The notes below the pieces were generated by a model, which worked only from the letters and a program-made list of their open reading frames with translations, had not been told where the DNA came from and made no database searches. From Nitrospirota bacterium (GTDB lineage Bacteria; Nitrospirota; UBA9217), in assembly GCA_963790205.1 (NCBI GenBank), contig CAWBNQ010000011.1, positions 32,001 to 96,000 of the forward strand: a DNA stretch of 64,000 bases. The letters are read 5' to 3'. The position numbers were made by a program, and so were the translations under genes. Numbering within the stretch: the stretch's first letter is position 1; the number at the start of each line of letters is the position of its first letter. Positions 1 to 64,000 of this stretch are shown piece by piece.

Positions 1-1
1 C

Positions 2-577
2 CGCACTGCGCCGGGGAAGGAGATCTTTTGTCATCCGTTCAAGAGTTTTGGACGGCTCGATACGATCTCAAAGATGACTGCGTATGCGGTGAGCCTGGCG
101 CTTCAGGACGCAGGAGTTGCATATTCCCCTCAGCTGAAGCAGGACATCGGGATCGTCGGCACCAATGCCGAGGGATCGCTCCGGTCCGATATCGAATATT
201 TCAGGGATTATATCGCGGCCGGCCGCACCCTGTCACGGGGGAACCTGTTCATTTATACGCTGCCGTCGAGCCCCCTGGGGGAAGCAGCAATTCATTTTGG
301 TCTCCGGGGGCCCCTCCTGTATGCTGTCGACAGGAGCAACGCTTTGGCCGGCGTGCTCGATATGGCAAGCGAGATGATCCTTGCCAACGGGGCGACACTG
401 ATGCTCGCCGGAAAAGCGGAAGCCGAAGAGGCCGTGTTCTTCGTCCTTGAGCGGAAGCGCGGCATGAACAAACCGGTCCTCTGCGAGCTGGAGGAGGCGC
501 GATCTGCCGTAGAAACAATCCCTGATGTAGCAGGGCTGGTACGCAAATTCTTGCCGTTCGACAAGGGAAAGGGATAA
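2..577 (+). CDS. Beta-ketoacyl synthase-like (chain-length-factor type) protein, 5'-truncated by window edge
   Basis: Frame is open from base 2 (RTAPGKEIFCHPFKSFGRLDTISKMTAY...). FGRLD..SK and LFIYTLPSSPLGEAAIHFGLRGP resemble non-catalytic KS partners of aryl-polyene/flexirubin-type clusters. No catalytic Cys motif seen. Confidence 0.7.
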   Translation, partial: RTAPGKEIFCHPFKSFGRLDTISKMTAYAVSLALQDAGVAYSPQLKQDIGIVGTNAEGSLRSDIEYFRDYIAAGRTLSRGNLFIYTLPSSPLGEAAIHFGLRGPLLYAVDRSNALAGVLDMASEMILANGATLMLAGKAEAEEAVFFVLERKRGMNKPVLCELEEARSAVETIPDVAGLVRKFLPFDKGKG

Positions 578-578
578 G

Positions 579-1847
579 GTGAAGATCAAACTTATTTATC
601 CAAAGTGGCCGAAGCTGGAACGGCAGACCGAGTTCCATCTGCCGCCGCATGGTCCGATCTGTTTCGCCGCCACGGTGCCCGGGGACCATGAACTTGCCTT
701 CATCGATGAGCATGTCGAAGACATCGATTTCGACGAAAATACGGACCTGGTGGCCATTTCCTGCATGCTTACCTGCCAGATCCCGCGGGGGTGGGAGATC
801 GCCGACCAGTTTCGGGCGCGCGGGATCCCCGTCATCTTCGGCGGCATCGGCACGATGCTCCATGCAGAGGAAACCAGGCAGCATGCAGATGCGGTGTTCC
901 TCGGAGAGGCCGAAGGCCGTTTCAGCGCGGTCATCAATGATCTGCGGAACAAGAACCTGAAAAAAGTATACGACTACCAGTGGAACTTTCCCGACATGAG
1001 CGTGGTGGGGCCTGCGCGGCGGAACATACTCAATCGGGAGCGCTACAACTATCGCGGTGTGCAGATGGTGGACCTTATTCACGCGTCGCGCGGCTGCCGG
1101 TTCAATTGTTTCCCCTGCTGTACGCCGTACCTCGGGGGGCGCGAGTTCCGGCCCCGCCCGATAGACGATGTCGTCAAGGAGATCGAGTCCATTGATAATA
1201 ACCGTCTGTTCTTTGTGGACAACTCCATGGCCCAGAACGATCAGTGGGAAAAGGACCTGTTCAAGGCGCTGATCCCGCTCAAGAAAAAATGGGTCTGTCA
1301 TCCCATCAAGGACAATGACGAGATACTGGACCTTGCCGCCGAAGCCGGATGCTGGTACGTGTACCAGGCCATCTTTGACACGTCGGACCATATCCGGAAC
1401 AGGGTGAAGCGCTTGCAGGACCGCGGCATCGGTGTCGAGGGGACGATCATCCTCGGCACGGACGAGCAGAACGAGGATTATATCAAGCGGCTCGTCGATT
1501 TTCTGCTCGAGATCAAACTGGATCTGGCTGAATTCACGATCCTGACGCCATTCCCTCATTCGCCGGTCCGTGATTCGCTCGAAAAAGAGGGCAGGATCCT
1601 GACAAATGACTGGCGCCGGTACACGGGCGGCGATGCAGTGTTTCAACCGGCACAGATGACGGCGGCGAAGCTGCAGGAACTTTATTATTACGCCTGGGAC
1701 ACGTTCTACAACGAAACCAGCCAGAATCTCAGAATGGCCAAGCTTTTCCTGAAGGTCATGGAGAAGGAAAAGACCGATGGAACGTACCGGGGGGCAAATC
1801 TCAGGCGCAGGAAATGGCAGAAAGAAAAGACGGGGATAGAAAAATGA
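579..1847 (+). CDS. B12-binding domain radical SAM protein
   Basis: N-terminal cobalamin-binding Rossmann fold (GIPVIFGG...GEAE) and SRGCRFNCFPC CxxxCxxC motif. GTG start. Confidence 0.9.
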   Translation: MKIKLIYPKWPKLERQTEFHLPPHGPICFAATVPGDHELAFIDEHVEDIDFDENTDLVAISCMLTCQIPRGWEIADQFRARGIPVIFGGIGTMLHAEETRQHADAVFLGEAEGRFSAVINDLRNKNLKKVYDYQWNFPDMSVVGPARRNILNRERYNYRGVQMVDLIHASRGCRFNCFPCCTPYLGGREFRPRPIDDVVKEIESIDNNRLFFVDNSMAQNDQWEKDLFKALIPLKKKWVCHPIKDNDEILDLAAEAGCWYVYQAIFDTSDHIRNRVKRLQDRGIGVEGTIILGTDEQNEDYIKRLVDFLLEIKLDLAEFTILTPFPHSPVRDSLEKEGRILTNDWRRYTGGDAVFQPAQMTAAKLQELYYYAWDTFYNETSQNLRMAKLFLKVMEKEKTDGTYRGANLRRRKWQKEKTGIEK

Positions 1848-3214
1848 AGGTGCTGCTTATCTCAGCCAACGTGACCTTGTCACCGTACCCGCTGTACCCT
1901 CTTGGGGTGAGCATCATCGCTGCCGCGCTCACCAAGGCCGGGCACGAGGTGCGGCAGGCTGACTTCCTGATGCAGAACACCTCGCTTGAAGCAATCGGCC
2001 GGGAGGTCCGGGAGTTCAACCCCCGCCTTGTCGGCATATCGGTGCGCAACATCGATAACGTAAACTTCATGAACGAGCAGTATTACATCCAGAACGTCAA
2101 AAACCTTGTGAGCACGGTCAGGGGCATCACGGACGCTAAAGTCCTTCTCGGCGGTGCGGGTTTTTCCCTGATCCCCGACCTGATCCTGAAGGAGACCGGG
2201 GCTGATTACGGCATCATCGGAGAAGGCGAAGCCCTGGTGGTCGAGTTCGCAAAGAACGCGGAAAAGGGGACCTACCCTGTTGAACGACTCCTTGGATCGA
2301 ACACACGGCTCACCGGCGACCAGATCGGCTCGGCGCTGTATGACGAGCGGCTTCTCGAGTTCTATCTCCACAGCGGCAACATCGCTTCCATTCAGACCAA
2401 GCGGGGGTGCACCTATAAATGCGTGTACTGCACCTATCCCGTGCTCGAAGGGGCCCGGCTCCGCAGGAGAGAGCCGTCTGCGGTCGTCGATGACATCCTG
2501 CTGCTTCGGGACAGGTTCAAGACCAAGTACATCTTCTTCGTTGATTCCGTGTTCAATGACGACGAGGGCGCCTACCTCGAGGTGGTCGATGAAATGCTGC
2601 GCCGCGGCGTCAGCATCCCCTGGACGGGTTTCTTCAAGCCCGGAGGGCTCACTGACGAGACCGTCGAGCGCATGAAAAAGACCGGGTTCGTGGCGGCAGA
2701 GGTCGGCGCCGACGCGGCCTGCGACAGGACGCTCAAAAAGATGGGGAAGAGCTTTACCTTCCGCGATATCGTGGAGTGCAACAACCTCTTCGTAAAACAC
2801 GGCATCGCCACGTCGCATTTCTTCATGTTCGGCGGTCCGGGAGAGACGCCGGACACGGTAGAGGAGGGGATCAGGAACATCCTGGCCCTTCAAAAGTGCG
2901 TCGTATTCATCTTCATGGGGATCCGGATACTGCCGGACACGGCGCTCGCACGGCTGGCGGTCAAGGAGGGCCTGATCTCGGCCGGGGACGGGCTGCTCAA
3001 ACCCGTCTATTACCTCTCTCCGCTGGTTGACAAAAAATGGCTGGAGGACAGGCTGACCGCGGCATTCGCCAATGTGCGGCACTGCGTATTCCCGCCCGAT
3101 GCCATGGACAGCAGCCTCCAGGTCCTGCATAAGCTCGGATACACCGGTCCCATGTGGGACCTGCTCCTGCCGGGTAAAAAAACCAGGGAAAGGGTGCGGC
3201 ATGGCGCCAAGTAG
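1844..3214 (+). CDS. Lipid-biosynthesis B12-binding/radical SAM protein (resembles the TIGR04072 family)
   Basis: MKVLLISANVTLSPYPLYPLG...SVRNIDNVN and KRGCTYKCVYC. ATGA overlap with upstream gene. Family assignment is from recognition, not a search. Confidence 0.85.
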   Translation: MKVLLISANVTLSPYPLYPLGVSIIAAALTKAGHEVRQADFLMQNTSLEAIGREVREFNPRLVGISVRNIDNVNFMNEQYYIQNVKNLVSTVRGITDAKVLLGGAGFSLIPDLILKETGADYGIIGEGEALVVEFAKNAEKGTYPVERLLGSNTRLTGDQIGSALYDERLLEFYLHSGNIASIQTKRGCTYKCVYCTYPVLEGARLRRREPSAVVDDILLLRDRFKTKYIFFVDSVFNDDEGAYLEVVDEMLRRGVSIPWTGFFKPGGLTDETVERMKKTGFVAAEVGADAACDRTLKKMGKSFTFRDIVECNNLFVKHGIATSHFFMFGGPGETPDTVEEGIRNILALQKCVVFIFMGIRILPDTALARLAVKEGLISAGDGLLKPVYYLSPLVDKKWLEDRLTAAFANVRHCVFPPDAMDSSLQVLHKLGYTGPMWDLLLPGKKTRERVRHGAK

Positions 3215-4400
3215 TTTCATACCTCGGGAGCGCATCTGGTGCGTCGTGCCGGTCTATAACAACCGGGACACGGTCCGGGAGGTTGTGGAGGGATGCCGCG
3301 CCGTTCTCCGGAACGTCCTGGTGGTTGATGACGGCAGCACGGACGCCGATGTGGCAGCGATGCTTGCCGGTATGGATGTCGTCGTTTTGAAACATCAGGA
3401 CAACCGGGGCAAGGGCCAGGCGATCCTGTCCGCTTCGCAGTATGTCGAGAAGCGCGGCGGCCTGTACCTGATCACGGTCGATGCCGACGGCCAGCATGTT
3501 CCCGGGGACCTCGAGAAATTCATTCCTCTCCTGCGTGAGGATGAGCCGGCCATCATCATTGGCAGCAGGGACTTCAATACCGAGAACATTCCGTCCTCGA
3601 GCCGCTTCGGGCGTTCCTTTGCCAATTTCTGGCTCAAGGTCGAGACCGGACAAACGATCGATGATTGCCAGAGCGGGTTCCGCGCCTATCCCGTGCACTA
3701 TCTCAACCGGCTGCGTTTCAAGGGTTCGCGGTATGATTTTGAGGCTGAGGTCCTGGCCAAGGCCGCCTGGGCAGGGCTCAGGCTCGGGACGGTCCCGATC
3801 GAGGTCAGGTATCCGAGGCCCGAAGAGCGGATATCGCATTTTAAGCCTGTTCTGGACAATATGCGGCTGGCGCGCATTCATTCCATGCTGGTGGGAAGAC
3901 GACTGCTGCCTCTCCCGCACCGGAAACTGGTGAAGGGTCAGAAGTCCTTCGATCTTTCTCTCCTGCGCCATCCGGGCAAGGTCCTCAAGATGCTGCTGCA
4001 GGAGAATGCCACGCCGCAGGGTCTGGCCCTGTCAGCGGCGATCGGCCTGTTCCTTGCCGTGTTGCCGATCCTGTTCGCGCATTCGCTCGTGATCCTCTAT
4101 GTCTCGCTGCGTCTGAACCTGAACAAGGTCGTGTCGCTCAACGTCCAGCACCTGGCAATGCCGCCGTTCATTCCGGCGCTGTGCATCGAGGTCGGCTACT
4201 ATTTACGACACGGCACGTGGCTGACCGATCTTTCGTTTCAAACGGTATTCGAACAATTTTCGTCGCGGCTCTACGAATGGTTCCTGGGCTCCCTGATCAT
4301 CGCCCCGATCGCCGCCATTCTGATCGGAACGCTCATGTACATTTCCGCGACGGTGATAAAAAAAGTAAGGTATGGCAATGGCATCAAAGAAGGGTGTTGA
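3201..4400 (+). CDS. Glycosyltransferase family 2 fused to DUF2062 membrane domain
   Basis: VVPVYNN, VVDDGSTD, NRGKG, DADGQH, DCQSGFRAY. C-terminal hydrophobic TPQGLALSAAIG... segment. Confidence 0.9.
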   Translation: MAPSSFIPRERIWCVVPVYNNRDTVREVVEGCRAVLRNVLVVDDGSTDADVAAMLAGMDVVVLKHQDNRGKGQAILSASQYVEKRGGLYLITVDADGQHVPGDLEKFIPLLREDEPAIIIGSRDFNTENIPSSSRFGRSFANFWLKVETGQTIDDCQSGFRAYPVHYLNRLRFKGSRYDFEAEVLAKAAWAGLRLGTVPIEVRYPRPEERISHFKPVLDNMRLARIHSMLVGRRLLPLPHRKLVKGQKSFDLSLLRHPGKVLKMLLQENATPQGLALSAAIGLFLAVLPILFAHSLVILYVSLRLNLNKVVSLNVQHLAMPPFIPALCIEVGYYLRHGTWLTDLSFQTVFEQFSSRLYEWFLGSLIIAPIAAILIGTLMYISATVIKKVRYGNGIKEGC

Positions 4401-5280
4401 ACGGAAGCGGGGCAACCGGGCGGGTTTCTGGTTTTTCCGAACGGCGGCGATGGTATTCGGACTGCGGGGCGCCTACGGGCTGCTTTATTTTGTCAGCCTG
4501 TATTATCTCATCTTTGATCATGCCGTGGTTGCTGCGAGCATGGCCTATGTCCGGAGACGATTCCCGGACCACGGGGCTCTCCGGCGGATGATCGATGTGT
4601 ACTTGCTGTTCGTGAACCAGGGGAAAAGCCTCATCGACCGGTACTACGTTGCCGCCGGCGGCAGTGATATCGGCCTTGAGCTCGTCGGCTATGAGAAGAT
4701 CAAGGATCAACTTGCCGACGGGCGAAAAGGGATGATCTTCCTGACCGCTCATGTGGGAAACTGGCAGGTTGCGACAACGGCCCTTAGAAAACTCAACCGT
4801 ACCGTGTACCTCATGATGCGTCCCGAGGACAATGTCGCCGTAAAAGAGACGCTGAACATCGACAGCGAACAGGGGACGATCAGGATCCTGTATACCGATG
4901 GTTCCCTGGGAGGGGTCGTTGAGGCGCTCAAGGCAATCAGCCAGGGGGGCATTGTCTCGATCATGGGAGACCGCACGTACGGGTACGATTCGAAGGAAGC
5001 ATCCCTGCTGGGCGGGGCCGTTCGGTTCCCTTATGGCGCCTTTAGTATCGCGGCCGCGGCGCGGTGTCCCGTTGCCGTGTTGCTGTCAGCCAAGGTGGGC
5101 GTGAAAAAATACGCGACCGATATCTCGCACATGATCGACCCGCCTGTAGGAAAGCGGGGCAGCAAGGAATCGGAGATTCAAGCGTGCGTTCAGGAGTTTG
5201 CCCGCATCCTGGAAGAGTACGCCGGACGATATCCCTACCAATGGTTCGTCTTCCGCGACATGTGGCAGGGAAATACGTGA
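4372..5280 (+). CDS. LpxL/LpxP-family (lipid A lauroyl-type) acyltransferase
   Basis: FLTAHVGNWQ, IMGDR, YPYQWFVF motifs. Confidence 0.85.
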   Translation: MAMASKKGVERKRGNRAGFWFFRTAAMVFGLRGAYGLLYFVSLYYLIFDHAVVAASMAYVRRRFPDHGALRRMIDVYLLFVNQGKSLIDRYYVAAGGSDIGLELVGYEKIKDQLADGRKGMIFLTAHVGNWQVATTALRKLNRTVYLMMRPEDNVAVKETLNIDSEQGTIRILYTDGSLGGVVEALKAISQGGIVSIMGDRTYGYDSKEASLLGGAVRFPYGAFSIAAAARCPVAVLLSAKVGVKKYATDISHMIDPPVGKRGSKESEIQACVQEFARILEEYAGRYPYQWFVFRDMWQGNT

Positions 5281-5314
5281 TACGGTCAATCCCTTTACGG
5301 ACAAGGAGAATACG

Positions 5315-5593
5315 ATGGAGATGAACAGGGAACAGGAACTGGCGCAGATCAGAAAAGAATTGAAAGAAATGATCGTGCGGGAATTATCACTGGAGGATGT
5401 CAGCCCCGCTGATATCAAGGATGGTGAGGTCCTGTTCGGCGAGGGGCTCGGTCTGGATTCTCTCGATGCCGTGGAAATCGTTGTGCTCCTTCAGCGCAAC
5501 TATGGCCTTGAGGTAAAGAACATGGACCAGGGAAAAGAGATATTCCGTTCGGTCGATTCCATCGCCAACTTTGTCTACGATAATAAAAAATAA
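5315..5593 (+). CDS. Acyl carrier protein 1
   Basis: LFGEGLGLDSLDAVEI phosphopantetheine motif; AAGGAG RBS upstream of ATG 5315. Confidence 0.9.
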   Translation: MEMNREQELAQIRKELKEMIVRELSLEDVSPADIKDGEVLFGEGLGLDSLDAVEIVVLLQRNYGLEVKNMDQGKEIFRSVDSIANFVYDNKK

Positions 5594-5748
5594 GGCTTTT
5601 GAACAGGGATCCTGAACCGGATCGCGCGTCAGAACGACCCGGCGGGGGTTTCCGATGTGCGCAGCTGCATGCCGTCGCTGCCGTTTTACAGCGACGATGC
5701 CGGAAGAACGATGAAATGAGCGCCTGCACGGTGGTTTTGTTTGGCGCG

Positions 5749-5764
5749 TGGTACGCTGTGTGCA
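5749..5764 (+). promoter_or_regulatory. Candidate sigma-54 (-24/-12) promoter
   Basis: TGGTACGCTGTGTGCA has the GG-N10-GC spacing. Palindrome CGTCGCTG-N8-CAGCGACG at 5673-5696 upstream. Confidence 0.35.
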
Positions 5765-5834
5765 CGCATCAGGAAGTGCTGAAACGGTTTTCACCGGGCA
5801 CTCTTGACGGGTTGTAGCCGGAGAGAAGGAACGG

Positions 5835-7205
5835 ATGGAATCAAAAGAAGTACTAGCGATCATAAGAAACAAGCTCTTCTACGGTTCGGCAGACTACACA
5901 AAGAACCAGCCGGACCTTTTTATTCCCCACCGGTTTAAGATCCTGGCGCCATCGCAGGTTGGGGGGTTTCTCGAAAAAGTAAAAGAGGGGTTGTCCGCGG
6001 AACAGGAACTCCTGCTGTATGTCCATCTGCCATTTTGTTTTTCCGAATGTCTGTTCTGTAATTCCTTTCCGCACAAGGTCGACCGGGAGACCCAGCGGGA
6101 TTATTTGAACAACCTGCTGAAGGAGATCGAACTACTGTCGCTGCACGGCGTTTTTAAGGGCAAGAAGGCGCGATGCATTTACCTGGGCGGCGGAACTCCC
6201 ACCTCATTTTCCAACGATGACATAAAACGGATCCTGGAGAAGATCGCTTCGTGCATAGAGCTGTCTGATGCCGTTAATATTACTTCTGAAGCCCATCCAT
6301 TCACGTTATCGGACGCCTCGAGAATAGCCGGTTTGCGTGATATGGGAATAAACAGATTAAGCATCGGCTGTCAGACCTTTGATCAAACGATCCTTCGCCT
6401 GTGCAATCGAAGGAACACCGAGGGACAGGTCGCACAAATCGTGCGCGAGGTTCAAGACGCCGGCATGTCCATCAATATCGATATGATGACGGGACTGCCC
6501 GGCCAGACCATGGAAAGCGTACGCACGGACCTCGCGATCCTGGAAGGAATCCGTCCGAATTCGGTTGAGTATATCAGGCATGAAATAGTGAATCCGCTCG
6601 TTGTAAAGCTGTATAATGAGCGCCAGGACCTGGTGGTCAGCAATGACACGTTGTTCGAAATGGTGTGTGTCACTCAGGAATGGATGAGCGCGAACGGGTA
6701 CGAGCAGAACGGTCGGTTCACGGATGATAAACAGTGGGGATACCGCTATCATTGGTTAAAGGAAATGCCTATTATCGCATTCGGTTCCCGGGCGCGATCG
6801 TATACCAAGACCATTTGCTACGACAAGTATGAAGAGCTGGCTGCGTATGCAAGTATCATCAAAAAGGGCGGGCTGCCTATCGGCAGGTTCATCGCTCTTA
6901 CGAAAAGAGAGCAAATGTACCGGTCGCTCCTGCTCAATCTGCAGATCGGGGCCGGTCTCGACATAGCGCTGTTCCAGGGCAGATTCGGGGCGAGCCCCCT
7001 TGAGGTGTTCTCAACGCTCTTTTTAAAGCTCCACGAGTACGGGTGCCTTCAGCAGGATAGAGATGCGGTCCGCTTGTCGAAATATGGCGCTTACTTCGTT
7101 GAGGATGTGTGCGACTATATTATTGATACGGTCTTAAAAGAGGAATCGCAGGACCTGGTAAGAACTCCTCACTCAGAGGGAGGGACCTCTGCACGGCTTC
7201 ATTGA
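5835..7205 (+). CDS. HemN/class C-like radical SAM protein
   Basis: LYVHLPFCFSECLFC, IYLGGGTPT, RLSIGCQTF, DMMTGLPGQT. Confidence 0.85.
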   Translation: MESKEVLAIIRNKLFYGSADYTKNQPDLFIPHRFKILAPSQVGGFLEKVKEGLSAEQELLLYVHLPFCFSECLFCNSFPHKVDRETQRDYLNNLLKEIELLSLHGVFKGKKARCIYLGGGTPTSFSNDDIKRILEKIASCIELSDAVNITSEAHPFTLSDASRIAGLRDMGINRLSIGCQTFDQTILRLCNRRNTEGQVAQIVREVQDAGMSINIDMMTGLPGQTMESVRTDLAILEGIRPNSVEYIRHEIVNPLVVKLYNERQDLVVSNDTLFEMVCVTQEWMSANGYEQNGRFTDDKQWGYRYHWLKEMPIIAFGSRARSYTKTICYDKYEELAAYASIIKKGGLPIGRFIALTKREQMYRSLLLNLQIGAGLDIALFQGRFGASPLEVFSTLFLKLHEYGCLQQDRDAVRLSKYGAYFVEDVCDYIIDTVLKEESQDLVRTPHSEGGTSARLH

Positions 7206-7308
7206 GATGGTCAGGTCATGGGAACACCGCCGGTCTGTCGGCGCAGGCGCCGCGCCGAATGACGGGCATCAGTACGCCCTATCGGAAGCAGCGAAGCTGC
7301 GGAGGGTC

Positions 7309-8253
7309 GTGAGACGCCTGTTCATACTTGCGGCGGCGGTGTTTTCCCTTTCGGCATGCAGCGGATCGCATCCGCGGGCGGGCGTGCCTGTCGGCGCGTC
7401 GGTCCCGCTGGTCACCTTCGTGTTCGACGACGGGAACGATACGGATTACCTGGTGGCCAGGGATATTTTTTCCGATCAGGGCGCGGTTGCCTGCTCGGCG
7501 ATCACCACCGACTGGATCAACAGGCCGGGGTATCTGTCCGCCGACCAGATCATCGGGCTTCGGGATGCGGGCTGGGAGATCATGAGTCATACGGCGACTC
7601 ATCCAAACTTGCGGTCGCTCACTTCCGCGCAAGTCGAGGACGAACTGTCACGGTCAAAGGCGGCGCTTGAAGGACTTGGGTTGACCGTCAAAAACCTGGT
7701 CTATCCCTACAATAAAAGCAATGTGAGCGTGCGGGAGATCGCCAGAAAATACTACCGGTCCGGCAGGGGCGGGAAAAATAAGTTCAACACCGCGGTCATC
7801 GATCCTTACGATCTCCGGTCCTTCTCCGATAAACCGGACCTCGTTGCCATGAAAGGCCACATTGACCGGGCTTATACGGACAAGAGCTGGCTGATCATTT
7901 ACCATCATGAAATCGACGCCAAGGTCACGATGATGCACAAAAAGGGAAGCTTCGTGAGGGGAGAACGGATACTATTCAACCCTTCAGGCGCTCTGGGGAG
8001 GCTCGTTCGAGACAGCTGGTTTTTATCCGCCGGTTCAATGCACTTCACCCCGCTCTCCGGGACGCCGCGGCCCGGTGACAGGATTACCGGACAAAAGAGC
8101 GGTGCGACGGCGCAGCTCAGTCGCGTGGTCTTCAACGAACGCGAAACGCTCGGAGAACTGGTCCGCTATATTCGTACTCAGTATCCGGGCATGAAGATCG
8201 TTACGATCGATCAGGGGCTCGATATCCTTGGGATGCCGTCGTTGAACAGGTGA
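7309..8253 (+). CDS. Polysaccharide deacetylase (NodB/CE4) lipoprotein
   Basis: VTFVFDDG, WEIMSHTATHPNL, LVYPY, IIYHHEI. Lipobox LSAC. GTG 7309 after GGAGG preferred to ATG 7207. Confidence 0.75.
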   Translation: MRRLFILAAAVFSLSACSGSHPRAGVPVGASVPLVTFVFDDGNDTDYLVARDIFSDQGAVACSAITTDWINRPGYLSADQIIGLRDAGWEIMSHTATHPNLRSLTSAQVEDELSRSKAALEGLGLTVKNLVYPYNKSNVSVREIARKYYRSGRGGKNKFNTAVIDPYDLRSFSDKPDLVAMKGHIDRAYTDKSWLIIYHHEIDAKVTMMHKKGSFVRGERILFNPSGALGRLVRDSWFLSAGSMHFTPLSGTPRPGDRITGQKSGATAQLSRVVFNERETLGELVRYIRTQYPGMKIVTIDQGLDILGMPSLNR

Positions 8254-8338
8254 CGGCGTTATTGAGGATTACCCGTCGACGTAAAAAGAAGCAGGGGAAA
8301 AATGCCGTGCCGGGAAAAAACGAAAGCATGTCCGCACC

Positions 8339-9517
8339 ATGAATAATACTTCAATGCTGATAACCGGTTTAGGCGTCATATCCGCCGCAGGCAATGACCT
8401 AGCCGAAACCCTTCAGTCTTTCGAGCAGGGGAGACGGAGCGCGGGGCCGGTGACTCTTTTCTCCACGATCTTGAAAGCGCCTGTTTTTGAAGTGAAGCGC
8501 CCCCCCGTTGAATATTATCGGGAAGGCTGGCGAACCCTGAGCTTTGCCCTTGTTGCCGTTGACCAGGCGCTCAAGGATGCGCGGCTTGCCGATCTGTCGG
8601 GATTCCGGGTAGGGATCTGCATGGGGACGACGGTAGCCAGCCAGCTGAACGATTTGCAGTTCTATAAAACATACCGCGAGAACGGCGCGGCGCCGATGAC
8701 CTCGGTGGACCGCTTCCTGAAGGGCAATCTGGCGGAGCACATTGCGCGCAGGATCAACGCCCGGGGCCCGCAAATGAGCGTGGTGAACGCCTGCTCATCG
8801 GGAACCGATGCAGTGGGAATCGCGTTGTCGTGGCTTAAGAGCGGTCTGTGCGACATCGCCATCGCCGGCGGGTCCGATGAGCTGAATCACGTGCCTTACT
8901 GCGGCTTCAACTCCCTCGGCATCGTCAATCCGGGACTCTGCTCGCCCTTTGACCGGGACCGCAAGGGACTGAACCTCGGTGAAGGCGCCGGCGTGCTGGT
9001 CATCGAGACCCGGGACGCGGCGCGCAAACGGGGAATGTCTTCAGGTATTTTTCTTGCCGGTTATGGCTCTTCCAGTGACGCCTATCATCTGACAGCTCCC
9101 AGTCCCGAAGGGGTGGGGTTACGTGCCGCGTTGCATGCGGCCATGGCGGAGTCGGGCATCGAGCCCGGTTCGATCGGGTTTGTCAATGCCCACGGCACCG
9201 GAACTCATGACAACGACCTGGTGGAAGGCAGGGTCCTGGCGGATATCTTCGGACCTGACCTCGTCATGCTGTCCACCAAGGGGTTCACGGGACATACGCT
9301 GGGCGCTGCCGGCGGCATCGAGGCCGTATTCACGGCAGCGGGCCTCCGCGAAGGATGGATACCGGCCAGCGCGGGCTTCGAGAACAGGGACGAAGCCATC
9401 CCCCTTTCACCGGTGCGGGAAAAGACCGCGATCACGAAAGACTTTGCACTATCCACGTCGCTGGCCTTTGGGGGCACGAATGCCGCCATCGTGATCGGCC
9501 GGGAGGCGGACGCATGA
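8339..9517 (+). CDS. Beta-ketoacyl-ACP synthase (FabF-like KS)
   Basis: Catalytic NACSSG, AHGTGT and GHTLGAAG (Cys-His-His). Confidence 0.92.
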   Translation: MNNTSMLITGLGVISAAGNDLAETLQSFEQGRRSAGPVTLFSTILKAPVFEVKRPPVEYYREGWRTLSFALVAVDQALKDARLADLSGFRVGICMGTTVASQLNDLQFYKTYRENGAAPMTSVDRFLKGNLAEHIARRINARGPQMSVVNACSSGTDAVGIALSWLKSGLCDIAIAGGSDELNHVPYCGFNSLGIVNPGLCSPFDRDRKGLNLGEGAGVLVIETRDAARKRGMSSGIFLAGYGSSSDAYHLTAPSPEGVGLRAALHAAMAESGIEPGSIGFVNAHGTGTHDNDLVEGRVLADIFGPDLVMLSTKGFTGHTLGAAGGIEAVFTAAGLREGWIPASAGFENRDEAIPLSPVREKTAITKDFALSTSLAFGGTNAAIVIGREADA

Positions 9518-10581
9518 AGATCTCCGGGATCGGCGTGATCTGTTCGCAGGGCCTGGGCGTCGCCGCGTTCGAACAGGCCCTGAAAAGCGGATGGCAGAAA
9601 CCCGGGGAAACCGAGGCCCATTGGCTGGGGGGTGAAAAAGCCCCGGCATATCTCGTCAAATTCGATGCTTTGCCGGATAAGGCGCTGCTCAAAAAAATCC
9701 GGCGTGCCGATGCCTTAAGCAAGATGTCCGCGCTCGCGGCGTCCGATGCCCTGGTCAACAGCGGGATGGAGAACCTCGCCGCAAAAAAACTCGGCATCAT
9801 CGTGGCCACGGCCTTCGGACCCCACGTGACCACCTTCAATTTTCTGGACGACATCCTGGACCACGGCGATGCCGCTGTTTCGCCGACCACGTTTTCCAAC
9901 TCGGTGCATAATGCCGCGGCCTCCTATATCGCCATGTCGTTGAACATCAAGGGCCCGACGCTGACGATCACCCAGTTCAGGTTCTCGTTCCAGTCGGCGC
10001 TGCAGCTGGCGCAGGCCTGGCTTGACCAGGGACGGTGCGACTACGTACTTGCGGGGGCGGTGGACCAGTATGGCGATGTCCTGGGGTACGTCTCCGATCA
10101 TAAACTGACGACGGCGAAGGACGGCAAGATAAAACCTTTTACGTTCAACCCCACCTGCCAGGTCCCGGGCGAGGGCGCCGCTTTCTTTCTGCTAAGCAAC
10201 GAGAGCGAAGGGAATGTGTATTGCTCCGTCAGCGCGGTCCACACCGGCGATGACCCCGGACAGGGGAAACCCGTCGACATCACTATCATCGATGCCGACG
10301 GGATGCTGCCTGACGAGTCCGCCTATCTCGCAGCCCTGTCGAGCGACAGTCCAACTGCGGCCTATTCGCCGCTCTTCGGGAGCATGATGATCGGCAGCGC
10401 CTTCAACGCGGCCGCCGGAGCGCTGATGTTGAAACAGCAAACGCGGTATGCAACTCCGGTGCAGGACAATCCGCATGGTATTCGTCTTCTTACGGAATCA
10501 GGGAACGGTCCCGTGGAGACGATCCGCTGCCTGGGGTTCAACTGTTACGCTCAACGGTCGGTCCTGTATCTGCGAAGATAA
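9514..10581 (+). CDS. Beta-ketoacyl synthase chain-length factor
   Basis: SPTTFSNSVHNAAAS and PGEGAAF; catalytic Cys absent; ATGA overlap with the KS. Confidence 0.85.
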   Translation: MKISGIGVICSQGLGVAAFEQALKSGWQKPGETEAHWLGGEKAPAYLVKFDALPDKALLKKIRRADALSKMSALAASDALVNSGMENLAAKKLGIIVATAFGPHVTTFNFLDDILDHGDAAVSPTTFSNSVHNAAASYIAMSLNIKGPTLTITQFRFSFQSALQLAQAWLDQGRCDYVLAGAVDQYGDVLGYVSDHKLTTAKDGKIKPFTFNPTCQVPGEGAAFFLLSNESEGNVYCSVSAVHTGDDPGQGKPVDITIIDADGMLPDESAYLAALSSDSPTAAYSPLFGSMMIGSAFNAAAGALMLKQQTRYATPVQDNPHGIRLLTESGNGPVETIRCLGFNCYAQRSVLYLRR

Positions 10582-10668
10582 ACGATGGAACGGCATCAGT
10601 CGCTCTTCGCGACCGCGTTCGCCCGATCCCCGTTCGAACCTGTCTGATGCGGACCAGAAGGAAAACGG

Positions 10669-11895
10669 ATGCCAGGAACTAAAAAATATCTGCTGATGCC
10701 CGGCAACAACTCGCTGTCGCACGTGGTCAAATGCCTGGCAGTGGGAGATACGCTGACAACGCGGGGCCATGAGGTGCGCGTGGCCGTGAGCAGGAAACAC
10801 TCTCGGTTCCTCCAGAAACTTTCGATCGAGCACTTTGTCCTGCCTGATATTCAGGAAGTCGATGAGTCCGGATTTCCCTCGGTGGAATGGTTCAGGCAGC
10901 CCCGGCTCATCACCGACTGCATCAACGAAGAAGTACGCCTGCTCAGGTACTACCAGCCGGACCGCGTCCTCGGCGTATTCAGGTTCACGCTCAAATCCTC
11001 GGCCCGGATCGCCGGCGTGCCCTATGATTCCCTGGTCAGCGGGTGTCTGATACCCGATTCCCGGGAGGTCATGGGTTTTGCCGACGAAGAACCGGGCAGA
11101 GAGGTCCAGCGCGTCATTCTCGACGGCTTTTTCCGGTATGCAGGGGCGCGGCTCGACGCCGCGCTGCGCGCCCTCGGCCTGCCGCAGAGCAATGATGATA
11201 TCCGTCATATGTTAAAAGGCGAGCGCACTTTCCTCTGGGACTTTCCGGAGTTCGCGCCGCTGCCGCAGCGTTCGGACCTCATCCACGTGGGGCCGCTCTC
11301 CTGGAACCGCTGGCCTTACGACAGCGTGGACACCGGCCTCCTCGCCCGGGCGGACCGTCCGCTTGCGGTCATGGCCTTCGGCACCTGCACCATATGCCTG
11401 GCCGCGGTAAGGCGGATCATCACGGTCCTCCTTGGCATGGGGTACCGGGTACTGCTCGCGGCAGGCGGACAGCCCGAGCTTTTATCGGTTCTGCCCAACG
11501 ACCCCCGGGTCATCACCTGTGCTTTCGCACCGCTCCACAAGATTTTTCCCCACGCGGCCCTGCTGGTCACTCATGGAGGCCAGATGACGGTCTTCGAGGC
11601 CCTGCAGAACGGGGTTCCCGTGCTCGTCATGCCGTTCCAGCCCGAGCAGGCCCACAACGGCCTCTGCCTCGAACGTCTGGGCTGCGGCAAACGGCTGGTA
11701 TCGGCCGAACCGTTCCAGGGAAACTCCACGGTTTATATGAACGCCCTTGATCGCATGACCGACGACGAGGTCGGAGCCAGGATCAGCAGTCTGGTGCTTC
11801 ATCCGCATATCAAGAGCCGTCTTTCCGAAACGCGGGACATCATCAGGCGCTATGGCGGCGTGGAAGCGCTTGCCGATTCGCTCGAGGATTTTTAG
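10669..11895 (+). CDS. GT-B glycosyltransferase (GT1/MGT-like)
   Basis: SLSHV...RGHEV N-terminus; LVTHGGQMTVFEALQNGVPVLVMPFQPEQ nucleotide-sugar-binding motif. Confidence 0.88.
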   Translation: MPGTKKYLLMPGNNSLSHVVKCLAVGDTLTTRGHEVRVAVSRKHSRFLQKLSIEHFVLPDIQEVDESGFPSVEWFRQPRLITDCINEEVRLLRYYQPDRVLGVFRFTLKSSARIAGVPYDSLVSGCLIPDSREVMGFADEEPGREVQRVILDGFFRYAGARLDAALRALGLPQSNDDIRHMLKGERTFLWDFPEFAPLPQRSDLIHVGPLSWNRWPYDSVDTGLLARADRPLAVMAFGTCTICLAAVRRIITVLLGMGYRVLLAAGGQPELLSVLPNDPRVITCAFAPLHKIFPHAALLVTHGGQMTVFEALQNGVPVLVMPFQPEQAHNGLCLERLGCGKRLVSAEPFQGNSTVYMNALDRMTDDEVGARISSLVLHPHIKSRLSETRDIIRRYGGVEALADSLEDF

Positions 11896-11896
11896 C

Positions 11897-13666
11897 ATGA
11901 CTGCCGGCATTGTTCTGGTGCACGGCTTTTTAGGAGCGCCTGACACTCTTTTCCCGCTGGCCGGAAAACTGGCTGCGCAATACGGTCCGGACGCCGTCAC
12001 CAGCATCTGTCTTCCCGGTCATGGACAGGGCGCTGACCGTGTCCCCCCCTTTGACGCGGCCGCGTTCATTCGGACGGTTGCAGCGGCAATCAAGGCCTGC
12101 GGTCGGGACGGACGGAGCGTGATCGTTCTGGGGCATTCCACGGGCGGGGCCATCGTCCTGGCTGCGCTGGAACAGCTCCACTGTCATCCTGCTTTGCTCA
12201 TTCTTGCGTCGGTGCCGAAGCGGATCGATGCATCCTCGCTCGAACGATGGGGAAGGCACCGGGCGGGAAAGAGAGAGATCCCCTTTATCTCATTGGCGAA
12301 CATGGTCTCGCTGATCAAGGCTGCGGGGTCGAAGCCACGACGCGGATCTTTTCCGGTCCTCCTGATGCAGGGTGCGGAGGACGAACTGGTCCCGCCTCGG
12401 GATGTTCTGCTCTGGGAGCAAGGCGGCTTCGAAGGGCCGCTGCGCACGGTCGTTATCCCCGGGGCGGGGCACGATCTTTTCCAGGGTGCGCAGAGCTCTC
12501 TGGCCATCGACGTTGTTCTGCGCGCGGTCAGGGACCGGACAACTGCTCTTCTGCCGGCCGAAGAAGGAGCGCTCGAAGCCATAACAGCGATCGAGCCTGA
12601 GCTCGTACGGTTCCTGGCGCGCTCGCCGTCAAGCCACCGCCACATCGTCCGCTGTCCGAGCGGCTATTCCGTCAGCGGTCATGCGCCGTCCCTCGCTCCT
12701 GCTGCCGACCTTGAGCCGGTCTTCGCCAATGTCGAAATAACCACCCGCTGCAACCTGCGCTGCACCTACTGCGCGCGAACGGTCTCGGGGATGAAGGGTG
12801 CCGACATGTCCCGGGAGGCGTTTGTCCGTATACTGGGTCTGCTGCCCCACGCTTACCGGATCGCTTTTGTCGGCCTGGGCGAAACGCTCCTGCATCCCCA
12901 CGTCGTAGAATTCGTTGCACTGGCTTCGGCACAGGGACGGAGAACCGCGCTGGTGACGAACGGCATGCTGCTGGACCGCGCTCTGTCCCGGGGGCTTCTG
13001 AACGCCGGGCTTGATTCCATAACCTTCAGCATCGATGGTGCCGATCAGAACATCGCTTCCGAGGTGCGGCCGGGAACGGACCTGGAGCGGGTGATCAATA
13101 ACATAAAAAGCTTCAAGGAATTATCTCAGGCTTCGAGACCTATCGCGACCTCGGTCTTCTCAGCAGTATCCACGAGGACCATTGGGCACCTTGAAGAGCT
13201 GATGGATGTGGTCGCCGGCCTCGGCGTTCACGTGGTGATGCTGACGGACCTCAATTTTAAAGAGAACGTAAAGGATACACTGTGGGACAACGCCGACGAC
13301 CGGATCGCCGGGCTGGTCAGGAACGGGGTGGCACGGGCCTTCAGGCGACAACTGCCCGTGCTGTCGGTGCGCGGATTGGAGGAATTCGGGCTCGCAAAGA
13401 GGTATGAAAAGTACCTGCTCCTGCCGCCTGACTCGCTCTATACCCGTTCCCGCGAGCGCGCCTGGTGCTGTTCGCCGTGGCAGACCGTGCCGATCAGCGT
13501 GACCGGAGACGTGACGCTCTGCGACTGCCAGCCCGGGGTCCTGCTGGGGAACCTGCTTGGCCAGCCGTTTGACGGGATCTGGAACGGAATGGTCATGCAG
13601 GGTCACCGGCAACGTATGCTCAGCCCTGACCCGCCCGAAGCCTGCAGGATCTGCCCGCGGTTCTGA
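11897..13666 (+). CDS. Alpha/beta-hydrolase fused to radical SAM/SPASM-twitch domain
   Basis: VHGFLG, GHSTGG nucleophile elbow, EDELV, GAGHD; then TTRCNLRCTYC and C-terminal CCSPW...LCDC...GNL...CRIC. Confidence 0.85.
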   Translation: MTAGIVLVHGFLGAPDTLFPLAGKLAAQYGPDAVTSICLPGHGQGADRVPPFDAAAFIRTVAAAIKACGRDGRSVIVLGHSTGGAIVLAALEQLHCHPALLILASVPKRIDASSLERWGRHRAGKREIPFISLANMVSLIKAAGSKPRRGSFPVLLMQGAEDELVPPRDVLLWEQGGFEGPLRTVVIPGAGHDLFQGAQSSLAIDVVLRAVRDRTTALLPAEEGALEAITAIEPELVRFLARSPSSHRHIVRCPSGYSVSGHAPSLAPAADLEPVFANVEITTRCNLRCTYCARTVSGMKGADMSREAFVRILGLLPHAYRIAFVGLGETLLHPHVVEFVALASAQGRRTALVTNGMLLDRALSRGLLNAGLDSITFSIDGADQNIASEVRPGTDLERVINNIKSFKELSQASRPIATSVFSAVSTRTIGHLEELMDVVAGLGVHVVMLTDLNFKENVKDTLWDNADDRIAGLVRNGVARAFRRQLPVLSVRGLEEFGLAKRYEKYLLLPPDSLYTRSRERAWCCSPWQTVPISVTGDVTLCDCQPGVLLGNLLGQPFDGIWNGMVMQGHRQRMLSPDPPEACRICPRF

Positions 13667-13698
13667 CAACAGCTCGATGGTTTAAGCCCTGTTTTCTG

Positions 13699-13727
13699 TT
13701 GAATTAATGCAAACCATCAGATATAAT
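13699..13727 (+). promoter_or_regulatory. Sigma-70 promoter for the second BGC sub-operon
   Basis: TTGAAT-17 nt-TATAAT, followed by GC hairpin GCAGCAGG...CCTTGCTGC (about 13758-13783). Confidence 0.6.
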
Positions 13728-13827
13728 TCAGTGCTTTAACCATGATCGAAGCACTCCGCAGCAGGTTTTCGGGGCCTTGCTGCTGCATTCAAAATTAAAT
13801 CATCATGCTCCCTGAGGTAGAGTAGAA

Positions 13828-14076
13828 ATGACGACGACGGTGCAGGAGATTGAACACAAATTGACCGAGCTTGTGGCTTCCCTTACGAACCGCGACTTGG
13901 CGACCATCGGTCCCGACATGCCGTTCCAGGAACTGGGCATCGATTCGCTCGGTTTTGTCGAGATCCTGGTGTTCATTGAAAAGACTTTCAAGCTTCAGCT
14001 GATAGCGTCCGACCTGACGAAAAAGGACTTCGAGACCATCCATACGCTGGCGTCGTTCATCAGCAGATCGCGATAG
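13828..14076 (+). CDS. Acyl carrier protein 2
   Basis: ELGIDSLGFVEIL motif; 82 aa, acidic; GAGGT RBS. Confidence 0.9.
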   Translation: MTTTVQEIEHKLTELVASLTNRDLATIGPDMPFQELGIDSLGFVEILVFIEKTFKLQLIASDLTKKDFETIHTLASFISRSR

Positions 14077-14088
14077 CCGGGAACCACT

Positions 14089-15411
14089 ATGTTACTATCG
14101 AAACGCAAGCGGTATCTCTCGGGTCCTGACTGGGTGATCAATACACTCGATCACCTGATGAAGGCCCGGACCTGCGCCGGGAACATGTCGCAGATCGTGC
14201 TTCTCTTCGATGCTCCTGTTGATGAGCAGGAGGTCCGGACAAGTCTGAACAGGTTCCTCAAACAGTTCCCCGTGCTGGAAGGGAGCGTGACCCGGGACTT
14301 CAAGCTTACGCCCTACTGGGCCATTCCCGTAAAAAGCGGGCGTGATGTCGCGCTTGTTGTTCATCACGTGGACGACGCGTCGTCCTGGCAGGCGCTTAAG
14401 CCCTACCTGGAAAAGAGCGTCAACAAGCCGTTCCGGGACAAAAAGGACCATCTCGCGTTCCAGCTTTTTACCAGCCGGGACCGGGGCGCTCTTTCCATGA
14501 CCTTTGATCACCGCATCTTCGACGCGCGCGGCGCGGAGCTGTTGTTGAACCTCTTTCAGCAGCACCTGAACGGAGTCGATCCGGCGCCCGGGGACATTAC
14601 GTTCGCTTCGTCAATGGCCCTCACGCAATGGTCGAAAAAGTTCCTGGCAGGCAGGAACGTGAACCGCCGGATCATCGGGCTTTCGAAGTCAACGCCGGCA
14701 ACCCTGCCGATCCCCGACGGCCTCGGCAGGCGCCACCGGTATCATCGTCTGTCGTTCAGCGAACAGGAAACAGCTTCCCTGTATGGGCGCGCCCACCAGG
14801 AAGCAGGATACCTGATGGAATCGCCGTACCTGCTTGCCGTCATCATACAGAGCATGCACGAGCTGTTCAGGGTCCGGAACCTGGAAGGCAACAGCTACCT
14901 CATCCCCGTTACCCTGGACCTGCGCCCCAACAAGGACCCGCTGCAGGAGACGTTCTTTAACTACGTGTCCTACCTTTTTTATCAGGTCCCGGCGGGCGAG
15001 GTCGCCGATCGCAAGGGGCTCATTGCCCTGTTGAAGCAGCAGATGTACGACCAGGTGAAGTCGGGCTTTCCCAAGGACCTTGCGGAAGCAAGCCTGCTGA
15101 CCCGCATCGCGCCTCTGCCCGCGCTGGGGAAGCTGCTGCATCTTCCGATGAAAGGGAAGATGGCCACGTTCGCGTTCTCCCATCTCGGGAAGAGCTCGTA
15201 CCAGCACCCGCTGTTCATGAGCAGGAAGGTCATGGAACTTTTCCATATGCCGCGCGTTCCCGTGCCGCCGGGGCTCGGGTTCTTCAGCAATTATTACAAC
15301 AGCAGGCTCAGCCTGGTCATCTCCTATCTTGAGGGGCTGCTCTCGGATGAGGATGTGAAGGGCCTTGAAAAGGGGATTCGTGAACGGTTCGGCGCAGGGA
15401 GCGTCGCATGA
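14089..15411 (+). CDS. Stand-alone condensation-domain-like (CoA/ACP-dependent) acyltransferase
   Basis: TFDHRIFDARG (variant of HHxxxDG), IPVTLDLR, about 440 aa. Confidence 0.7.
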   Translation: MLLSKRKRYLSGPDWVINTLDHLMKARTCAGNMSQIVLLFDAPVDEQEVRTSLNRFLKQFPVLEGSVTRDFKLTPYWAIPVKSGRDVALVVHHVDDASSWQALKPYLEKSVNKPFRDKKDHLAFQLFTSRDRGALSMTFDHRIFDARGAELLLNLFQQHLNGVDPAPGDITFASSMALTQWSKKFLAGRNVNRRIIGLSKSTPATLPIPDGLGRRHRYHRLSFSEQETASLYGRAHQEAGYLMESPYLLAVIIQSMHELFRVRNLEGNSYLIPVTLDLRPNKDPLQETFFNYVSYLFYQVPAGEVADRKGLIALLKQQMYDQVKSGFPKDLAEASLLTRIAPLPALGKLLHLPMKGKMATFAFSHLGKSSYQHPLFMSRKVMELFHMPRVPVPPGLGFFSNYYNSRLSLVISYLEGLLSDEDVKGLEKGIRERFGAGSVA

Positions 15412-16616
15412 GCACGCCCTGTGACGTGTTGGTGGTCGGCGCCGGCGTCGCGGGCGCAACAGCTGCCGTTGCAGCGGCGCGGGGCGGCGCCCGCACGATC
15501 CTCGTTGAAAAGGAACAGTACCTCGGCGGGACCGGCTTCGCAGGCAGGTTCCAGTATATCTGCGGACTTTACCTGAGTGCAGATGCGGTTCCGTCGGAAA
15601 CGCTGAATCCCGGCATCACCCGCGAGATCTCGGAACTTTTGTTCAAGGCCTTACCGGGAAAAGACATACGGAAGATCGGTCAGGTATACGGACAGCCTTA
15701 CCAATACGACGACCTGCAGTCCGTTCTCACGTCGCTCTGCTCCGGAGAGAGCAACCTTACAACGCTGCGGGGACACGCCGTAGTAGCGGTCGCGATGGAC
15801 AGAAGCGAGGTAACGACCGTTACGATAGAGGGTTTGCGCGGCAGGCAGGACATTCTGCCCAAGATGGTCGTTGATTGCTCGGGCAGCGGTGAAGCGGCCG
15901 CGCTTGCAGGCGCTTCGTTTGAGCTCACTCCGAAGGAAGAGCGGCAGCTGGCTGGATTTGCGGTCCATGTGAAAGGGCTTAAGCACGTGGATGAGAGCCT
16001 GTGCCTCAAGGTCCCTTATCATCTTGCCCAGGCGGTGAAACAGGGGAAATTCGCGCCCGCGACAAGATTTACGATTTTCAGTCCCGGCGATGTTGCTGAT
16101 GACGGGTATTGCAAGATGAGCATTCTCAGCGCCGACGAAACAACAGGGACAGAAAAAGCCCGAGCAGACGCCGATGCAGTGATCAGATATCTAGCCTCGG
16201 TCCTCCCTGCTTTTGAGGGCGCTTATATTGCCGATACGTCGCTCAAGGTGCTCGAACGCGAAGGCAGGCGGGTCACGGGGGAGTATACGCTTACGAAAGA
16301 AGACGTGCTCAGCGCCCGGAAGTTTCCCGACGGCGTGGTAAAGAACGCCTGGCCCATCGAGCTCTGGGACAGGGCAAAAGGCACGAGCTACCAGTACGTC
16401 CCGCGCGGGGAATATTACGAGATCCCGTTTCGGTGTCTTCTGGTCGGCGGGATAACGAACCTGCTGACCGCGGGCAGGTGCATCTCCGTCACCCATGAGG
16501 CGCTCGGCTCCACGCGGGTGATGGGCACGTGCATGGCCCTGGGCGAACAGGCTGGCAAGGCTGCAGCGTATCGGGTCAGAAGCGGGAACTATCCCGGGAA
16601 TATCAAAGACTACTAA
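15408..16616 (+). CDS. FAD-dependent oxidoreductase (FAD_oxidored family)
   Basis: DVLVVGAGVAGATAAVAAAR, VDCSGSG, YEIPFRCL...NLLTAGRCIS...RVMGTCMALGEQAG. Confidence 0.9.
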   Translation: MSTPCDVLVVGAGVAGATAAVAAARGGARTILVEKEQYLGGTGFAGRFQYICGLYLSADAVPSETLNPGITREISELLFKALPGKDIRKIGQVYGQPYQYDDLQSVLTSLCSGESNLTTLRGHAVVAVAMDRSEVTTVTIEGLRGRQDILPKMVVDCSGSGEAAALAGASFELTPKEERQLAGFAVHVKGLKHVDESLCLKVPYHLAQAVKQGKFAPATRFTIFSPGDVADDGYCKMSILSADETTGTEKARADADAVIRYLASVLPAFEGAYIADTSLKVLEREGRRVTGEYTLTKEDVLSARKFPDGVVKNAWPIELWDRAKGTSYQYVPRGEYYEIPFRCLLVGGITNLLTAGRCISVTHEALGSTRVMGTCMALGEQAGKAAAYRVRSGNYPGNIKDY

Positions 16617-16631
16617 AAAAACGTTACCAAG

Positions 16632-16733
16632 GCAAATTGCAAATTTTAAATTGCAAAATGGGGAATAGCCTTATGCCATAGCATCTCTTTCCTCTATTTT
16701 GAATTTTGCACTTTATACTTTACAATTTGCAAT
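16632..16733. repeat. Heptamer inverted-arm intergenic element
   Basis: GCAAATT GCAAATT TTAAATT GCAAAAT ... ATTTTGA ATTTTGC ACTTTAT ACTTTAC AATTTGC. Confidence 0.75.
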
Positions 16734-16789
16734 CGCACGATTCACGCTACAATGCCAAGTTTTTATGAAAAATAACACAGGAGGTCTTC

Positions 16790-18226
16790 GTGAGAATATT
16801 ACTCGTTAAACCGAACCCGCAGCTTCTGGTAGCAAAGCGCCTGCAGGAGGGGTTTCTGCATCTTGAGCCGCTTGAACTTGAGATGGTCGCTGCCGGCGCG
16901 CCGTCCGAGGACGAGGTCGTGATCCTGGACCTGAGTTTCGAGAAAGACCCGGTCCTGGGCTTTCAGGAGAAGGTCCGCGCCTTTGCTCCGCAGATCGTCG
17001 GCTTCACCGGCTACAGCAGCCAGTCCGGTCTGGTCAAGAGCCTTGCCGCGCTCGTCAAACAGCACGACCCCGCGATCGTGACCATTGTCGGCGGCACGCA
17101 CGCGACGATCATTCCCGCGGATTACACGGTGAACTGCGACAGCCTCGACCTCATCGTGCGCGGCGAAGGCGGCACCGTGTTCGGCGAGATCCTCAGGCGC
17201 TTCAAGAACAAGGAACCGCTGGCGTTCGGCGATGCCGTGCTCTCGCCCAAGGCCGCTGATTTCGCGGAGAAGGCGGCCGGACCGCCGCCGGAGTTCCCTC
17301 CCGTGGACCAGATCCCCCGGGCGCGCCGGGAGCTCGTTGACCGGTCCCGGTATTTCTGCGTCTGGACCTCGAGCACGGAAAAGAAGCTCGACACGATCTT
17401 CCCGCGCACGGCAAGCATGCGCACGTCAACGGGCTGCGCCTACACATGTTCCTTCTGCGTGGTGCACTACCTGATGCGCGGCAAGTATCTCCAGCGCCGG
17501 CCCGAGGACGTGGTGGACGAGATCGCCAAGGTCCCCGAGGACCATATTTACTTTGTCGATGACGAGACCTTTCTGAACAAGGACCGTTTGACCAAGATCG
17601 CGAATCTGCTGATCGAACGCGGGATCAAGAAGAAGTACATCAGCTGGGCCCGCGCCGACACGATCGTGAAATATCCCGAGCTCTTCAGGCTCTGGAAGCA
17701 GGTGGGCCTGAGCGTGGTCTACGTGGGGCTCGAAGCCATGGTCGGGTCACGGCTCGATAAATACAAAAAACGGACAAGCGTCGATACGAACCGCAAGGCC
17801 GTGGAGTTCCTGAAAGAGATCGGGATCACGCTCCATGCGAGCTTCATGGTGGACCCCGACTTCTCGGTCCAGGACTTCAAAGACCTTGAAAAAGAGATCA
17901 TGAAGGTCTGCCCGGCCGAGGTGACCTTCACGGTCTTCTCGCCCTCGCCGGGGACCGATCTCTGGAAACAGCATAAGGACGACTACATCTGCGATCCGTA
18001 CCTGAACTACGACTGCATGCACACGATCCTTCCCACGACGCTGAACATGAACCTGTTCTATGCCCACTTCGCGAAACTGTCGCGGGTCGCCCTTCAGGCG
18101 AACCCGCTCAGGGTGAACAAGGTCAGGGTCCCGTTCCGGGAGACGCTTAAGATCATCTACCTCGGAACGCGGTATATCTTCGCCATGCGGAACATCTACA
18201 AGGACTATTTGCCGAAGAAAACATGA
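16790..18226 (+). CDS. B12-binding domain radical SAM protein
   Basis: EPLELE, IVGGTHAT, GEG, STGCAYTCSFC; GGAGG RBS; GTG start. Confidence 0.9.
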   Translation: MRILLVKPNPQLLVAKRLQEGFLHLEPLELEMVAAGAPSEDEVVILDLSFEKDPVLGFQEKVRAFAPQIVGFTGYSSQSGLVKSLAALVKQHDPAIVTIVGGTHATIIPADYTVNCDSLDLIVRGEGGTVFGEILRRFKNKEPLAFGDAVLSPKAADFAEKAAGPPPEFPPVDQIPRARRELVDRSRYFCVWTSSTEKKLDTIFPRTASMRTSTGCAYTCSFCVVHYLMRGKYLQRRPEDVVDEIAKVPEDHIYFVDDETFLNKDRLTKIANLLIERGIKKKYISWARADTIVKYPELFRLWKQVGLSVVYVGLEAMVGSRLDKYKKRTSVDTNRKAVEFLKEIGITLHASFMVDPDFSVQDFKDLEKEIMKVCPAEVTFTVFSPSPGTDLWKQHKDDYICDPYLNYDCMHTILPTTLNMNLFYAHFAKLSRVALQANPLRVNKVRVPFRETLKIIYLGTRYIFAMRNIYKDYLPKKT

Positions 18227-19650
18227 ATATCGTCTCTGTCATTAAACAGGCAACAGAAAATCATTTAGGGAAGACCGCGGTGATCGAGGGCGCCGACCGC
18301 GTGACCTATGGCCGGCTGCTTACGGCCGCTGAAGAGCTGGCCGATGTCCTGCGCAAGAAGGGTGTCGCGCGGCTCCACCGCGTGGGCCTTCTCTGCGACG
18401 ACAGCATCGATTACGTTATCGTAAGCCTGGCGATCCTGTCCCTCTCCGCCGTCGTTGTTCCCGTGTCCCCGGAGCAGACCACGGAGGAAGCCGAGAAGGT
18501 CATTGACATCATCGATATCGACTTTCTCATCGCCGAGCCGCGGCTGTGGCAGAACGGATACGGCGACGCGCTGCAGTCGAGCGGTCTTGTCAGGAAAGAA
18601 TTTACCATCGTGAAGAGGGTGGTCCGGGAAAAGCCGAAGGCGGAGTATTGCAGGACCAATCCCGCGTTCATCCGGTTCAGCTCCGGCACGACGGGCGCGA
18701 GCAAGGGCGTCGTGCTGTCCCACGAGGCGATCATCGAACGGACCGATGCGGCCGACCGGGGCCTGCAGATAACAGCCCAGGATACGGTGCTCTGGGTCCT
18801 GTCCATGAGCTATCACTTCGTGGTCACGATCCTCCTGTTCCTCCGGCGCGGCGCGGCCATCGTGCTCTGCGGCACGCGGTTCCCGGACACGCTCATCGAA
18901 GGCATCCGGACGCACGCCGGGACGTTCATCTATGCGTCGCCGTTCCATTACAGCCTGCTGTCGCGCGCCGATGCCCTTGGTCGTGATGATCTGAAACACA
19001 TCCGCTGCGCGGTCTCGACGGCAATGAAGCTTCCGGAAGTCGTGGCCGAGGAGTTTTCCGCAAAGTTCGGCATTGAGCTGACCGAGGCGTACGGCATTAT
19101 CGAGGTCGGCCTGCCTTTTGTACGGCTCACCGGCGGCAGAGACAAAAGGGGAACGGTAGGAAAACCCCTGCCCGACTTCGAAGTAAAACTCGACCGGAAA
19201 GACGCCGAGGGCGTGGGGGAGATCCGCATCAAGGGCAAGGGGATGCTCGATGCCTATTATTCTCCCTGGCAGTCGAGAGAGGACAGCCTGTCCGACGGCT
19301 GGTTCAAGACCGGCGATCTCGGCAGAATAGACAAGGACGGTTTCCTGACCATTGTGGGCAGGGAAAAGGACGTTATTAATTTCGTCGGCATGAAGATCTT
19401 TGCCCAGGAAGTGGAGGCGGTGCTCAATCAGCACCCGCAGGTGAAAGAATCCCTCGTATACGGCGCAGCGCATCCCCAGTACGGACAGTTGCCCATGGCA
19501 AAGCTAGTTCTGCGCCAGGAGAACGGCGTGGACGTAAGCGAACTCAGGAAATTCTGCTATCAGCGGCTCGCCCAGTACAAGGTGCCGAAGGATTTCGAGT
19601 TCGTGGACCAGTTGCCCAAAACCGCGAGCGGAAAGATCAAAAGACAGTAA
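18223..19650 (+). CDS. AMP-dependent acyl-CoA/ACP ligase
   Basis: FSSGTTGASKG, YGIIE, KTGDLG, LPKTASGKI. Confidence 0.92.
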   Translation: MNIVSVIKQATENHLGKTAVIEGADRVTYGRLLTAAEELADVLRKKGVARLHRVGLLCDDSIDYVIVSLAILSLSAVVVPVSPEQTTEEAEKVIDIIDIDFLIAEPRLWQNGYGDALQSSGLVRKEFTIVKRVVREKPKAEYCRTNPAFIRFSSGTTGASKGVVLSHEAIIERTDAADRGLQITAQDTVLWVLSMSYHFVVTILLFLRRGAAIVLCGTRFPDTLIEGIRTHAGTFIYASPFHYSLLSRADALGRDDLKHIRCAVSTAMKLPEVVAEEFSAKFGIELTEAYGIIEVGLPFVRLTGGRDKRGTVGKPLPDFEVKLDRKDAEGVGEIRIKGKGMLDAYYSPWQSREDSLSDGWFKTGDLGRIDKDGFLTIVGREKDVINFVGMKIFAQEVEAVLNQHPQVKESLVYGAAHPQYGQLPMAKLVLRQENGVDVSELRKFCYQRLAQYKVPKDFEFVDQLPKTASGKIKRQ

Positions 19651-19662
19651 CCGAAGAAATTT

Positions 19663-19760
19663 TCTCGCAAAGCTCGCCAAGTTCGCTAAGAGAAGCAAGA
19701 CCTTTGGTTTAAAGCCAGGATTTAAAGATTTTCTTTGCGCCCTTTGCGTGCTCCGCGAGA
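19663..19760. repeat. Nonamer inverted-arm intergenic element
   Basis: CTCGCAAAG CTCGCCAAG TTCGCTAAG ... CTTTGCGCC CTTTGCGTG CTCCGCGAG. Confidence 0.75.
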
Positions 19761-19804
19761 GACGCCTTTGTTTTTTGCTTCATCGGTCTTAAGGATATTA
19801 AATA

Positions 19805-21238
19805 ATGAAAATTCTTTTGATTAACCCCTTCGGCTCGAACTGGGTCGAGGGCATGGAAGACAAGACCGAGACCGCCATACGCATGGCCCCCATGGGCATC
19901 CTGTCGATCGCGGCATATCTGGAACAACAGGGCATTGACGTGGAGCTTTACGACTGCCGCGGGCCGGTCACCCTCGTCGGGACCGCCGACGCTCTCGCCC
20001 GGGTCGCCGCTTTCAAGCCGGACATGGTGGGATTCACCGCGGTAACATCGAGCTTCTTGAACGCCTATCAACAGGCAGAGGACATAAAAAAGACAACGCC
20101 GCATATCAAGACCGTCGTGGGCGGCGTGCATGTGTCCGCCTTGCGCGGAAAGATCCTGGAACGATTCCCGGCTATCGATTACGTGGTGACCGGCGAAGGC
20201 GAGAAGGCCATGGCCGAACTCGCCGCAGGCGCACCGCCGAAAGCCATTCAGGGCCTGGTGTACCGTGAAGGCGCTGAAATAAAGGACAACGGCCTCAGGA
20301 CCGAGCTCTGCGAACTCGACAGCCTTCCTTTTCCGGCTTACCACAAGCTTGAGGGTTTCCCCAGGCGCTTCGAAGCCGCCTTGTTCAACTATCCCAAGGC
20401 GCCGACGGCAACGATCATTTCGAGCCGCGGCTGCCCATACCAGTGCTCCTACTGCGACCGGTCGGTGTACCGCCGGAGCTTCCGGTTCAATTCAGCGGAA
20501 TATCTGTACGAGCATATGGCATTCCTGAAAAAGAACTTCGGCATCAGACACGTGTTCTTCTACGACGACCTGTTCACGTTCAACCGCGAGCGGGTCGAAA
20601 AATTCTGCGGTCTTTTGCGCGACAAACCGCTGGGCATGACCTTTAATTGCGCCGTGCGCGTGGGGCATATCGATGACGCGCTGCTCAAGATGCTTAAAAC
20701 ATCGGGCTGCTGGATGGTAAGCCTCGGCATCGAGTCGGGAGCACCGGAGATCCTGGCGCGCCACAAGACCAAAGTTGATTTCAACGAGATGAAGACCACG
20801 GTCCGGCGCATCCAGAGGGCGGGCATCAGGGCCAAGGGCCTGTTCATGATGGGTCTTCCGGGCGAGACCGAAAAGACCATAAAAATGACAACGGACTTCA
20901 TCAACGGCCTGGAGCTTGACGATATGAACATGACCAAGTTCACGCCGTTCCCGGGGTCGCCTATCTATCAGACTATCCAAGAGGAAGGCGCGTTCACGGA
21001 AAAGTGGGAGCTGATGAACTGTCTCAATTTCGTTTACGTGCCCCGGGGGATCGAATCGAAAGAACGGCTTGACGACCTCTATAAGCAGTTTCTCAAACAG
21101 TTTTACACCGGCAGAAACTGGATCAGGAAGTTCGGCCCGCTCATGTTCAAATCTCCGCACAGCACACTGCGGATGATCAAGGGCATGCCGACCTTCCTGA
21201 AGATCAGGAAGGATTTTGAACCGAAGGGGAACGGTTAA
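19805..21238 (+). CDS. B12-binding domain radical SAM protein (class B methyltransferase-like)
   Basis: APMGILSIAAYL, VVGGVHVS, GEGE, SRGCPYQCSYC, GIESG, GLPGET. Confidence 0.92.
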   Translation: MKILLINPFGSNWVEGMEDKTETAIRMAPMGILSIAAYLEQQGIDVELYDCRGPVTLVGTADALARVAAFKPDMVGFTAVTSSFLNAYQQAEDIKKTTPHIKTVVGGVHVSALRGKILERFPAIDYVVTGEGEKAMAELAAGAPPKAIQGLVYREGAEIKDNGLRTELCELDSLPFPAYHKLEGFPRRFEAALFNYPKAPTATIISSRGCPYQCSYCDRSVYRRSFRFNSAEYLYEHMAFLKKNFGIRHVFFYDDLFTFNRERVEKFCGLLRDKPLGMTFNCAVRVGHIDDALLKMLKTSGCWMVSLGIESGAPEILARHKTKVDFNEMKTTVRRIQRAGIRAKGLFMMGLPGETEKTIKMTTDFINGLELDDMNMTKFTPFPGSPIYQTIQEEGAFTEKWELMNCLNFVYVPRGIESKERLDDLYKQFLKQFYTGRNWIRKFGPLMFKSPHSTLRMIKGMPTFLKIRKDFEPKGNG

Positions 21239-21348
21239 TCGAACTTATTTCATACCCGTGTCAGTTTAGATCAAATGTCACAGGCGCTGCAAGAAATTTC
21301 TTGACAGCAATGCGGCACTTAGGGTAAGGTAAGACCGTAAACACGAAT

Positions 21349-21383
21349 CCTCTTTAAGTCTGGTCCGGAGAGGCCAGGAAGGG
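21349..21383 (+). ncRNA. PyrR-binding loop in the pyr operon leader
   Basis: CTCTTTAAGTCTGGTCCGGAGAGGCCAGGAAGGG matches the CUUUAA / RRUCCnGnGAGGYY PyrR site. TTGACA at 21301 upstream. Confidence 0.8.
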
Positions 21384-21434
21384 TCCTGAATGAAAAACTT
21401 CAACAGCGGAATAACGCTCAAAATACACACACGC

Positions 21435-21467
21435 ACCTTCTTCCCAATCAGGGAGAAGGTTTTTTTT
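21435..21467 (+). terminator. Attenuator terminator upstream of pyrR
   Basis: ACCTTCTTCCC-AATCA-GGGAGAAGGT followed by a T run. Confidence 0.85.
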
Positions 21468-21502
21468 GTGCCTTTTTCCAAAGAGATAAGGGAATAGAAA
21501 CA

Positions 21503-22045
21503 ATGAGTATCAAGGAAAAAGCGCTGATTCTTGACAAGGCCGGCATTGATCGGGCAATGACAAGGATTGCTCACGAGATACTGGAGAAGAACAAGGGCGC
21601 GAAGGAACTCATACTGGTCGGCATCCAACGCGGCGGCGTGCACCTTGCAAAACGGCTTGCCGCCAGGATAAAGGAAATCGAAGGCGTGGAGCCGCCGGTC
21701 GGAAGTCTGGACATAACGATGTATCGCGATGATCTGGCTACGCGCAAGTCACAGCCCGTGCCGCAGGCCACGGACATCACCTTCGACATCCAGGGCAGGA
21801 CCATGGTCCTCGTCGACGATGTGATCTTTACGGGCAGGACCATCCGGGCGGCGCTGAACAGCATCATGGACTACGGCAGGCCGCAGCGCATCCAGCTCGC
21901 GGTGCTCGTTGACCGGGGACATCGGGAGCTTCCGATCCGGGCCGACTATGTTGGCAAGAACCTCCCTACCTCGGCAAAAGAAAAAGTGGAAGTGATGCTG
22001 GCGGAGGATGGGGTGGAAGAGAAGGTTGTGATTTTCGGAGAATGA
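21503..22045 (+). CDS. pyrR: Pyrimidine operon attenuation protein / UPRTase
   Basis: [45 protein letters not shown]. Confidence 0.97.
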
Positions 22046-22051
22046 GAAAAG

Positions 22052-22177
22052 CAGGGTCCAAGGGTCCAGTAGCCAGGGTACAGGAAAAGCAAATACCTGG
22101 ACCCCGGAACCTGGCCCCTGAAAGCAGGGTCAAGAGTCGCAAATAACTGGACCCTGGCCCCCGGACCCTGGCCCCTT
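22052..22177. repeat. Heptamer inverted-arm element (CAGGGTC family)
   Basis: CAGGGTC CAAGGGTC CAGTAGC CAGGGTA ... CCTGGAC CCCGGAA CCTGGCC ... GGACCCT GGCCCCC GGACCCT GGCCCCT. Confidence 0.75.
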
Positions 22178-22200
22178 GTTCCCGCGACCCGAGGTTTATT

Positions 22201-23133
22201 ATGTCACTGAGTTCCAAAGACCTGCTCGGCATAAAAGGGATGGCCGCTGATGAGATAAAGCTCATCCTCGATACGGCGGCCACGTTCAGGGACGTGTCCG
22301 AGCGCGACATCAAGAAGGTGCCGACGCTCCGCGGCAAGACGGTGATCAATCTGTTCTACGAAGCGAGCACGAGGACGCGGACGTCCTTCGAACTGGCAGG
22401 CAAACGGCTCTCGGCCGACGTGATAAACATCTCCACCTCGACCAGCAGCGTGGTCAAGGGGGAGACGCTCCTCGATACGGCGCGTAATATCGAAGCCATG
22501 AAATGCAATATCATAATCGTCCGCCACTCCTGTTCGGGAGCGCCGGAGTTCCTGTCGACACGGCTCAAGAGCTCTGTTATCAACGCCGGTGACGGCTTCC
22601 ACGAGCATCCGACGCAGGCGCTCCTCGATATGTTCACGATCCGCGAAAAGCTCGGCAAACTCGAGGGGCTGACAATCGCCATCGTGGGCGATATCGCGCA
22701 CAGCCGCGTGGCGCGTTCCAATATCTACGGCCTCACGGCCATGGGCGCTTTGGTGCGGGTCTGCGGCCCGCCGACCATGGTCCCGCCGGGGCTCGAGGCC
22801 ATGGGCGCGGAAGTCTACTACGATATGGACAAGGCGGTCGAGGGGGCTGATGTGGTCATGATGCTCAGGCTCCAGCTCGAGCGCCAGGCAGCCGGGCTTT
22901 TCCCGGGCGTGCGCGAGTATGCGAGGCTGTACGGGTTGAACAAGGCGCGGCTCGAGCGCGCCGGAAAGAGCGTGGTCGTGATGCATCCCGGCCCCATGAA
23001 TCGCGGCGTGGAGATCGCCTCCGAAGTGGCTGACGATTCTTCGGTCATCCTCGACCAGGTGACGAATGGCGTGGCAGTGCGCATGGCGGTGATGTTCCTC
23101 TTGTCCGGCGGAACAAAGACAGAAACATCGTAA
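22201..23133 (+). CDS. pyrB: Aspartate carbamoyltransferase catalytic subunit
   Basis: [28 protein letters not shown]. Confidence 0.97.
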
Positions 23134-23152
23134 ATTCAGAAAAAATTTCTTG

Positions 23153-23222
23153 GCCGCAAAAAGGCACAAGAGACGCAAGAAAAAGACAGTTCTCTTTTGC
23201 GAATTTTGCGCATCTTTGCGGC
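23153..23222. repeat. Nonamer inverted-arm element, copy 1
   Basis: GCCGCAAAAAGGCACAAGAGACGCAAGAA ... TTTTGCGAATTTTGCGCATCTTTGCGGC. Confidence 0.8.
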
Positions 23223-23238
23223 AAAAAAAGGCCCCTTT

Positions 23239-24501
23239 ATGAATCTTCTCATTAAAAACGGTCACGTGATCGACCCGGCGAACAAAGTCGATGAGAAACT
23301 CGACGTTCTCGTCACTGACGGGAAGATCGCCAAGCTTGGAAAGCCGGGATCGATATCGGCAAACGGCGCTCAGGTCATCGATGCTTCCGGCAAGCTTGTC
23401 GTGCCGGGCCTTATCGACATGCACGTGCATCTCCGGGAACCGGGGTTCGAGTATAAAGAAACGATCGCGACCGGCACGGCCGCGGCGAGGGCCGGAGGGT
23501 TCACCTCGGTCTGCTGCATGCCGAACACCAATCCGGTGAACGATAGCCGCTCCGTCACCGAATTCATCCTTGCCCAGGCGAGAAGCGCATCGGCCCGGGT
23601 TTTCCCCATTGGCGCTATCACCAAAGGCTCGAAAGGCGAGGAACTGACCGAAATGGCCGAGCTTCACACCGCAGGCTGTTTCGCGGTCTCGGACGACGGC
23701 AAACCGCTGATGAATGCGGCGATCATGCGCCGGGCCATGGAGTATTCAAGGATCTTCGACCTGCTCGTGATCTCCCACTGCGAGGACAGCTCTCTTTCGG
23801 GCAATGGGGTAATGAACGAAGGCGTTGTTTCAACCGAGCTGGGGCTCCGGGGCATCCCGCGCTCAGCGGAGGATGTGATGACCGGACGGGACATCTCGCT
23901 TGCCGAGCTTACGGGCTGCCGGCTCCATATCGCTCATGTGAGCACTGCGGGATCTGTCCGGCTCATCCGCGATGCGAAATCCCGGGGCGTGAAGGTCACT
24001 GCCGAGACCTGCCCGCACTACTTTTCTTTGACCGAAGAGGCCGTGCGGGGGTACAATACCATGGCAAAAATGAACCCCCCGCTCCGCACCGCGGACGACG
24101 TGACTGCGATCAAGCAGGGCCTGAAGGACGGGACCATCGACGTGATCGCCACGGACCACGCGCCCCATGCGCTGGACGAGAAGTCGGGCGAGTTCGATTA
24201 TGCGCCCTTCGGCGTTGCAGGCCTCGAAACGGCTCTCGGGCTCACGCTCAAGCTGGTGAACGAGGGGGCCCTTTCTCTCTCCGAGGTGGTCCGAAAACTC
24301 ACGAACAATCCCGCATCGATCTTCAAGATAGAAGCGGGAACGCTTACTGCCGGTTCGGATGCGGACATCACGATCATCGACCCAGACATCGAGTGGACCG
24401 TGGATGCGTCGGCGTTCAAGTCAAAATCCAGGAATACACCGTTCAACGGATGGAAATTGAAGGGGAAGGCGGTGCAGACGATCGTGGGAGGAAGAATTTA
24501 G
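23239..24501 (+). CDS. pyrC: Dihydroorotase
   Basis: [29 protein letters not shown]. Confidence 0.96.
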
Positions 24502-25382
24502 TGCGGCGTCCGGAGTCCGGAGCTCGTAGTAGAGCGATACCCGCTATTCTGTTTGTGATACTGGCCGCAGTTTCTTCTTTTGCCGCCCAGGACCAGCAGA
24601 TACAGCAGAAGCTCATTGCTCTCGAAAAAATTCAGGGGAAATTCAGTTTCGTCGTGGTCGGAGACAACCGCTCGGGTGATGATACCTATAAAAAGATCGT
24701 TTCCATGATCGTGGAGCGCAAACCCGATTTTGTCGTCAATACCGGCGATATGATAGCGACCCCGGGCAGCAAGCGGGATTGGGCAAAGTTCTGGGAAATG
24801 TCGAAACCCATTACCGTTCCATACTTCCTGACCGTGGGAAATCATGACGCGCATCCGAAGGTCCCGTTGAGCGAAAAGACATATAAGCAGGAGGTGGACC
24901 TTCCCGGCAACGAGCTTTATTATTCTTTTCTCGCAGGCAACTCGCTCTTCATCGTACTCGATTCTTATCTTGATGACCAGGAAAAGAAAATTACCGGAGA
25001 GCAGTATGCATGGCTCGAAGGCGTGCTCTCGCGTTCACAACAGAAGCACAAGTTCGTATTCCTGCATCATCCCTTGTATACCGATGAGGGGAAGGGGCAT
25101 CATGCTCACGACAGTATCGACAGGTATCCGGACGGCAGGGACAGGCTTGAGGCCCTCTTTGCGAAGTTCAAGGTAAATGCGGTGTTCGCGGGACATGAAC
25201 ATTATTATGAACGGCGGTCCACTGACGGGATCATACATATCATCACCGGCGGAGGCGGCGCGCCGATCTATGATAAAGAAGAGTATGGAGGGTTCAACCA
25301 TTTTGTTCAAGTGACCGTGGACGGCGACAAGGTAAACGGGGAAGTCGTGGACATCAGCGGAAAAGTAAGAGACAGGTTTTAG
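24501..25382 (+). CDS. Secreted metallophosphoesterase (calcineurin-like)
   Basis: GDNR, TGDM, GNHD, FLHHP, GHEH; N-terminal signal-like stretch. GTG start inferred. Confidence 0.85.
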
Positions 25383-25419
25383 TGCGGAGTTCGGAGCGGC
25401 AAGGGAAGGTAATCTGAAG

Positions 25420-26544
25420 ATGAAAAAAGCGATACTTGCATTAGCCGATGGTTTGGTGTTCGAGGGGGAGTCCTTCGGGGCCGAGGGGGAGACTTCCGGC
25501 GAGATCGTGTTCAATACGAGCATGACCGGGTACCAGGAGATACTGACCGACCCGTCTTACAAGGGCCAGATCGTCACCATGACCTACCCGCAGATAGGCA
25601 ATTACGGCGTGAACAATGAAGACGTGGAGTCCGCGAAGCCTTACGTCGAAGGTTTTATCGTAAAGGAGTATCTGGACATTCCAAGCAACTGGCGCGCGAA
25701 GAAGTCTCTTCATCAGTATCTTGCAGAGAACGGCATTGTCGGCATCCAGGGGATCGATACGCGGGCGCTCACGCGCCATCTCCGCGACTTCGGCGCCCAG
25801 TCGGGCGTCATTTCGACCAAGGACATGGATCCCGAAAGTCTCGTGGGCAAGGCTAAGAAGCTCCCGAAGATGGCCGGCCTCGACCTTGCAAAGGATGTCA
25901 CCTGCAAAAAACCCTATACCTGGGACGAGGGAGACTGGGACCTCGAGAAGGGATATGCAAGAAAGGGGACGTCCCGAGACAAAGTCGTTGCCTATGACTA
26001 CGGCATCAAGCGGAACATCCTGCGGCTCTTAACGCAGGCTGGATGCGACGTGACCGTCGTGCCTGCGACCATGCCGGCCGAAGAAGTGCTCAAGATGAAT
26101 CCCGACGGCGTGTTTCTGTCGAACGGTCCGGGCGATCCCGAGCCCGTGACCTATGCGATCGAGAATATCAAAAAACTGCTCGGCAAGAAACCGATCTTCG
26201 GCATCTGCCTGGGCCAGCAGCTCCTGGGGCTCGCCTTGGGCGGCAAGACCTACAAGCTCAAGTTCGGCCACCACGGCGGGAATCAGCCGATCATGGATTT
26301 GACGACCTGCAAAGTCGAGATAGCTGCGGAGAACCACGGTTTCGCGGTGGACATGGAGACCATGAAGGACCAGGTCGTGATGACGCACGTGAACCTGAAC
26401 GATAAGACCTGCGAGGGCTTTCAGCATAAGACCCTGCCGGCGTTTTCGGTCCAGTATCATCCCGAGGCCTCGCCGGGACCGCATGACAGCAGGTATCTGT
26501 TCCAGCGGTTTATCGATATGATGGAGAAAGAACGGAAGAATTAG
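25420..26544 (+). CDS. carA: Carbamoyl-phosphate synthase small subunit
   Basis: [42 protein letters not shown]. Confidence 0.98.
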
Positions 26545-26548
26545 TTTT

Positions 26549-26645
26549 CACGCGGAGACGCGGAGAACGCGGAGTTGAAAAAGGTGAATTTGCATTACGG
26601 GTTCTGAATCCTTTTTCTCCGCGCACTTCGCGCTTCCGCGGGAGA
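26549..26645. repeat. 8/9-mer inverted-arm element
   Basis: CACGCGGAG ACGCGGAG AACGCGGAG ... CTCCGCGCA CTTCGCGC TTCCGCGGGAGA. Confidence 0.75.
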
Positions 26646-26657
26646 TGGTTTTGTTTC

Positions 26658-27563
26658 ATGGTTTTAGTGCTTTCAAAAGAAGAACTTGATGGGCGGATCG
26701 AGGCTGCCTACCTGCTCCTCGAATCCTGCCGCGTCTGCCCGCGCGAATGCGGGGTCAACCGGCTGAAGAACGATAAGCTCGGTTTCTGCAGGTCGGGTCT
26801 GAACCCGGTCATATCCAGCGTGAGCCCGCATCACGGCGAGGAGCCGCCGCTTTCCGGGATCAAAGGCTCGGGTACGATATTTTTTACCAACTGCAATCTC
26901 CGGTGCGTATACTGCCAGAACTATCCCATCAGCCAGATGGGGACTGGCGCGGAACGGACGACCGGAGAGCTTGCCTGCCAGATGCTTTGGCTGCAGGAAC
27001 AGGGCTGCCATAACCTGAACCTCGTAACGCCTACGCACTTCATGCCGCAGATTCTGAAGGCGCTCGGCATTGCCAGGGAACGGGGTTTCAATCTCCCCAT
27101 TGTATACAACACGAGCGGATATGAATCGATAGAATCGCTCAGGCTGCTCGACGGGATCGTGGACATCTATCTCCCGGACATGCGGTACTCGGATGGCCGG
27201 ATCTCATTGAGATATTCGATCGCGCCGCATTATCCCGAGATCAATTGCGCAGCGATCAAGGAAATGTACCGGCAGGTCGGCAATCTCGTGATCGATGAGA
27301 ACGGGATCGCGAAGCGGGGACTCATCGTACGGCACCTGATTTTGCCCGGCGGGTTGTCCGGCACCGAGAAGATCATGAAGTTCCTCGCAGAGGAAATCTC
27401 GAAAGACGTGTATATCAGCCTCATGTCCCAGTACTTTCCGGCATATAAGGCGGGGGAGCATGGCGAGCTCAACCGCCGCATTACCGAGAAAGAATATGAT
27501 GCGGCTTATGACATTAAGATGAAATATGGATTGAAGAACGGCTGGGTGCAGGAGTTTGAGTAA
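26658..27563 (+). CDS. PflX-like radical SAM protein
   Basis: CRVCPRECGVNR, HHGEEPPLSG, CNLRCVYCQN. Confidence 0.9.
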   Translation: MVLVLSKEELDGRIEAAYLLLESCRVCPRECGVNRLKNDKLGFCRSGLNPVISSVSPHHGEEPPLSGIKGSGTIFFTNCNLRCVYCQNYPISQMGTGAERTTGELACQMLWLQEQGCHNLNLVTPTHFMPQILKALGIARERGFNLPIVYNTSGYESIESLRLLDGIVDIYLPDMRYSDGRISLRYSIAPHYPEINCAAIKEMYRQVGNLVIDENGIAKRGLIVRHLILPGGLSGTEKIMKFLAEEISKDVYISLMSQYFPAYKAGEHGELNRRITEKEYDAAYDIKMKYGLKNGWVQEFE

Positions 27564-27601
27564 GTTCGGAGTTCGGAGTCCAGAGTTCGAAGTTCAGAGT
27601 T
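27563..27601. repeat. Single heptamer tract
   Basis: AGTTCGG AGTTCGG AGTCCAG AGTTCGA AGTTCAG AGTT. Confidence 0.7.
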
Positions 27602-27614
27602 GAGGAAGGGATAG

Positions 27615-30904
<3,290 letters not shown>

Positions 30905-30908
<4 letters not shown>

Positions 30909-31387
30909 CGCAGAAGATCCCGATGACCAAAGAAGGCTATGAAAAGCTCAAGCAGGAGCTTGACCGCATCATCAAGGTCGAGCGGCCCAAGAACATCAGG
31001 GACATCGAAGAGGCCCGCGCGCACGGCGACCTGTCGGAGAACGCGGAATTTCACGCTGCCAAGGAAAAGCAGGGCCATCTCGACGCCAAGAAACGCGAAC
31101 TGCAGAACAAGCTTGCCAATGCCCAGATCATCGACGTCTCGAAGCTTACGAACGAGAAAGTGGTGTTCGGCGCAACGGTGACGCTCGCGGACACCGAATC
31201 CGGGGACGTCAAAAAGTATACGCTCGTGGGCCAGGAAGAGGCGGACTTTAAAAAGGGGAAGATCTCGATACAGTCTCCGGTGGGCAAGGCGCTCATCGGT
31301 CACAAGGTCGGCGACGTCGTGACGATCAAGACGCCCGTAAAGACCGTGGAATACGAAATTCAGGAGATCGCGATTGCCTTCGAGTAG
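30905..31387 (+). CDS. greA: Transcription elongation factor GreA
   Basis: [29 protein letters not shown]. Confidence 0.97.
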
Positions 31388-32228
31388 GCTGCACACGGCA
31401 AAAATACTGTCACACCTGCCCGCAGGCAGAGGGTTCTACCGCCTTGTTCTCAAGGCCCCGGAAACGGCCGCTGCCGCGCTTCCGGGCCAGTTCGTCATGC
31501 TCAGGGTATCGGAGAACCTGGACCCGCTCCTTGCCCGTCCCTTCGGCATCTCATCCGTTCCCTCAAGATCATCCATCGAAATAATCTATCGCGTTGTCGG
31601 CAGAGGGACCGCTCTGCTTACGCGTAGGTCGGCGGGACAAGAGCTGAGCGTGCTCGGTCCGCTCGGGAAGGGTTTTCCCATGCCGGGTAAAGACACGACG
31701 CCGGTCCTCGTGGGCGGCGGAAGCGGTTTTCCCCCGCTCCACTTTCTCGCGCAGCGCGCCGGCTCGCGCGCCCATTTCTTCATCGGCTCAAGAAATAAGG
31801 AATGTCTTCCGCCCGCAAGCATCATAAAAAGCTTCAGGGATGTCACTTTCAGGGTGCATATCGCGACCGAAGACGGGAGTACGGGCGTTCGCGGGATGTC
31901 TACCGACATCCTGAATGCATTTTTGTCGAAGACGGAGAACAAGACCCGTCTGGCGATCTATGTCTGCGGACCCCATGCCATGCTCGCGGCAGTGAGCAGG
32001 ATCGCCGAAGAACATTCGATCCCCTGTTACGTTTCAATGGAAGAACGCATGGCCTGCGGCCTTGGGGCCTGCATGGGCTGCTCGGTCCCGATAAAGGCCG
32101 GCGGGTACAAGCGGGCGTGCAAGGAAGGACCGGTGTTCGATTCGAGAGTGATCGATTGGAGCGAGCAGGTGTTTCTGAAGGTAAGAAGGCAGGAAGGTGG
32201 GAAGGCGAGCAAGGCGCGGAACAAATAA
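31374..32228 (+). CDS. pyrK: Dihydroorotate dehydrogenase electron transfer subunit
   Basis: PGQFVML, RPFGI, GPLGKGF, EERMACGLGACMGC...CKEGPVF; TTG start after AGGAG. Confidence 0.92.
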   Translation: MPSSRLHTAKILSHLPAGRGFYRLVLKAPETAAAALPGQFVMLRVSENLDPLLARPFGISSVPSRSSIEIIYRVVGRGTALLTRRSAGQELSVLGPLGKGFPMPGKDTTPVLVGGGSGFPPLHFLAQRAGSRAHFFIGSRNKECLPPASIIKSFRDVTFRVHIATEDGSTGVRGMSTDILNAFLSKTENKTRLAIYVCGPHAMLAAVSRIAEEHSIPCYVSMEERMACGLGACMGCSVPIKAGGYKRACKEGPVFDSRVIDWSEQVFLKVRRQEGGKASKARNK

Positions 32229-32280
32229 TCCGAAATCCTGATCCACACAAGCCTGGAAGCAAAACGGGCAAGACTTTTTG

Positions 32281-32364
32281 GCCGCGAAGATGCGCAAAAT
32301 TCGCAAAAAGTTTAAACCCTTTAAATCGAGTGCTTTTCTTGCGCTTTTTGTGCCTTTTTGCGGC
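32281..32364. repeat. Nonamer inverted-arm element, copy 2 (opposite orientation to copy 1)
   Basis: GCCGCGAAGATGCGCAAAATTCGCAAAA ... TTCTTGCGCTTTTTGTGCCTTTTTGCGGC. Confidence 0.8.
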
Positions 32365-32458
32365 TAAACGATTTTATTTTCAACACGTGTTTATCCGCTT
32401 GCGTTTTGGTAATAGCCGGGCATGTCCATCCGTGGCAAACAGGGTTTATTGTAATGTC

Positions 32459-33400
32459 ATGAAGAAAAAGACGCCGATAATATCAAAACCCGACCTCTCA
32501 GTAGACTTCGCCGGGATCAAGTTCAAGAACCCGGTGCTCACCGCGTCAGGCACGTTCGGCTACGGCGAGGAGTTTGCGGAGTTCGTCGATCTGAACAAGC
32601 TGGGCGGCGTGATCGTCAAGGGCATTTCGCTTAAGGCCATCAAGGGCAATCCTCCGCCTCGTATCTGGGAGACGCCGTCCGGGATGCTGAATGCCATAGG
32701 CCTTGAAAACCCGGGCGTCGATGTGTTCCTGGGCGAAAAACTTCCTTATCTCAGGAAGTTCGATACCGCGGTGATCGTGAATGTCTTCGGATACAGTCCG
32801 GAGGAGTATGTGGGCGTTGTTGAACGGATCGAGGGTGCAGCGGGAGTGTCCGGCATCGAGGTGAACATCTCCTGCCCGAACGTGAAGGCCGGCGGTATGG
32901 CCTTCGGCACGGACCTCAAGGCGACCTTTGAACTGCTCTCGGCTGTCCGCAGGGTAACCCGGCTTCCGCTTATCGCCAAGCTCTCCCCGAATGTTACGGA
33001 CATCACGGAGTTCGCCAGGACCGCGCGTGACGCGGGATGCGACGGGCTGTCGCTCATCAATACGCTCTTGGGCATGGCGATCGACGTGCGCTGCAGGAGG
33101 CCCCGTCTCGCGAACTGCACCGGGGGCCTTTCCGGTCCGGCGATCAGGCCGGTCGCCGTGCGCATGGTATGGCAAGTATCTCAGGCCGTAAAAATCCCGA
33201 TCATCGGGATGGGAGGCATTGTCACGGGCGAGGACGCTCTCGAGTTCATCCTGGCAGGCGCCTCGGCCGTGGCAGTCGGCACCTCAAACTTCGTCAATCC
33301 GCGCGCCACCCTCGACGTGCTTGCCGGCATGGAGCGGGTCATGCTCGAACAGGGCGCCGGGGATATCAGGGGGCTCGTCGGGAAGGTGAACGTCGGATGA
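32459..33400 (+). CDS. pyrD: Dihydroorotate dehydrogenase (family 1B) catalytic subunit
   Basis: KNPVLTASGTFGYG, NAIGLENPG, NISCPNV, KLSPNVTDI, GGLSGPAI. Confidence 0.96.
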   Translation: MKKKTPIISKPDLSVDFAGIKFKNPVLTASGTFGYGEEFAEFVDLNKLGGVIVKGISLKAIKGNPPPRIWETPSGMLNAIGLENPGVDVFLGEKLPYLRKFDTAVIVNVFGYSPEEYVGVVERIEGAAGVSGIEVNISCPNVKAGGMAFGTDLKATFELLSAVRRVTRLPLIAKLSPNVTDITEFARTARDAGCDGLSLINTLLGMAIDVRCRRPRLANCTGGLSGPAIRPVAVRMVWQVSQAVKIPIIGMGGIVTGEDALEFILAGASAVAVGTSNFVNPRATLDVLAGMERVMLEQGAGDIRGLVGKVNVG

Positions 33401-34875
33401 GGATCGTAACGAGCCTCAAGAGCAAGATCATCATCGCGATCTCCGCCATTCTCGCGGTGACCATCGGACTCGGTACGTGGATCAACATCGGGTTCCAGCG
33501 CGCGCAGATGGAGGACGCCCTTGAGGACAACATTCTTATCATCGCGAACACGATAGAACGGAGCCTTGCCAACGCCATGCTCGACGGCAAGAGCAAGGAA
33601 GTTCAGCACATCCTCGAGGCGGTCGGCGTGTATCACAACATCAGTGAAGTAAGGATATTCAGCCCGAACGGCGTAATCCTTAAATCGTCAAAACGCTGGA
33701 TGATCGGCAGAAGGGTCGACCCGGCGACGGAAAAATGGTTCCTGGCCGACCGGTTTAAAAGACCGATCAAGCGGAGAGATGAAGGGATTTTCTCCGTATT
33801 ATTCCCGATTCAGAATGAAGAACGATGTTTTCACTGCCACGGCTCCATCGTGAAACTGAACGGCATCCTGGCGGTGGACGTTTCCATGGCCCAGACCCAG
33901 GAAAAAGTAAGCGCCCTGGTCAAGACCATGCTCCTCTGGGCTTTCGGTATAGCGGTGCTTCTCGCCATATCCCTTTCGCTGTTCCTGACCCACTTTGTCA
34001 CGAACCCGATACAGGACCTGATCATCACCATGGAGCGCACGGAGCAGGGGCTCGAGGCCAGGGCGGAGGTGAAAAGCTCCGACGACATCGGCAGGCTCGG
34101 CCTGGCCTTCAACTCCCTTCTGTCGAAACTCGAGCTGGCGCGGCGCCGTGTGGAGCGGTACCATTATGAGCAGATGAAGCGCGCCGACCGGCTCGCCTCC
34201 ATCGGCGAGATGGCGGCGGGCATCGCGCACGAGATCAAAAATCCGCTGGCAGGAATTGCAGGCGTGATCCAGGTGATCAAGAAGGACATGCTCGTCGGCG
34301 ATCAGAAAAAAGCGGTGCTCGACGAAGTGCTTTCACAGGTTGAACGCATGGACAAGGCCGTGCGGAACCTGCTTTCCTTCGCCCGGCCGCCGGAGCCGAA
34401 AATGACGCTCGTCGATATCAACGAACTGGTCGGGAAGCTCCTCGATTTTCTTGCGCCGCAGTTCGCCAAGAATGCCATTCTCGCCGAGCGACGGCTGGCT
34501 GCGGGCCTGCCCTGGCTTACGCTGGACCCCGACCTGGTCCAGCAGGCGCTCATCAATGTTGCGCTGAATGCGATCCAGGCGATGCCCGAGGGGGGCAAGT
34601 TCATCGTCGAGACAAAATCGACCAAACCTTCCGGAGACACGCCGGGGTCGGTGGAGATCGTGTTCAGCGATACGGGAAAAGGGATTTCCGCTGAAAACAT
34701 GAGCCGGATCTTCGGCCCCTTTTTCACGACCCGCCAGCAGGGGACGGGGCTGGGACTGTCGATCACGCAGCGTATTATAGAACAGCATAATGGTGAAATC
34801 AACGTTACGAGCGCTCCCGGGACAGGCGCTGTTTTCACGATAAGTTTCCCCTATCCCGAGAGCGTGAAAGCATAA
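33397..34875 (+). CDS. Sensor histidine kinase (2 TM, periplasmic CxxCH, HAMP, HisKA, HATPase)
   Basis: CFHCH; AAGIAHEIKNPL H-box; NAIQA, DTGKG, FFTTR, GTGLGL. Confidence 0.93.
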   Translation: MRIVTSLKSKIIIAISAILAVTIGLGTWINIGFQRAQMEDALEDNILIIANTIERSLANAMLDGKSKEVQHILEAVGVYHNISEVRIFSPNGVILKSSKRWMIGRRVDPATEKWFLADRFKRPIKRRDEGIFSVLFPIQNEERCFHCHGSIVKLNGILAVDVSMAQTQEKVSALVKTMLLWAFGIAVLLAISLSLFLTHFVTNPIQDLIITMERTEQGLEARAEVKSSDDIGRLGLAFNSLLSKLELARRRVERYHYEQMKRADRLASIGEMAAGIAHEIKNPLAGIAGVIQVIKKDMLVGDQKKAVLDEVLSQVERMDKAVRNLLSFARPPEPKMTLVDINELVGKLLDFLAPQFAKNAILAERRLAAGLPWLTLDPDLVQQALINVALNAIQAMPEGGKFIVETKSTKPSGDTPGSVEIVFSDTGKGISAENMSRIFGPFFTTRQQGTGLGLSITQRIIEQHNGEINVTSAPGTGAVFTISFPYPESVKA

Positions 34876-35101
34876 ACCCGGGAAAAATCATGGCTGCAGC
34901 CGTACGCAAATGAGCGGCAAAAAAACAATTCGATGATGATAAAACGGAATCCATCTCAAAGGTAAGGGTTTCCCCCTTTTTTTCTCTTCGACGACAGGTC
35001 GTTCACTTCTTCCTCTTCCGGCAACCCCCAGCTCTCTTACTTGCATTTTTCTCTTTCTTAACATACAATCAAATCAGCGGCAATGGCCGAGATAGATATA
35101 T

Positions 35102-35983
35102 ATGGAAGAAGAACTGCTCAAAAAGTTCCTGATCTACCTGGCCGTGGAAAAAGGGCTCGCAAAGAACACCCTGGAATCCTACGAGCGCGACCTGCGCAAA
35201 TACTTCCATTTCATGAAAAACAAAAGCGTTGATGATATTTCACGAACTGATGTCGTGTCGTTCCAGGCACGCCTGTCAACGGAAGGCATGGCGACTCCTT
35301 CCGTCGCGCGAAGCCTGTCCGCCATCAGAGGTTTCCATAAATATCTGATGACCGACGGTTTGGCGCGCACGGACCCCACGGTGAATATCGAGACGCCCCG
35401 GGGTTGGAAGCGGCTGCCGAAGACGCTCTCAACGGCGGATGTGGACTCCCTTCTTAACCAGCCCCAGCTATCGTCCCCGATCGGGCTGCGCGACAAAGCA
35501 ATGCTGGAACTGCTCTACGCTACGGGACTGCGCGTGAGCGAACTGGTGGGGCTCAGGGTCCCGGACATCAATCTTGAGAGGGGTTTTCTCATAGTCATGG
35601 GCAAGGGGTCCAAGGAGCGGGCAGTGCCGATGGGCGAACTTGCGATCGCCGCAATCAAACAGTACCTCGCCGGCGCCAGACAAACCCTGCTGAACGGCAG
35701 GGATTCCCACCTGCTGTTCATCAGTTCGAAGCGAAGAGGGATAACCCGGCAGATGTTCTGGGAAAGGATCAAATTCTATACCAGAAAGGCGGGCATCGGA
35801 AAGAGCATTTCTCCCCATACCCTGCGTCATTCCTTTGCGACCCACCTGCTCGACAACGGCGCGGACCTCCGCGCCGTACAGGCCATGCTCGGGCATTCGG
35901 ATATTTCCACAACGCAGATCTATACCCATGTTTCCCGGGAGCGGCTCAAGCAGATCCATGAGAAGTATCACCCGAGAGGATGA
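35102..35983 (+). CDS. xerD: Tyrosine recombinase XerD
   Basis: LAVEKGLAKNT, RDKAMLELLYATGLRVSEL, SPHTLRHSFATHLL, LGHSDISTTQIYTHV, HPRG. TTGCAT-17-TACAAT promoter at 35041. Confidence 0.93.
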   Translation: MEEELLKKFLIYLAVEKGLAKNTLESYERDLRKYFHFMKNKSVDDISRTDVVSFQARLSTEGMATPSVARSLSAIRGFHKYLMTDGLARTDPTVNIETPRGWKRLPKTLSTADVDSLLNQPQLSSPIGLRDKAMLELLYATGLRVSELVGLRVPDINLERGFLIVMGKGSKERAVPMGELAIAAIKQYLAGARQTLLNGRDSHLLFISSKRRGITRQMFWERIKFYTRKAGIGKSISPHTLRHSFATHLLDNGADLRAVQAMLGHSDISTTQIYTHVSRERLKQIHEKYHPRG

Positions 35984-35985
35984 GG

Positions 35986-36053
35986 GAATTGCAGATTGCG
36001 GAATGCGGATTGCGAATTAAAAATCCAAAATCTACAATCTAAAATCCGAAATT
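35986..36053. repeat. Heptamer inverted-arm element
   Basis: GAATTGC AGATTGC GGAATGC GGATTGC ... AAATCCA AAATCTA CAATCTA AAATCCG. Confidence 0.8.
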
Positions 36054-36058
36054 GAACC

Positions 36059-38677
36059 ATGGAAGTCATCACCAGTCATACAAACGCCGATTTCGACGCC
36101 CTGGCCTCCATGGTGGCGGCGAAGAAGCTCTATCCGGAAGCCAGGCTGGTGTTCCCCGGCTCGCAGGAAAAGAGCATGCGTGATTTTTTTCTCGAATCGG
36201 CTTTCTACGCCATGGAGGTGGAGCGCCTGAGAAACGTCGATGTGAACAGCATCACCCGGCTCATCATCGTCGATAACCGCAATCCCGCGCGGCTCGGCAA
36301 GCTCGCTGAAGCGTTGAAACGTCCCGGTCTGCCGGTGCATATCTACGACCATCATCCGACGGCGGCCGGAGATGTCAAGGGAGAGCTCGAGGTCGTGGAA
36401 GAGATCGGGGCGACGACGACGATCATGGTGGAACTGATCAAGCAGAAGGGCGTCACGGTCACGCCGCTCGAGGCGACGATCTTCGCCTTGGGGATCTATG
36501 AGGAGACGGGCTCACTTACGTTCATATCGACCACGAAACGGGACGCCGAGGCCGCGGCCTGGCTCATTTCCCAGGGCGCCCAGCTCAACATCGTCTCGGA
36601 CTTTATCTCGCGCGAGCTCACCCCGGAACAGGTTTCGGTCTTGAACGCGCTGATCGAAGGGGCCACAAGCTACGAAATCAACGGCGTGCGCGTCGTGATC
36701 ACCGCAATGGCCACGCAGCATTTCATCCCGGACCTGGCCAACCTGGCCCACAAAATGAGGGACATGGAAAGCCTCAATGTGCTCTTTCTCGTAGTCCAGA
36801 TGGGCGACAAAACGCACATAATCGCCCGGTGCAGGGTCCCCCAGGTGAACGCCGGCAAGGTCCTCGAAGAGATGGGCGGAGGGGGGCATGCCACGGCGGC
36901 ATCGGCGGCAGTCAAGGACATGACGTACCTGCAGGCCAGGGAACGCCTGATCGACGTTCTCAAGCGCCACATCAAGCCGGGCAGGCTCGCGAGCGAGATC
37001 ATGACCTCGCCGGTCAAGACCATACCCTCCGGCAGCAGCATAGCCGGGGCCGGTGAGGCCATGACCCGTTTCAGCGTGAACGTGCTGCCGGTGCTGAGCG
37101 ATGACCGGTACCAGGGCATCATTACGCGCGAGGTCGTGCAAAAGGCGCTCTTTCACGGCCTGGGCAAACAGCAAGTCGACGATTTCATGATAACCGGCGG
37201 CCCGGTCGCGTCATCCGATATGCCCATGAGCCGGGTGGAGCGTATGATGATCGAGGAGGAGCAGCGTTTCATTCCCGTACTCGACCGGAGCGGCGCGATC
37301 ATCGGCGCGATCACGCGCACCGACCTGCTGCGCTCCCTGCACGAAGAGCGGCTGGACGAGGTCCGGGAACCCGATGAGCTGAGCCTTCGTTCGAACAGAA
37401 ACATACGGGGCCTGATCGAGGAACGGGTGCCTGCGGAGGTATACGAAGCGCTCAGGATCGTGGGAGAGGTCGCCGACGATGCCGGTTTTCCCGTTTATCT
37501 CGTCGGCGGGATCGTCCGCGACCTGTTCCTGCGCGTGACGAACCTCGACGTCGACATCGTCGTCGAGGGCGACGGCATCTTTTTTGCCGGCATGCTCGTC
37601 AAGCTGACCGGCGGCCGCATGAAGACCCACCAGAAGTTCGGGACCGCCGTCGTCGTGCTGCCGAAGGGGCTTAAGCTCGATATCGCCACGGCCCGGCTTG
37701 AATATTACGAGTCGCCGGCGGCCCTGCCCACGATCGAGCTTTCCTCCATCAAGAAGGACCTCTACCGCCGCGACTTTACGATCAATACGCTCGCGGTGCG
37801 GCTGAACCGGAAACGCTACGGGGACCTTATCGACTTCTTCGGGGGCCTGCGCGACATCAAGGAAAAAACGGTTCGTGCGCTGCACAGCCTTTCGTTCGTC
37901 GAAGACCCCACGCGCGTGTTTCGTGCCATTCGCTTTGAGCAGCGGTTCGATTTCCATTTGAGCAAACATACCCATAACCTGATCAAGACCGCCGTGAACA
38001 TGAAGCTTTTCAACAGGCTGACGGGCGAGCGTCTCTATGCCGAACTGGTCCTTATGTTCTCCGAAGCCGATCCCTTGAAAATATTAAAGCGCATGAAGGA
38101 TTTCGACCTCCTGAAGTTCATCCATCCGGGCCTCAAGGGCGCGGCGGAGACGGAACGTCTGTTTGCCGGCATCGGCGAGACGCTCACCTGGTTCAGGCTG
38201 CTCTACCTGGACCTGAAGACAAAAAAATGGTACCTCTATTTTCTCGGTCTTCTCGATGGCCTCAAAGATACGGCAGTCGAAGAAACGCTCGAGCGGCTGT
38301 CGGTGCCCGCGCGGCTCAGAGAGAGAATGCGACAGGCGAGGGTGCGGTACCGGGACGTGCTGTACGTGTTCAATAAGGAGCCCGGGCTTCCGTCCAGCCG
38401 CGTCTACGACCTTCTTGCGCCGCTCGAGACCGAGGCGCTCCTCCTCATGATGGCCAAGGCGAAGCAGGAAGCGGCCAAGAAATACATCTCGCTGTATCTC
38501 ACGCACCTCCGTGACGTCAGGGTCATGCTGACCGGCGACGACCTCAAGGCGCTCGGCATCCCGCCCGGCCCGCGGTACAAAGAGCTCCTTGCCGAACTCC
38601 TGGACGCAAAGCTCGACGGCCTTGTCCGGAACCGCGGGGAGGAGCTCGAGTTCGCGAAGCGCAAAGCCGGCAAATGA
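36059..38677 (+). CDS. DHH-DHHA1-CBS-tRNA nucleotidyltransferase (A-adding type)
   Basis: HTNADFDA, YDHH, GGGGH, CBS pair, LVGGIVRD...DVDI, DLYRRDFTIN, EDPTR. Confidence 0.9.
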   Translation: MEVITSHTNADFDALASMVAAKKLYPEARLVFPGSQEKSMRDFFLESAFYAMEVERLRNVDVNSITRLIIVDNRNPARLGKLAEALKRPGLPVHIYDHHPTAAGDVKGELEVVEEIGATTTIMVELIKQKGVTVTPLEATIFALGIYEETGSLTFISTTKRDAEAAAWLISQGAQLNIVSDFISRELTPEQVSVLNALIEGATSYEINGVRVVITAMATQHFIPDLANLAHKMRDMESLNVLFLVVQMGDKTHIIARCRVPQVNAGKVLEEMGGGGHATAASAAVKDMTYLQARERLIDVLKRHIKPGRLASEIMTSPVKTIPSGSSIAGAGEAMTRFSVNVLPVLSDDRYQGIITREVVQKALFHGLGKQQVDDFMITGGPVASSDMPMSRVERMMIEEEQRFIPVLDRSGAIIGAITRTDLLRSLHEERLDEVREPDELSLRSNRNIRGLIEERVPAEVYEALRIVGEVADDAGFPVYLVGGIVRDLFLRVTNLDVDIVVEGDGIFFAGMLVKLTGGRMKTHQKFGTAVVVLPKGLKLDIATARLEYYESPAALPTIELSSIKKDLYRRDFTINTLAVRLNRKRYGDLIDFFGGLRDIKEKTVRALHSLSFVEDPTRVFRAIRFEQRFDFHLSKHTHNLIKTAVNMKLFNRLTGERLYAELVLMFSEADPLKILKRMKDFDLLKFIHPGLKGAAETERLFAGIGETLTWFRLLYLDLKTKKWYLYFLGLLDGLKDTAVEETLERLSVPARLRERMRQARVRYRDVLYVFNKEPGLPSSRVYDLLAPLETEALLLMMAKAKQEAAKKYISLYLTHLRDVRVMLTGDDLKALGIPPGPRYKELLAELLDAKLDGLVRNRGEELEFAKRKAGK

Positions 38678-39179
38678 AAACGCCGCAACGGCATCTCGGC
38701 CTGCAAAGTTTTTCACTCCCGTTTCCGTCCGCCTTATCGTTACTTCCGGTAACTCAGGAAAAACGAAGCTGAATATCAGGGTTTCCCCGATTGCGCCCCG
38801 GCTTCATTCCATGTATCATCTTGAGGGTGATTATTGGACTTTCATCGTATTCGTTGATTTCTGTAAAAGAGATTCAGCATAACAGCATAAGGAGCTATTC
38901 GTGGACGCCCTCCGTCATGAAGAATGCCCGTCGTTAATACGGCTGCAGCCGGACAAGTACGAAACGGCGATAGGGACTGAGTCACATTTTCGGAGTATTG
39001 ATATTTAGCTATAATTGTGCTAGCGTTTCTCTGTATCCTGCCTTTGTCGGTTTCGTTTAAAAGAAACACTTCTTATCAATCAAGACAGATTCGTTGCTTT
39101 TAATGGTAATACAGCTTACATTAGTAAAAGTATAAAAAAGGTACCGGCCTTTTTAGCAAAGAGGGCACGAGGTGTTGGG

Positions 39180-39353
39180 ATGAATTCCAATGGGCCGATT
39201 GCGCATATTGCAGAAGCCGGACGAGTTTACCTGCTTTCGGACCATTTGCACGGAACCGCCGAACGCGCCGCGAAATTCGCCGCTGAATTCGGCTGCGCCG
39301 GATGGAGAAGGCTCGCCGGGCTGCAGCATGAAACACGGAGTGATAATGCCTGA
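39180..39353 (+). pseudogene. Relic 5' fragment of a second cas3 HD domain
   Basis: 57-codon ORF MNSNGPIAHIAEAGRVYLLSDHLHGTAERAAKFAAEFGCAGWRRLAGLQHE..., collinear with the Cas3 N-terminus pattern AH...HL..A..FA..FG....LAGL.HD. Confidence 0.7.
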
Positions 39354-41511
39354 ACTAAATGCACACTCACCGAATAGCGAAGGTAAATGGCACAATCTGC
39401 AAAAACATTTGCAGAAGGTAGCTAGGCTGTGTCAGCAGTTTGCCGCGAAGTTTGGAAGTGAGACCATCGCCAGAGATGTCGCCCTTTGGCATGACATCGG
39501 CAAAGCGATTCCCGAATTTCAGGAATACCTTTTACTCTGTCATCAGAAACCTAATCAGAAACACCGGGGTCCCGACCACAAGGGTGCGGGAGCAATATTC
39601 GCTCTCAAGAGGTTAGAACCGCTCGCATTTTTAATTGCAGGTCACCATGGTGGTCTTCAAAATAGTGATGACTTACGCGTGTGGCTGACTCAGCGTGCTA
39701 AAAAGTGGCCTGATTCATCGATTGAGCGACTGATTCAAATTCTTGATCTCGCAGGGACAATCAATGAAAGACTCGCTCCACCTTCGCACGTCAAAACCCC
39801 AATCCAAGCCGAGTTGTTTCTGCGTTTACTTTTTTCGTGCCTTGTAGACGCTGACTTTCTCGATACCGAATACCACTTCAGTCCTGATAAATCAACGTTA
39901 CGAAAGAATGCAATCCGTATCGATGAATTGTGGCACACTTTTGAATCTAGTCAGCAAGAACTTTCCTGCAAAGGCTCCGGCTTGCTTCATGACGTACGTA
40001 ATACGATCTACCGCGAGTGTCTCGCTGCTGCGCCATTGGAGCCGGGCTTCTTCCGGCTGACCGTGCCGACTGGAGGAGGGAAAACTCGCTCGGGAATGGC
40101 TTTCGCTCTAAGACACGCGATGAAGCATGGTAAAGACCGAGTCATCGTGGCTATCCCGTACACTAGCATTATCGAGCAGACCGCTGGTATATATCGTGAA
40201 ATCTTTGGATCGTCTGCTGTGCTAGAACATCACAGCGCGGCATCCGTGCCAGACGATGAGGACAACGTGGATGACGGCACGTCATGGGGACGCCTTGCCG
40301 CACAGAACTGGGACGTCCCGATAGTCGTCACTACCACCGTGCAACTCTTCGAAAGCCTTTTCGCTAATAAGACTAGCCGGTGTCGCAAACTACACAATAT
40401 CGTAAACAGCGTAATCATCCTTGATGAAGTCCAAACTCTGCCCACTAAGCTTCTTACGCCTATTCTCGATGTTCTTAGTGAACTTGTGGCAAATTATCAA
40501 GTAAGCGTCGTCCTCTGCACCGCTACTCAACCCGCAGTGGAGGATGTGCCTCATTTTACAGGTATCAAAGGTATACGCGAAATTGTATCCGAACCGACAA
40601 GATGGTTTTCTAGCTTGAAGCGTGTTGACTACTTATGGGATCGAGCTGAGAAATGGACCTGGGACAGGGTTGCCAAAGAAATGCAAAACTCAGAACGATG
40701 CTTGACTATCGTAAATACTAAGAATGATGCTTTTGCATTGCTTAATGCAATTGCCGACTTCGATACGTTACATCTTTCGACCAATATCTGTGGGGCTCAT
40801 CGGCGTGCGGTGCTGAAGGATGTCAGAGTCCGCCTTGCGGGAAAAAAACCATGTAGGTTAGTTTCCACCCAGGTAGTTGAAGCAGGGGTGGATGTAGATT
40901 TTCCCGTGGTTCTGCGTTCAATAGGCCCGCTCGATCGGGTCGTCCAAGCAGCCGGGCGATGCAATCGAGAGGGAACGCTTACTGCCGGGCGGATGATTGT
41001 GTTTGAGCCGTCCGAAGGCAAACTCCCGCCAGGAGATTATTCCACTGGGACTGCAACGGCACTCGCGCTTATGCAACAGGACTCATTCGATTTTCATGAT
41101 CCAGAGGTATTCAAAATATACTTTCGCATGTTGTACCAGGCAGTGAATCTTGACGCAAAAGGAATTCAACCTCTTCGCGAACGCCTTCAGTTCAAGGATA
41201 CAGCAGAGCGTTTCTCTATGATAGACGACGATTCGGTATCTGTCGTGGTCCGTTACCGGGGGCCGGATGGCAGTGATGGTGAAGTGGATCGCTTGATCGA
41301 GCGACTTGCGAAGGGGTGGGGGTCGCCAATGGCCCTCGACCGCCATCTTCAGCCATATATGGTAAATCTGCGCAGACGTGCGTTTTCCCAAGCTGAAAAG
41401 GATGGGCTTGTCAGGCAGGTAATACCCGGTGTCTATGAGTGGTTGGGCAAATACGACCTCATTCGAGGGGTCATATTCGGCAACATTTCCCCTGACAATC
41501 TCGTTATCTGA
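39346..41511 (+). CDS. cas3: CRISPR helicase/HD nuclease Cas3
   Basis: LWHDIGK, HHGG, LVDADFLDT, VPTGGGKT, DEVQ, QAAGRCNR. Start taken at MPELNAHS. Confidence 0.95.
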   Translation: MPELNAHSPNSEGKWHNLQKHLQKVARLCQQFAAKFGSETIARDVALWHDIGKAIPEFQEYLLLCHQKPNQKHRGPDHKGAGAIFALKRLEPLAFLIAGHHGGLQNSDDLRVWLTQRAKKWPDSSIERLIQILDLAGTINERLAPPSHVKTPIQAELFLRLLFSCLVDADFLDTEYHFSPDKSTLRKNAIRIDELWHTFESSQQELSCKGSGLLHDVRNTIYRECLAAAPLEPGFFRLTVPTGGGKTRSGMAFALRHAMKHGKDRVIVAIPYTSIIEQTAGIYREIFGSSAVLEHHSAASVPDDEDNVDDGTSWGRLAAQNWDVPIVVTTTVQLFESLFANKTSRCRKLHNIVNSVIILDEVQTLPTKLLTPILDVLSELVANYQVSVVLCTATQPAVEDVPHFTGIKGIREIVSEPTRWFSSLKRVDYLWDRAEKWTWDRVAKEMQNSERCLTIVNTKNDAFALLNAIADFDTLHLSTNICGAHRRAVLKDVRVRLAGKKPCRLVSTQVVEAGVDVDFPVVLRSIGPLDRVVQAAGRCNREGTLTAGRMIVFEPSEGKLPPGDYSTGTATALALMQQDSFDFHDPEVFKIYFRMLYQAVNLDAKGIQPLRERLQFKDTAERFSMIDDDSVSVVVRYRGPDGSDGEVDRLIERLAKGWGSPMALDRHLQPYMVNLRRRAFSQAEKDGLVRQVIPGVYEWLGKYDLIRGVIFGNISPDNLVI

Positions 41512-41534
41512 TTACATAAAGGAAAGGAGGAAGC

Positions 41535-42188
41535 ATGCATAACGGTCCACCGCTTGAAGTTAAGGTTTGGGGAGAGTTTGCCTGTTTCACCAGGCCTGAA
41601 ATGAAGGTCGAGCGCGTCAGCTATCCCGTCATGACGCCATCGGCCGCGCGAGGCGTTCTGGAGGCTGTTTTCTGGAAACCAGAATTTTCGTGGCAGGTGA
41701 GAGAAATTCACGTGCTTAATGAAGTACGACACTTTTCCATCCTGCGTAACGAGGTAAACAGCAAGATGGCAACGTCCTCAGCCAGAAGCATGATTGAAAA
41801 AGGGGGCAACTACTTTGCCGAAGAAGATAGGGCTCAGCGACATACCTTGGCGTTGCGAGACGTGGCATACCTGATTAAGGCCGACGTGGTTCTGCGACCG
41901 CACGCCACTGAAGACGTGGCTAAGTACCGCGACCAGTTCCGCAGACGGGTAACGAGCGGCAAATGCCACCATACCCCATACCTTGGATGCCGGGAGTTTG
42001 CAGGATTCTTCGGCGACCCGGATGGAAGTGAACGCCCCTTCAACCTGACCGACGATTTGGGCCTCATACTGTTCGATCTCGACTACGAGCAGGGCACCTC
42101 AGGTCGGGGGAAGCCAAGGTTCTTTTCCGCACGACTTGAAGGCGGCATTCTCAAGGTGCCTTCTGAGCTGTATAGAAAGGAGGGGTGA
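41535..42188 (+). CDS. cas5c: Type I-C Cas5 (Cas5d)
   Basis: ACFTRPEMKVERVSYPVMTPSAARG, PYLGCREF. Confidence 0.97.
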   Translation: MHNGPPLEVKVWGEFACFTRPEMKVERVSYPVMTPSAARGVLEAVFWKPEFSWQVREIHVLNEVRHFSILRNEVNSKMATSSARSMIEKGGNYFAEEDRAQRHTLALRDVAYLIKADVVLRPHATEDVAKYRDQFRRRVTSGKCHHTPYLGCREFAGFFGDPDGSERPFNLTDDLGLILFDLDYEQGTSGRGKPRFFSARLEGGILKVPSELYRKEG

Positions 42189-42190
42189 CC

Positions 42191-43936
42191 ATGCTTTTGC
42201 AGAGATTAGTTGAGTACTCCGACCGTATTCCTTTCACTCCGGTTATGTATCTGCAAACGCCTATCAAATGGCTGATTCAGCTCGATAAACACGGGAAATT
42301 CCTTGAAATCATCAAAACAACAGATGACAGCGGACGTCATAATGACCGTGGCAAAAAATTTCTTTCGCCTCACATCGGACGAGCCTCGGGCATCAAGGCC
42401 AAGCTTCTTGCCGACAACGGAGAATATGTCCTCGGCCTCCCTCGGGATTCATCAGATCCCGAGAGAGTGAAGGAATGCCATCAGGCATTCAAGGAATTGG
42501 TCGCAATAGCTGCCGAAAAGACGGGGGAGCCCACGCTGAAGGCAGTATGTGCTTTCTATGTTCATAACAAAACAAACAAAATAGAATTGCCAGCAACATT
42601 TGACCCGGCCGATATCCTATCCTTTCGGGTGGATAGCGGTATTCCGTTTGAATTAGCGTCCGTCCAGCGATTCTGGGCAAAATTCACAGGCGTAGTCGCG
42701 GATGAAGCGGATGGTGAAGAGCAAATAGACATTTATCCGTGTATTGTCTGCGGAGCCAGTAAGCCTGCGGTGCGCCGTCTGCCGTTCAAAATCAAGCGCA
42801 TTCCTAATGGCCAAACAGCTGGCAACGCCCTAATCTCCGCTAACTCACCGGCTTTCGAGTCGTATGGATTGGAGGAGTCACTTATCTCTCCAATCTGTGC
42901 GGAGGATGCGGAGAAGTTCAGCAAAGCGGCAAATGCGCTTCTTGAAGGCGAAGACACCCACCTCACGATAGGCCCATTGGCGTATATCTTCTGGACTAAA
43001 GAAGAGAACAGTTTTTCCTTTGCCACTTTACTATCAAAACCGGACGCTGCACAGGTTCATCAGCTTATAGAATCGGCATTCTCTGGGAAAAAAGCGGCAT
43101 TAGGAATCGATGCGTCACCATTTTATGCCGCCGCTTTATCAGCCAGCGGGGCACGTGTAGCAATACGGGATTGGCTCGAAACGACTGTGGCCAATGTAAA
43201 ACAGAATCTCGCACGGTATTTTCGGTTACAGCGAATAGCCGAGTTAGATGGCAGTGAGCCCCAACCAATGGGAATAAATGCGCTCTCAGCGGCAACGGTC
43301 CCTCTTAAGCAGAATAAGCCGGACTATGCAAAAATATCACCAAACGTTCCTAAAGTTCTTCTTAAATGCGCAATAGAAGGTACGCCGCTTCCTGAGTGGC
43401 TGTTATACCAAGCGGTTAAGCGTACCAAAGCCGAGCAGGGTGTGCGTAAGGGACATGCAGCGCTTATTAAGATGGTTATTGCATCGCAGGATATAAACTT
43501 TGACGAGGAGGAAAACCGTATGGAAGAGATCGACAAAAGCAATAAAGAGCCTGCATATCTCTGTGGACAATTACTGGGGGTACTCGAATCGGTTCAATAC
43601 GCAGCGATGGGAAAAACGAGCTCGACTGTAATCGGTCGTTTTTATGGCACAGCATCAAGCGCTCCGGCGTCGGTTTTTGGCACTCTGCTTCGGGGAGCCC
43701 AGGCCCATCTTGATAAATTGCGCAAGAACAGAGAAGGGGCCTACGTTGCGCTTCAAAGAAAACTCGAAGAGGTCCAAAGCGACCTTCGTATTTTCCCTAA
43801 GACGCTCACACTCCAGCAGCAAGGCTTATTCGCACTTGGTTATTACCATCAGCGGGCAAAGGATGCCAAGGACCGGGCAGAAGCTAAGGCGAAAAAGCAG
43901 GCAAACAACACTAATATATCAGATTCCAACGAATAA
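42191..43936 (+). CDS. cas8c: Type I-C Cas8c/Csd1
   Basis: CIVCG, LISAN..AFESYG, AYLCGQL, RFYGTASSAP, FALGYYHQ. Confidence 0.93.
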   Translation: MLLQRLVEYSDRIPFTPVMYLQTPIKWLIQLDKHGKFLEIIKTTDDSGRHNDRGKKFLSPHIGRASGIKAKLLADNGEYVLGLPRDSSDPERVKECHQAFKELVAIAAEKTGEPTLKAVCAFYVHNKTNKIELPATFDPADILSFRVDSGIPFELASVQRFWAKFTGVVADEADGEEQIDIYPCIVCGASKPAVRRLPFKIKRIPNGQTAGNALISANSPAFESYGLEESLISPICAEDAEKFSKAANALLEGEDTHLTIGPLAYIFWTKEENSFSFATLLSKPDAAQVHQLIESAFSGKKAALGIDASPFYAAALSASGARVAIRDWLETTVANVKQNLARYFRLQRIAELDGSEPQPMGINALSAATVPLKQNKPDYAKISPNVPKVLLKCAIEGTPLPEWLLYQAVKRTKAEQGVRKGHAALIKMVIASQDINFDEEENRMEEIDKSNKEPAYLCGQLLGVLESVQYAAMGKTSSTVIGRFYGTASSAPASVFGTLLRGAQAHLDKLRKNREGAYVALQRKLEEVQSDLRIFPKTLTLQQQGLFALGYYHQRAKDAKDRAEAKAKKQANNTNISDSNE

Positions 43937-43954
43937 AAACCAAGGAGGTAATCC

Positions 43955-44866
43955 ATGAATACAGTAATTAATGATGTGGCTAAGCGCCACGATTTTGTCC
44001 TGTTGTTCGACGTGACCGATGGTAATCCAAACGGTGATCCTGACGCGGGCAATCTGCCCCGTGTAGACCCGGAGACTATGCAGGGACTTGTCACGGATGT
44101 TTGTATTAAGCGCAAGGTGCGGAATTATGTGGATATGGCCAAGGGAATGAAAATATATGTTCAGAACAGAGGAATTCTTGCTGGCGAACAGAAAAAAGCC
44201 TTTGAGGCTGTTGCTGCAAAAGAAGGGAAAAAGGCTGAACCGAGCGATTCCCCAAATGAGGATGCTAAAAAATGGATGTGTGAGAACTATTATGATGTGC
44301 GGATGTTCGGTGCTGTTATGACAACTGGAAAGACAAAGGAAAGCAAGAAAAAGTGGAACTGCGGCCAAGTTCGTGGACCCCTCCAATTCACATTTGCTCG
44401 TTCTATCGATCCGATTGTGCCGCTTGATCTCTCTATTACCAGGGTTGCACTGACCAATGCTGATGACACCGGCGGCCAAGATGATGACGATAAGGCCTCA
44501 AGTGGTCAGATGGGGCGAAAGGCTCTGCTTCCATATGGTCTCTATAAGGCTTACGGTTTCTTTACCCCTGCATTTGCCGAAGACACCTGCGTGGCAGCGA
44601 CCGATTTAGAAATCTTTTGGGCGGCATTGCAGAACATGTGGGATATTGATCGGTCCGCTAGTCGGGGCATGATGGCTTGCCGGGGCATTTATATTTTCAG
44701 TCACGATGATAAGTACGGCAAGGCTCCGGCGCAGAGTCTATTGGAAAGGGTTAATGTAGTGCGCAAGGAAGGTGTAGAAGCGCCTCGCGCCTTCTCTAAT
44801 TATTCAGTTAAAGTGAACGAGGCTAACATGCCCCAGGGAGTTACCTTAACGAAGCTGGCTGTATGA
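43955..44866 (+). CDS. cas7c: Type I-C Cas7/Csd2
   Basis: GNPNGDPDAGNLPR, TDVCIKRKVRN, DVRMFGAV, GQVRGP. Confidence 0.97.
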   Translation: MNTVINDVAKRHDFVLLFDVTDGNPNGDPDAGNLPRVDPETMQGLVTDVCIKRKVRNYVDMAKGMKIYVQNRGILAGEQKKAFEAVAAKEGKKAEPSDSPNEDAKKWMCENYYDVRMFGAVMTTGKTKESKKKWNCGQVRGPLQFTFARSIDPIVPLDLSITRVALTNADDTGGQDDDDKASSGQMGRKALLPYGLYKAYGFFTPAFAEDTCVAATDLEIFWAALQNMWDIDRSASRGMMACRGIYIFSHDDKYGKAPAQSLLERVNVVRKEGVEAPRAFSNYSVKVNEANMPQGVTLTKLAV

Positions 44867-45498
44867 ACTCGCAGGAGAAACAAGAAGCCGATCCTGTCAT
44901 GGTCTCCGCCTTGGAGCACTACAGCTACTGCCCGCGCCAGTGCGCGTTGATCCATCTTGAGCACGTATGGGACGAGAACGTGTACACTATGCGCGGTCGC
45001 GACACGCACGAGCGCGTGGACGAGGCGTCTTCGCGCGCCGAGGCGGGCGTGCGCGTGGAGCGGGCTTTGCCAATCTGGTCAAAGCGGCTGAACCTTACCG
45101 GCAGGGCGGACGTCGTGGAGTTCCACGGCGACATGCCATATCCTGTCGAGTACAAGTCCGGGAAGCATCGAAAGGGCCGGCACGAGGCGCTTCAACTCTG
45201 CGCCCAGGCAGTGTGTCTTGAAGAGATGCTGGGGGTGAAGATTGAGAAGGGCGCTTTGTACTGGCACGGGTCGCGAGAACGGAAGGAGATCGCATTGACC
45301 GATGCTTTAAAGGCCCAAGTCTGCGAGATCGCTGAAGCGGTGCATAAGATGATTGTAGAGAACCGAATCCCGCCACCGGTGAATGACGAACGGTGCCGGG
45401 ACTGTTCGCTCAGGGAAGCGTGTATGCCTGAGGTCGTGGATAATAAAATGAAAACCAAGCGTGCGGTCAATGATCTTTTTGCTGTCGAAAAGAGTTAG
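44863..45498 (+). CDS. cas4: Cas4 exonuclease
   Basis: YCPRQCAL, ADVVEF, PVEYK, QLCAQ, CRDCSLREAC. Confidence 0.96.
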   Translation: MNSQEKQEADPVMVSALEHYSYCPRQCALIHLEHVWDENVYTMRGRDTHERVDEASSRAEAGVRVERALPIWSKRLNLTGRADVVEFHGDMPYPVEYKSGKHRKGRHEALQLCAQAVCLEEMLGVKIEKGALYWHGSRERKEIALTDALKAQVCEIAEAVHKMIVENRIPPPVNDERCRDCSLREACMPEVVDNKMKTKRAVNDLFAVEKS

Positions 45499-45513
45499 GC
45501 ATGGAGGCTGACA

Positions 45514-46548
45514 ATGAAACAACTCCTCAATACTCTTTATGTTATGACCCAGGGGGCCTATCTTTCTCTCGACCATGAAACGCTGAAAGTAGAAGTGGAA
45601 GGCAAGATTCAGATGCAGGTGCCGCTTCATCACCTCGGGTCCATTGTCGTCATGGGAAACGTGATGATCAGCCCTTTTCTCCTGGGCCGTTGCGGCGATG
45701 ACGGCAGGTCCGTGGCAATCCTGGATCGTAACGGCCAGTTCAAATGCCGAATGGTGGGAAAGACGAGCGGCAACGTGCTTCTGCGCCAGGCTCAGTATGA
45801 ATTCGTGAGAGACGACGGAAAGGCGAGGGAGATCGCCAGGAATATCGTAGCCGGGAAGGTGAAGAACTCGCGCGAAGTCCTCATGCGCGCGGCGCGCGAG
45901 ACAACAGTACAGCCGGAGTCGGATTCGCTCAGACGGGCAACGGAAACGCTCGCCGGCGCATTGTTCCGCTTGAAGGACGCTCCCGATGTGGATGCGATCC
46001 GGGGGTATGAAGGCGAGTCGGCGAACGTCTATTTTCAAGTCTTCGACCTGATGGTGAAGGAAGACGCACGTGAAGCCTTCAAGATGAACGGAAGAACCAG
46101 AAGACCGCCGCTTGACCGGATGAACGGTCTCCTGTCGTTTCTCTATACGCTCCTGCTGCACGATTGTATTTCTGCGGCGGAAGGCGTCGGGCTTGATTCG
46201 CAGATGGGTTTTCTGCACGCTCTCCGTCCGGGCAGGCCGTCGCTCGGCCTTGACTTGATGGAAGAAATGCGCGCGCTGCTTGCGGACAGGCTTGCCCTTA
46301 CCCTGATCAACCGAAAGCAGGTGTCGGCATCGGACTTCGAAGTGCGGCCCGGCGGCGCGACCTATCTGAACGACGAGGGGAGAAAAACGGTGGTTGTCGC
46401 GTATCAGAAGCGAAAGCAGGAAGAATTCCATCATCCCATACTAGATGAACAGGTCCCTTTCGGCCTGATTCCTCATGTCCAGGCGCGGTTGTTAGCGCGA
46501 CACTTACGCGGCGACATCGAGGAGTACGCTCCGTTCTTGTATTCATAA
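45514..46548 (+). CDS. cas1: Type I-C Cas1
   Basis: [31 protein letters not shown]. Confidence 0.97.
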
Positions 46549-46562
46549 CGCTGAGGTGGTAT

Positions 46563-46853
46563 ATGTGGATCGTTGTTGCGTATGATGTTCGCACCGATGA
46601 GGCGAAGGGGAGAAAAAGGCTTCGACGCGTGGCTCAGGTGTGCAAGGACTTCGGACAGCGGGTGCAGAAGTCGGTCTTCGAGTGTCAGGTCGATGATATG
46701 AAGTTTGAAGAGCTTCGGCGAAGGTTATTGCGGGAGATCAACGATGAGGAAGATAATTTACGTCTCTATCGGCTTACAGAGCCAAGAGAACAGCACGTCG
46801 AGACCTATGGTCTGAGCCGCACGGTCTTCTATGATGAGCCGCTTATCGCATAG
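46563..46853 (+). CDS. cas2: Cas2
   Basis: [28 protein letters not shown]. Confidence 0.97.
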
Positions 46854-47019
46854 CGCGAACGTGGTGCGATGGTGAAAAGGCGGGGTATTTCGCGGATGAA
46901 TGAAATCAAATGGTTTACGGGGGTGTCGGAAGTTTTTATGCTTTGCTCAGGCATGTATAGCCCCTTTCGTGGAAAAGGGTGTGTAAGTATTTGTTTTCTG
47001 TCGCCCATAGAGGGAGACA
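46854..47019 (+). promoter_or_regulatory. CRISPR leader
   Basis: Non-coding segment between cas2 and the first repeat, starting CGCGAAC...TTCGCG as often seen in I-C leaders. Confidence 0.7.
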
Positions 47020-50000
47020 GTAGCGCCCCTCAGCGATGAGGGGCGAGGATTGAAACGCGTTGTCTCCAGCCAACTAATTAAAGATTTCGTGTAGCGCCCC
47101 TCAGCGATGAGGGGCGAGGATTGAAACATTGTAAAGCTCCGCGAGCCGTTGAAGTACATCCCGTAGCGCCCCTCAGCGATGAGGGGCGAGGATTGAAACT
47201 ACTCGGACAACGGCGCGGGCAACACGGCCAAGGTGTAGCGCCCCTCAGCGATGAGGGGCGAGGATTGAAACTCTTAAGGTGCGCCCGATTTCAAACGGCT
47301 CGGGGTAGCGCCCCTCAGCGATGAGGGGCGAGGATTGAAACACCCGTATAACGCGGGTCTTTACTGCTGATTGCGGGTAGCGCCCCTCAGCGATGAGGGG
47401 CGAGGATTGAAACTTTTGCATGGGAGGTTGCTGATACAGCGACCATCGTAGCGCCCCTCAGCGATGAGGGGCGAGGATTGAAACATTACAGGATCGGCGT
47501 GGCGTCTTTGTCTTTGGCGTAGCGCCCCTCAGCGATGAGGGGCGAGGATTGAAACCAGTCGTCCTGCGTGTCGACGGCCACGTTCAGGTAGCGCCCCTCA
47601 GCGATGAGGGGCGAGGATTGAAACTCCCATGAGAGATTTTACGTTGTTGTCTATTTCCGTAGCGCCCCTCAGCGATGAGGGGCGAGGATTGAAACGCGTA
47701 TCAGCTCATGACCAAGTCCGGGACTCCGAGTAGCGCCCCTCAGCGATGAGGGGCGAGGATTGAAACTTCGGAGACGCATCGAGCGCGCGCGCCAGGGCCG
47801 TAGCGCCCCTCAGCGATGAGGGGCGAGGATTGAAACACCTTGTTCGGGTTGTTTCAGCATATGTGCTCCAGTAGCGCCCCTCAGCGATGAGGGGCGAGGA
47901 TTGAAACGATTTTATAGGTCTAACCATCGCGTCCACTCCGTCGTAGCGCCCCTCAGCGATGAGGGGCGAGGATTGAAACCTTAATCTGCATCCCTTCGGG
48001 ATCGGACCGGTTGGTAGCGCCCCTCAGCGATGAGGGGCGAGGATTGAAACCCGAGTACCGGGGCTATGCCCGCTATCGTAGACCGTAGCGCCCCTCAGCG
48101 ATGAGGGGCGAGGATTGAAACCCATGAAGGGACCCATGCCTGCGCCTGTGCCATGGTAGCGCCCCTCAGCGATGAGGGGCGAGGATTGAAACATTTACCT
48201 CACCCCCACGGTCGGCGCGGCGAAGGCGTAGCGCCCCTCAGCGATGAGGGGCGAGGATTGAAACAACGTATCTCCGGACTGCACGGCTCGCGATGAGCTG
48301 TAGCGCCCCTCAGCGATGAGGGGCGAGGATTGAAACCCGGATACTTTGCGGTCTCCCTCGAAATAATCCGTAGCGCCCCTCAGCGATGAGGGGCGAGGAT
48401 TGAAACGATTTCTGCGTCGCCCCACTTTTCAAATCCTTCGAGTAGCGCCCCTCAGCGATGAGGGGCGAGGATTGAAACACGCAAAAGCCCACGTCTTCCC
48501 CGACGCCATCCGTAGCGCCCCTCAGCGATGAGGGGCGAGGATTGAAACATTAACATGGACGAAATTAAAATTATGCTTATCCGTAGCGCCCCTCAGCGAT
48601 GAGGGGCGAGGATTGAAACATTGGACTTGATCCCGATATGGATGAAAGGATTTTGTAGCGCCCCTCAGCGATGAGGGGCGAGGATTGAAACTTATAAATC
48701 GGTATGCAAAGTATACAATTAACCCTGTAGCGCCCCTCAGCGATGAGGGGCGAGGATTGAAACACTCTCGAAAAAAACAAAAAGACCGGCGCTTCCGTAG
48801 CGCCCCTCAGCGATGAGGGGCGAGGATTGAAACAATTCACCGATACATCAACCATATCCGGTACCCGTAGCGCCCCTCAGCGATGAGGGGCGAGGATTGA
48901 AACCGTAATGGCCTTGGTCTTGAGATTGACGACCACGCCGTAGCGCCCCTCAGCGATGAGGGGCGAGGATTGAAACATGTACGCCGTGTCTTCGTACCCG
49001 CTGCCGATGGTAGCGCCCCTCAGCGATGAGGGGCGAGGATTGAAACTCTAGTAGTGCAGCCGGAAACGATCAGGGCTTATGTAGCGCCCCTCAGCGATGA
49101 GGGGCGAGGATTGAAACGAGTTCCTGGTAGCATGTCCGCTCATCCGTTTGTGTAGCGCCCCTCAGCGATGAGGGGCGAGGATTGAAACACGTGGTGCACG
49201 GCGTCGGCGATGCTGATCGAGCGTAGCGCCCCTCAGCGATGAGGGGCGAGGATTGAAACACTCATGATCCAGCGCATGGCCAAGCGGAATTGCGTAGCGC
49301 CCCTCAGCGATGAGGGGCGAGGATTGAAACTCTTCTTCGAAGATCGATCTCCTGCCCCACGTCGTAGCGCCCCTCAGCGATGAGGGGCGAGGATTGAAAC
49401 TCTTCTTCGAAGATCGATCTCCTGCCCCACGTCGTAGCGCCCCTCAGCGATGAGGGGCGAGGATTGAAACATGCGCTCGTTGTACACCGCACGGTTTATA
49501 ATCGTAGCGCCCCTCAGCGATGAGGGGCGAGGATTGAAACATGCGCTCGTTGTACACCGCACGGTTTATAATCGTAGCGCCCCTCAGCGATGAGGGGCGA
49601 GGATTGAAACTCAGATAACTTGTGGTTTCTGTTCGATCTTAGTAGTAGCGCCCCTCAGCGATGAGGGGCGAGGATTGAAACCTTTCCGATGCATGTCATA
49701 ACCAGCGGTTCGTGGTAGCGCCCCTCAGCGATGAGGGGCGAGGATTGAAACCTGTTCCGGCCTCGTGAGCTCGATCTGCTTGAAGTAGCGCCCCTCAGCG
49801 ATGAGGGGCGAGGATTGAAACAATCTCGACCGCACAAACGGTTCGATGTCCGAGGTAGCGCCCCTCAGCGATGAGGGGCGAGGATTGAAACCGACAAGGT
49901 AGAGGCAGTACGGAGTTTGGCATTGTAGCGCCCCTCAGCGATGAGGGGCGAGGATTGAAACAAGGATTCGATGAGCGCCATCTCACAGAACCTGTTGTAG

Positions 50001-50603
50001 CGCCCCTCAGCGATGAGGGGCGAGGATTGAAACTCGAAAACGCTTTGTTCTCAAGAATAACGTTGCTGTAGCGCCCCTCAGCGATGAGGGGCGAGGATTG
50101 AAACTGTTATATAGGCCAGATCGACGATCCAGGATGATAGTAGCGCCCCTCAGCGATGAGGGGCGAGGATTGAAACATATTTACGCGACGGGAACAATGG
50201 GGCGATCAGGTAGCGCCCCTCAGCGATGAGGGGCGAGGATTGAAACAGTCTGCATGGTCTGATTTACCGACTGGAGCTGCGTAGCGCCCCTCAGCGATGA
50301 GGGGCGAGGATTGAAACATTGGTTGTTTTTGATGAGCCTCAAAAGTATTATAGTAGCGCCCCTCAGCGATGAGGGGCGAGGATTGAAACAGCGATCCTTT
50401 CGCCTCATCGACCGACCTCACGGTAGCGCCCCTCAGCGATGAGGGGCGAGGATTGAAACTGTTATATAGGCCAGATCGACGATCCAGGATGATAGTAGCG
50501 CCCCTCAGCGATGAGGGGCGAGGATTGAAACTTTCTTATCGGTGTCCTTCTTCGGTCCGTACTTCCGTAGCGCCCCTCAGCGATGAGGGGCGAGGATTGA
50601 AAC
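47020..50603 (+). CRISPR. Type I-C CRISPR array: 51 identical 37-bp repeats, 50 spacers (32-36 nt, 47 unique)
   Basis: Repeat GTAGCGCCCCTCAGCGATGAGGGGCGAGGATTGAAAC with 9-bp stem CGCCCCTCA/TGAGGGGCG and 3' ATTGAAAC. Counted by hand. Confidence 0.98.
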
Positions 50604-50728
50604 TCTGAGAGTTCGGCACTTTGGCGGTCAGAACTCCTTCTCTACGAGCGCATTCCATAAAGCTCATCTAATCTAAAAAATATCAAGATTACCTTGACGA
50701 ACAAGGAAAAATTAGGCATAGTTACGCT

Positions 50729-52366
50729 ATGATCCTCATAAGTCTTTTCGGCGGCATACTGCTCCTTCTCTACGGCATCAAGCTCCTGAACGACGGACTC
50801 CAGAATGCGACGGGCTCGAAGATCCGCTCGCTTCTTCGCTCTCTTACCAGCAACAGGCTGACGGCCGTGGGTGCCGGGGCGTTCATCACGGGCCTCATCC
50901 AGTCCTCGAGCGCCACCTCGGTCATGCTCGTCGGGTTCGTGAGCGCCGGACTCATGAGCTTCCGGCAGACCCTGGCGGTGATCCTCGGCGCGGACATCGG
51001 CGCCACGCTCACGGTGCAGCTCATCGCGTTCCACGTCTACGATTATTCAGTGCTCCTCATCGGGATCGGCTTGTCCTTCTTCTTTTTCACCAAGAAGACG
51101 CTTCCCAGGAACGTGGGCCAGGGGATCCTCGGCTTCGGGTTCGTTTTTCTCTCCCTCAAGATCATGATCGACGCCATGACCCCGCTCCAGGGGAACGAAC
51201 TGTTCAGGCAGGTGTTCGTCGCCCTTACGGACACGCCGTTCATCGGGATCGTCCTGTCGGCCGGCATCACCGCGCTTATTCACAGCAGCGCGGCCACCAT
51301 GGGGATCGCGCTTGCGCTCGCCACGAGCGGCCTGATCCCGCTCCACGCGGCAATTTACATCATCCTCGGCGCCAACATCGGCACCTGCGCCACGGCGCTT
51401 ATCGCAAGCCTGCGTTCTCCGGCCGAGGCGCGGAGGGTGGCCTGGGCCCATGTGCTCTTTAAAGTGCTCGGGGTCGTCCTGTTCCTGCCGTTCCTCGGGC
51501 CTTTCGGGCAGCTCGTCTCTTCCACGACGCCCGACATCGCCCGGCAGATCGCGAACGCCCATACGCTGTTCAACGTGATCATGGCAATTTTGTTTCTTCC
51601 CTTTATCGGACTTTTTTCAAAGCTCGTCATAAAGCTCGTGCCGGAAAAAGCCGAGGAGAAGAAATTCGGACCCATGTATCTCGATGACCACGTTCTCGCC
51701 ACTCCTTCGCTCGCGCTGGGCCAGGCCACGCGCGAGGCCCTGCGGGAGTCGGACATCGTGCGGGAGATGCTTATCGATGCGGTTAAGGTGTTCCAGAGCG
51801 ACGACCAGGCGGCCATCTCGTCGATAAAGAACAGGGACAACCTGATCGACCTGCTCGACCGGCATATCCGGCTTTATCTCACCCGGCTGTCGTCTTCGCA
51901 TCTGAGCGAATCCCAGTCGCGTCGCGCGATGACCGTCCTGGAGATCGCCCGCAACCTGGAGAGCATCGGGGACATTATCGACCGTAATATCATGCCTCTC
52001 GCCATGAAGCGGATCAGCAAGGGGCTTACCTTTTCCCAGGAGGGGATGGAGGAGATCATTTCGTTCCACAAAAAGGCCCTCGAGAACTTTGATACCGCCA
52101 TAGCGGCCTTCGCGGGCAACGACCGGGACCTCGCGGACCGCGTTCTGCGAAACAAAGAAGAGCTGGGGATCATGGAGCGGGAGCTGATCCAGGCGCACCT
52201 CGACCGCCTTCGCAAAGGCTTTCGGGAGTCCATCGATACGAGCCATATTCATCTCGATATCATCGGAAACCTTGCGCGCATCAACTCGCTCGTCACTCAT
52301 ATCATTTATCCCATCATCGAGGAAAAGCGCGGCAGAGGGCGTGAGGACGTGGGGATCGAAGCGTGA
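50729..52366 (+). CDS. Na/Pi cotransporter family protein with PhoU-like domains
   Basis: QSSSATSV, GADIGAT, HSSAAT, GANIGT, IANAHTLFN. Confidence 0.93.
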   Translation: MILISLFGGILLLLYGIKLLNDGLQNATGSKIRSLLRSLTSNRLTAVGAGAFITGLIQSSSATSVMLVGFVSAGLMSFRQTLAVILGADIGATLTVQLIAFHVYDYSVLLIGIGLSFFFFTKKTLPRNVGQGILGFGFVFLSLKIMIDAMTPLQGNELFRQVFVALTDTPFIGIVLSAGITALIHSSAATMGIALALATSGLIPLHAAIYIILGANIGTCATALIASLRSPAEARRVAWAHVLFKVLGVVLFLPFLGPFGQLVSSTTPDIARQIANAHTLFNVIMAILFLPFIGLFSKLVIKLVPEKAEEKKFGPMYLDDHVLATPSLALGQATREALRESDIVREMLIDAVKVFQSDDQAAISSIKNRDNLIDLLDRHIRLYLTRLSSSHLSESQSRRAMTVLEIARNLESIGDIIDRNIMPLAMKRISKGLTFSQEGMEEIISFHKKALENFDTAIAAFAGNDRDLADRVLRNKEELGIMERELIQAHLDRLRKGFRESIDTSHIHLDIIGNLARINSLVTHIIYPIIEEKRGRGREDVGIEA

Positions 52367-52367
52367 G

Positions 52368-52445
52368 AGACGATGGACGAGGGACGAGGGACGAGAGGCG
52401 AGGGATGAAGGGCGAAAGACGATGGACGAGGGACGACAGGCGAAG
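52368..52445. repeat. Left heptamer arm (GACGAGG/GACGATG) before the four-helix-bundle gene
   Basis: GACGATG GACGAGG GACGAGG GACGAGA GGCGAGG GATGAAG GGCGAAA GACGATG GACGAGG GACGACA GGCGAAG. Confidence 0.85.
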
Positions 52446-52450
52446 GAACC

Positions 52451-52834
52451 ATGACAATTTCGAAGAGAATTAACAGCGTAAGAGATCTGGAAGTTTACAG
52501 GCTGGCCTTTGAGGCTGCCATGGAAATATACAACGTCTCCAAGGATTTTCCAGCTGAAGAAAAATATTCGTTGACTGACCAGATACGAAGGTCTTCCCGC
52601 GCAGTGTGCGCCAATCTCTCTGAGGGATGGAGAAAAAGACGGTATAAAGCAGTGTTTATAAACAAGCTCTCTGACTCAGCACAGGAAGCCGCTGAAACTC
52701 AAACGTGGCTGGAATTTGCGTTGCGATGCGGTTATATTGATAATGAAACGTTCGACAGGCTGGACGAGCAATACGAGCATGTTTTTGCCATGCTGCGCAC
52801 TATGGAGAAAAAAGCCGATTCATTCTGTAAATAA
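52451..52834 (+). CDS. Four helix bundle protein (23S rRNA-IVP / bAvd-like family)
   Basis: RDLEVYRLA, FPAEEKYSLTDQIRRSSRAVCANLSEGW, EAAETQTWL. Confidence 0.92.
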   Translation: MTISKRINSVRDLEVYRLAFEAAMEIYNVSKDFPAEEKYSLTDQIRRSSRAVCANLSEGWRKRRYKAVFINKLSDSAQEAAETQTWLEFALRCGYIDNETFDRLDEQYEHVFAMLRTMEKKADSFCK

Positions 52835-52847
52835 ATTAGGAAAGAAA

Positions 52848-53005
52848 AGACGATAGGCGATGGTTGAGGTATACGTTCGTCGTCCCAGCGAGCGCAGCGA
52901 GCGTTCGTCTGTCGTCCATCGTTTACGGGGCAGTCGTCCGTCATCCTAGTGAGCAGAACGAACGATCGTCTCTCGTGAAAAGGGCGGTCATCCATCGTCC
53001 ATCGT
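52848..53005. repeat. Right, mainly complementary arm (TCGTCCA units) after the four-helix-bundle gene
   Basis: TTCGTCGTCCC, TTCGTCTGTCGTCCATCGT, GTCGTCCGTCATCC, ATCGTCTCTCGT, GTCATCCATCGTCCATCGT. Confidence 0.75.
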
Positions 53006-53021
53006 ATAAGAGGGGGTAGCA

Positions 53022-53420
53022 ATGATCAGACAGTTGCGGGTGAAGACCAACTCGAGGACGGAGCTCGTGGACATTACGCAGGTCGTGCAGAGGCTGGTTG
53101 CCGAGAGCGGCGTACGGTCGGGCGTATGCTACATCTATGTGCCCCATACGACGTCCGCGATAACGGTCAACGAGAACTCGGACCCGAACGTGGGACGCGA
53201 CATATTGAAGGAACTGAACAAGGTCGTCCCCTTCGAGGACAATTACGGCCATACGGAGGGGAATTCCGCGGCCCATATCAAATCGAGCATCATCGGCGTG
53301 TCGAAAGCCGTCATGGTCGAGGATGGCAGGCTTGCGCTCGGTACGTGGCAGGCGGTGTTCTTCTGCGAATTCGACGGCCCGCGCGATCGCAGGGTGATGG
53401 TCAAGGTAATGAAGGATTAG
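53022..53420 (+). CDS. yjbQ: YjbQ/UPF0047 family protein
   Basis: PHTTSAITVNENSDPNV, HTEGNSAAHIKS, LGTWQAVFFCEFDGPR. Confidence 0.92.
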   Translation: MIRQLRVKTNSRTELVDITQVVQRLVAESGVRSGVCYIYVPHTTSAITVNENSDPNVGRDILKELNKVVPFEDNYGHTEGNSAAHIKSSIIGVSKAVMVEDGRLALGTWQAVFFCEFDGPRDRRVMVKVMKD

Positions 53421-53461
53421 TAACTAAGGAATTAAATTCTTCTCAAAATGGAAAGAACTTT

Positions 53462-53565
53462 GCCGCAAAAAGGCACAAAAAGCACAAGAGTATCGTCTTA
53501 ACTTTTTGCGAATTTTGCGCTTCTTTGCGGTTAAATCGTTTTGGCTCCGGCTTGTCCGGGTCAGT
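53462..53565. repeat. Nonamer inverted-arm element, copy 3, with terminal segment
   Basis: GCCGCAAAAAGGCACAAAAAGCACAAGA ... TTTTGCGAATTTTGCGCTTCTTTGCGG, then CGTTTTGGCTCCGGCTTGTCCGGGTCAG. Confidence 0.8.
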
Positions 53566-53651
53566 TGGTAATGCTCTCATAATAATATTGAGCATTACTT
53601 CATTGTCATTTGATATTTGGAATTTTCCCCCTCATATGGTAGTATCCCGCC

Positions 53652-54695
53652 ATGAACACGACGGCCGCAGACCGGCTCAGACTTGCGGACTTTGACTACG
53701 ATCTTCCGGAATCTCTCATCGCGCAGGAGCCCTGTTCGACGAGGGACCGGTCCCGTCTCATGGTCCTCAAGCGTGGAACGCGCGGCATTGACCATCGCAT
53801 TTTTTCAGACCTGGAAAACTATCTCATCTCAGGCGATTTGCTTGTTCTGAACAATACCAAGGTGTTCCCCTGCAGACTCCTGGCAAGGAAACAGGGCGGC
53901 GGCAAGGCGGAGCTGTTCCTCCTCTCCGAACAGGGGCCCAATCTCTGGCATGCGCTCGTAAAAGGAGGGGGGGCGGCGGGAAGAAGACTGAGCGTTACCG
54001 CGGACATTGAGGCTGAACTCATGCACGAAAACCTCGACGGCGCGTGGTCTGTTCGTTTTCATGGAGCCGATAACATCAGAGAGCTCCTTCCCCGGATCGG
54101 CAAAACCCCGCTTCCTCCCTATATCAAACGGGAGCCCTCCGTGACGGATAAAGAACGTTACCAGACCGTGTACGCGGCCCGTGAAGGAGCGGTAGCCGCT
54201 CCCACGGCAGGCTTGCATTTTACTTCTGAACTTCTGGAGAGGCTTGGGGCCAAGGGCGTCGAATTAGCCTCCGTCACGCTCCATGTGGGGCCGGGCACGT
54301 TCCAGCCCGTTCGGACAGACCTGGTCGCCGAACACCGGATGCCGACTGAGCGTTACGAGGTTTCAAGCGATGCGGCCGAGGCCGTAAACCGGGCCAGGAC
54401 CGAGGGAAGACGGGTCATTGCCGTGGGGACGACGAGCGTGCGCACGATCGAGACCGCGGCTTCGTCCGCGGGGACGGTCGTTCCGGGAGAAGGAATGTCG
54501 GGCCTGTTTATCTATCCGGGATATCGCTTCAAAGTAACGGATGGGATCGTCACAAATTTCCATTTGCCGAAATCGACGCTGCTCATGCTGGTGTCCGCTT
54601 TCGAGGGCAGGGACCGTGTTCTTTCCGCGTACAAGACCGCGGCGGCCGAGAAGTACCGGTTTTACAGTTACGGGGACGCGATGCTGATTATTTAA
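53652..54695 (+). CDS. queA: S-adenosylmethionine:tRNA ribosyltransferase-isomerase
   Basis: FDYDLPESLIAQ, PLPPYI, YQTVYA, AAPTAGLHF, NFHLPKSTL, YRFYSYGDAM. Confidence 0.97.
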   Translation: MNTTAADRLRLADFDYDLPESLIAQEPCSTRDRSRLMVLKRGTRGIDHRIFSDLENYLISGDLLVLNNTKVFPCRLLARKQGGGKAELFLLSEQGPNLWHALVKGGGAAGRRLSVTADIEAELMHENLDGAWSVRFHGADNIRELLPRIGKTPLPPYIKREPSVTDKERYQTVYAAREGAVAAPTAGLHFTSELLERLGAKGVELASVTLHVGPGTFQPVRTDLVAEHRMPTERYEVSSDAAEAVNRARTEGRRVIAVGTTSVRTIETAASSAGTVVPGEGMSGLFIYPGYRFKVTDGIVTNFHLPKSTLLMLVSAFEGRDRVLSAYKTAAAEKYRFYSYGDAMLII

Positions 54696-54703
54696 AAAGA
54701 GAG

Positions 54704-54789
54704 GCAGGCTTCATGATGCATGACTGAAAAGCGTACCTATGAATTTATGGCATCGTCATGGATTGTGCATCAGGTATCATGGATCATGC
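54704..54789. repeat. Degenerate heptamer inverted-arm element
   Basis: GCAGGCT TCATGAT GCATGAC ... GTCATGG ATTGTGC ATCAGGT ATCATGG ATCATGC. Confidence 0.55.
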
Positions 54790-54811
54790 GCCGCACGAAC
54801 GAGGAAAAACC

Positions 54812-55501
54812 ATGAATAACGAACGAGGCGGAATCATATCAACAATTGTCCTTATCCCGGTCGCGTTGGCCCTGATGGCCGGCTTCTTCTTCCTGGGCTA
54901 TTTTGTGGGAAAATACCAGAGTAAATCCGGCGCGCCGGGCGATGCCATGCCTCCGATGCCGGAGATCATATCAAAAAACCTCCCGAAGCAGGACGAGTTC
55001 ACGTTCTACAAGACCCTGACCGATAAGTATGACAAGACGGTTTCGATAGATCTTAATCCGAAAACCGCCGCCGGAGAAAAGCATGTTGACAAAAAACCGG
55101 CTGCCGGTGAAACGGCCCCGGCGAAGGGCGCGCAACAGCTCCCGAATGATAAAAAAATGGAAGCCCCGGCCGCCCGCGACAAAACAGCCGAGGCCGGGCA
55201 GGGCGCTCCGAAGCGGCAGATTTCCGCCAAAAAGGAAACCATGCCCGCCCGGAAACCGAATGCCCGGCTGCGCTACACGCTTCAAATAGCGGCGTATCAG
55301 GAAAAAGGAATGGCTGAAGACGATATGAAGAAGATGAAGCAGCAGGGATATGCGGCCTTCCTGGTTGCATTCGATTTGCCGGGAAAAGGCACCTGGTACC
55401 GCGTGAGGCTCGGGAGTTTTTCAAGCAAGGCTTCGGCGGAAAAACTGCAAAAAGAGGTCCGCGCGAAAGTAGGCATTTCACCGTTCATAACGATCGAGTG
55501 A
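54812..55501 (+). CDS. SPOR-domain membrane protein (FtsN/DedD-like)
   Basis: N-terminal TM, FTFYKTL, low-complexity linker, YTLQIAA...WYRVRLGSF. Confidence 0.88.
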   Translation: MNNERGGIISTIVLIPVALALMAGFFFLGYFVGKYQSKSGAPGDAMPPMPEIISKNLPKQDEFTFYKTLTDKYDKTVSIDLNPKTAAGEKHVDKKPAAGETAPAKGAQQLPNDKKMEAPAARDKTAEAGQGAPKRQISAKKETMPARKPNARLRYTLQIAAYQEKGMAEDDMKKMKQQGYAAFLVAFDLPGKGTWYRVRLGSFSSKASAEKLQKEVRAKVGISPFITIE

Positions 55502-55588
55502 AAGTCCGGAAGTTGAGAAGATGGGACGATACGAAGATAAGGCTCCGGGTATTCAAACTTCACAGCATCTCATCTACGGCGGTTATCT

Positions 55589-55732
55589 TAACGGGTTGTT
55601 GAAAAACACCGATACGTCATTGCGAGGAGCGCTTTCCGCGACGCGGCAATGACGAACTTATTGATTTGATGAAATGCGGGATTGCTTCGCTGCGCTCGCA
55701 AAGACGGCAAAATATTTTTTCAACAGCCGCTA
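55589..55732. mobile_element. MITE-like element with a nested palindromic repeat
   Basis: Terminal inverted repeats TAACGGGTTGTTGAAAAA / TTTTTCAACAGCCGCTA; internal CGTCATTGCGAG...CTCGCAAAGACG palindrome. Confidence 0.65.
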
Positions 55733-56140
55733 ATGAACGTTCTTATCGGATACCTGCTGCAGGGGAAGGGGGGTAAGGCCGATGCGCTCGCCGTCGACCA
55801 ACGTCTCAAGCCAGTAGGTGCCCGGCGCCGAAAACGTCGTGTTGAACCGGACTGAAATGTCGCGGTGCCGCTGGGTTTCGCTGAAGAGGCTTATTTTCGT
55901 TTCCGACTCGGACAGGACCTCTCCCTTGTTCGGGGAAAGGAGCTTGATCTTGACGGTAAATTCACCTTTGCCGCCGGTCAATTCGTTCACAATGGCGAAG
56001 CGGGGATGTATGGCGGGGAAGGCGTTCGCATGGATGCTCTCGAACAGCCCCATGAGGCTGAACTTGCCGCCGAGTTCCTGCCGTACATCGTCGCAGAGCA
56101 GCGTATAGTTCAACCTCGGTATGATCTTCCTGCTCACCAT
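55730..56140 (-). CDS. Conserved hypothetical protein (DUF6941-like)
   Basis: LLCDDVRQELGGKFSLMGLF...PGTYWL pattern; beta-rich. Confidence 0.7.
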   Translation of the reverse strand: MVSRKIIPRLNYTLLCDDVRQELGGKFSLMGLFESIHANAFPAIHPRFAIVNELTGGKGEFTVKIKLLSPNKGEVLSESETKISLFSETQRHRDISVRFNTTFSAPGTYWLETLVDGERIGLTPLPLQQVSDKNVH

Positions 56141-56186
56141 GCATCAACTTAACACACTCGCTTTGGCCCCGTCAATCTGTTTTTTC

Positions 56187-56215
56187 TTGACAAATTTTTT
56201 CAATCAACGTAATCT
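56187..56215 (+). promoter_or_regulatory. Sigma-70 promoter of pheST
   Basis: TTGACA-17 nt-TAATCT. Confidence 0.65.
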
Positions 56216-56227
56216 TGTCCGCATTGT

Positions 56228-57793
56228 ATGGCTACTTCCGACCTCTTAAAACTGCTCGAAAGCCTTCACCCGCTCGAAAACAAAGTCCTCCTCTGCTTCG
56301 ACCGCGGCGAAAACCTGTCCGCGGCGGATATCCTCAAGTCATCGGGGCTCGACGAATCCCGCCTGGACATGGCCTCGGGCTGGCTCCAGTCCAAGGGTCT
56401 GCTCCGCGTAAAGGACGAGTCCGTCACGTCTTTTGTCTCTCTCACTGAGACCGGCCGGGCTTACCTCGAAAAGGGCACGCCCGAGATGCGAATCATCAAT
56501 TCGCTCAGGAAGGGCAAACAGTTCACGGTCAAGGACGTGATCCAGTCCTGGGGCATGGAGCCGACGGAGGTAAGCTCTGCCGTCGGCGCGCTCAAGGAAA
56601 CCGGCGCGGTCCGCATCGTTCAGGGCGGCATCCTGGAGCTTGTTCCCGGAGCCGACATCTCAGCGTATGAATTTTTGACCGATCTTGTAAAAATCGTTGC
56701 CGGACATGAGCAGGCTGAACTTCCCACATTCTCTGAAGTCCATCAGACCGCTCTCCAGGCAAACTTTCACAAACGCGGCAAAGCAAAAGGCATCTTTCGA
56801 ATCACGGAAAAAAAGAACCGCTTCTTCGGCCTTACGTCCGACGGGCAGGATTTCCTCCGTTTGCTTAAGGAACGGGGCTCGGTCACCGAAGAGGCTTCAG
56901 TGCTCACGCCCGAGATGCTGAAGAACGGTACCTGGAAGAATAAAAAATTCCGCGCCTATAATATATCACTCAACCCTCCTCGCCAGAGCATCGGCAGGAA
57001 GCATCCTTACAAAGAGTTTCTCGATTTCGTGAAATATAAATTCATCGGCATGGGTTTTGAGGAGATGCGCGGTCCGCTCGTGGAGAACGAGTTCTGGGAC
57101 ATGGACGCATTGTTCATGCCGCAGTTCCATCCGGCCCGGAACATCCACGACGTGTACTTCATAAAAGAGCCTGCCTCGTCCGGCAAGATCGAAGAGCCGT
57201 TCGGCAAGCGGGTAGCCGCGGCCCACAAGGACGGCGGCAAGACCGGCTCGACGGGATGGCGCTATCCTTTTGACCTCGAGCGCGCCAAGCGGCTGATCCT
57301 CCGGAGCCAGGGCACGGCCGTATCAGCCCGCACCCTCGCGTCGGGGCCGAAGATACCGGGAAAGTATTTCTCCATCGCGCGCTGTTTCCGCTACGACGCG
57401 GTGGATGCGACGCATGCGCCCGATTTTTACCAGGTCGAGGGTATTGTGATAGGCGAGGAGATCAATTTCAAGACGCTGCTGGGGCTGCTGAAGCTCTTCG
57501 GGCAGGAGGTCGCCAGGGCCGCAGAATTTCAGTTCAGGCCCGCGTACTTCCCCTTTACCGAACCGTCGGTCGAGCTGCACGTAAAGCATCCCGAGCTGGG
57601 ATGGATGGAACTCGGCGGCGCGGGTATTTTCCGGCCCGAGGTCACCATGCCGCTCGGCGTGCACGCGCCGGTCATTGCCTGGGGCCTGGGGCTCGACCGG
57701 ATGGCCATGGTGGCCCTCGGGATACAGGACATCCGCGACCTGTTCTCAAAGGACCTTGATTTTATAAGGACAAAGAAAATACAACTGGGATAA
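56228..57793 (+). CDS. pheS: Phenylalanine-tRNA ligase alpha subunit, archaeal/eukaryotic type
   Basis: 521 aa with long N-terminal extension; DALFMPQFHPARNIHD, FRYDAVDATH, YFPFTEPS, GAGIFRPE, AWGLGLDRMAM. Confidence 0.93.
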   Translation: MATSDLLKLLESLHPLENKVLLCFDRGENLSAADILKSSGLDESRLDMASGWLQSKGLLRVKDESVTSFVSLTETGRAYLEKGTPEMRIINSLRKGKQFTVKDVIQSWGMEPTEVSSAVGALKETGAVRIVQGGILELVPGADISAYEFLTDLVKIVAGHEQAELPTFSEVHQTALQANFHKRGKAKGIFRITEKKNRFFGLTSDGQDFLRLLKERGSVTEEASVLTPEMLKNGTWKNKKFRAYNISLNPPRQSIGRKHPYKEFLDFVKYKFIGMGFEEMRGPLVENEFWDMDALFMPQFHPARNIHDVYFIKEPASSGKIEEPFGKRVAAAHKDGGKTGSTGWRYPFDLERAKRLILRSQGTAVSARTLASGPKIPGKYFSIARCFRYDAVDATHAPDFYQVEGIVIGEEINFKTLLGLLKLFGQEVARAAEFQFRPAYFPFTEPSVELHVKHPELGWMELGGAGIFRPEVTMPLGVHAPVIAWGLGLDRMAMVALGIQDIRDLFSKDLDFIRTKKIQLG

Positions 57794-57800
57794 TAAAAAA

Positions 57801-57866
57801 AGGGGACAGGGTCCGGGGTACAGAAAATGTGAAACCTGAACCCTGACGACCGACCCCTGAACCCTG
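57801..57866. repeat. Heptamer inverted-arm element (CAGGGTC family)
   Basis: AGGGGAC AGGGTCC GGGGTAC ... CCTGAAC CCTGACG ACCGACC CCTGAAC CCTGA. Confidence 0.7.
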
Positions 57867-57875
57867 ATTTTAACC

Positions 57876-59574
57876 ATGCCAACAATAGATATTAAAAAAA
57901 GCGACCTTGATATCCTCATCGGCAAAAAGCTTTCCCTTGCCGCGCTCGAGAAGCACCTGATGCTCGCCAAGGCCGAACTCAAGGAGCATAACGCCGGGAC
58001 CGGCGGCCTCAAGGTGGAGCTTTCGGACAGCAACCGGCCCGATCTCTGGTCGTCCGAAGGCATCGCGCGCCAGATCCGGACAGCCCTCTCCGGCAAGCCC
58101 GAAGAGCTGCATTTTTTCAAACATGGCAGGAAGGCAACGCGGGAGATCAGGGTCTCGAAGGACATGAAGTCCGTGCGGCCCTATATCGCGGCCTGCACGG
58201 CAAACGACGTGCGCATGAATGACGACGTTCTGGCGCAGATGATCCAGAGCCAGGACAAGCTCTCGGAGATCTTCGGCAGGACAGAGGAGCACCGTCTCGA
58301 TCGGCATCTACGAACTCAACCGGATCGTATTCCCCGTGGACTACCGGCTGGCGGAACCCTCGTCAATGTCGTTCACACCGCTCGGCATGGAGGAAAAGCT
58401 TACCCTTGCGGAGATCCTCGAACGCCATCCGAAGGGCATCGCCTACGGCAACATCGTCAAACCGTACTCAAGATATCCGGTCCTCACCGACGGCATGGGC
58501 CGCGTGCTTTCGTTCCCCCCGATCATCAACAGCAGAGAGCTCGGCGAAGTGAAAACGCAGACAAGGACCGTGCTCATCGAAGTGACGGGCACGGACCTTC
58601 GCATGACGGTGCTTACGCTCAACATCCTTGCAACGAATTTTTACGACCGCGGCGCGGACATCGAGCCCGTGCTCGTTACGTACCCCTACGATACCGAACT
58701 CGGCAAACGGATCGCGTTCCCCTATGACACCTCGGGCAAGTTTACTGTTCCGCTTAGGAAGTTTTCCGAAGGCCTGGGCGAGGAGGTGTCGCTCGCGGAC
58801 GTGAAAAAGCATCTTGGTTCCTATGGCCACACCGTGAGCGCGCGCGGCACCAGGGTCTCGGTCATCGTACCTCCGTACCGCGACGATATCATGCATCCCA
58901 TGGATCTCGTGGAGGACTATGCCATCAGCAGGGGTTATGACTCCTTTGAGCCGGTGATGCCGCGGCAGTCGACGGTGGGGTCGCTTTCCTCGCTCGAGCT
59001 CCTGTCCGATACGGTGCGGGGGTGTCTGGTCGGATCCGGGTTCCAGGAGGTCATGTCCAATATCCTCTGCTCACGCGAAGAACTCGATTACGCAAAGCCT
59101 GCGGGCGAGAAGCTGGTCGAGGTGGACAACGTGATGTCGCTTGCTTACTCGGTGCTCAGGAACCGCGTAATCCCGTCGCTTCTGAACGTGGAGACGGCCA
59201 GTTCCAAAGCCTTCTACCCCCATCGTATATTCGAGGTAGGAGAGGTGGCCGTGTTCGACGAGGCGCAGAACATGGGCTCGCGCACGGACCTGGATCTCGG
59301 CGCGCTCATCTCCCATCCTGCCGCCAACTTTTCCGAGATGCATTCGTGCCTCGACGTCCTGCTCTATTACCTGGGGCTGGATTACAAACTGGAGCCTGCC
59401 GAACATCCTCTGTTCATTCCGGGCAGGTGCGGCAAGGTCGTGACCGGCGGCGTAGAACTCGGGTTCATCGGCGAGGTGCGGCCCGAGGCGCTCGAAATCA
59501 AGCAGATCACCATGCCCTGCGCCGCTTTCGAGATCAATCTGGATACAATATCGGTCCTTTCGAAAAAGGGGTAA
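57876..59574 (+). CDS. pheT: Phenylalanine-tRNA ligase beta subunit, archaeal type, with a +1 frameshift at about 58281
   Basis: MPTI, NRPDLWSSEGIAR, RPYIA in frame 1; SIGIY, SFPPIINS, PPYRDDIMHPMDLVED, RIFEVG in frame 2. Removing one base gives 565 aa. Confidence 0.9.
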
Positions 59575-59583
59575 CGGAGACCG

Positions 59584-60495
59584 TCACTTATTCGGACCTT
59601 CCTGCGGAGCGCTGCTTTCGATTTCCCTGGGGACCAGGGATATCTCGATCCTTCTGTTTTTTGCCCTTCCTTCTTCCGTATCATTCGACGCAACGGGGCG
59701 GAATTCCGAATAACCGCACGCGCTCAGGAGTTTCGGGTCTATTCCTTTGTCCTGAAGGTATCGGGCGACGGTGGTTGCCCGGGCCGTCGAGAGCTCCCAG
59801 TTGGTCGGGAATTTAACGGCCAGCCGCGGACTAATCGGGACGTTGTCCGTATGGCCTTCGACCCGTACCTGCTTGTCGGTCACTTGTTTCAGGATCTCGG
59901 CAACGCGGTCCAGCACTTTTTTGCCGTTTTTCTTGATTTCCGCGCTCCCGGAATCAAAAAGGATCTGCTCCACCATGTTCACGGTCAGCTTGTCCTTGAG
60001 CTGCGTGATCGTGATTTCTCCTTTCTTGATCTCTTCGTTCATCTCTCCGACGAGGCTGTTGTAGGTCTTTTTCATTTCAGCGATGGATTTTTCCTTTTCC
60101 TGGAGGGCCAGTTCCTTTTCCTGTTTGAGCGCGGCGATCTCGGCGTCCTTTGCGCTCAAGGCCATTTCTTTTTCAGCGATCTGCTCCCTCATCGCGGCGA
60201 TCTGTGCGCCCAGCTCTCCCTTCTTTGCTTTCAGGAGGCTGTCAAGGTTCGTGTTGTCATCGGAAAGGACCTTGTTCCTGGCCTGGAGGTCCGTATGCTC
60301 TTTCTGCAACTGGCTTAGTTGGGCCTGCAGGGCCGTTTTGTCCGCTTCGGATTTTTTGAGCTGGCCGTCAAGCGTCGATACATTTGTTCTCAGGTTGTCG
60401 ATGTCGGCGAGCCGCGCGGTGTAGTCTGATTTCCACACACAGCCGGTCAGCGCAAGGACGAGTAACAGCAGGCTTCCTGTTTTCAGTTTCTGCAT
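59584..60495 (-). CDS. OmpA/MotB-family lipoprotein with coiled coil
   Basis: Lipobox LTGC; ILFDSGSA, VEGHTDNVPI, NWELSTARA, NRRIEI; GGAGG RBS before ATG 60495. Confidence 0.9.
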   Translation of the reverse strand: MQKLKTGSLLLLVLALTGCVWKSDYTARLADIDNLRTNVSTLDGQLKKSEADKTALQAQLSQLQKEHTDLQARNKVLSDDNTNLDSLLKAKKGELGAQIAAMREQIAEKEMALSAKDAEIAALKQEKELALQEKEKSIAEMKKTYNSLVGEMNEEIKKGEITITQLKDKLTVNMVEQILFDSGSAEIKKNGKKVLDRVAEILKQVTDKQVRVEGHTDNVPISPRLAVKFPTNWELSTARATTVARYLQDKGIDPKLLSACGYSEFRPVASNDTEEGRAKNRRIEISLVPREIESSAPQEGPNK

Positions 60496-60542
60496 GGCGG
60501 CATTCCTCCCGAAGCGAGATGAAATTGTCGTACTGCGAGGGC

Positions 60543-61331
60543 TCATTCCTTTATCGTTATCCTGTTCGGCCAGGTATAGATGTTCATCCGGTCGCCGCGC
60601 GCGAACCCGATGAGCGTGATGCCCATGTCTTCGGCATAGCTGATGGCCATGCAGGAGGGTGCGGCTCGGCTGATCAAGACAGGGAAGCGGTTCCTGCCCG
60701 CCTTGGTCACGATCTCCGAAGTGACCCTGCCGCTCGTCAGCAAGATCTTGTTCTCGACGGGGATGGATTGCAGGAACGCCTTTCCGATCAGCTTGTCCAC
60801 GGCATTGTGCCTGCCGATATCCTCGGAGAAGAACAGGATGTCCTTGCCGTCCGAGAGCGCAGCGCTGTGAACGCCGCCCGTTTCGAGGTAGAGCGAAGAG
60901 ATGCTCCGGAATGTTTTGAGCAGGTTTCGTATGTCGTCGAGACTCATGATCTGACCGGCTGGTTCTATCCTTTTGTCGGCATACAAAGGGTAGTTCGTGA
61001 AGGTGATGCCTTTGCCGCAACCCGAGGAGATCGTCCGCTTCTCGAACATGCTGGAATAATCAGCCGGGAGATCTGAAAGCTCTATCCGCACGGCGGCCTC
61101 GCCCTCATCGACCTCAAGTTTTTTGATCGATGCTTTGTCGTGGAGCAGACCTTCGGAGAGGAGAAAACCCACGGCTAGTTCTTGGAGGTCTGACGGGGTG
61201 CAAAGGAGCGTCACCAGCGCTTCGTCGTTCAGCACCAGCCTGACGGGGAGCTCGGACGCCACCTCGTCGATAGCTTCTTCAACGCTGCTGTCCGAGACCT
61301 TCAGTATCAATGCCTCACGCTTGGTGTCCAC
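60543..61331 (-). CDS. fdhD: Formate dehydrogenase accessory sulfurtransferase
   Basis: LAVGFLLSEG, SSGCG, TGGVHSA, EDIGRHNAVDK, SGRVTSE. Confidence 0.95.
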   Translation of the reverse strand: MDTKREALILKVSDSSVEEAIDEVASELPVRLVLNDEALVTLLCTPSDLQELAVGFLLSEGLLHDKASIKKLEVDEGEAAVRIELSDLPADYSSMFEKRTISSGCGKGITFTNYPLYADKRIEPAGQIMSLDDIRNLLKTFRSISSLYLETGGVHSAALSDGKDILFFSEDIGRHNAVDKLIGKAFLQSIPVENKILLTSGRVTSEIVTKAGRNRFPVLISRAAPSCMAISYAEDMGITLIGFARGDRMNIYTWPNRITIKE

Positions 61332-61385
61332 GAAATGAATATAGCATGGCGCGATGATGATGTAAAGCGGTTGACGGAACGGCTC

Positions 61386-61420
61386 AAAAGAAAAGCCTTC
61401 GGTTGATCCGCCGAAGGCTT
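61386..61420 (-). terminator. Intrinsic terminator
   Basis: AAGCCTTCGG-loop-CCGAAGGCTT followed by TTCTTTT on the minus strand. Confidence 0.75.
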
Positions 61421-61444
61421 GTGGGCGTCGCGCTGTATTGCGTC

Positions 61445-62206
61445 TTAAAAATTTATGTTTAATCTGGCGGAATATTCTTTTATGTTCGAGAAGTCGCCTT
61501 CGAGGACGAGGTTGATGAACGGAAACACCTTGACTTTGGCGCCGACAAAAGCCTTGGATTTTCTGATATCCTCCTGCTGCAGCACGGTGACCCCGCCCAG
61601 CTTGTTGTGCGGGTCGCTCGTGATCCAGACCTCGCCGACACCGGCATAGGGGGTGAAGATCAGGATGCCCTTGCTGATGGACAGGTCAACAGATTTCGTG
61701 GACAGGTCGAGCGCATCAAGGCCGGACAGCTTGGTGTAGGCCCCGCGGATCGCAACGGCGGGCATGACGAGTCCGCCGCTCAGGATCGCATACTTGACTT
61801 CATACCCGACCAGTTTGATGTCGCTGCCCGGCACTTTCGCGTAGCTTACCCCGAAATCGATGGGGATGACCGGAAGCCCGACCTGCACATGCACCCGGGG
61901 TATCACGAGCGCGTTCGGGAGATTACCGGCGCCGCTTGCGGTAATGATGTCGTTCATTTTTTGATAGTACAGCCTGCTCTTGTCTATCTTTACGTAGGAC
62001 GCTTCCACGCCGGCATCGAGCCCCGGCAGCTTGTCTCCCAGCGGAGCGGCGGGCGAGAGAGGTATATAGCTCATGGCCATGCCGAAATCCTTGCTGAATG
62101 ACCTGAAATCATCCTGGTTCAATTTGTCAAGATTGATGTTTGTCGCGGCCATTGCGGGAACCGTTATGACGAGCACGAATAATACTGCAAGGAAATATTT
62201 TTTCAT
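61445..62206 (-). CDS. Exported, probable outer-membrane beta-barrel protein
   Basis: Signal peptide ending AMA, amphipathic beta strands, PYAGVG, terminal Phe. Confidence 0.7.
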   Translation of the reverse strand: MKKYFLAVLFVLVITVPAMAATNINLDKLNQDDFRSFSKDFGMAMSYIPLSPAAPLGDKLPGLDAGVEASYVKIDKSRLYYQKMNDIITASGAGNLPNALVIPRVHVQVGLPVIPIDFGVSYAKVPGSDIKLVGYEVKYAILSGGLVMPAVAIRGAYTKLSGLDALDLSTKSVDLSISKGILIFTPYAGVGEVWITSDPHNKLGGVTVLQQEDIRKSKAFVGAKVKVFPFINLVLEGDFSNIKEYSARLNINF

Positions 62207-62375
62207 GGAACTCCTCCCTGGTTACGACCTTATTTGCGGGATACCCGGAGATGCTGAGGCCTTCGTTCCCGGACCGTTCAAAGGTATCAAAGGCGGTCTT
62301 GTTTGTCAAGAACTTATGGGGAGAATGCCGCTTATTTTTGTTCCTGTAAATCGGGCTTGACAGGACGGCGCGAGT

Positions 62376-62402
62376 GTGTTACTAAAATATAAAAAGTAAC
62401 AC
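62376..62402. promoter_or_regulatory. NikR operator overlapping the nikR promoter
   Basis: Perfect GTGTTAC-N13-GTAACAC; TTGACA at 62357. Confidence 0.8.
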
Positions 62403-62413
62403 GGAGGTCCGCC

Positions 62414-62833
62414 TTGGCCCGCTTGGCCCGCTTCGGAGTATCGATTGACAGCCAGTTGATCAGAAAATTTGATGACCTCATCGCGCGAAAGGGATATGCC
62501 ACGCGATCGGAGGCGATCCGGGACATGATCCGTGATGCGCTCGTTGAACGGGAATGGGAATCAGGCGGGCATGAGACGGTGGGCACGATCACGATCGTAT
62601 ACAACCACCATACGCGCGAACTTGAGCATGCGCTTACGGACATGCAGCATAAGTCGTTCCACCAGATCATCTCGACGCTCCACGTGCACCTCGACGCTCA
62701 CAATTGTCTTGAGGTACTCGTGGTAAAAGGCAGCAGCCGGGAGATCAAGAATATCGCGGACAGGCTTATCGGTACGCGCGGGGTCAAGCATGGGAAGCTT
62801 ACGATGACGACAACGGGTAAAGAGCTGGTATAA
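62414..62833 (+). CDS. nikR: Nickel-responsive regulator
   Basis: [39 protein letters not shown] start. Confidence 0.96.
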
Positions 62834-62982
62834 ACTGGACCTGCCTGCGACGCCGTTCATACTATACTGCGAAGGGGAAGATTCACGAGCGTTGAACAAG
62901 CCGACAGACTGGTTGTTTCTTTCCGGCATGACGTATCGATTTAAAATAGATCCCGGAAAAAGGGCAGGAGAGGTTCTCAATA

Positions 62983-63651
62983 ATGCACATTCCCGACGGC
63001 TATCTGGGCCCCGCGACCTACGGCGCCATGTTCGGCGCAACGGTTCCGTTTTGGGCCTTTGCATCATGGAAGCTGAACAAGACGCTCAAGGCCCGTCAGG
63101 CGCCGTATCTTGCGCTCGGCGCGGCCTTCAGCTTCGTCCTCATGATGTTCAACATTCCCGTGCTTGGCGGCACCACGGGCCATGCGACGGGCACCACGCT
63201 GATCGCCATCCTGCTTGGCCCCTGGGCCGCCATTATCTCCGTGTCGGTTGCGCTCGTCATTCAGGCGCTCCTCTTCGGAGACGGCGGAATCACGGCAATC
63301 GGAGCAAACTGTTTTACCATGGCTATTGTCGGCGGCTTGACAGGCTATGGAATATATCGTCTTATCGCCGCAGGATCGGATAGGAAAAGCAGAAGGCGGC
63401 TTGTTGCGGGAGCAATCGCCGCCTATGTGAGCTTGAATGTCTCCGCTCTTCTCACAGCCGTTCTGCTCGGCATTCAGCCGCTGATCGAAATCTCTTCGTC
63501 GGGGCAGCCGCTCTACGCGCCCTATCCTCTCGCGGTGACCATACCCGCGATGGTTTCCGGGCATGCGCTGCTGTTCGGTTTTGTCGAGGCTGCGGTTACA
63601 GCGCTGGTGTTGAAGTACTTTCAGAGGAACGAACCCGCGATGCTTGCATGA
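62983..63651 (+). CDS. cbiM: ECF Ni/Co transporter substrate component NikM/CbiM
   Basis: MHIPDGYL N-terminus, GGTTGHA, QALLFGDGGITAIGAN. Confidence 0.93.
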   Translation: MHIPDGYLGPATYGAMFGATVPFWAFASWKLNKTLKARQAPYLALGAAFSFVLMMFNIPVLGGTTGHATGTTLIAILLGPWAAIISVSVALVIQALLFGDGGITAIGANCFTMAIVGGLTGYGIYRLIAAGSDRKSRRRLVAGAIAAYVSLNVSALLTAVLLGIQPLIEISSSGQPLYAPYPLAVTIPAMVSGHALLFGFVEAAVTALVLKYFQRNEPAMLA

Positions 63652-63691
63652 GAGTGCGGATAAACGCTGTTGATGTTGTGACTTTGAGGAT

Positions 63692-64000
63692 ATGACTACA
63701 ACGAAAAAACTCTGGATAGGCATCGGGATCCTGGCGCTCCTGTCTCCGCTGGGACTGATCATACCGTCATTGTTCGGCGCCGGAGGGGCCTGGGGTGAAT
63801 GGGGCGCAGAGGAATTTAACAAGCTGATCGGTTACGTTCCGGAAGGTATGCAAAAGCTCTCACGCCTGTGGAAATCTCCCCTGAAAGACTATACGGTGCC
63901 GGGCCAGGCGCAGGGATTGGCCCGCAGGGGCCTGGGCTATGTACTTACCGCCTTTATCGGCGTCGCGATCACTGCTGGATTGGCATATCTTATTGCGAAT
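63692..64000 (+). CDS. NikN-like PDGLE-domain membrane protein, 3'-truncated
   Basis: Translated by hand: MTTTKKLWIGIGILALLSPLGLIIPSLFGAGGAWGEWG...PLKDY...; GAGGA RBS. Confidence 0.8.
   Translation, partial: MTTTKKLWIGIGILALLSPLGLIIPSLFGAGGAWGEWGAEEFNKLIGYVPEGMQKLSRLWKSPLKDYTVPGQAQGLARRGLGYVLTAFIGVAITAGLAYLIAN

Follow-up and report, generated by a model that had tools for sequence, protein, structure and literature searches.

Arrays and cassettes of the window

In the window, by which we mean the whole stretch of 64,000 nucleotides analysed here, a small gene lies enclosed by periodic arms between the genes for a Na/Pi-cotransporter and a UPF0047 protein. The 5' arm (52369..52443, + strand), made of about ten heptamers of the GACGA(G/T)G type, begins on the stop codon of the cotransporter gene and is followed by the gene itself (52451..52834, +), which encodes a four-helix-bundle / 23S_rRNA_IVP protein of 127 residues (PF05635, TIGR02436) with the fold of XCC0516 and Avd, and by a 3' region (52846..53005, +), in which a forward stub (52846-52863) precedes reverse-complement TCGTCC-type units reaching to the ribosome-binding site (RBS) of the UPF0047 gene. 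This arrangement, recognised in an earlier note on the window as a four-helix-bundle gene inside an array pair, is what we call a filled cassette, the enclosed gene being its cargo. The same note had read other elements as 'empty' versions, and empties belonging to filled families have indeed been identified.

The paired elements that follow are assigned to neither strand. Empties of period 7 comprise an element of the GCAAATT family (16632..16733), a compound element of the CAGGGTC family in the pyrR/pyrB gap (22053..22176), which is shorter by one unit in a close relative, an element with a short loop (GGATTGC / AAAATCC) after a tyrosine recombinase gene (35985..36052), one of the GCATGAT family in the queA/SPOR gap (54708..54790) and one with CAGGGGA / CCCTGAA units in the pheS/pheT gap (57794..57872), a site holding 465 other letters in a more distant relative. 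Those of period 9 include a CGCAAAG-NN element of the GxxExxY type (19663..19760), the loop of which is homologous to copies on other contigs, a GCCGCAAAAAGGCAC element in the pyrB/pyrC gap (23146..23229), whose family has a filled member, carrying a GxxExxY gene, at locus L018, and elements in the pyrK/pyrD gap (32277..32368) and the UPF0047/queA gap (53462..53530), the latter replaced by 81 other letters in a relative of about 95% identity. An empty of period 8/9 (CACGCGGAG family) lies 3' of carA (26548..26643), and a degenerate pair of period 8 (GAAGTTGA family) lies at a convergent junction (55508..55577).

Single arms, all on the + strand, are found on the stop codons of pyrC (24501..24529, 5'-type, CGGA family) and of a metallophosphoesterase gene (25380..25399, weak, CGGA family), on the stop codon preceding carB (27563..27604, period 7, AGTTCGG) and at 53603..53625 (weak, 3'-type, reverse complement of the CAAAT family). 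Two further arms are in frame with a gene, one within the CarB linker (29298..29330), where relatives carry other in-frame arrays in the same place, and one of period 8 (GAAGG-NNN) at the 3' end of pyrK (32177..32205). The claim of more than 15 loci holds, since a short-period array was found at each of the 19 places listed, no more than a few bases from the coordinate given, although those at 25382 and 53600, both weak single arms, scored below the threshold.

Arrays across the genome and their cargo genes

A genome-wide scan for periodicity and inverted repeats, as the earlier note had suggested, found period-7 arrays in 275 of 3,217 intergenic regions against a mean of 10.0 in five dinucleotide shuffles of these regions (28-fold), period-8 arrays in 62 against 6.4 (10-fold) and period-9 arrays in 102 against 7.0 (15-fold); period 6 was raised too (48 against 6.6), and periods 4 and 5 showed no excess over the shuffles of the same 3,217 regions. 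At equal hairpin score, inverted pairs were present in 244 of 585 array-bearing and 66 of 350 array-free regions. Arrays occupy 324 of 1,956 co-oriented, 25 of 292 convergent and 9 of 269 divergent gaps, such that the placement originally proposed, at gene junctions and mostly between co-oriented genes, stands except for the convergent element listed at 55507 and for 29298 and 32177, which are not junctions because they lie in frame inside carB and within the 3' end of pyrK. Elements are found nearer the stop codon in 164 cases versus 46, and on the sense strand single arms are for the most part purine-rich (71 versus 39). Traits of intrinsic terminators were scarce in paired elements: the U-tail, correctly described as lacking, occurs in only 7 of 214 pairs, and there is no sense-strand G·U bias. 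Within coding sequence 40 period-7 arrays were counted, none in shuffles, and in-frame copies occur in carB, valS, purL and hypF; since about one-sixth of co-oriented gaps also carry an arm, the system reshapes both operons and protein linkers.

The units, which had been thought unrelated, share an oriented grammar and fall into homologous families. In period-9 units conservation is 0.82-0.98 at seven phases and 0.46-0.61 at two, and all 16 NN pairs occur at the latter; this alternation of fixed and variable positions is clear at period 9 and weak at period 7. The two arms of a period-7 element are no mirror copies, variant bases pairing some 40-55% of the time. Arms at cargo-gene loci have 2-5 units, with a mode of four at period 7 and three at periods 8-9 and hence a near-constant length of 24-28 bases; that unit number is fixed to match a pentamer is not clear from these modes.

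Cargo genes are closely tied to arms. After loci with stops, N or short flanks had been dropped (as they were from the analyses of unit clade, arm unit count and dN/dS), 118 of 119 loci entered the flanking test, which found arms at 83 of 88 four-helix-bundle loci, versus 23% for cross-locus pairings, and at all 30 GxxExxY loci, versus 44%, an enrichment that the earlier note had thought worth seeking. Upstream arms are heptameric at 25 of 30 four-helix-bundle loci and built of 8-10-mers at 23 of 30 GxxExxY loci; a strict code of period and cargo was rejected, the four-helix-bundle gene of L189 having 9-base arms and several others 8-base ones. In a protein tree of 67 loci the distance between arm units drops as protein identity rises for pairs at different sites (rho -0.39; shuffle minimum -0.165), likewise in a family-only sample (rho -0.43, reached in 0 of 500 shuffles), and GACGA-type arms are kept by the clade of the window cargo in records from Nitrospirota, Planctomycetota, Omnitrophota, Thermodesulfobacteriota and Margulisiibacteriota. 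Such comparisons demonstrate, at the level of sequence, that the arm unit is co-inherited with the protein clade across phyla and insertion sites. The description of the elements as defined by structure and not by sequence was thus half right, unit sequence following the clade of the cargo protein.

The best fold matches of the cargo are XCC0516/Avd and restriction-endonuclease-like proteins. In the GxxExxY family (PF13366) D62, E72 and K74, forming a D...E-x-K motif, are invariant in 30 of 30 proteins, and the structure match to the restriction-endonuclease-like fold is middling (best Z 7.8, rmsd 3.2 over 95 residues); a sequence search for a solved GxxExxY structure found none. Motif and fold match together identify this cargo as a putative PD-(D/E)XK nuclease, its activity being predicted. 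The window four-helix-bundle protein superposes on Avd with a TM of 0.75 at 10% identity, matches no annotated phage and has a low dN/dS of 0.082 (reference L115), and residues Q44, E58 and E82 of the family are invariant. We know of no catalytic activity of this four-helix bundle. At 83 four-helix-bundle loci the upstream neighbour is sense to the cargo in 66, ambiguous in 11, antisense in three and absent in three. Four-helix-bundle genes of cyanobacterial plasmids likewise have heptamer arms, and on two Nostoc plasmids such a gene with a 3' arm lies behind an ISL3 transposase gene. Paired arms were also searched blindly for additional cargo; the search, insensitive in that it missed known GxxExxY copies, gave seven candidates, of which two were four-helix-bundle genes and five apparently ordinary genes between neighbouring arms. 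Filled cassettes of the CGGA family, considered at G007:C20 and G013:C32, were rejected, the arms there enclosing no small cargo gene.

Arrays and cargo also co-occur across genomes. Among 60 genomes, in which kin are not independent, the median density of motif matches per Mb is 0 without and 15.3 with the four-helix bundle, and 0.3 without and 10.6 with GxxExxY; the association is seen within genus g19 as well. The two exceptions are G008, with 175 heptamer matches and the four-helix bundle not found in a genome 90% complete, and G058, with 92 nonamer matches and GxxExxY not found in a genome 65% complete. Fresh arrays are nearly absent where cargo genes were not found. Within the family 13 of 14 genomes without GxxExxY also lack the four-helix bundle; dependence of the latter on the former, suggested by this co-loss, was rejected phylum-wide, since outside the family the four-helix bundle occurs without GxxExxY in 34 of the 36 genomes that have it. 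Profiles of Y1_Tnp and RVT_1 across the genomes, neither of which tracks the arrays, revealed no helper for four-helix-bundle cassettes: the Y1 transposase is present in 11 of 13 cargo-free genomes, and its seven matches in genome G000 have flanks differing from arrays, while the reverse transcriptase is present in 8 of 13 cargo-free genomes, was not found in array-rich G010, G018, G047, G049 and G056, and was never found between arms.

Strand symmetry, turnover and competing readings

One question is whether the cassettes act as RNA or as DNA. As mRNA intervening sequences (IVSs), their transcribed arms would pair into a stem for RNase III to cut or for the four-helix-bundle pentamer to bind, tuning the stability or translation of operon segments, and cassettes would be kept for that role. 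The preference for co-oriented gaps, the proximity to stop codons, the purine-rich sense arms and the sense upstream neighbours all agree with this, as does precedent: the helix-45 23S IVS of Coxiella burnetii, sporadic and horizontally acquired, is described as having an S23p ORF, upstream tandem heptamers of strain-variable number and a 28-bp terminal stem, and as being cut by RNase III (PMC4990558), and the DGR accessory protein Avd as a pentamer reading an RNA stem-loop through bases flipped out between protomers (10.1101/2023.10.23.563531). However, selection on a transcript should leave a sense-strand excess of G·U over A·C mismatches, and none was found, the ratio being 306:298 in empties and 157:161 in filled copies (132:132 for the four-helix bundle, 25:29 for GxxExxY). 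The test detected the excess in tRNAs (11:0) and terminators (19:3), with rRNA giving only 15:9 and array-free intergenic hairpins 66:65. The sense fold is the more stable at 40 of 83 four-helix-bundle and 11 of 30 GxxExxY loci, empties with homologous loops are oriented either way (33 same, 27 opposite), and no asymmetry by inferred replication strand was seen, GC skew being weak. A given junction, moreover, tolerates unrelated units or none, and copies lie in frame in the four enzyme genes named above. Since G·U equals A·C and loop-homologous empties lie both ways, the evidence favours DNA over RNA, and we hold the RNA role to be unlikely. The original inference of a mobile or RNA-processing system is therefore supported in its first part, through junction states, arms at cargo and co-occurrence, and finds no support in its second as a selected function.

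Comparison of orthologous junctions in relatives, also envisaged in the earlier note, revealed filled, empty, swapped and bare states. The site filled in the window is filled in 0 of 15 family loci, L026 having an empty copy with the window unit and L023 another family, and is filled in L115, L116, L149 and L166. Among 67 loci 11 filled sites are shared, often across genera, a pattern in keeping with ancient vertical descent and subsequent loss. In a single genome, families with homologous loops are found at many unrelated sites, and this homology shows whole empties to have been copied, loops included. Nearest paralogues are mostly 70-85% identical, and recent self-copying is not seen because only 1 of 244 elements has a paralogue above 90%; this sole duplicate is enclosed by an inverted-repeat shell of another, non-periodic kind, which has the same 8-9-base core at either end. 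Shell motifs flank 1-3 of 244 elements per motif tested, too rarely for general carriage in such shells. Target-site duplications (k=3-6) were at shuffle level in 239 elements, whose uncertain ends weaken the test.

These data bear on a second alternative, site-level homing or allele replacement, in which cassettes would arrive mainly with DNA from other cells, either when the genes beside them recombine or aboard other small elements and insertion sequences, sites would be refilled and copying within a genome would be rare. The near absence of identical paralogues, the sites common to different genera, the junction replaced at about 95% identity, the duplicate riding in its shell and the ISL3 gene of the Nostoc plasmids would all be expected, but not the rarity of shell motifs, the occupation of many unrelated sites by one loop family or array numbers that follow cargo presence, and we consider homing quite improbable.

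A neutral origin, by polymerase slippage producing heptamer arrays, template switching producing palindromes and chance trapping of small genes, can draw on the one-unit deletion in a close relative, on unit drift within one family at old sites such as pyrC/mpp and on the slippage idea cited by Rehm et al. (PMC4692102), but is already largely refuted, and in our estimate very improbable, given the cargo specificity with its sorting by period, units that follow the protein clade, arms that are no mirror copies, loops shared between copies and the near absence of arrays from cargo-free congeners. A VIPR-like guide system, with protomers locking the fixed part of each unit and variable bases specifying a target, would account for the period-9 alternation and its 16 NN pairs, but 2-5 units per arm leave room for 4-8 variable bases, there is a partner arm in inverted orientation and the best fold matches of the cargo are to a four-helix bundle or PD-(D/E)XK protein, apparently distinct from the RAMP fold described for Vipr. 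We rate this reading, too, as very improbable.

A mobile-DNA interpretation and its relatives

On balance it seems fairly probable that the elements are selfish DNA micro-cassettes whose empties depend for movement on the matching cargo protein, acting in trans. A filled copy would consist of two inverted arms, each some 28 bases long, around a four-helix-bundle or GxxExxY gene that lacks a promoter, the empties being far commoner. The mechanism of movement is one that we infer: an oligomer of the cargo could recognise the constant positions of each unit, either in duplex DNA or in a hairpin extruded from one or the other strand; the GxxExxY protein may itself be the enzyme that cuts the DNA, and the four-helix bundle may bring in an enzyme of the host or use its invariant Q44/E58/E82 for catalysis. 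Only harmless insertions would persist, namely those in the gap between a stop codon and the next RBS, within the linkers of proteins or in a helix of rRNA, and slippage would afterwards alter unit number and wear pairs down to single arms. Against this stand the missing target duplication, the single paralogue above 90%, a four-helix bundle that has no known catalytic activity and occurs without GxxExxY, and a transcription-polarised placement that an RNA role predicts too.

Spread of the cassettes as DNA with the help of their cargo would explain the long-unexplained excess of 7-base repeats in bacteria. A bolder statement, to which we would give somewhat less than an even chance, is that they constitute a new class of prokaryotic mobile DNA that dispenses with every known type of transposase, recombinase and reverse transcriptase. 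The periodic code of the 28-base arms, specific to each clade, would be read by a pentameric Avd-like protein of 120 residues and, in a parallel version, by a minimal PD-(D/E)XK nuclease, either of which would mobilise its own gene plus hundreds of empty hairpins. If true, this accounts for ORF-bearing rRNA IVSs and for the variable in-frame loops of housekeeping enzymes as well as for the heptamer excess, and, if mobility needs only such a protein and such arms, the system would be among the smallest known to move DNA. For TIGR02436 and TIGR04256, two very large orphan protein families, a cognate sequence is now defined per clade, which makes binding, cutting and mobility directly testable.

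MITEs of DDE insertion sequences are non-autonomous inverted-repeat copies of a gene-bearing parent, and the empties resemble them as gene-less relatives of a gene-bearing form, but differ in having degenerate periodic ends, no target-site duplication, no DDE enzyme in the cassette and few near-identical copies. REPIN/RAYT systems, as described by Bertels and Rainey (2011, PMC3116915), share the extragenic excess of short inverted doublets, the few helper genes flanked by the matching repeat, the distinct flavours per helper and singlets as decay products, whereas here the helpers are PF05635 or PF13366 proteins and not HUH/Y1 transposases, the arms are periodic arrays of 7-10-base units, copies are far more diverged and the cargo sits between both arms and moves between phyla. 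With Avd the four-helix bundle shares its fold, but the cassette has no reverse transcriptase and RVT_1 does not track arrays. The fixed/variable motif recalls VIPR, which is however described as a period-5 GGY/NN array of about ten units, against no period-5 excess and 2-5 units here.

A literature search found no paper joining arms, empties and cargo; in print, as far as the sources seen in part extend, there are only pieces, for which one origin is now offered. The ORF-bearing 23S IVS of Coxiella equals a filled copy, and four-helix-bundle filled copies alone have its S23p / PF05635 protein between inverted repeats, but in the window the copies are found at mRNA junctions or within ORFs, not in an rRNA helix, and the present system has hundreds of mostly gene-less sites, a second cargo family in GxxExxY and no RNA wobble signature. 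The GGGAATC / GGGGA(C/T)T heptamers of Xanthomonas and Nostoc were taken by Rehm et al. (2015, PMC4692102) as G-quadruplex formers; most units here cannot form G4, and the part of that paper available to us draws no link to a mobile element or protein. Orphan clusters #156,623 (period 7) and #8,581 (period 8) of a genome-language-model survey, a preprint of October 2026 (bioRxiv 10.64898/2026.10.21.760802), from Patescibacteriota and Chloroflexota, are described as arrays of fixed n-mers that include variable positions and have a reverse-complement copy after them, with codirectional neighbours and, in the text available, no protein partner; judged by that description, they are likely the same system as the arrays reported here.

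Short-period arrays and paired arms

The arrays are real and widespread. The window spans positions 32001-96000 of contig C11 in G000, the 4.3-Mb genome under study. The arrays that the earlier note had listed in it, in the pyrimidine operon and around queA and pheS, are all present, and genome-wide intergenic arrays of period 7, 8 and 9 occur in 275, 62 and 102 of 3,217 regions respectively, against about 10, 6 and 7 after shuffling. Inverted-arm pairing is found in 244 of the 585 array-bearing intergenic regions of this genome, and these paired elements (142 of period 7, 45 of period 8, 52 of period 9 and 5 of period 10) have a median length of 88 bases and a median loop of 28. An arm of about 28 bases comprises mostly 3-5 units in the period-7 class and 2-3 in the period-9 class. 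The 5' arms share an oriented grammar, the information content of which exceeds both the shuffled and the random-orientation nulls: 4.0 bits against 3.0 and 3.3 for period 7, 6.6 against 3.9 and 4.7 for period 8, and 7.3 against 3.8 and 5.5 for period 9, whose unit consists of seven fixed and two variable positions. The two arms are not mirror copies, the variant base of the period-7 class pairing with its partner in about 40-55% of cases.

Genes were called by a custom dicodon model, and the boundaries of the gaps are therefore approximate. Within them placement is polarised, 164 pairs lying closer to the upstream stop codon against 46 that do not, while 53 of 71 single arms of the 5' type lie no more than 10 bases from that stop; divergent gaps are avoided. 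Coding sequences, too, contain period-7 arrays: 40 were counted, against none after codon shuffling, and the genes concerned include carB, valS, purL, hypF, nifEN and cobQ.

Filled cassettes and their cargo

The most likely reading of the arrays is a family of DNA micro-cassettes that comes in empty forms (two inverted arms without a gene) and filled forms, in which the arms surround a small cargo gene encoding a four-helix bundle (TIGR02436/PF05635) or a GxxExxY protein (TIGR04256/PF13366). The association with cargo suspected in the earlier note holds well beyond the window: in relatives and other phyla inverted arms flank 83 of 88 four-helix-bundle loci and all 30 GxxExxY loci, the chance level in mismatched loci being 23% and 44%, respectively. 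Within G000, inverted arms are seen by eye at all four canonical copies of the TIGR02436 gene, one of which is frameshifted, and at all eight TIGR04256 matches, two of them partial, and four longer four-helix-bundle genes (contig C1, positions 76852, 658769, 770467 and 993051) carry 9-10-base inverted arrays lying partly in the reading frame and also upstream. Cargo type sorts with arm period, though not strictly. For the families of the window, filled counterparts were found for CGGA (loci L193 and L204 in other genomes), GCCGCAAAAAG (L018) and CGCAAAG (within G000 itself); for CAAAT and GCATGAT none was found among the loci read.

In a set of 67 loci, which occupy 42 distinct sites, the more alike the cargo proteins are, the more alike are the units: 45% of the pairs with more than 70% protein identity, and 1-2% of those below 55%, have units that differ by at most one mismatch. 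This correlation shows co-inheritance and not by itself co-evolution. The cargo genes look to be under selection, with a median dN/dS of 0.06, a value biased low by the choice of pairs of at least 78% identity. The fold of the window protein (gene 52451..52834, plus strand) resembles Avd and the five-chain entries XCC0516 and BT_0352; GxxExxY proteins have an invariant D-E-x-K set and a restriction-endonuclease-like fold.

In 60 genomes of the family, among which kin are not independent, fresh arrays are almost gone where cargo genes are not detected, two incomplete genomes being the exceptions. Genus g19 includes five cargo-free genomes, with 0-2 matches in each motif class, and seven carriers, with 4-138 nonamer and 1-191 heptamer matches. 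Of 14 family genomes lacking GxxExxY, 13 also lack the four-helix bundle, and this joint absence may point to a host factor or a way of life that lets in or purges both. Elsewhere in the phylum the two occur independently: among 90 genomes outside the family, 34 of the 36 positive ones have the four-helix bundle without GxxExxY. The distributions of Y1 transposases and reverse transcriptases do not track the arrays.

On cyanobacterial plasmids paired heptamer arms were present in four of six cassette copies read. In two Nostoc PCC 7120 plasmids (L216, L217) the four-helix-bundle gene lies behind an ISL3 transposase gene with a 3' arm only, and the sequence common to both plasmids stops shortly past this arm. 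On a Nostoc edaphicum plasmid (L218) the nrdA and nrdB genes have a filled cassette between them in the antisense direction; a sense orientation is thus not obligatory. In the stretch read of L201 (G005, contig C9), the 9-base arrays around a four-helix-bundle gene are direct, not inverted.

DNA or RNA, and known systems

The earlier note had also considered RNA processing. Selection for pairing in the transcript predicts more G·U than A·C on the sense strand, a bias that the controls do show (tRNA 11:0, terminators 19:3 and, weakly, rRNA 15:9). No such excess was found in the empties (306:298) or in filled cassettes (132:132 and 25:29), and empties of one family, which have a loop sequence in common, may point either with or against transcription. 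A C-rich arm left unpaired could perhaps provoke termination by Rho. RNase III cutting of such stems, demonstrated in Coxiella, may still occur as a side effect. On the DNA-cassette reading, we take the bias in placement to be the work of a filter: the gap between stop codon and ribosome-binding site is the harmless slot, and a cargo without a promoter needs host transcription.

Outside subscription journals, a literature search turned up no publication that brings the arms, the empties and the cargo together. Warrier et al. (PMC4990558) describe a filled copy within 23S rRNA, and Rehm et al. (PMC4692102) heptamers that have the same placement but are not connected to a protein. Arrays of period 7 and 8 that are followed by reverse-complement copies, and for which no partner is known, appear in a preprint (10.64898/2026.10.21.760802); another report (10.1101/2023.10.23.563531) has a stem-loop bound by Avd via flipped bases. 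The population logic of Bertels and Rainey (PMC3116915) is closest to the present system. The cassettes work like REPIN/RAYT but fall outside its membership, and are the same kind of element as ORF-bearing IVS, from which they differ in being dispersed through mRNA operons.

Turnover and possible traces of movement

The polymorphism among relatives that the earlier note had sought is evident at orthologous junctions. In 20 + 20 syntenic loci from same-family genomes, each compared junction has differing units, differing periods, other palindrome families or nothing. The window's filled site, between the Na/Pi-cotransporter and UPF0047 genes, is filled in none of 15 same-family loci; L026 has an empty copy with the same unit and L039 a bare gap of 16 bases. 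It is filled in four other records, one of them labelled Betaproteobacteria and possibly misbinned. Among cargo homologues that share these neighbours, the nearest belongs to a Nitrospirota MAG, which makes Nitrospirota the probable phylum of G000 too. In-frame arrays of the CarB linker differ between genera. Apart from a single 7-base deletion, the pyr-operon elements persist in a metagenome contig from a relative of about 99% identity; in a contig of about 95% the element at 53462 is replaced; and in a more distant contig the cassette is missing, 62 letters standing in for 660, and the pheS-pheT junction holds 465 letters.

Other observations fit movement poorly, among them the occurrence of the four-helix bundle without GxxExxY and the failure of Y1 transposases and reverse transcriptases to follow the arrays. 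No target duplications were found at the elements, and paralogue identity is mostly 70-85%; the one pair that reaches 97% is enclosed by a non-periodic shell whose own core is repeated. Other palindrome families of G000 are equally diverged, and the spread of the cassettes may therefore be old, imported or error-prone.

A 138-bp composite, in which an outer non-periodic inverted repeat encloses a period-9 hairpin, exists in four copies, two of them at 97% identity (C3:762887-763024, C5:175181-175318, C5:434843-434987 and C1:605942-606031). The three copies with both ends read carry an 8-9-base AAG-N2-3-TGA core at each end, resembling the outcome of site-specific integration. Two members of one empty family (C8:129707 and C1:541111) differ in the direction of the loop with respect to their asymmetric outer ends, an arrangement suggestive of recombination between the arms.

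At about 55580-55715 the window has a GTCATTGCGAG-type palindrome without periodicity, which has 16 motif matches in G000 and deep coverage in metagenomes; like other palindrome families, it also occurs at the same junctions in relatives. An apparent frameshift splits pheT (57876-59574), and because one base near 58281 is missing in contigs of three runs, the split may be an assembly error. The window also holds a Type I-C-like CRISPR-Cas system at 39190-50603 (cas3, cas5d, csd1, cas7, cas4, cas1, cas2 and array), in place of which relatives spanning the site (e.g. L002, L003, L021 and L030) have cca joined directly to the Na/Pi gene.
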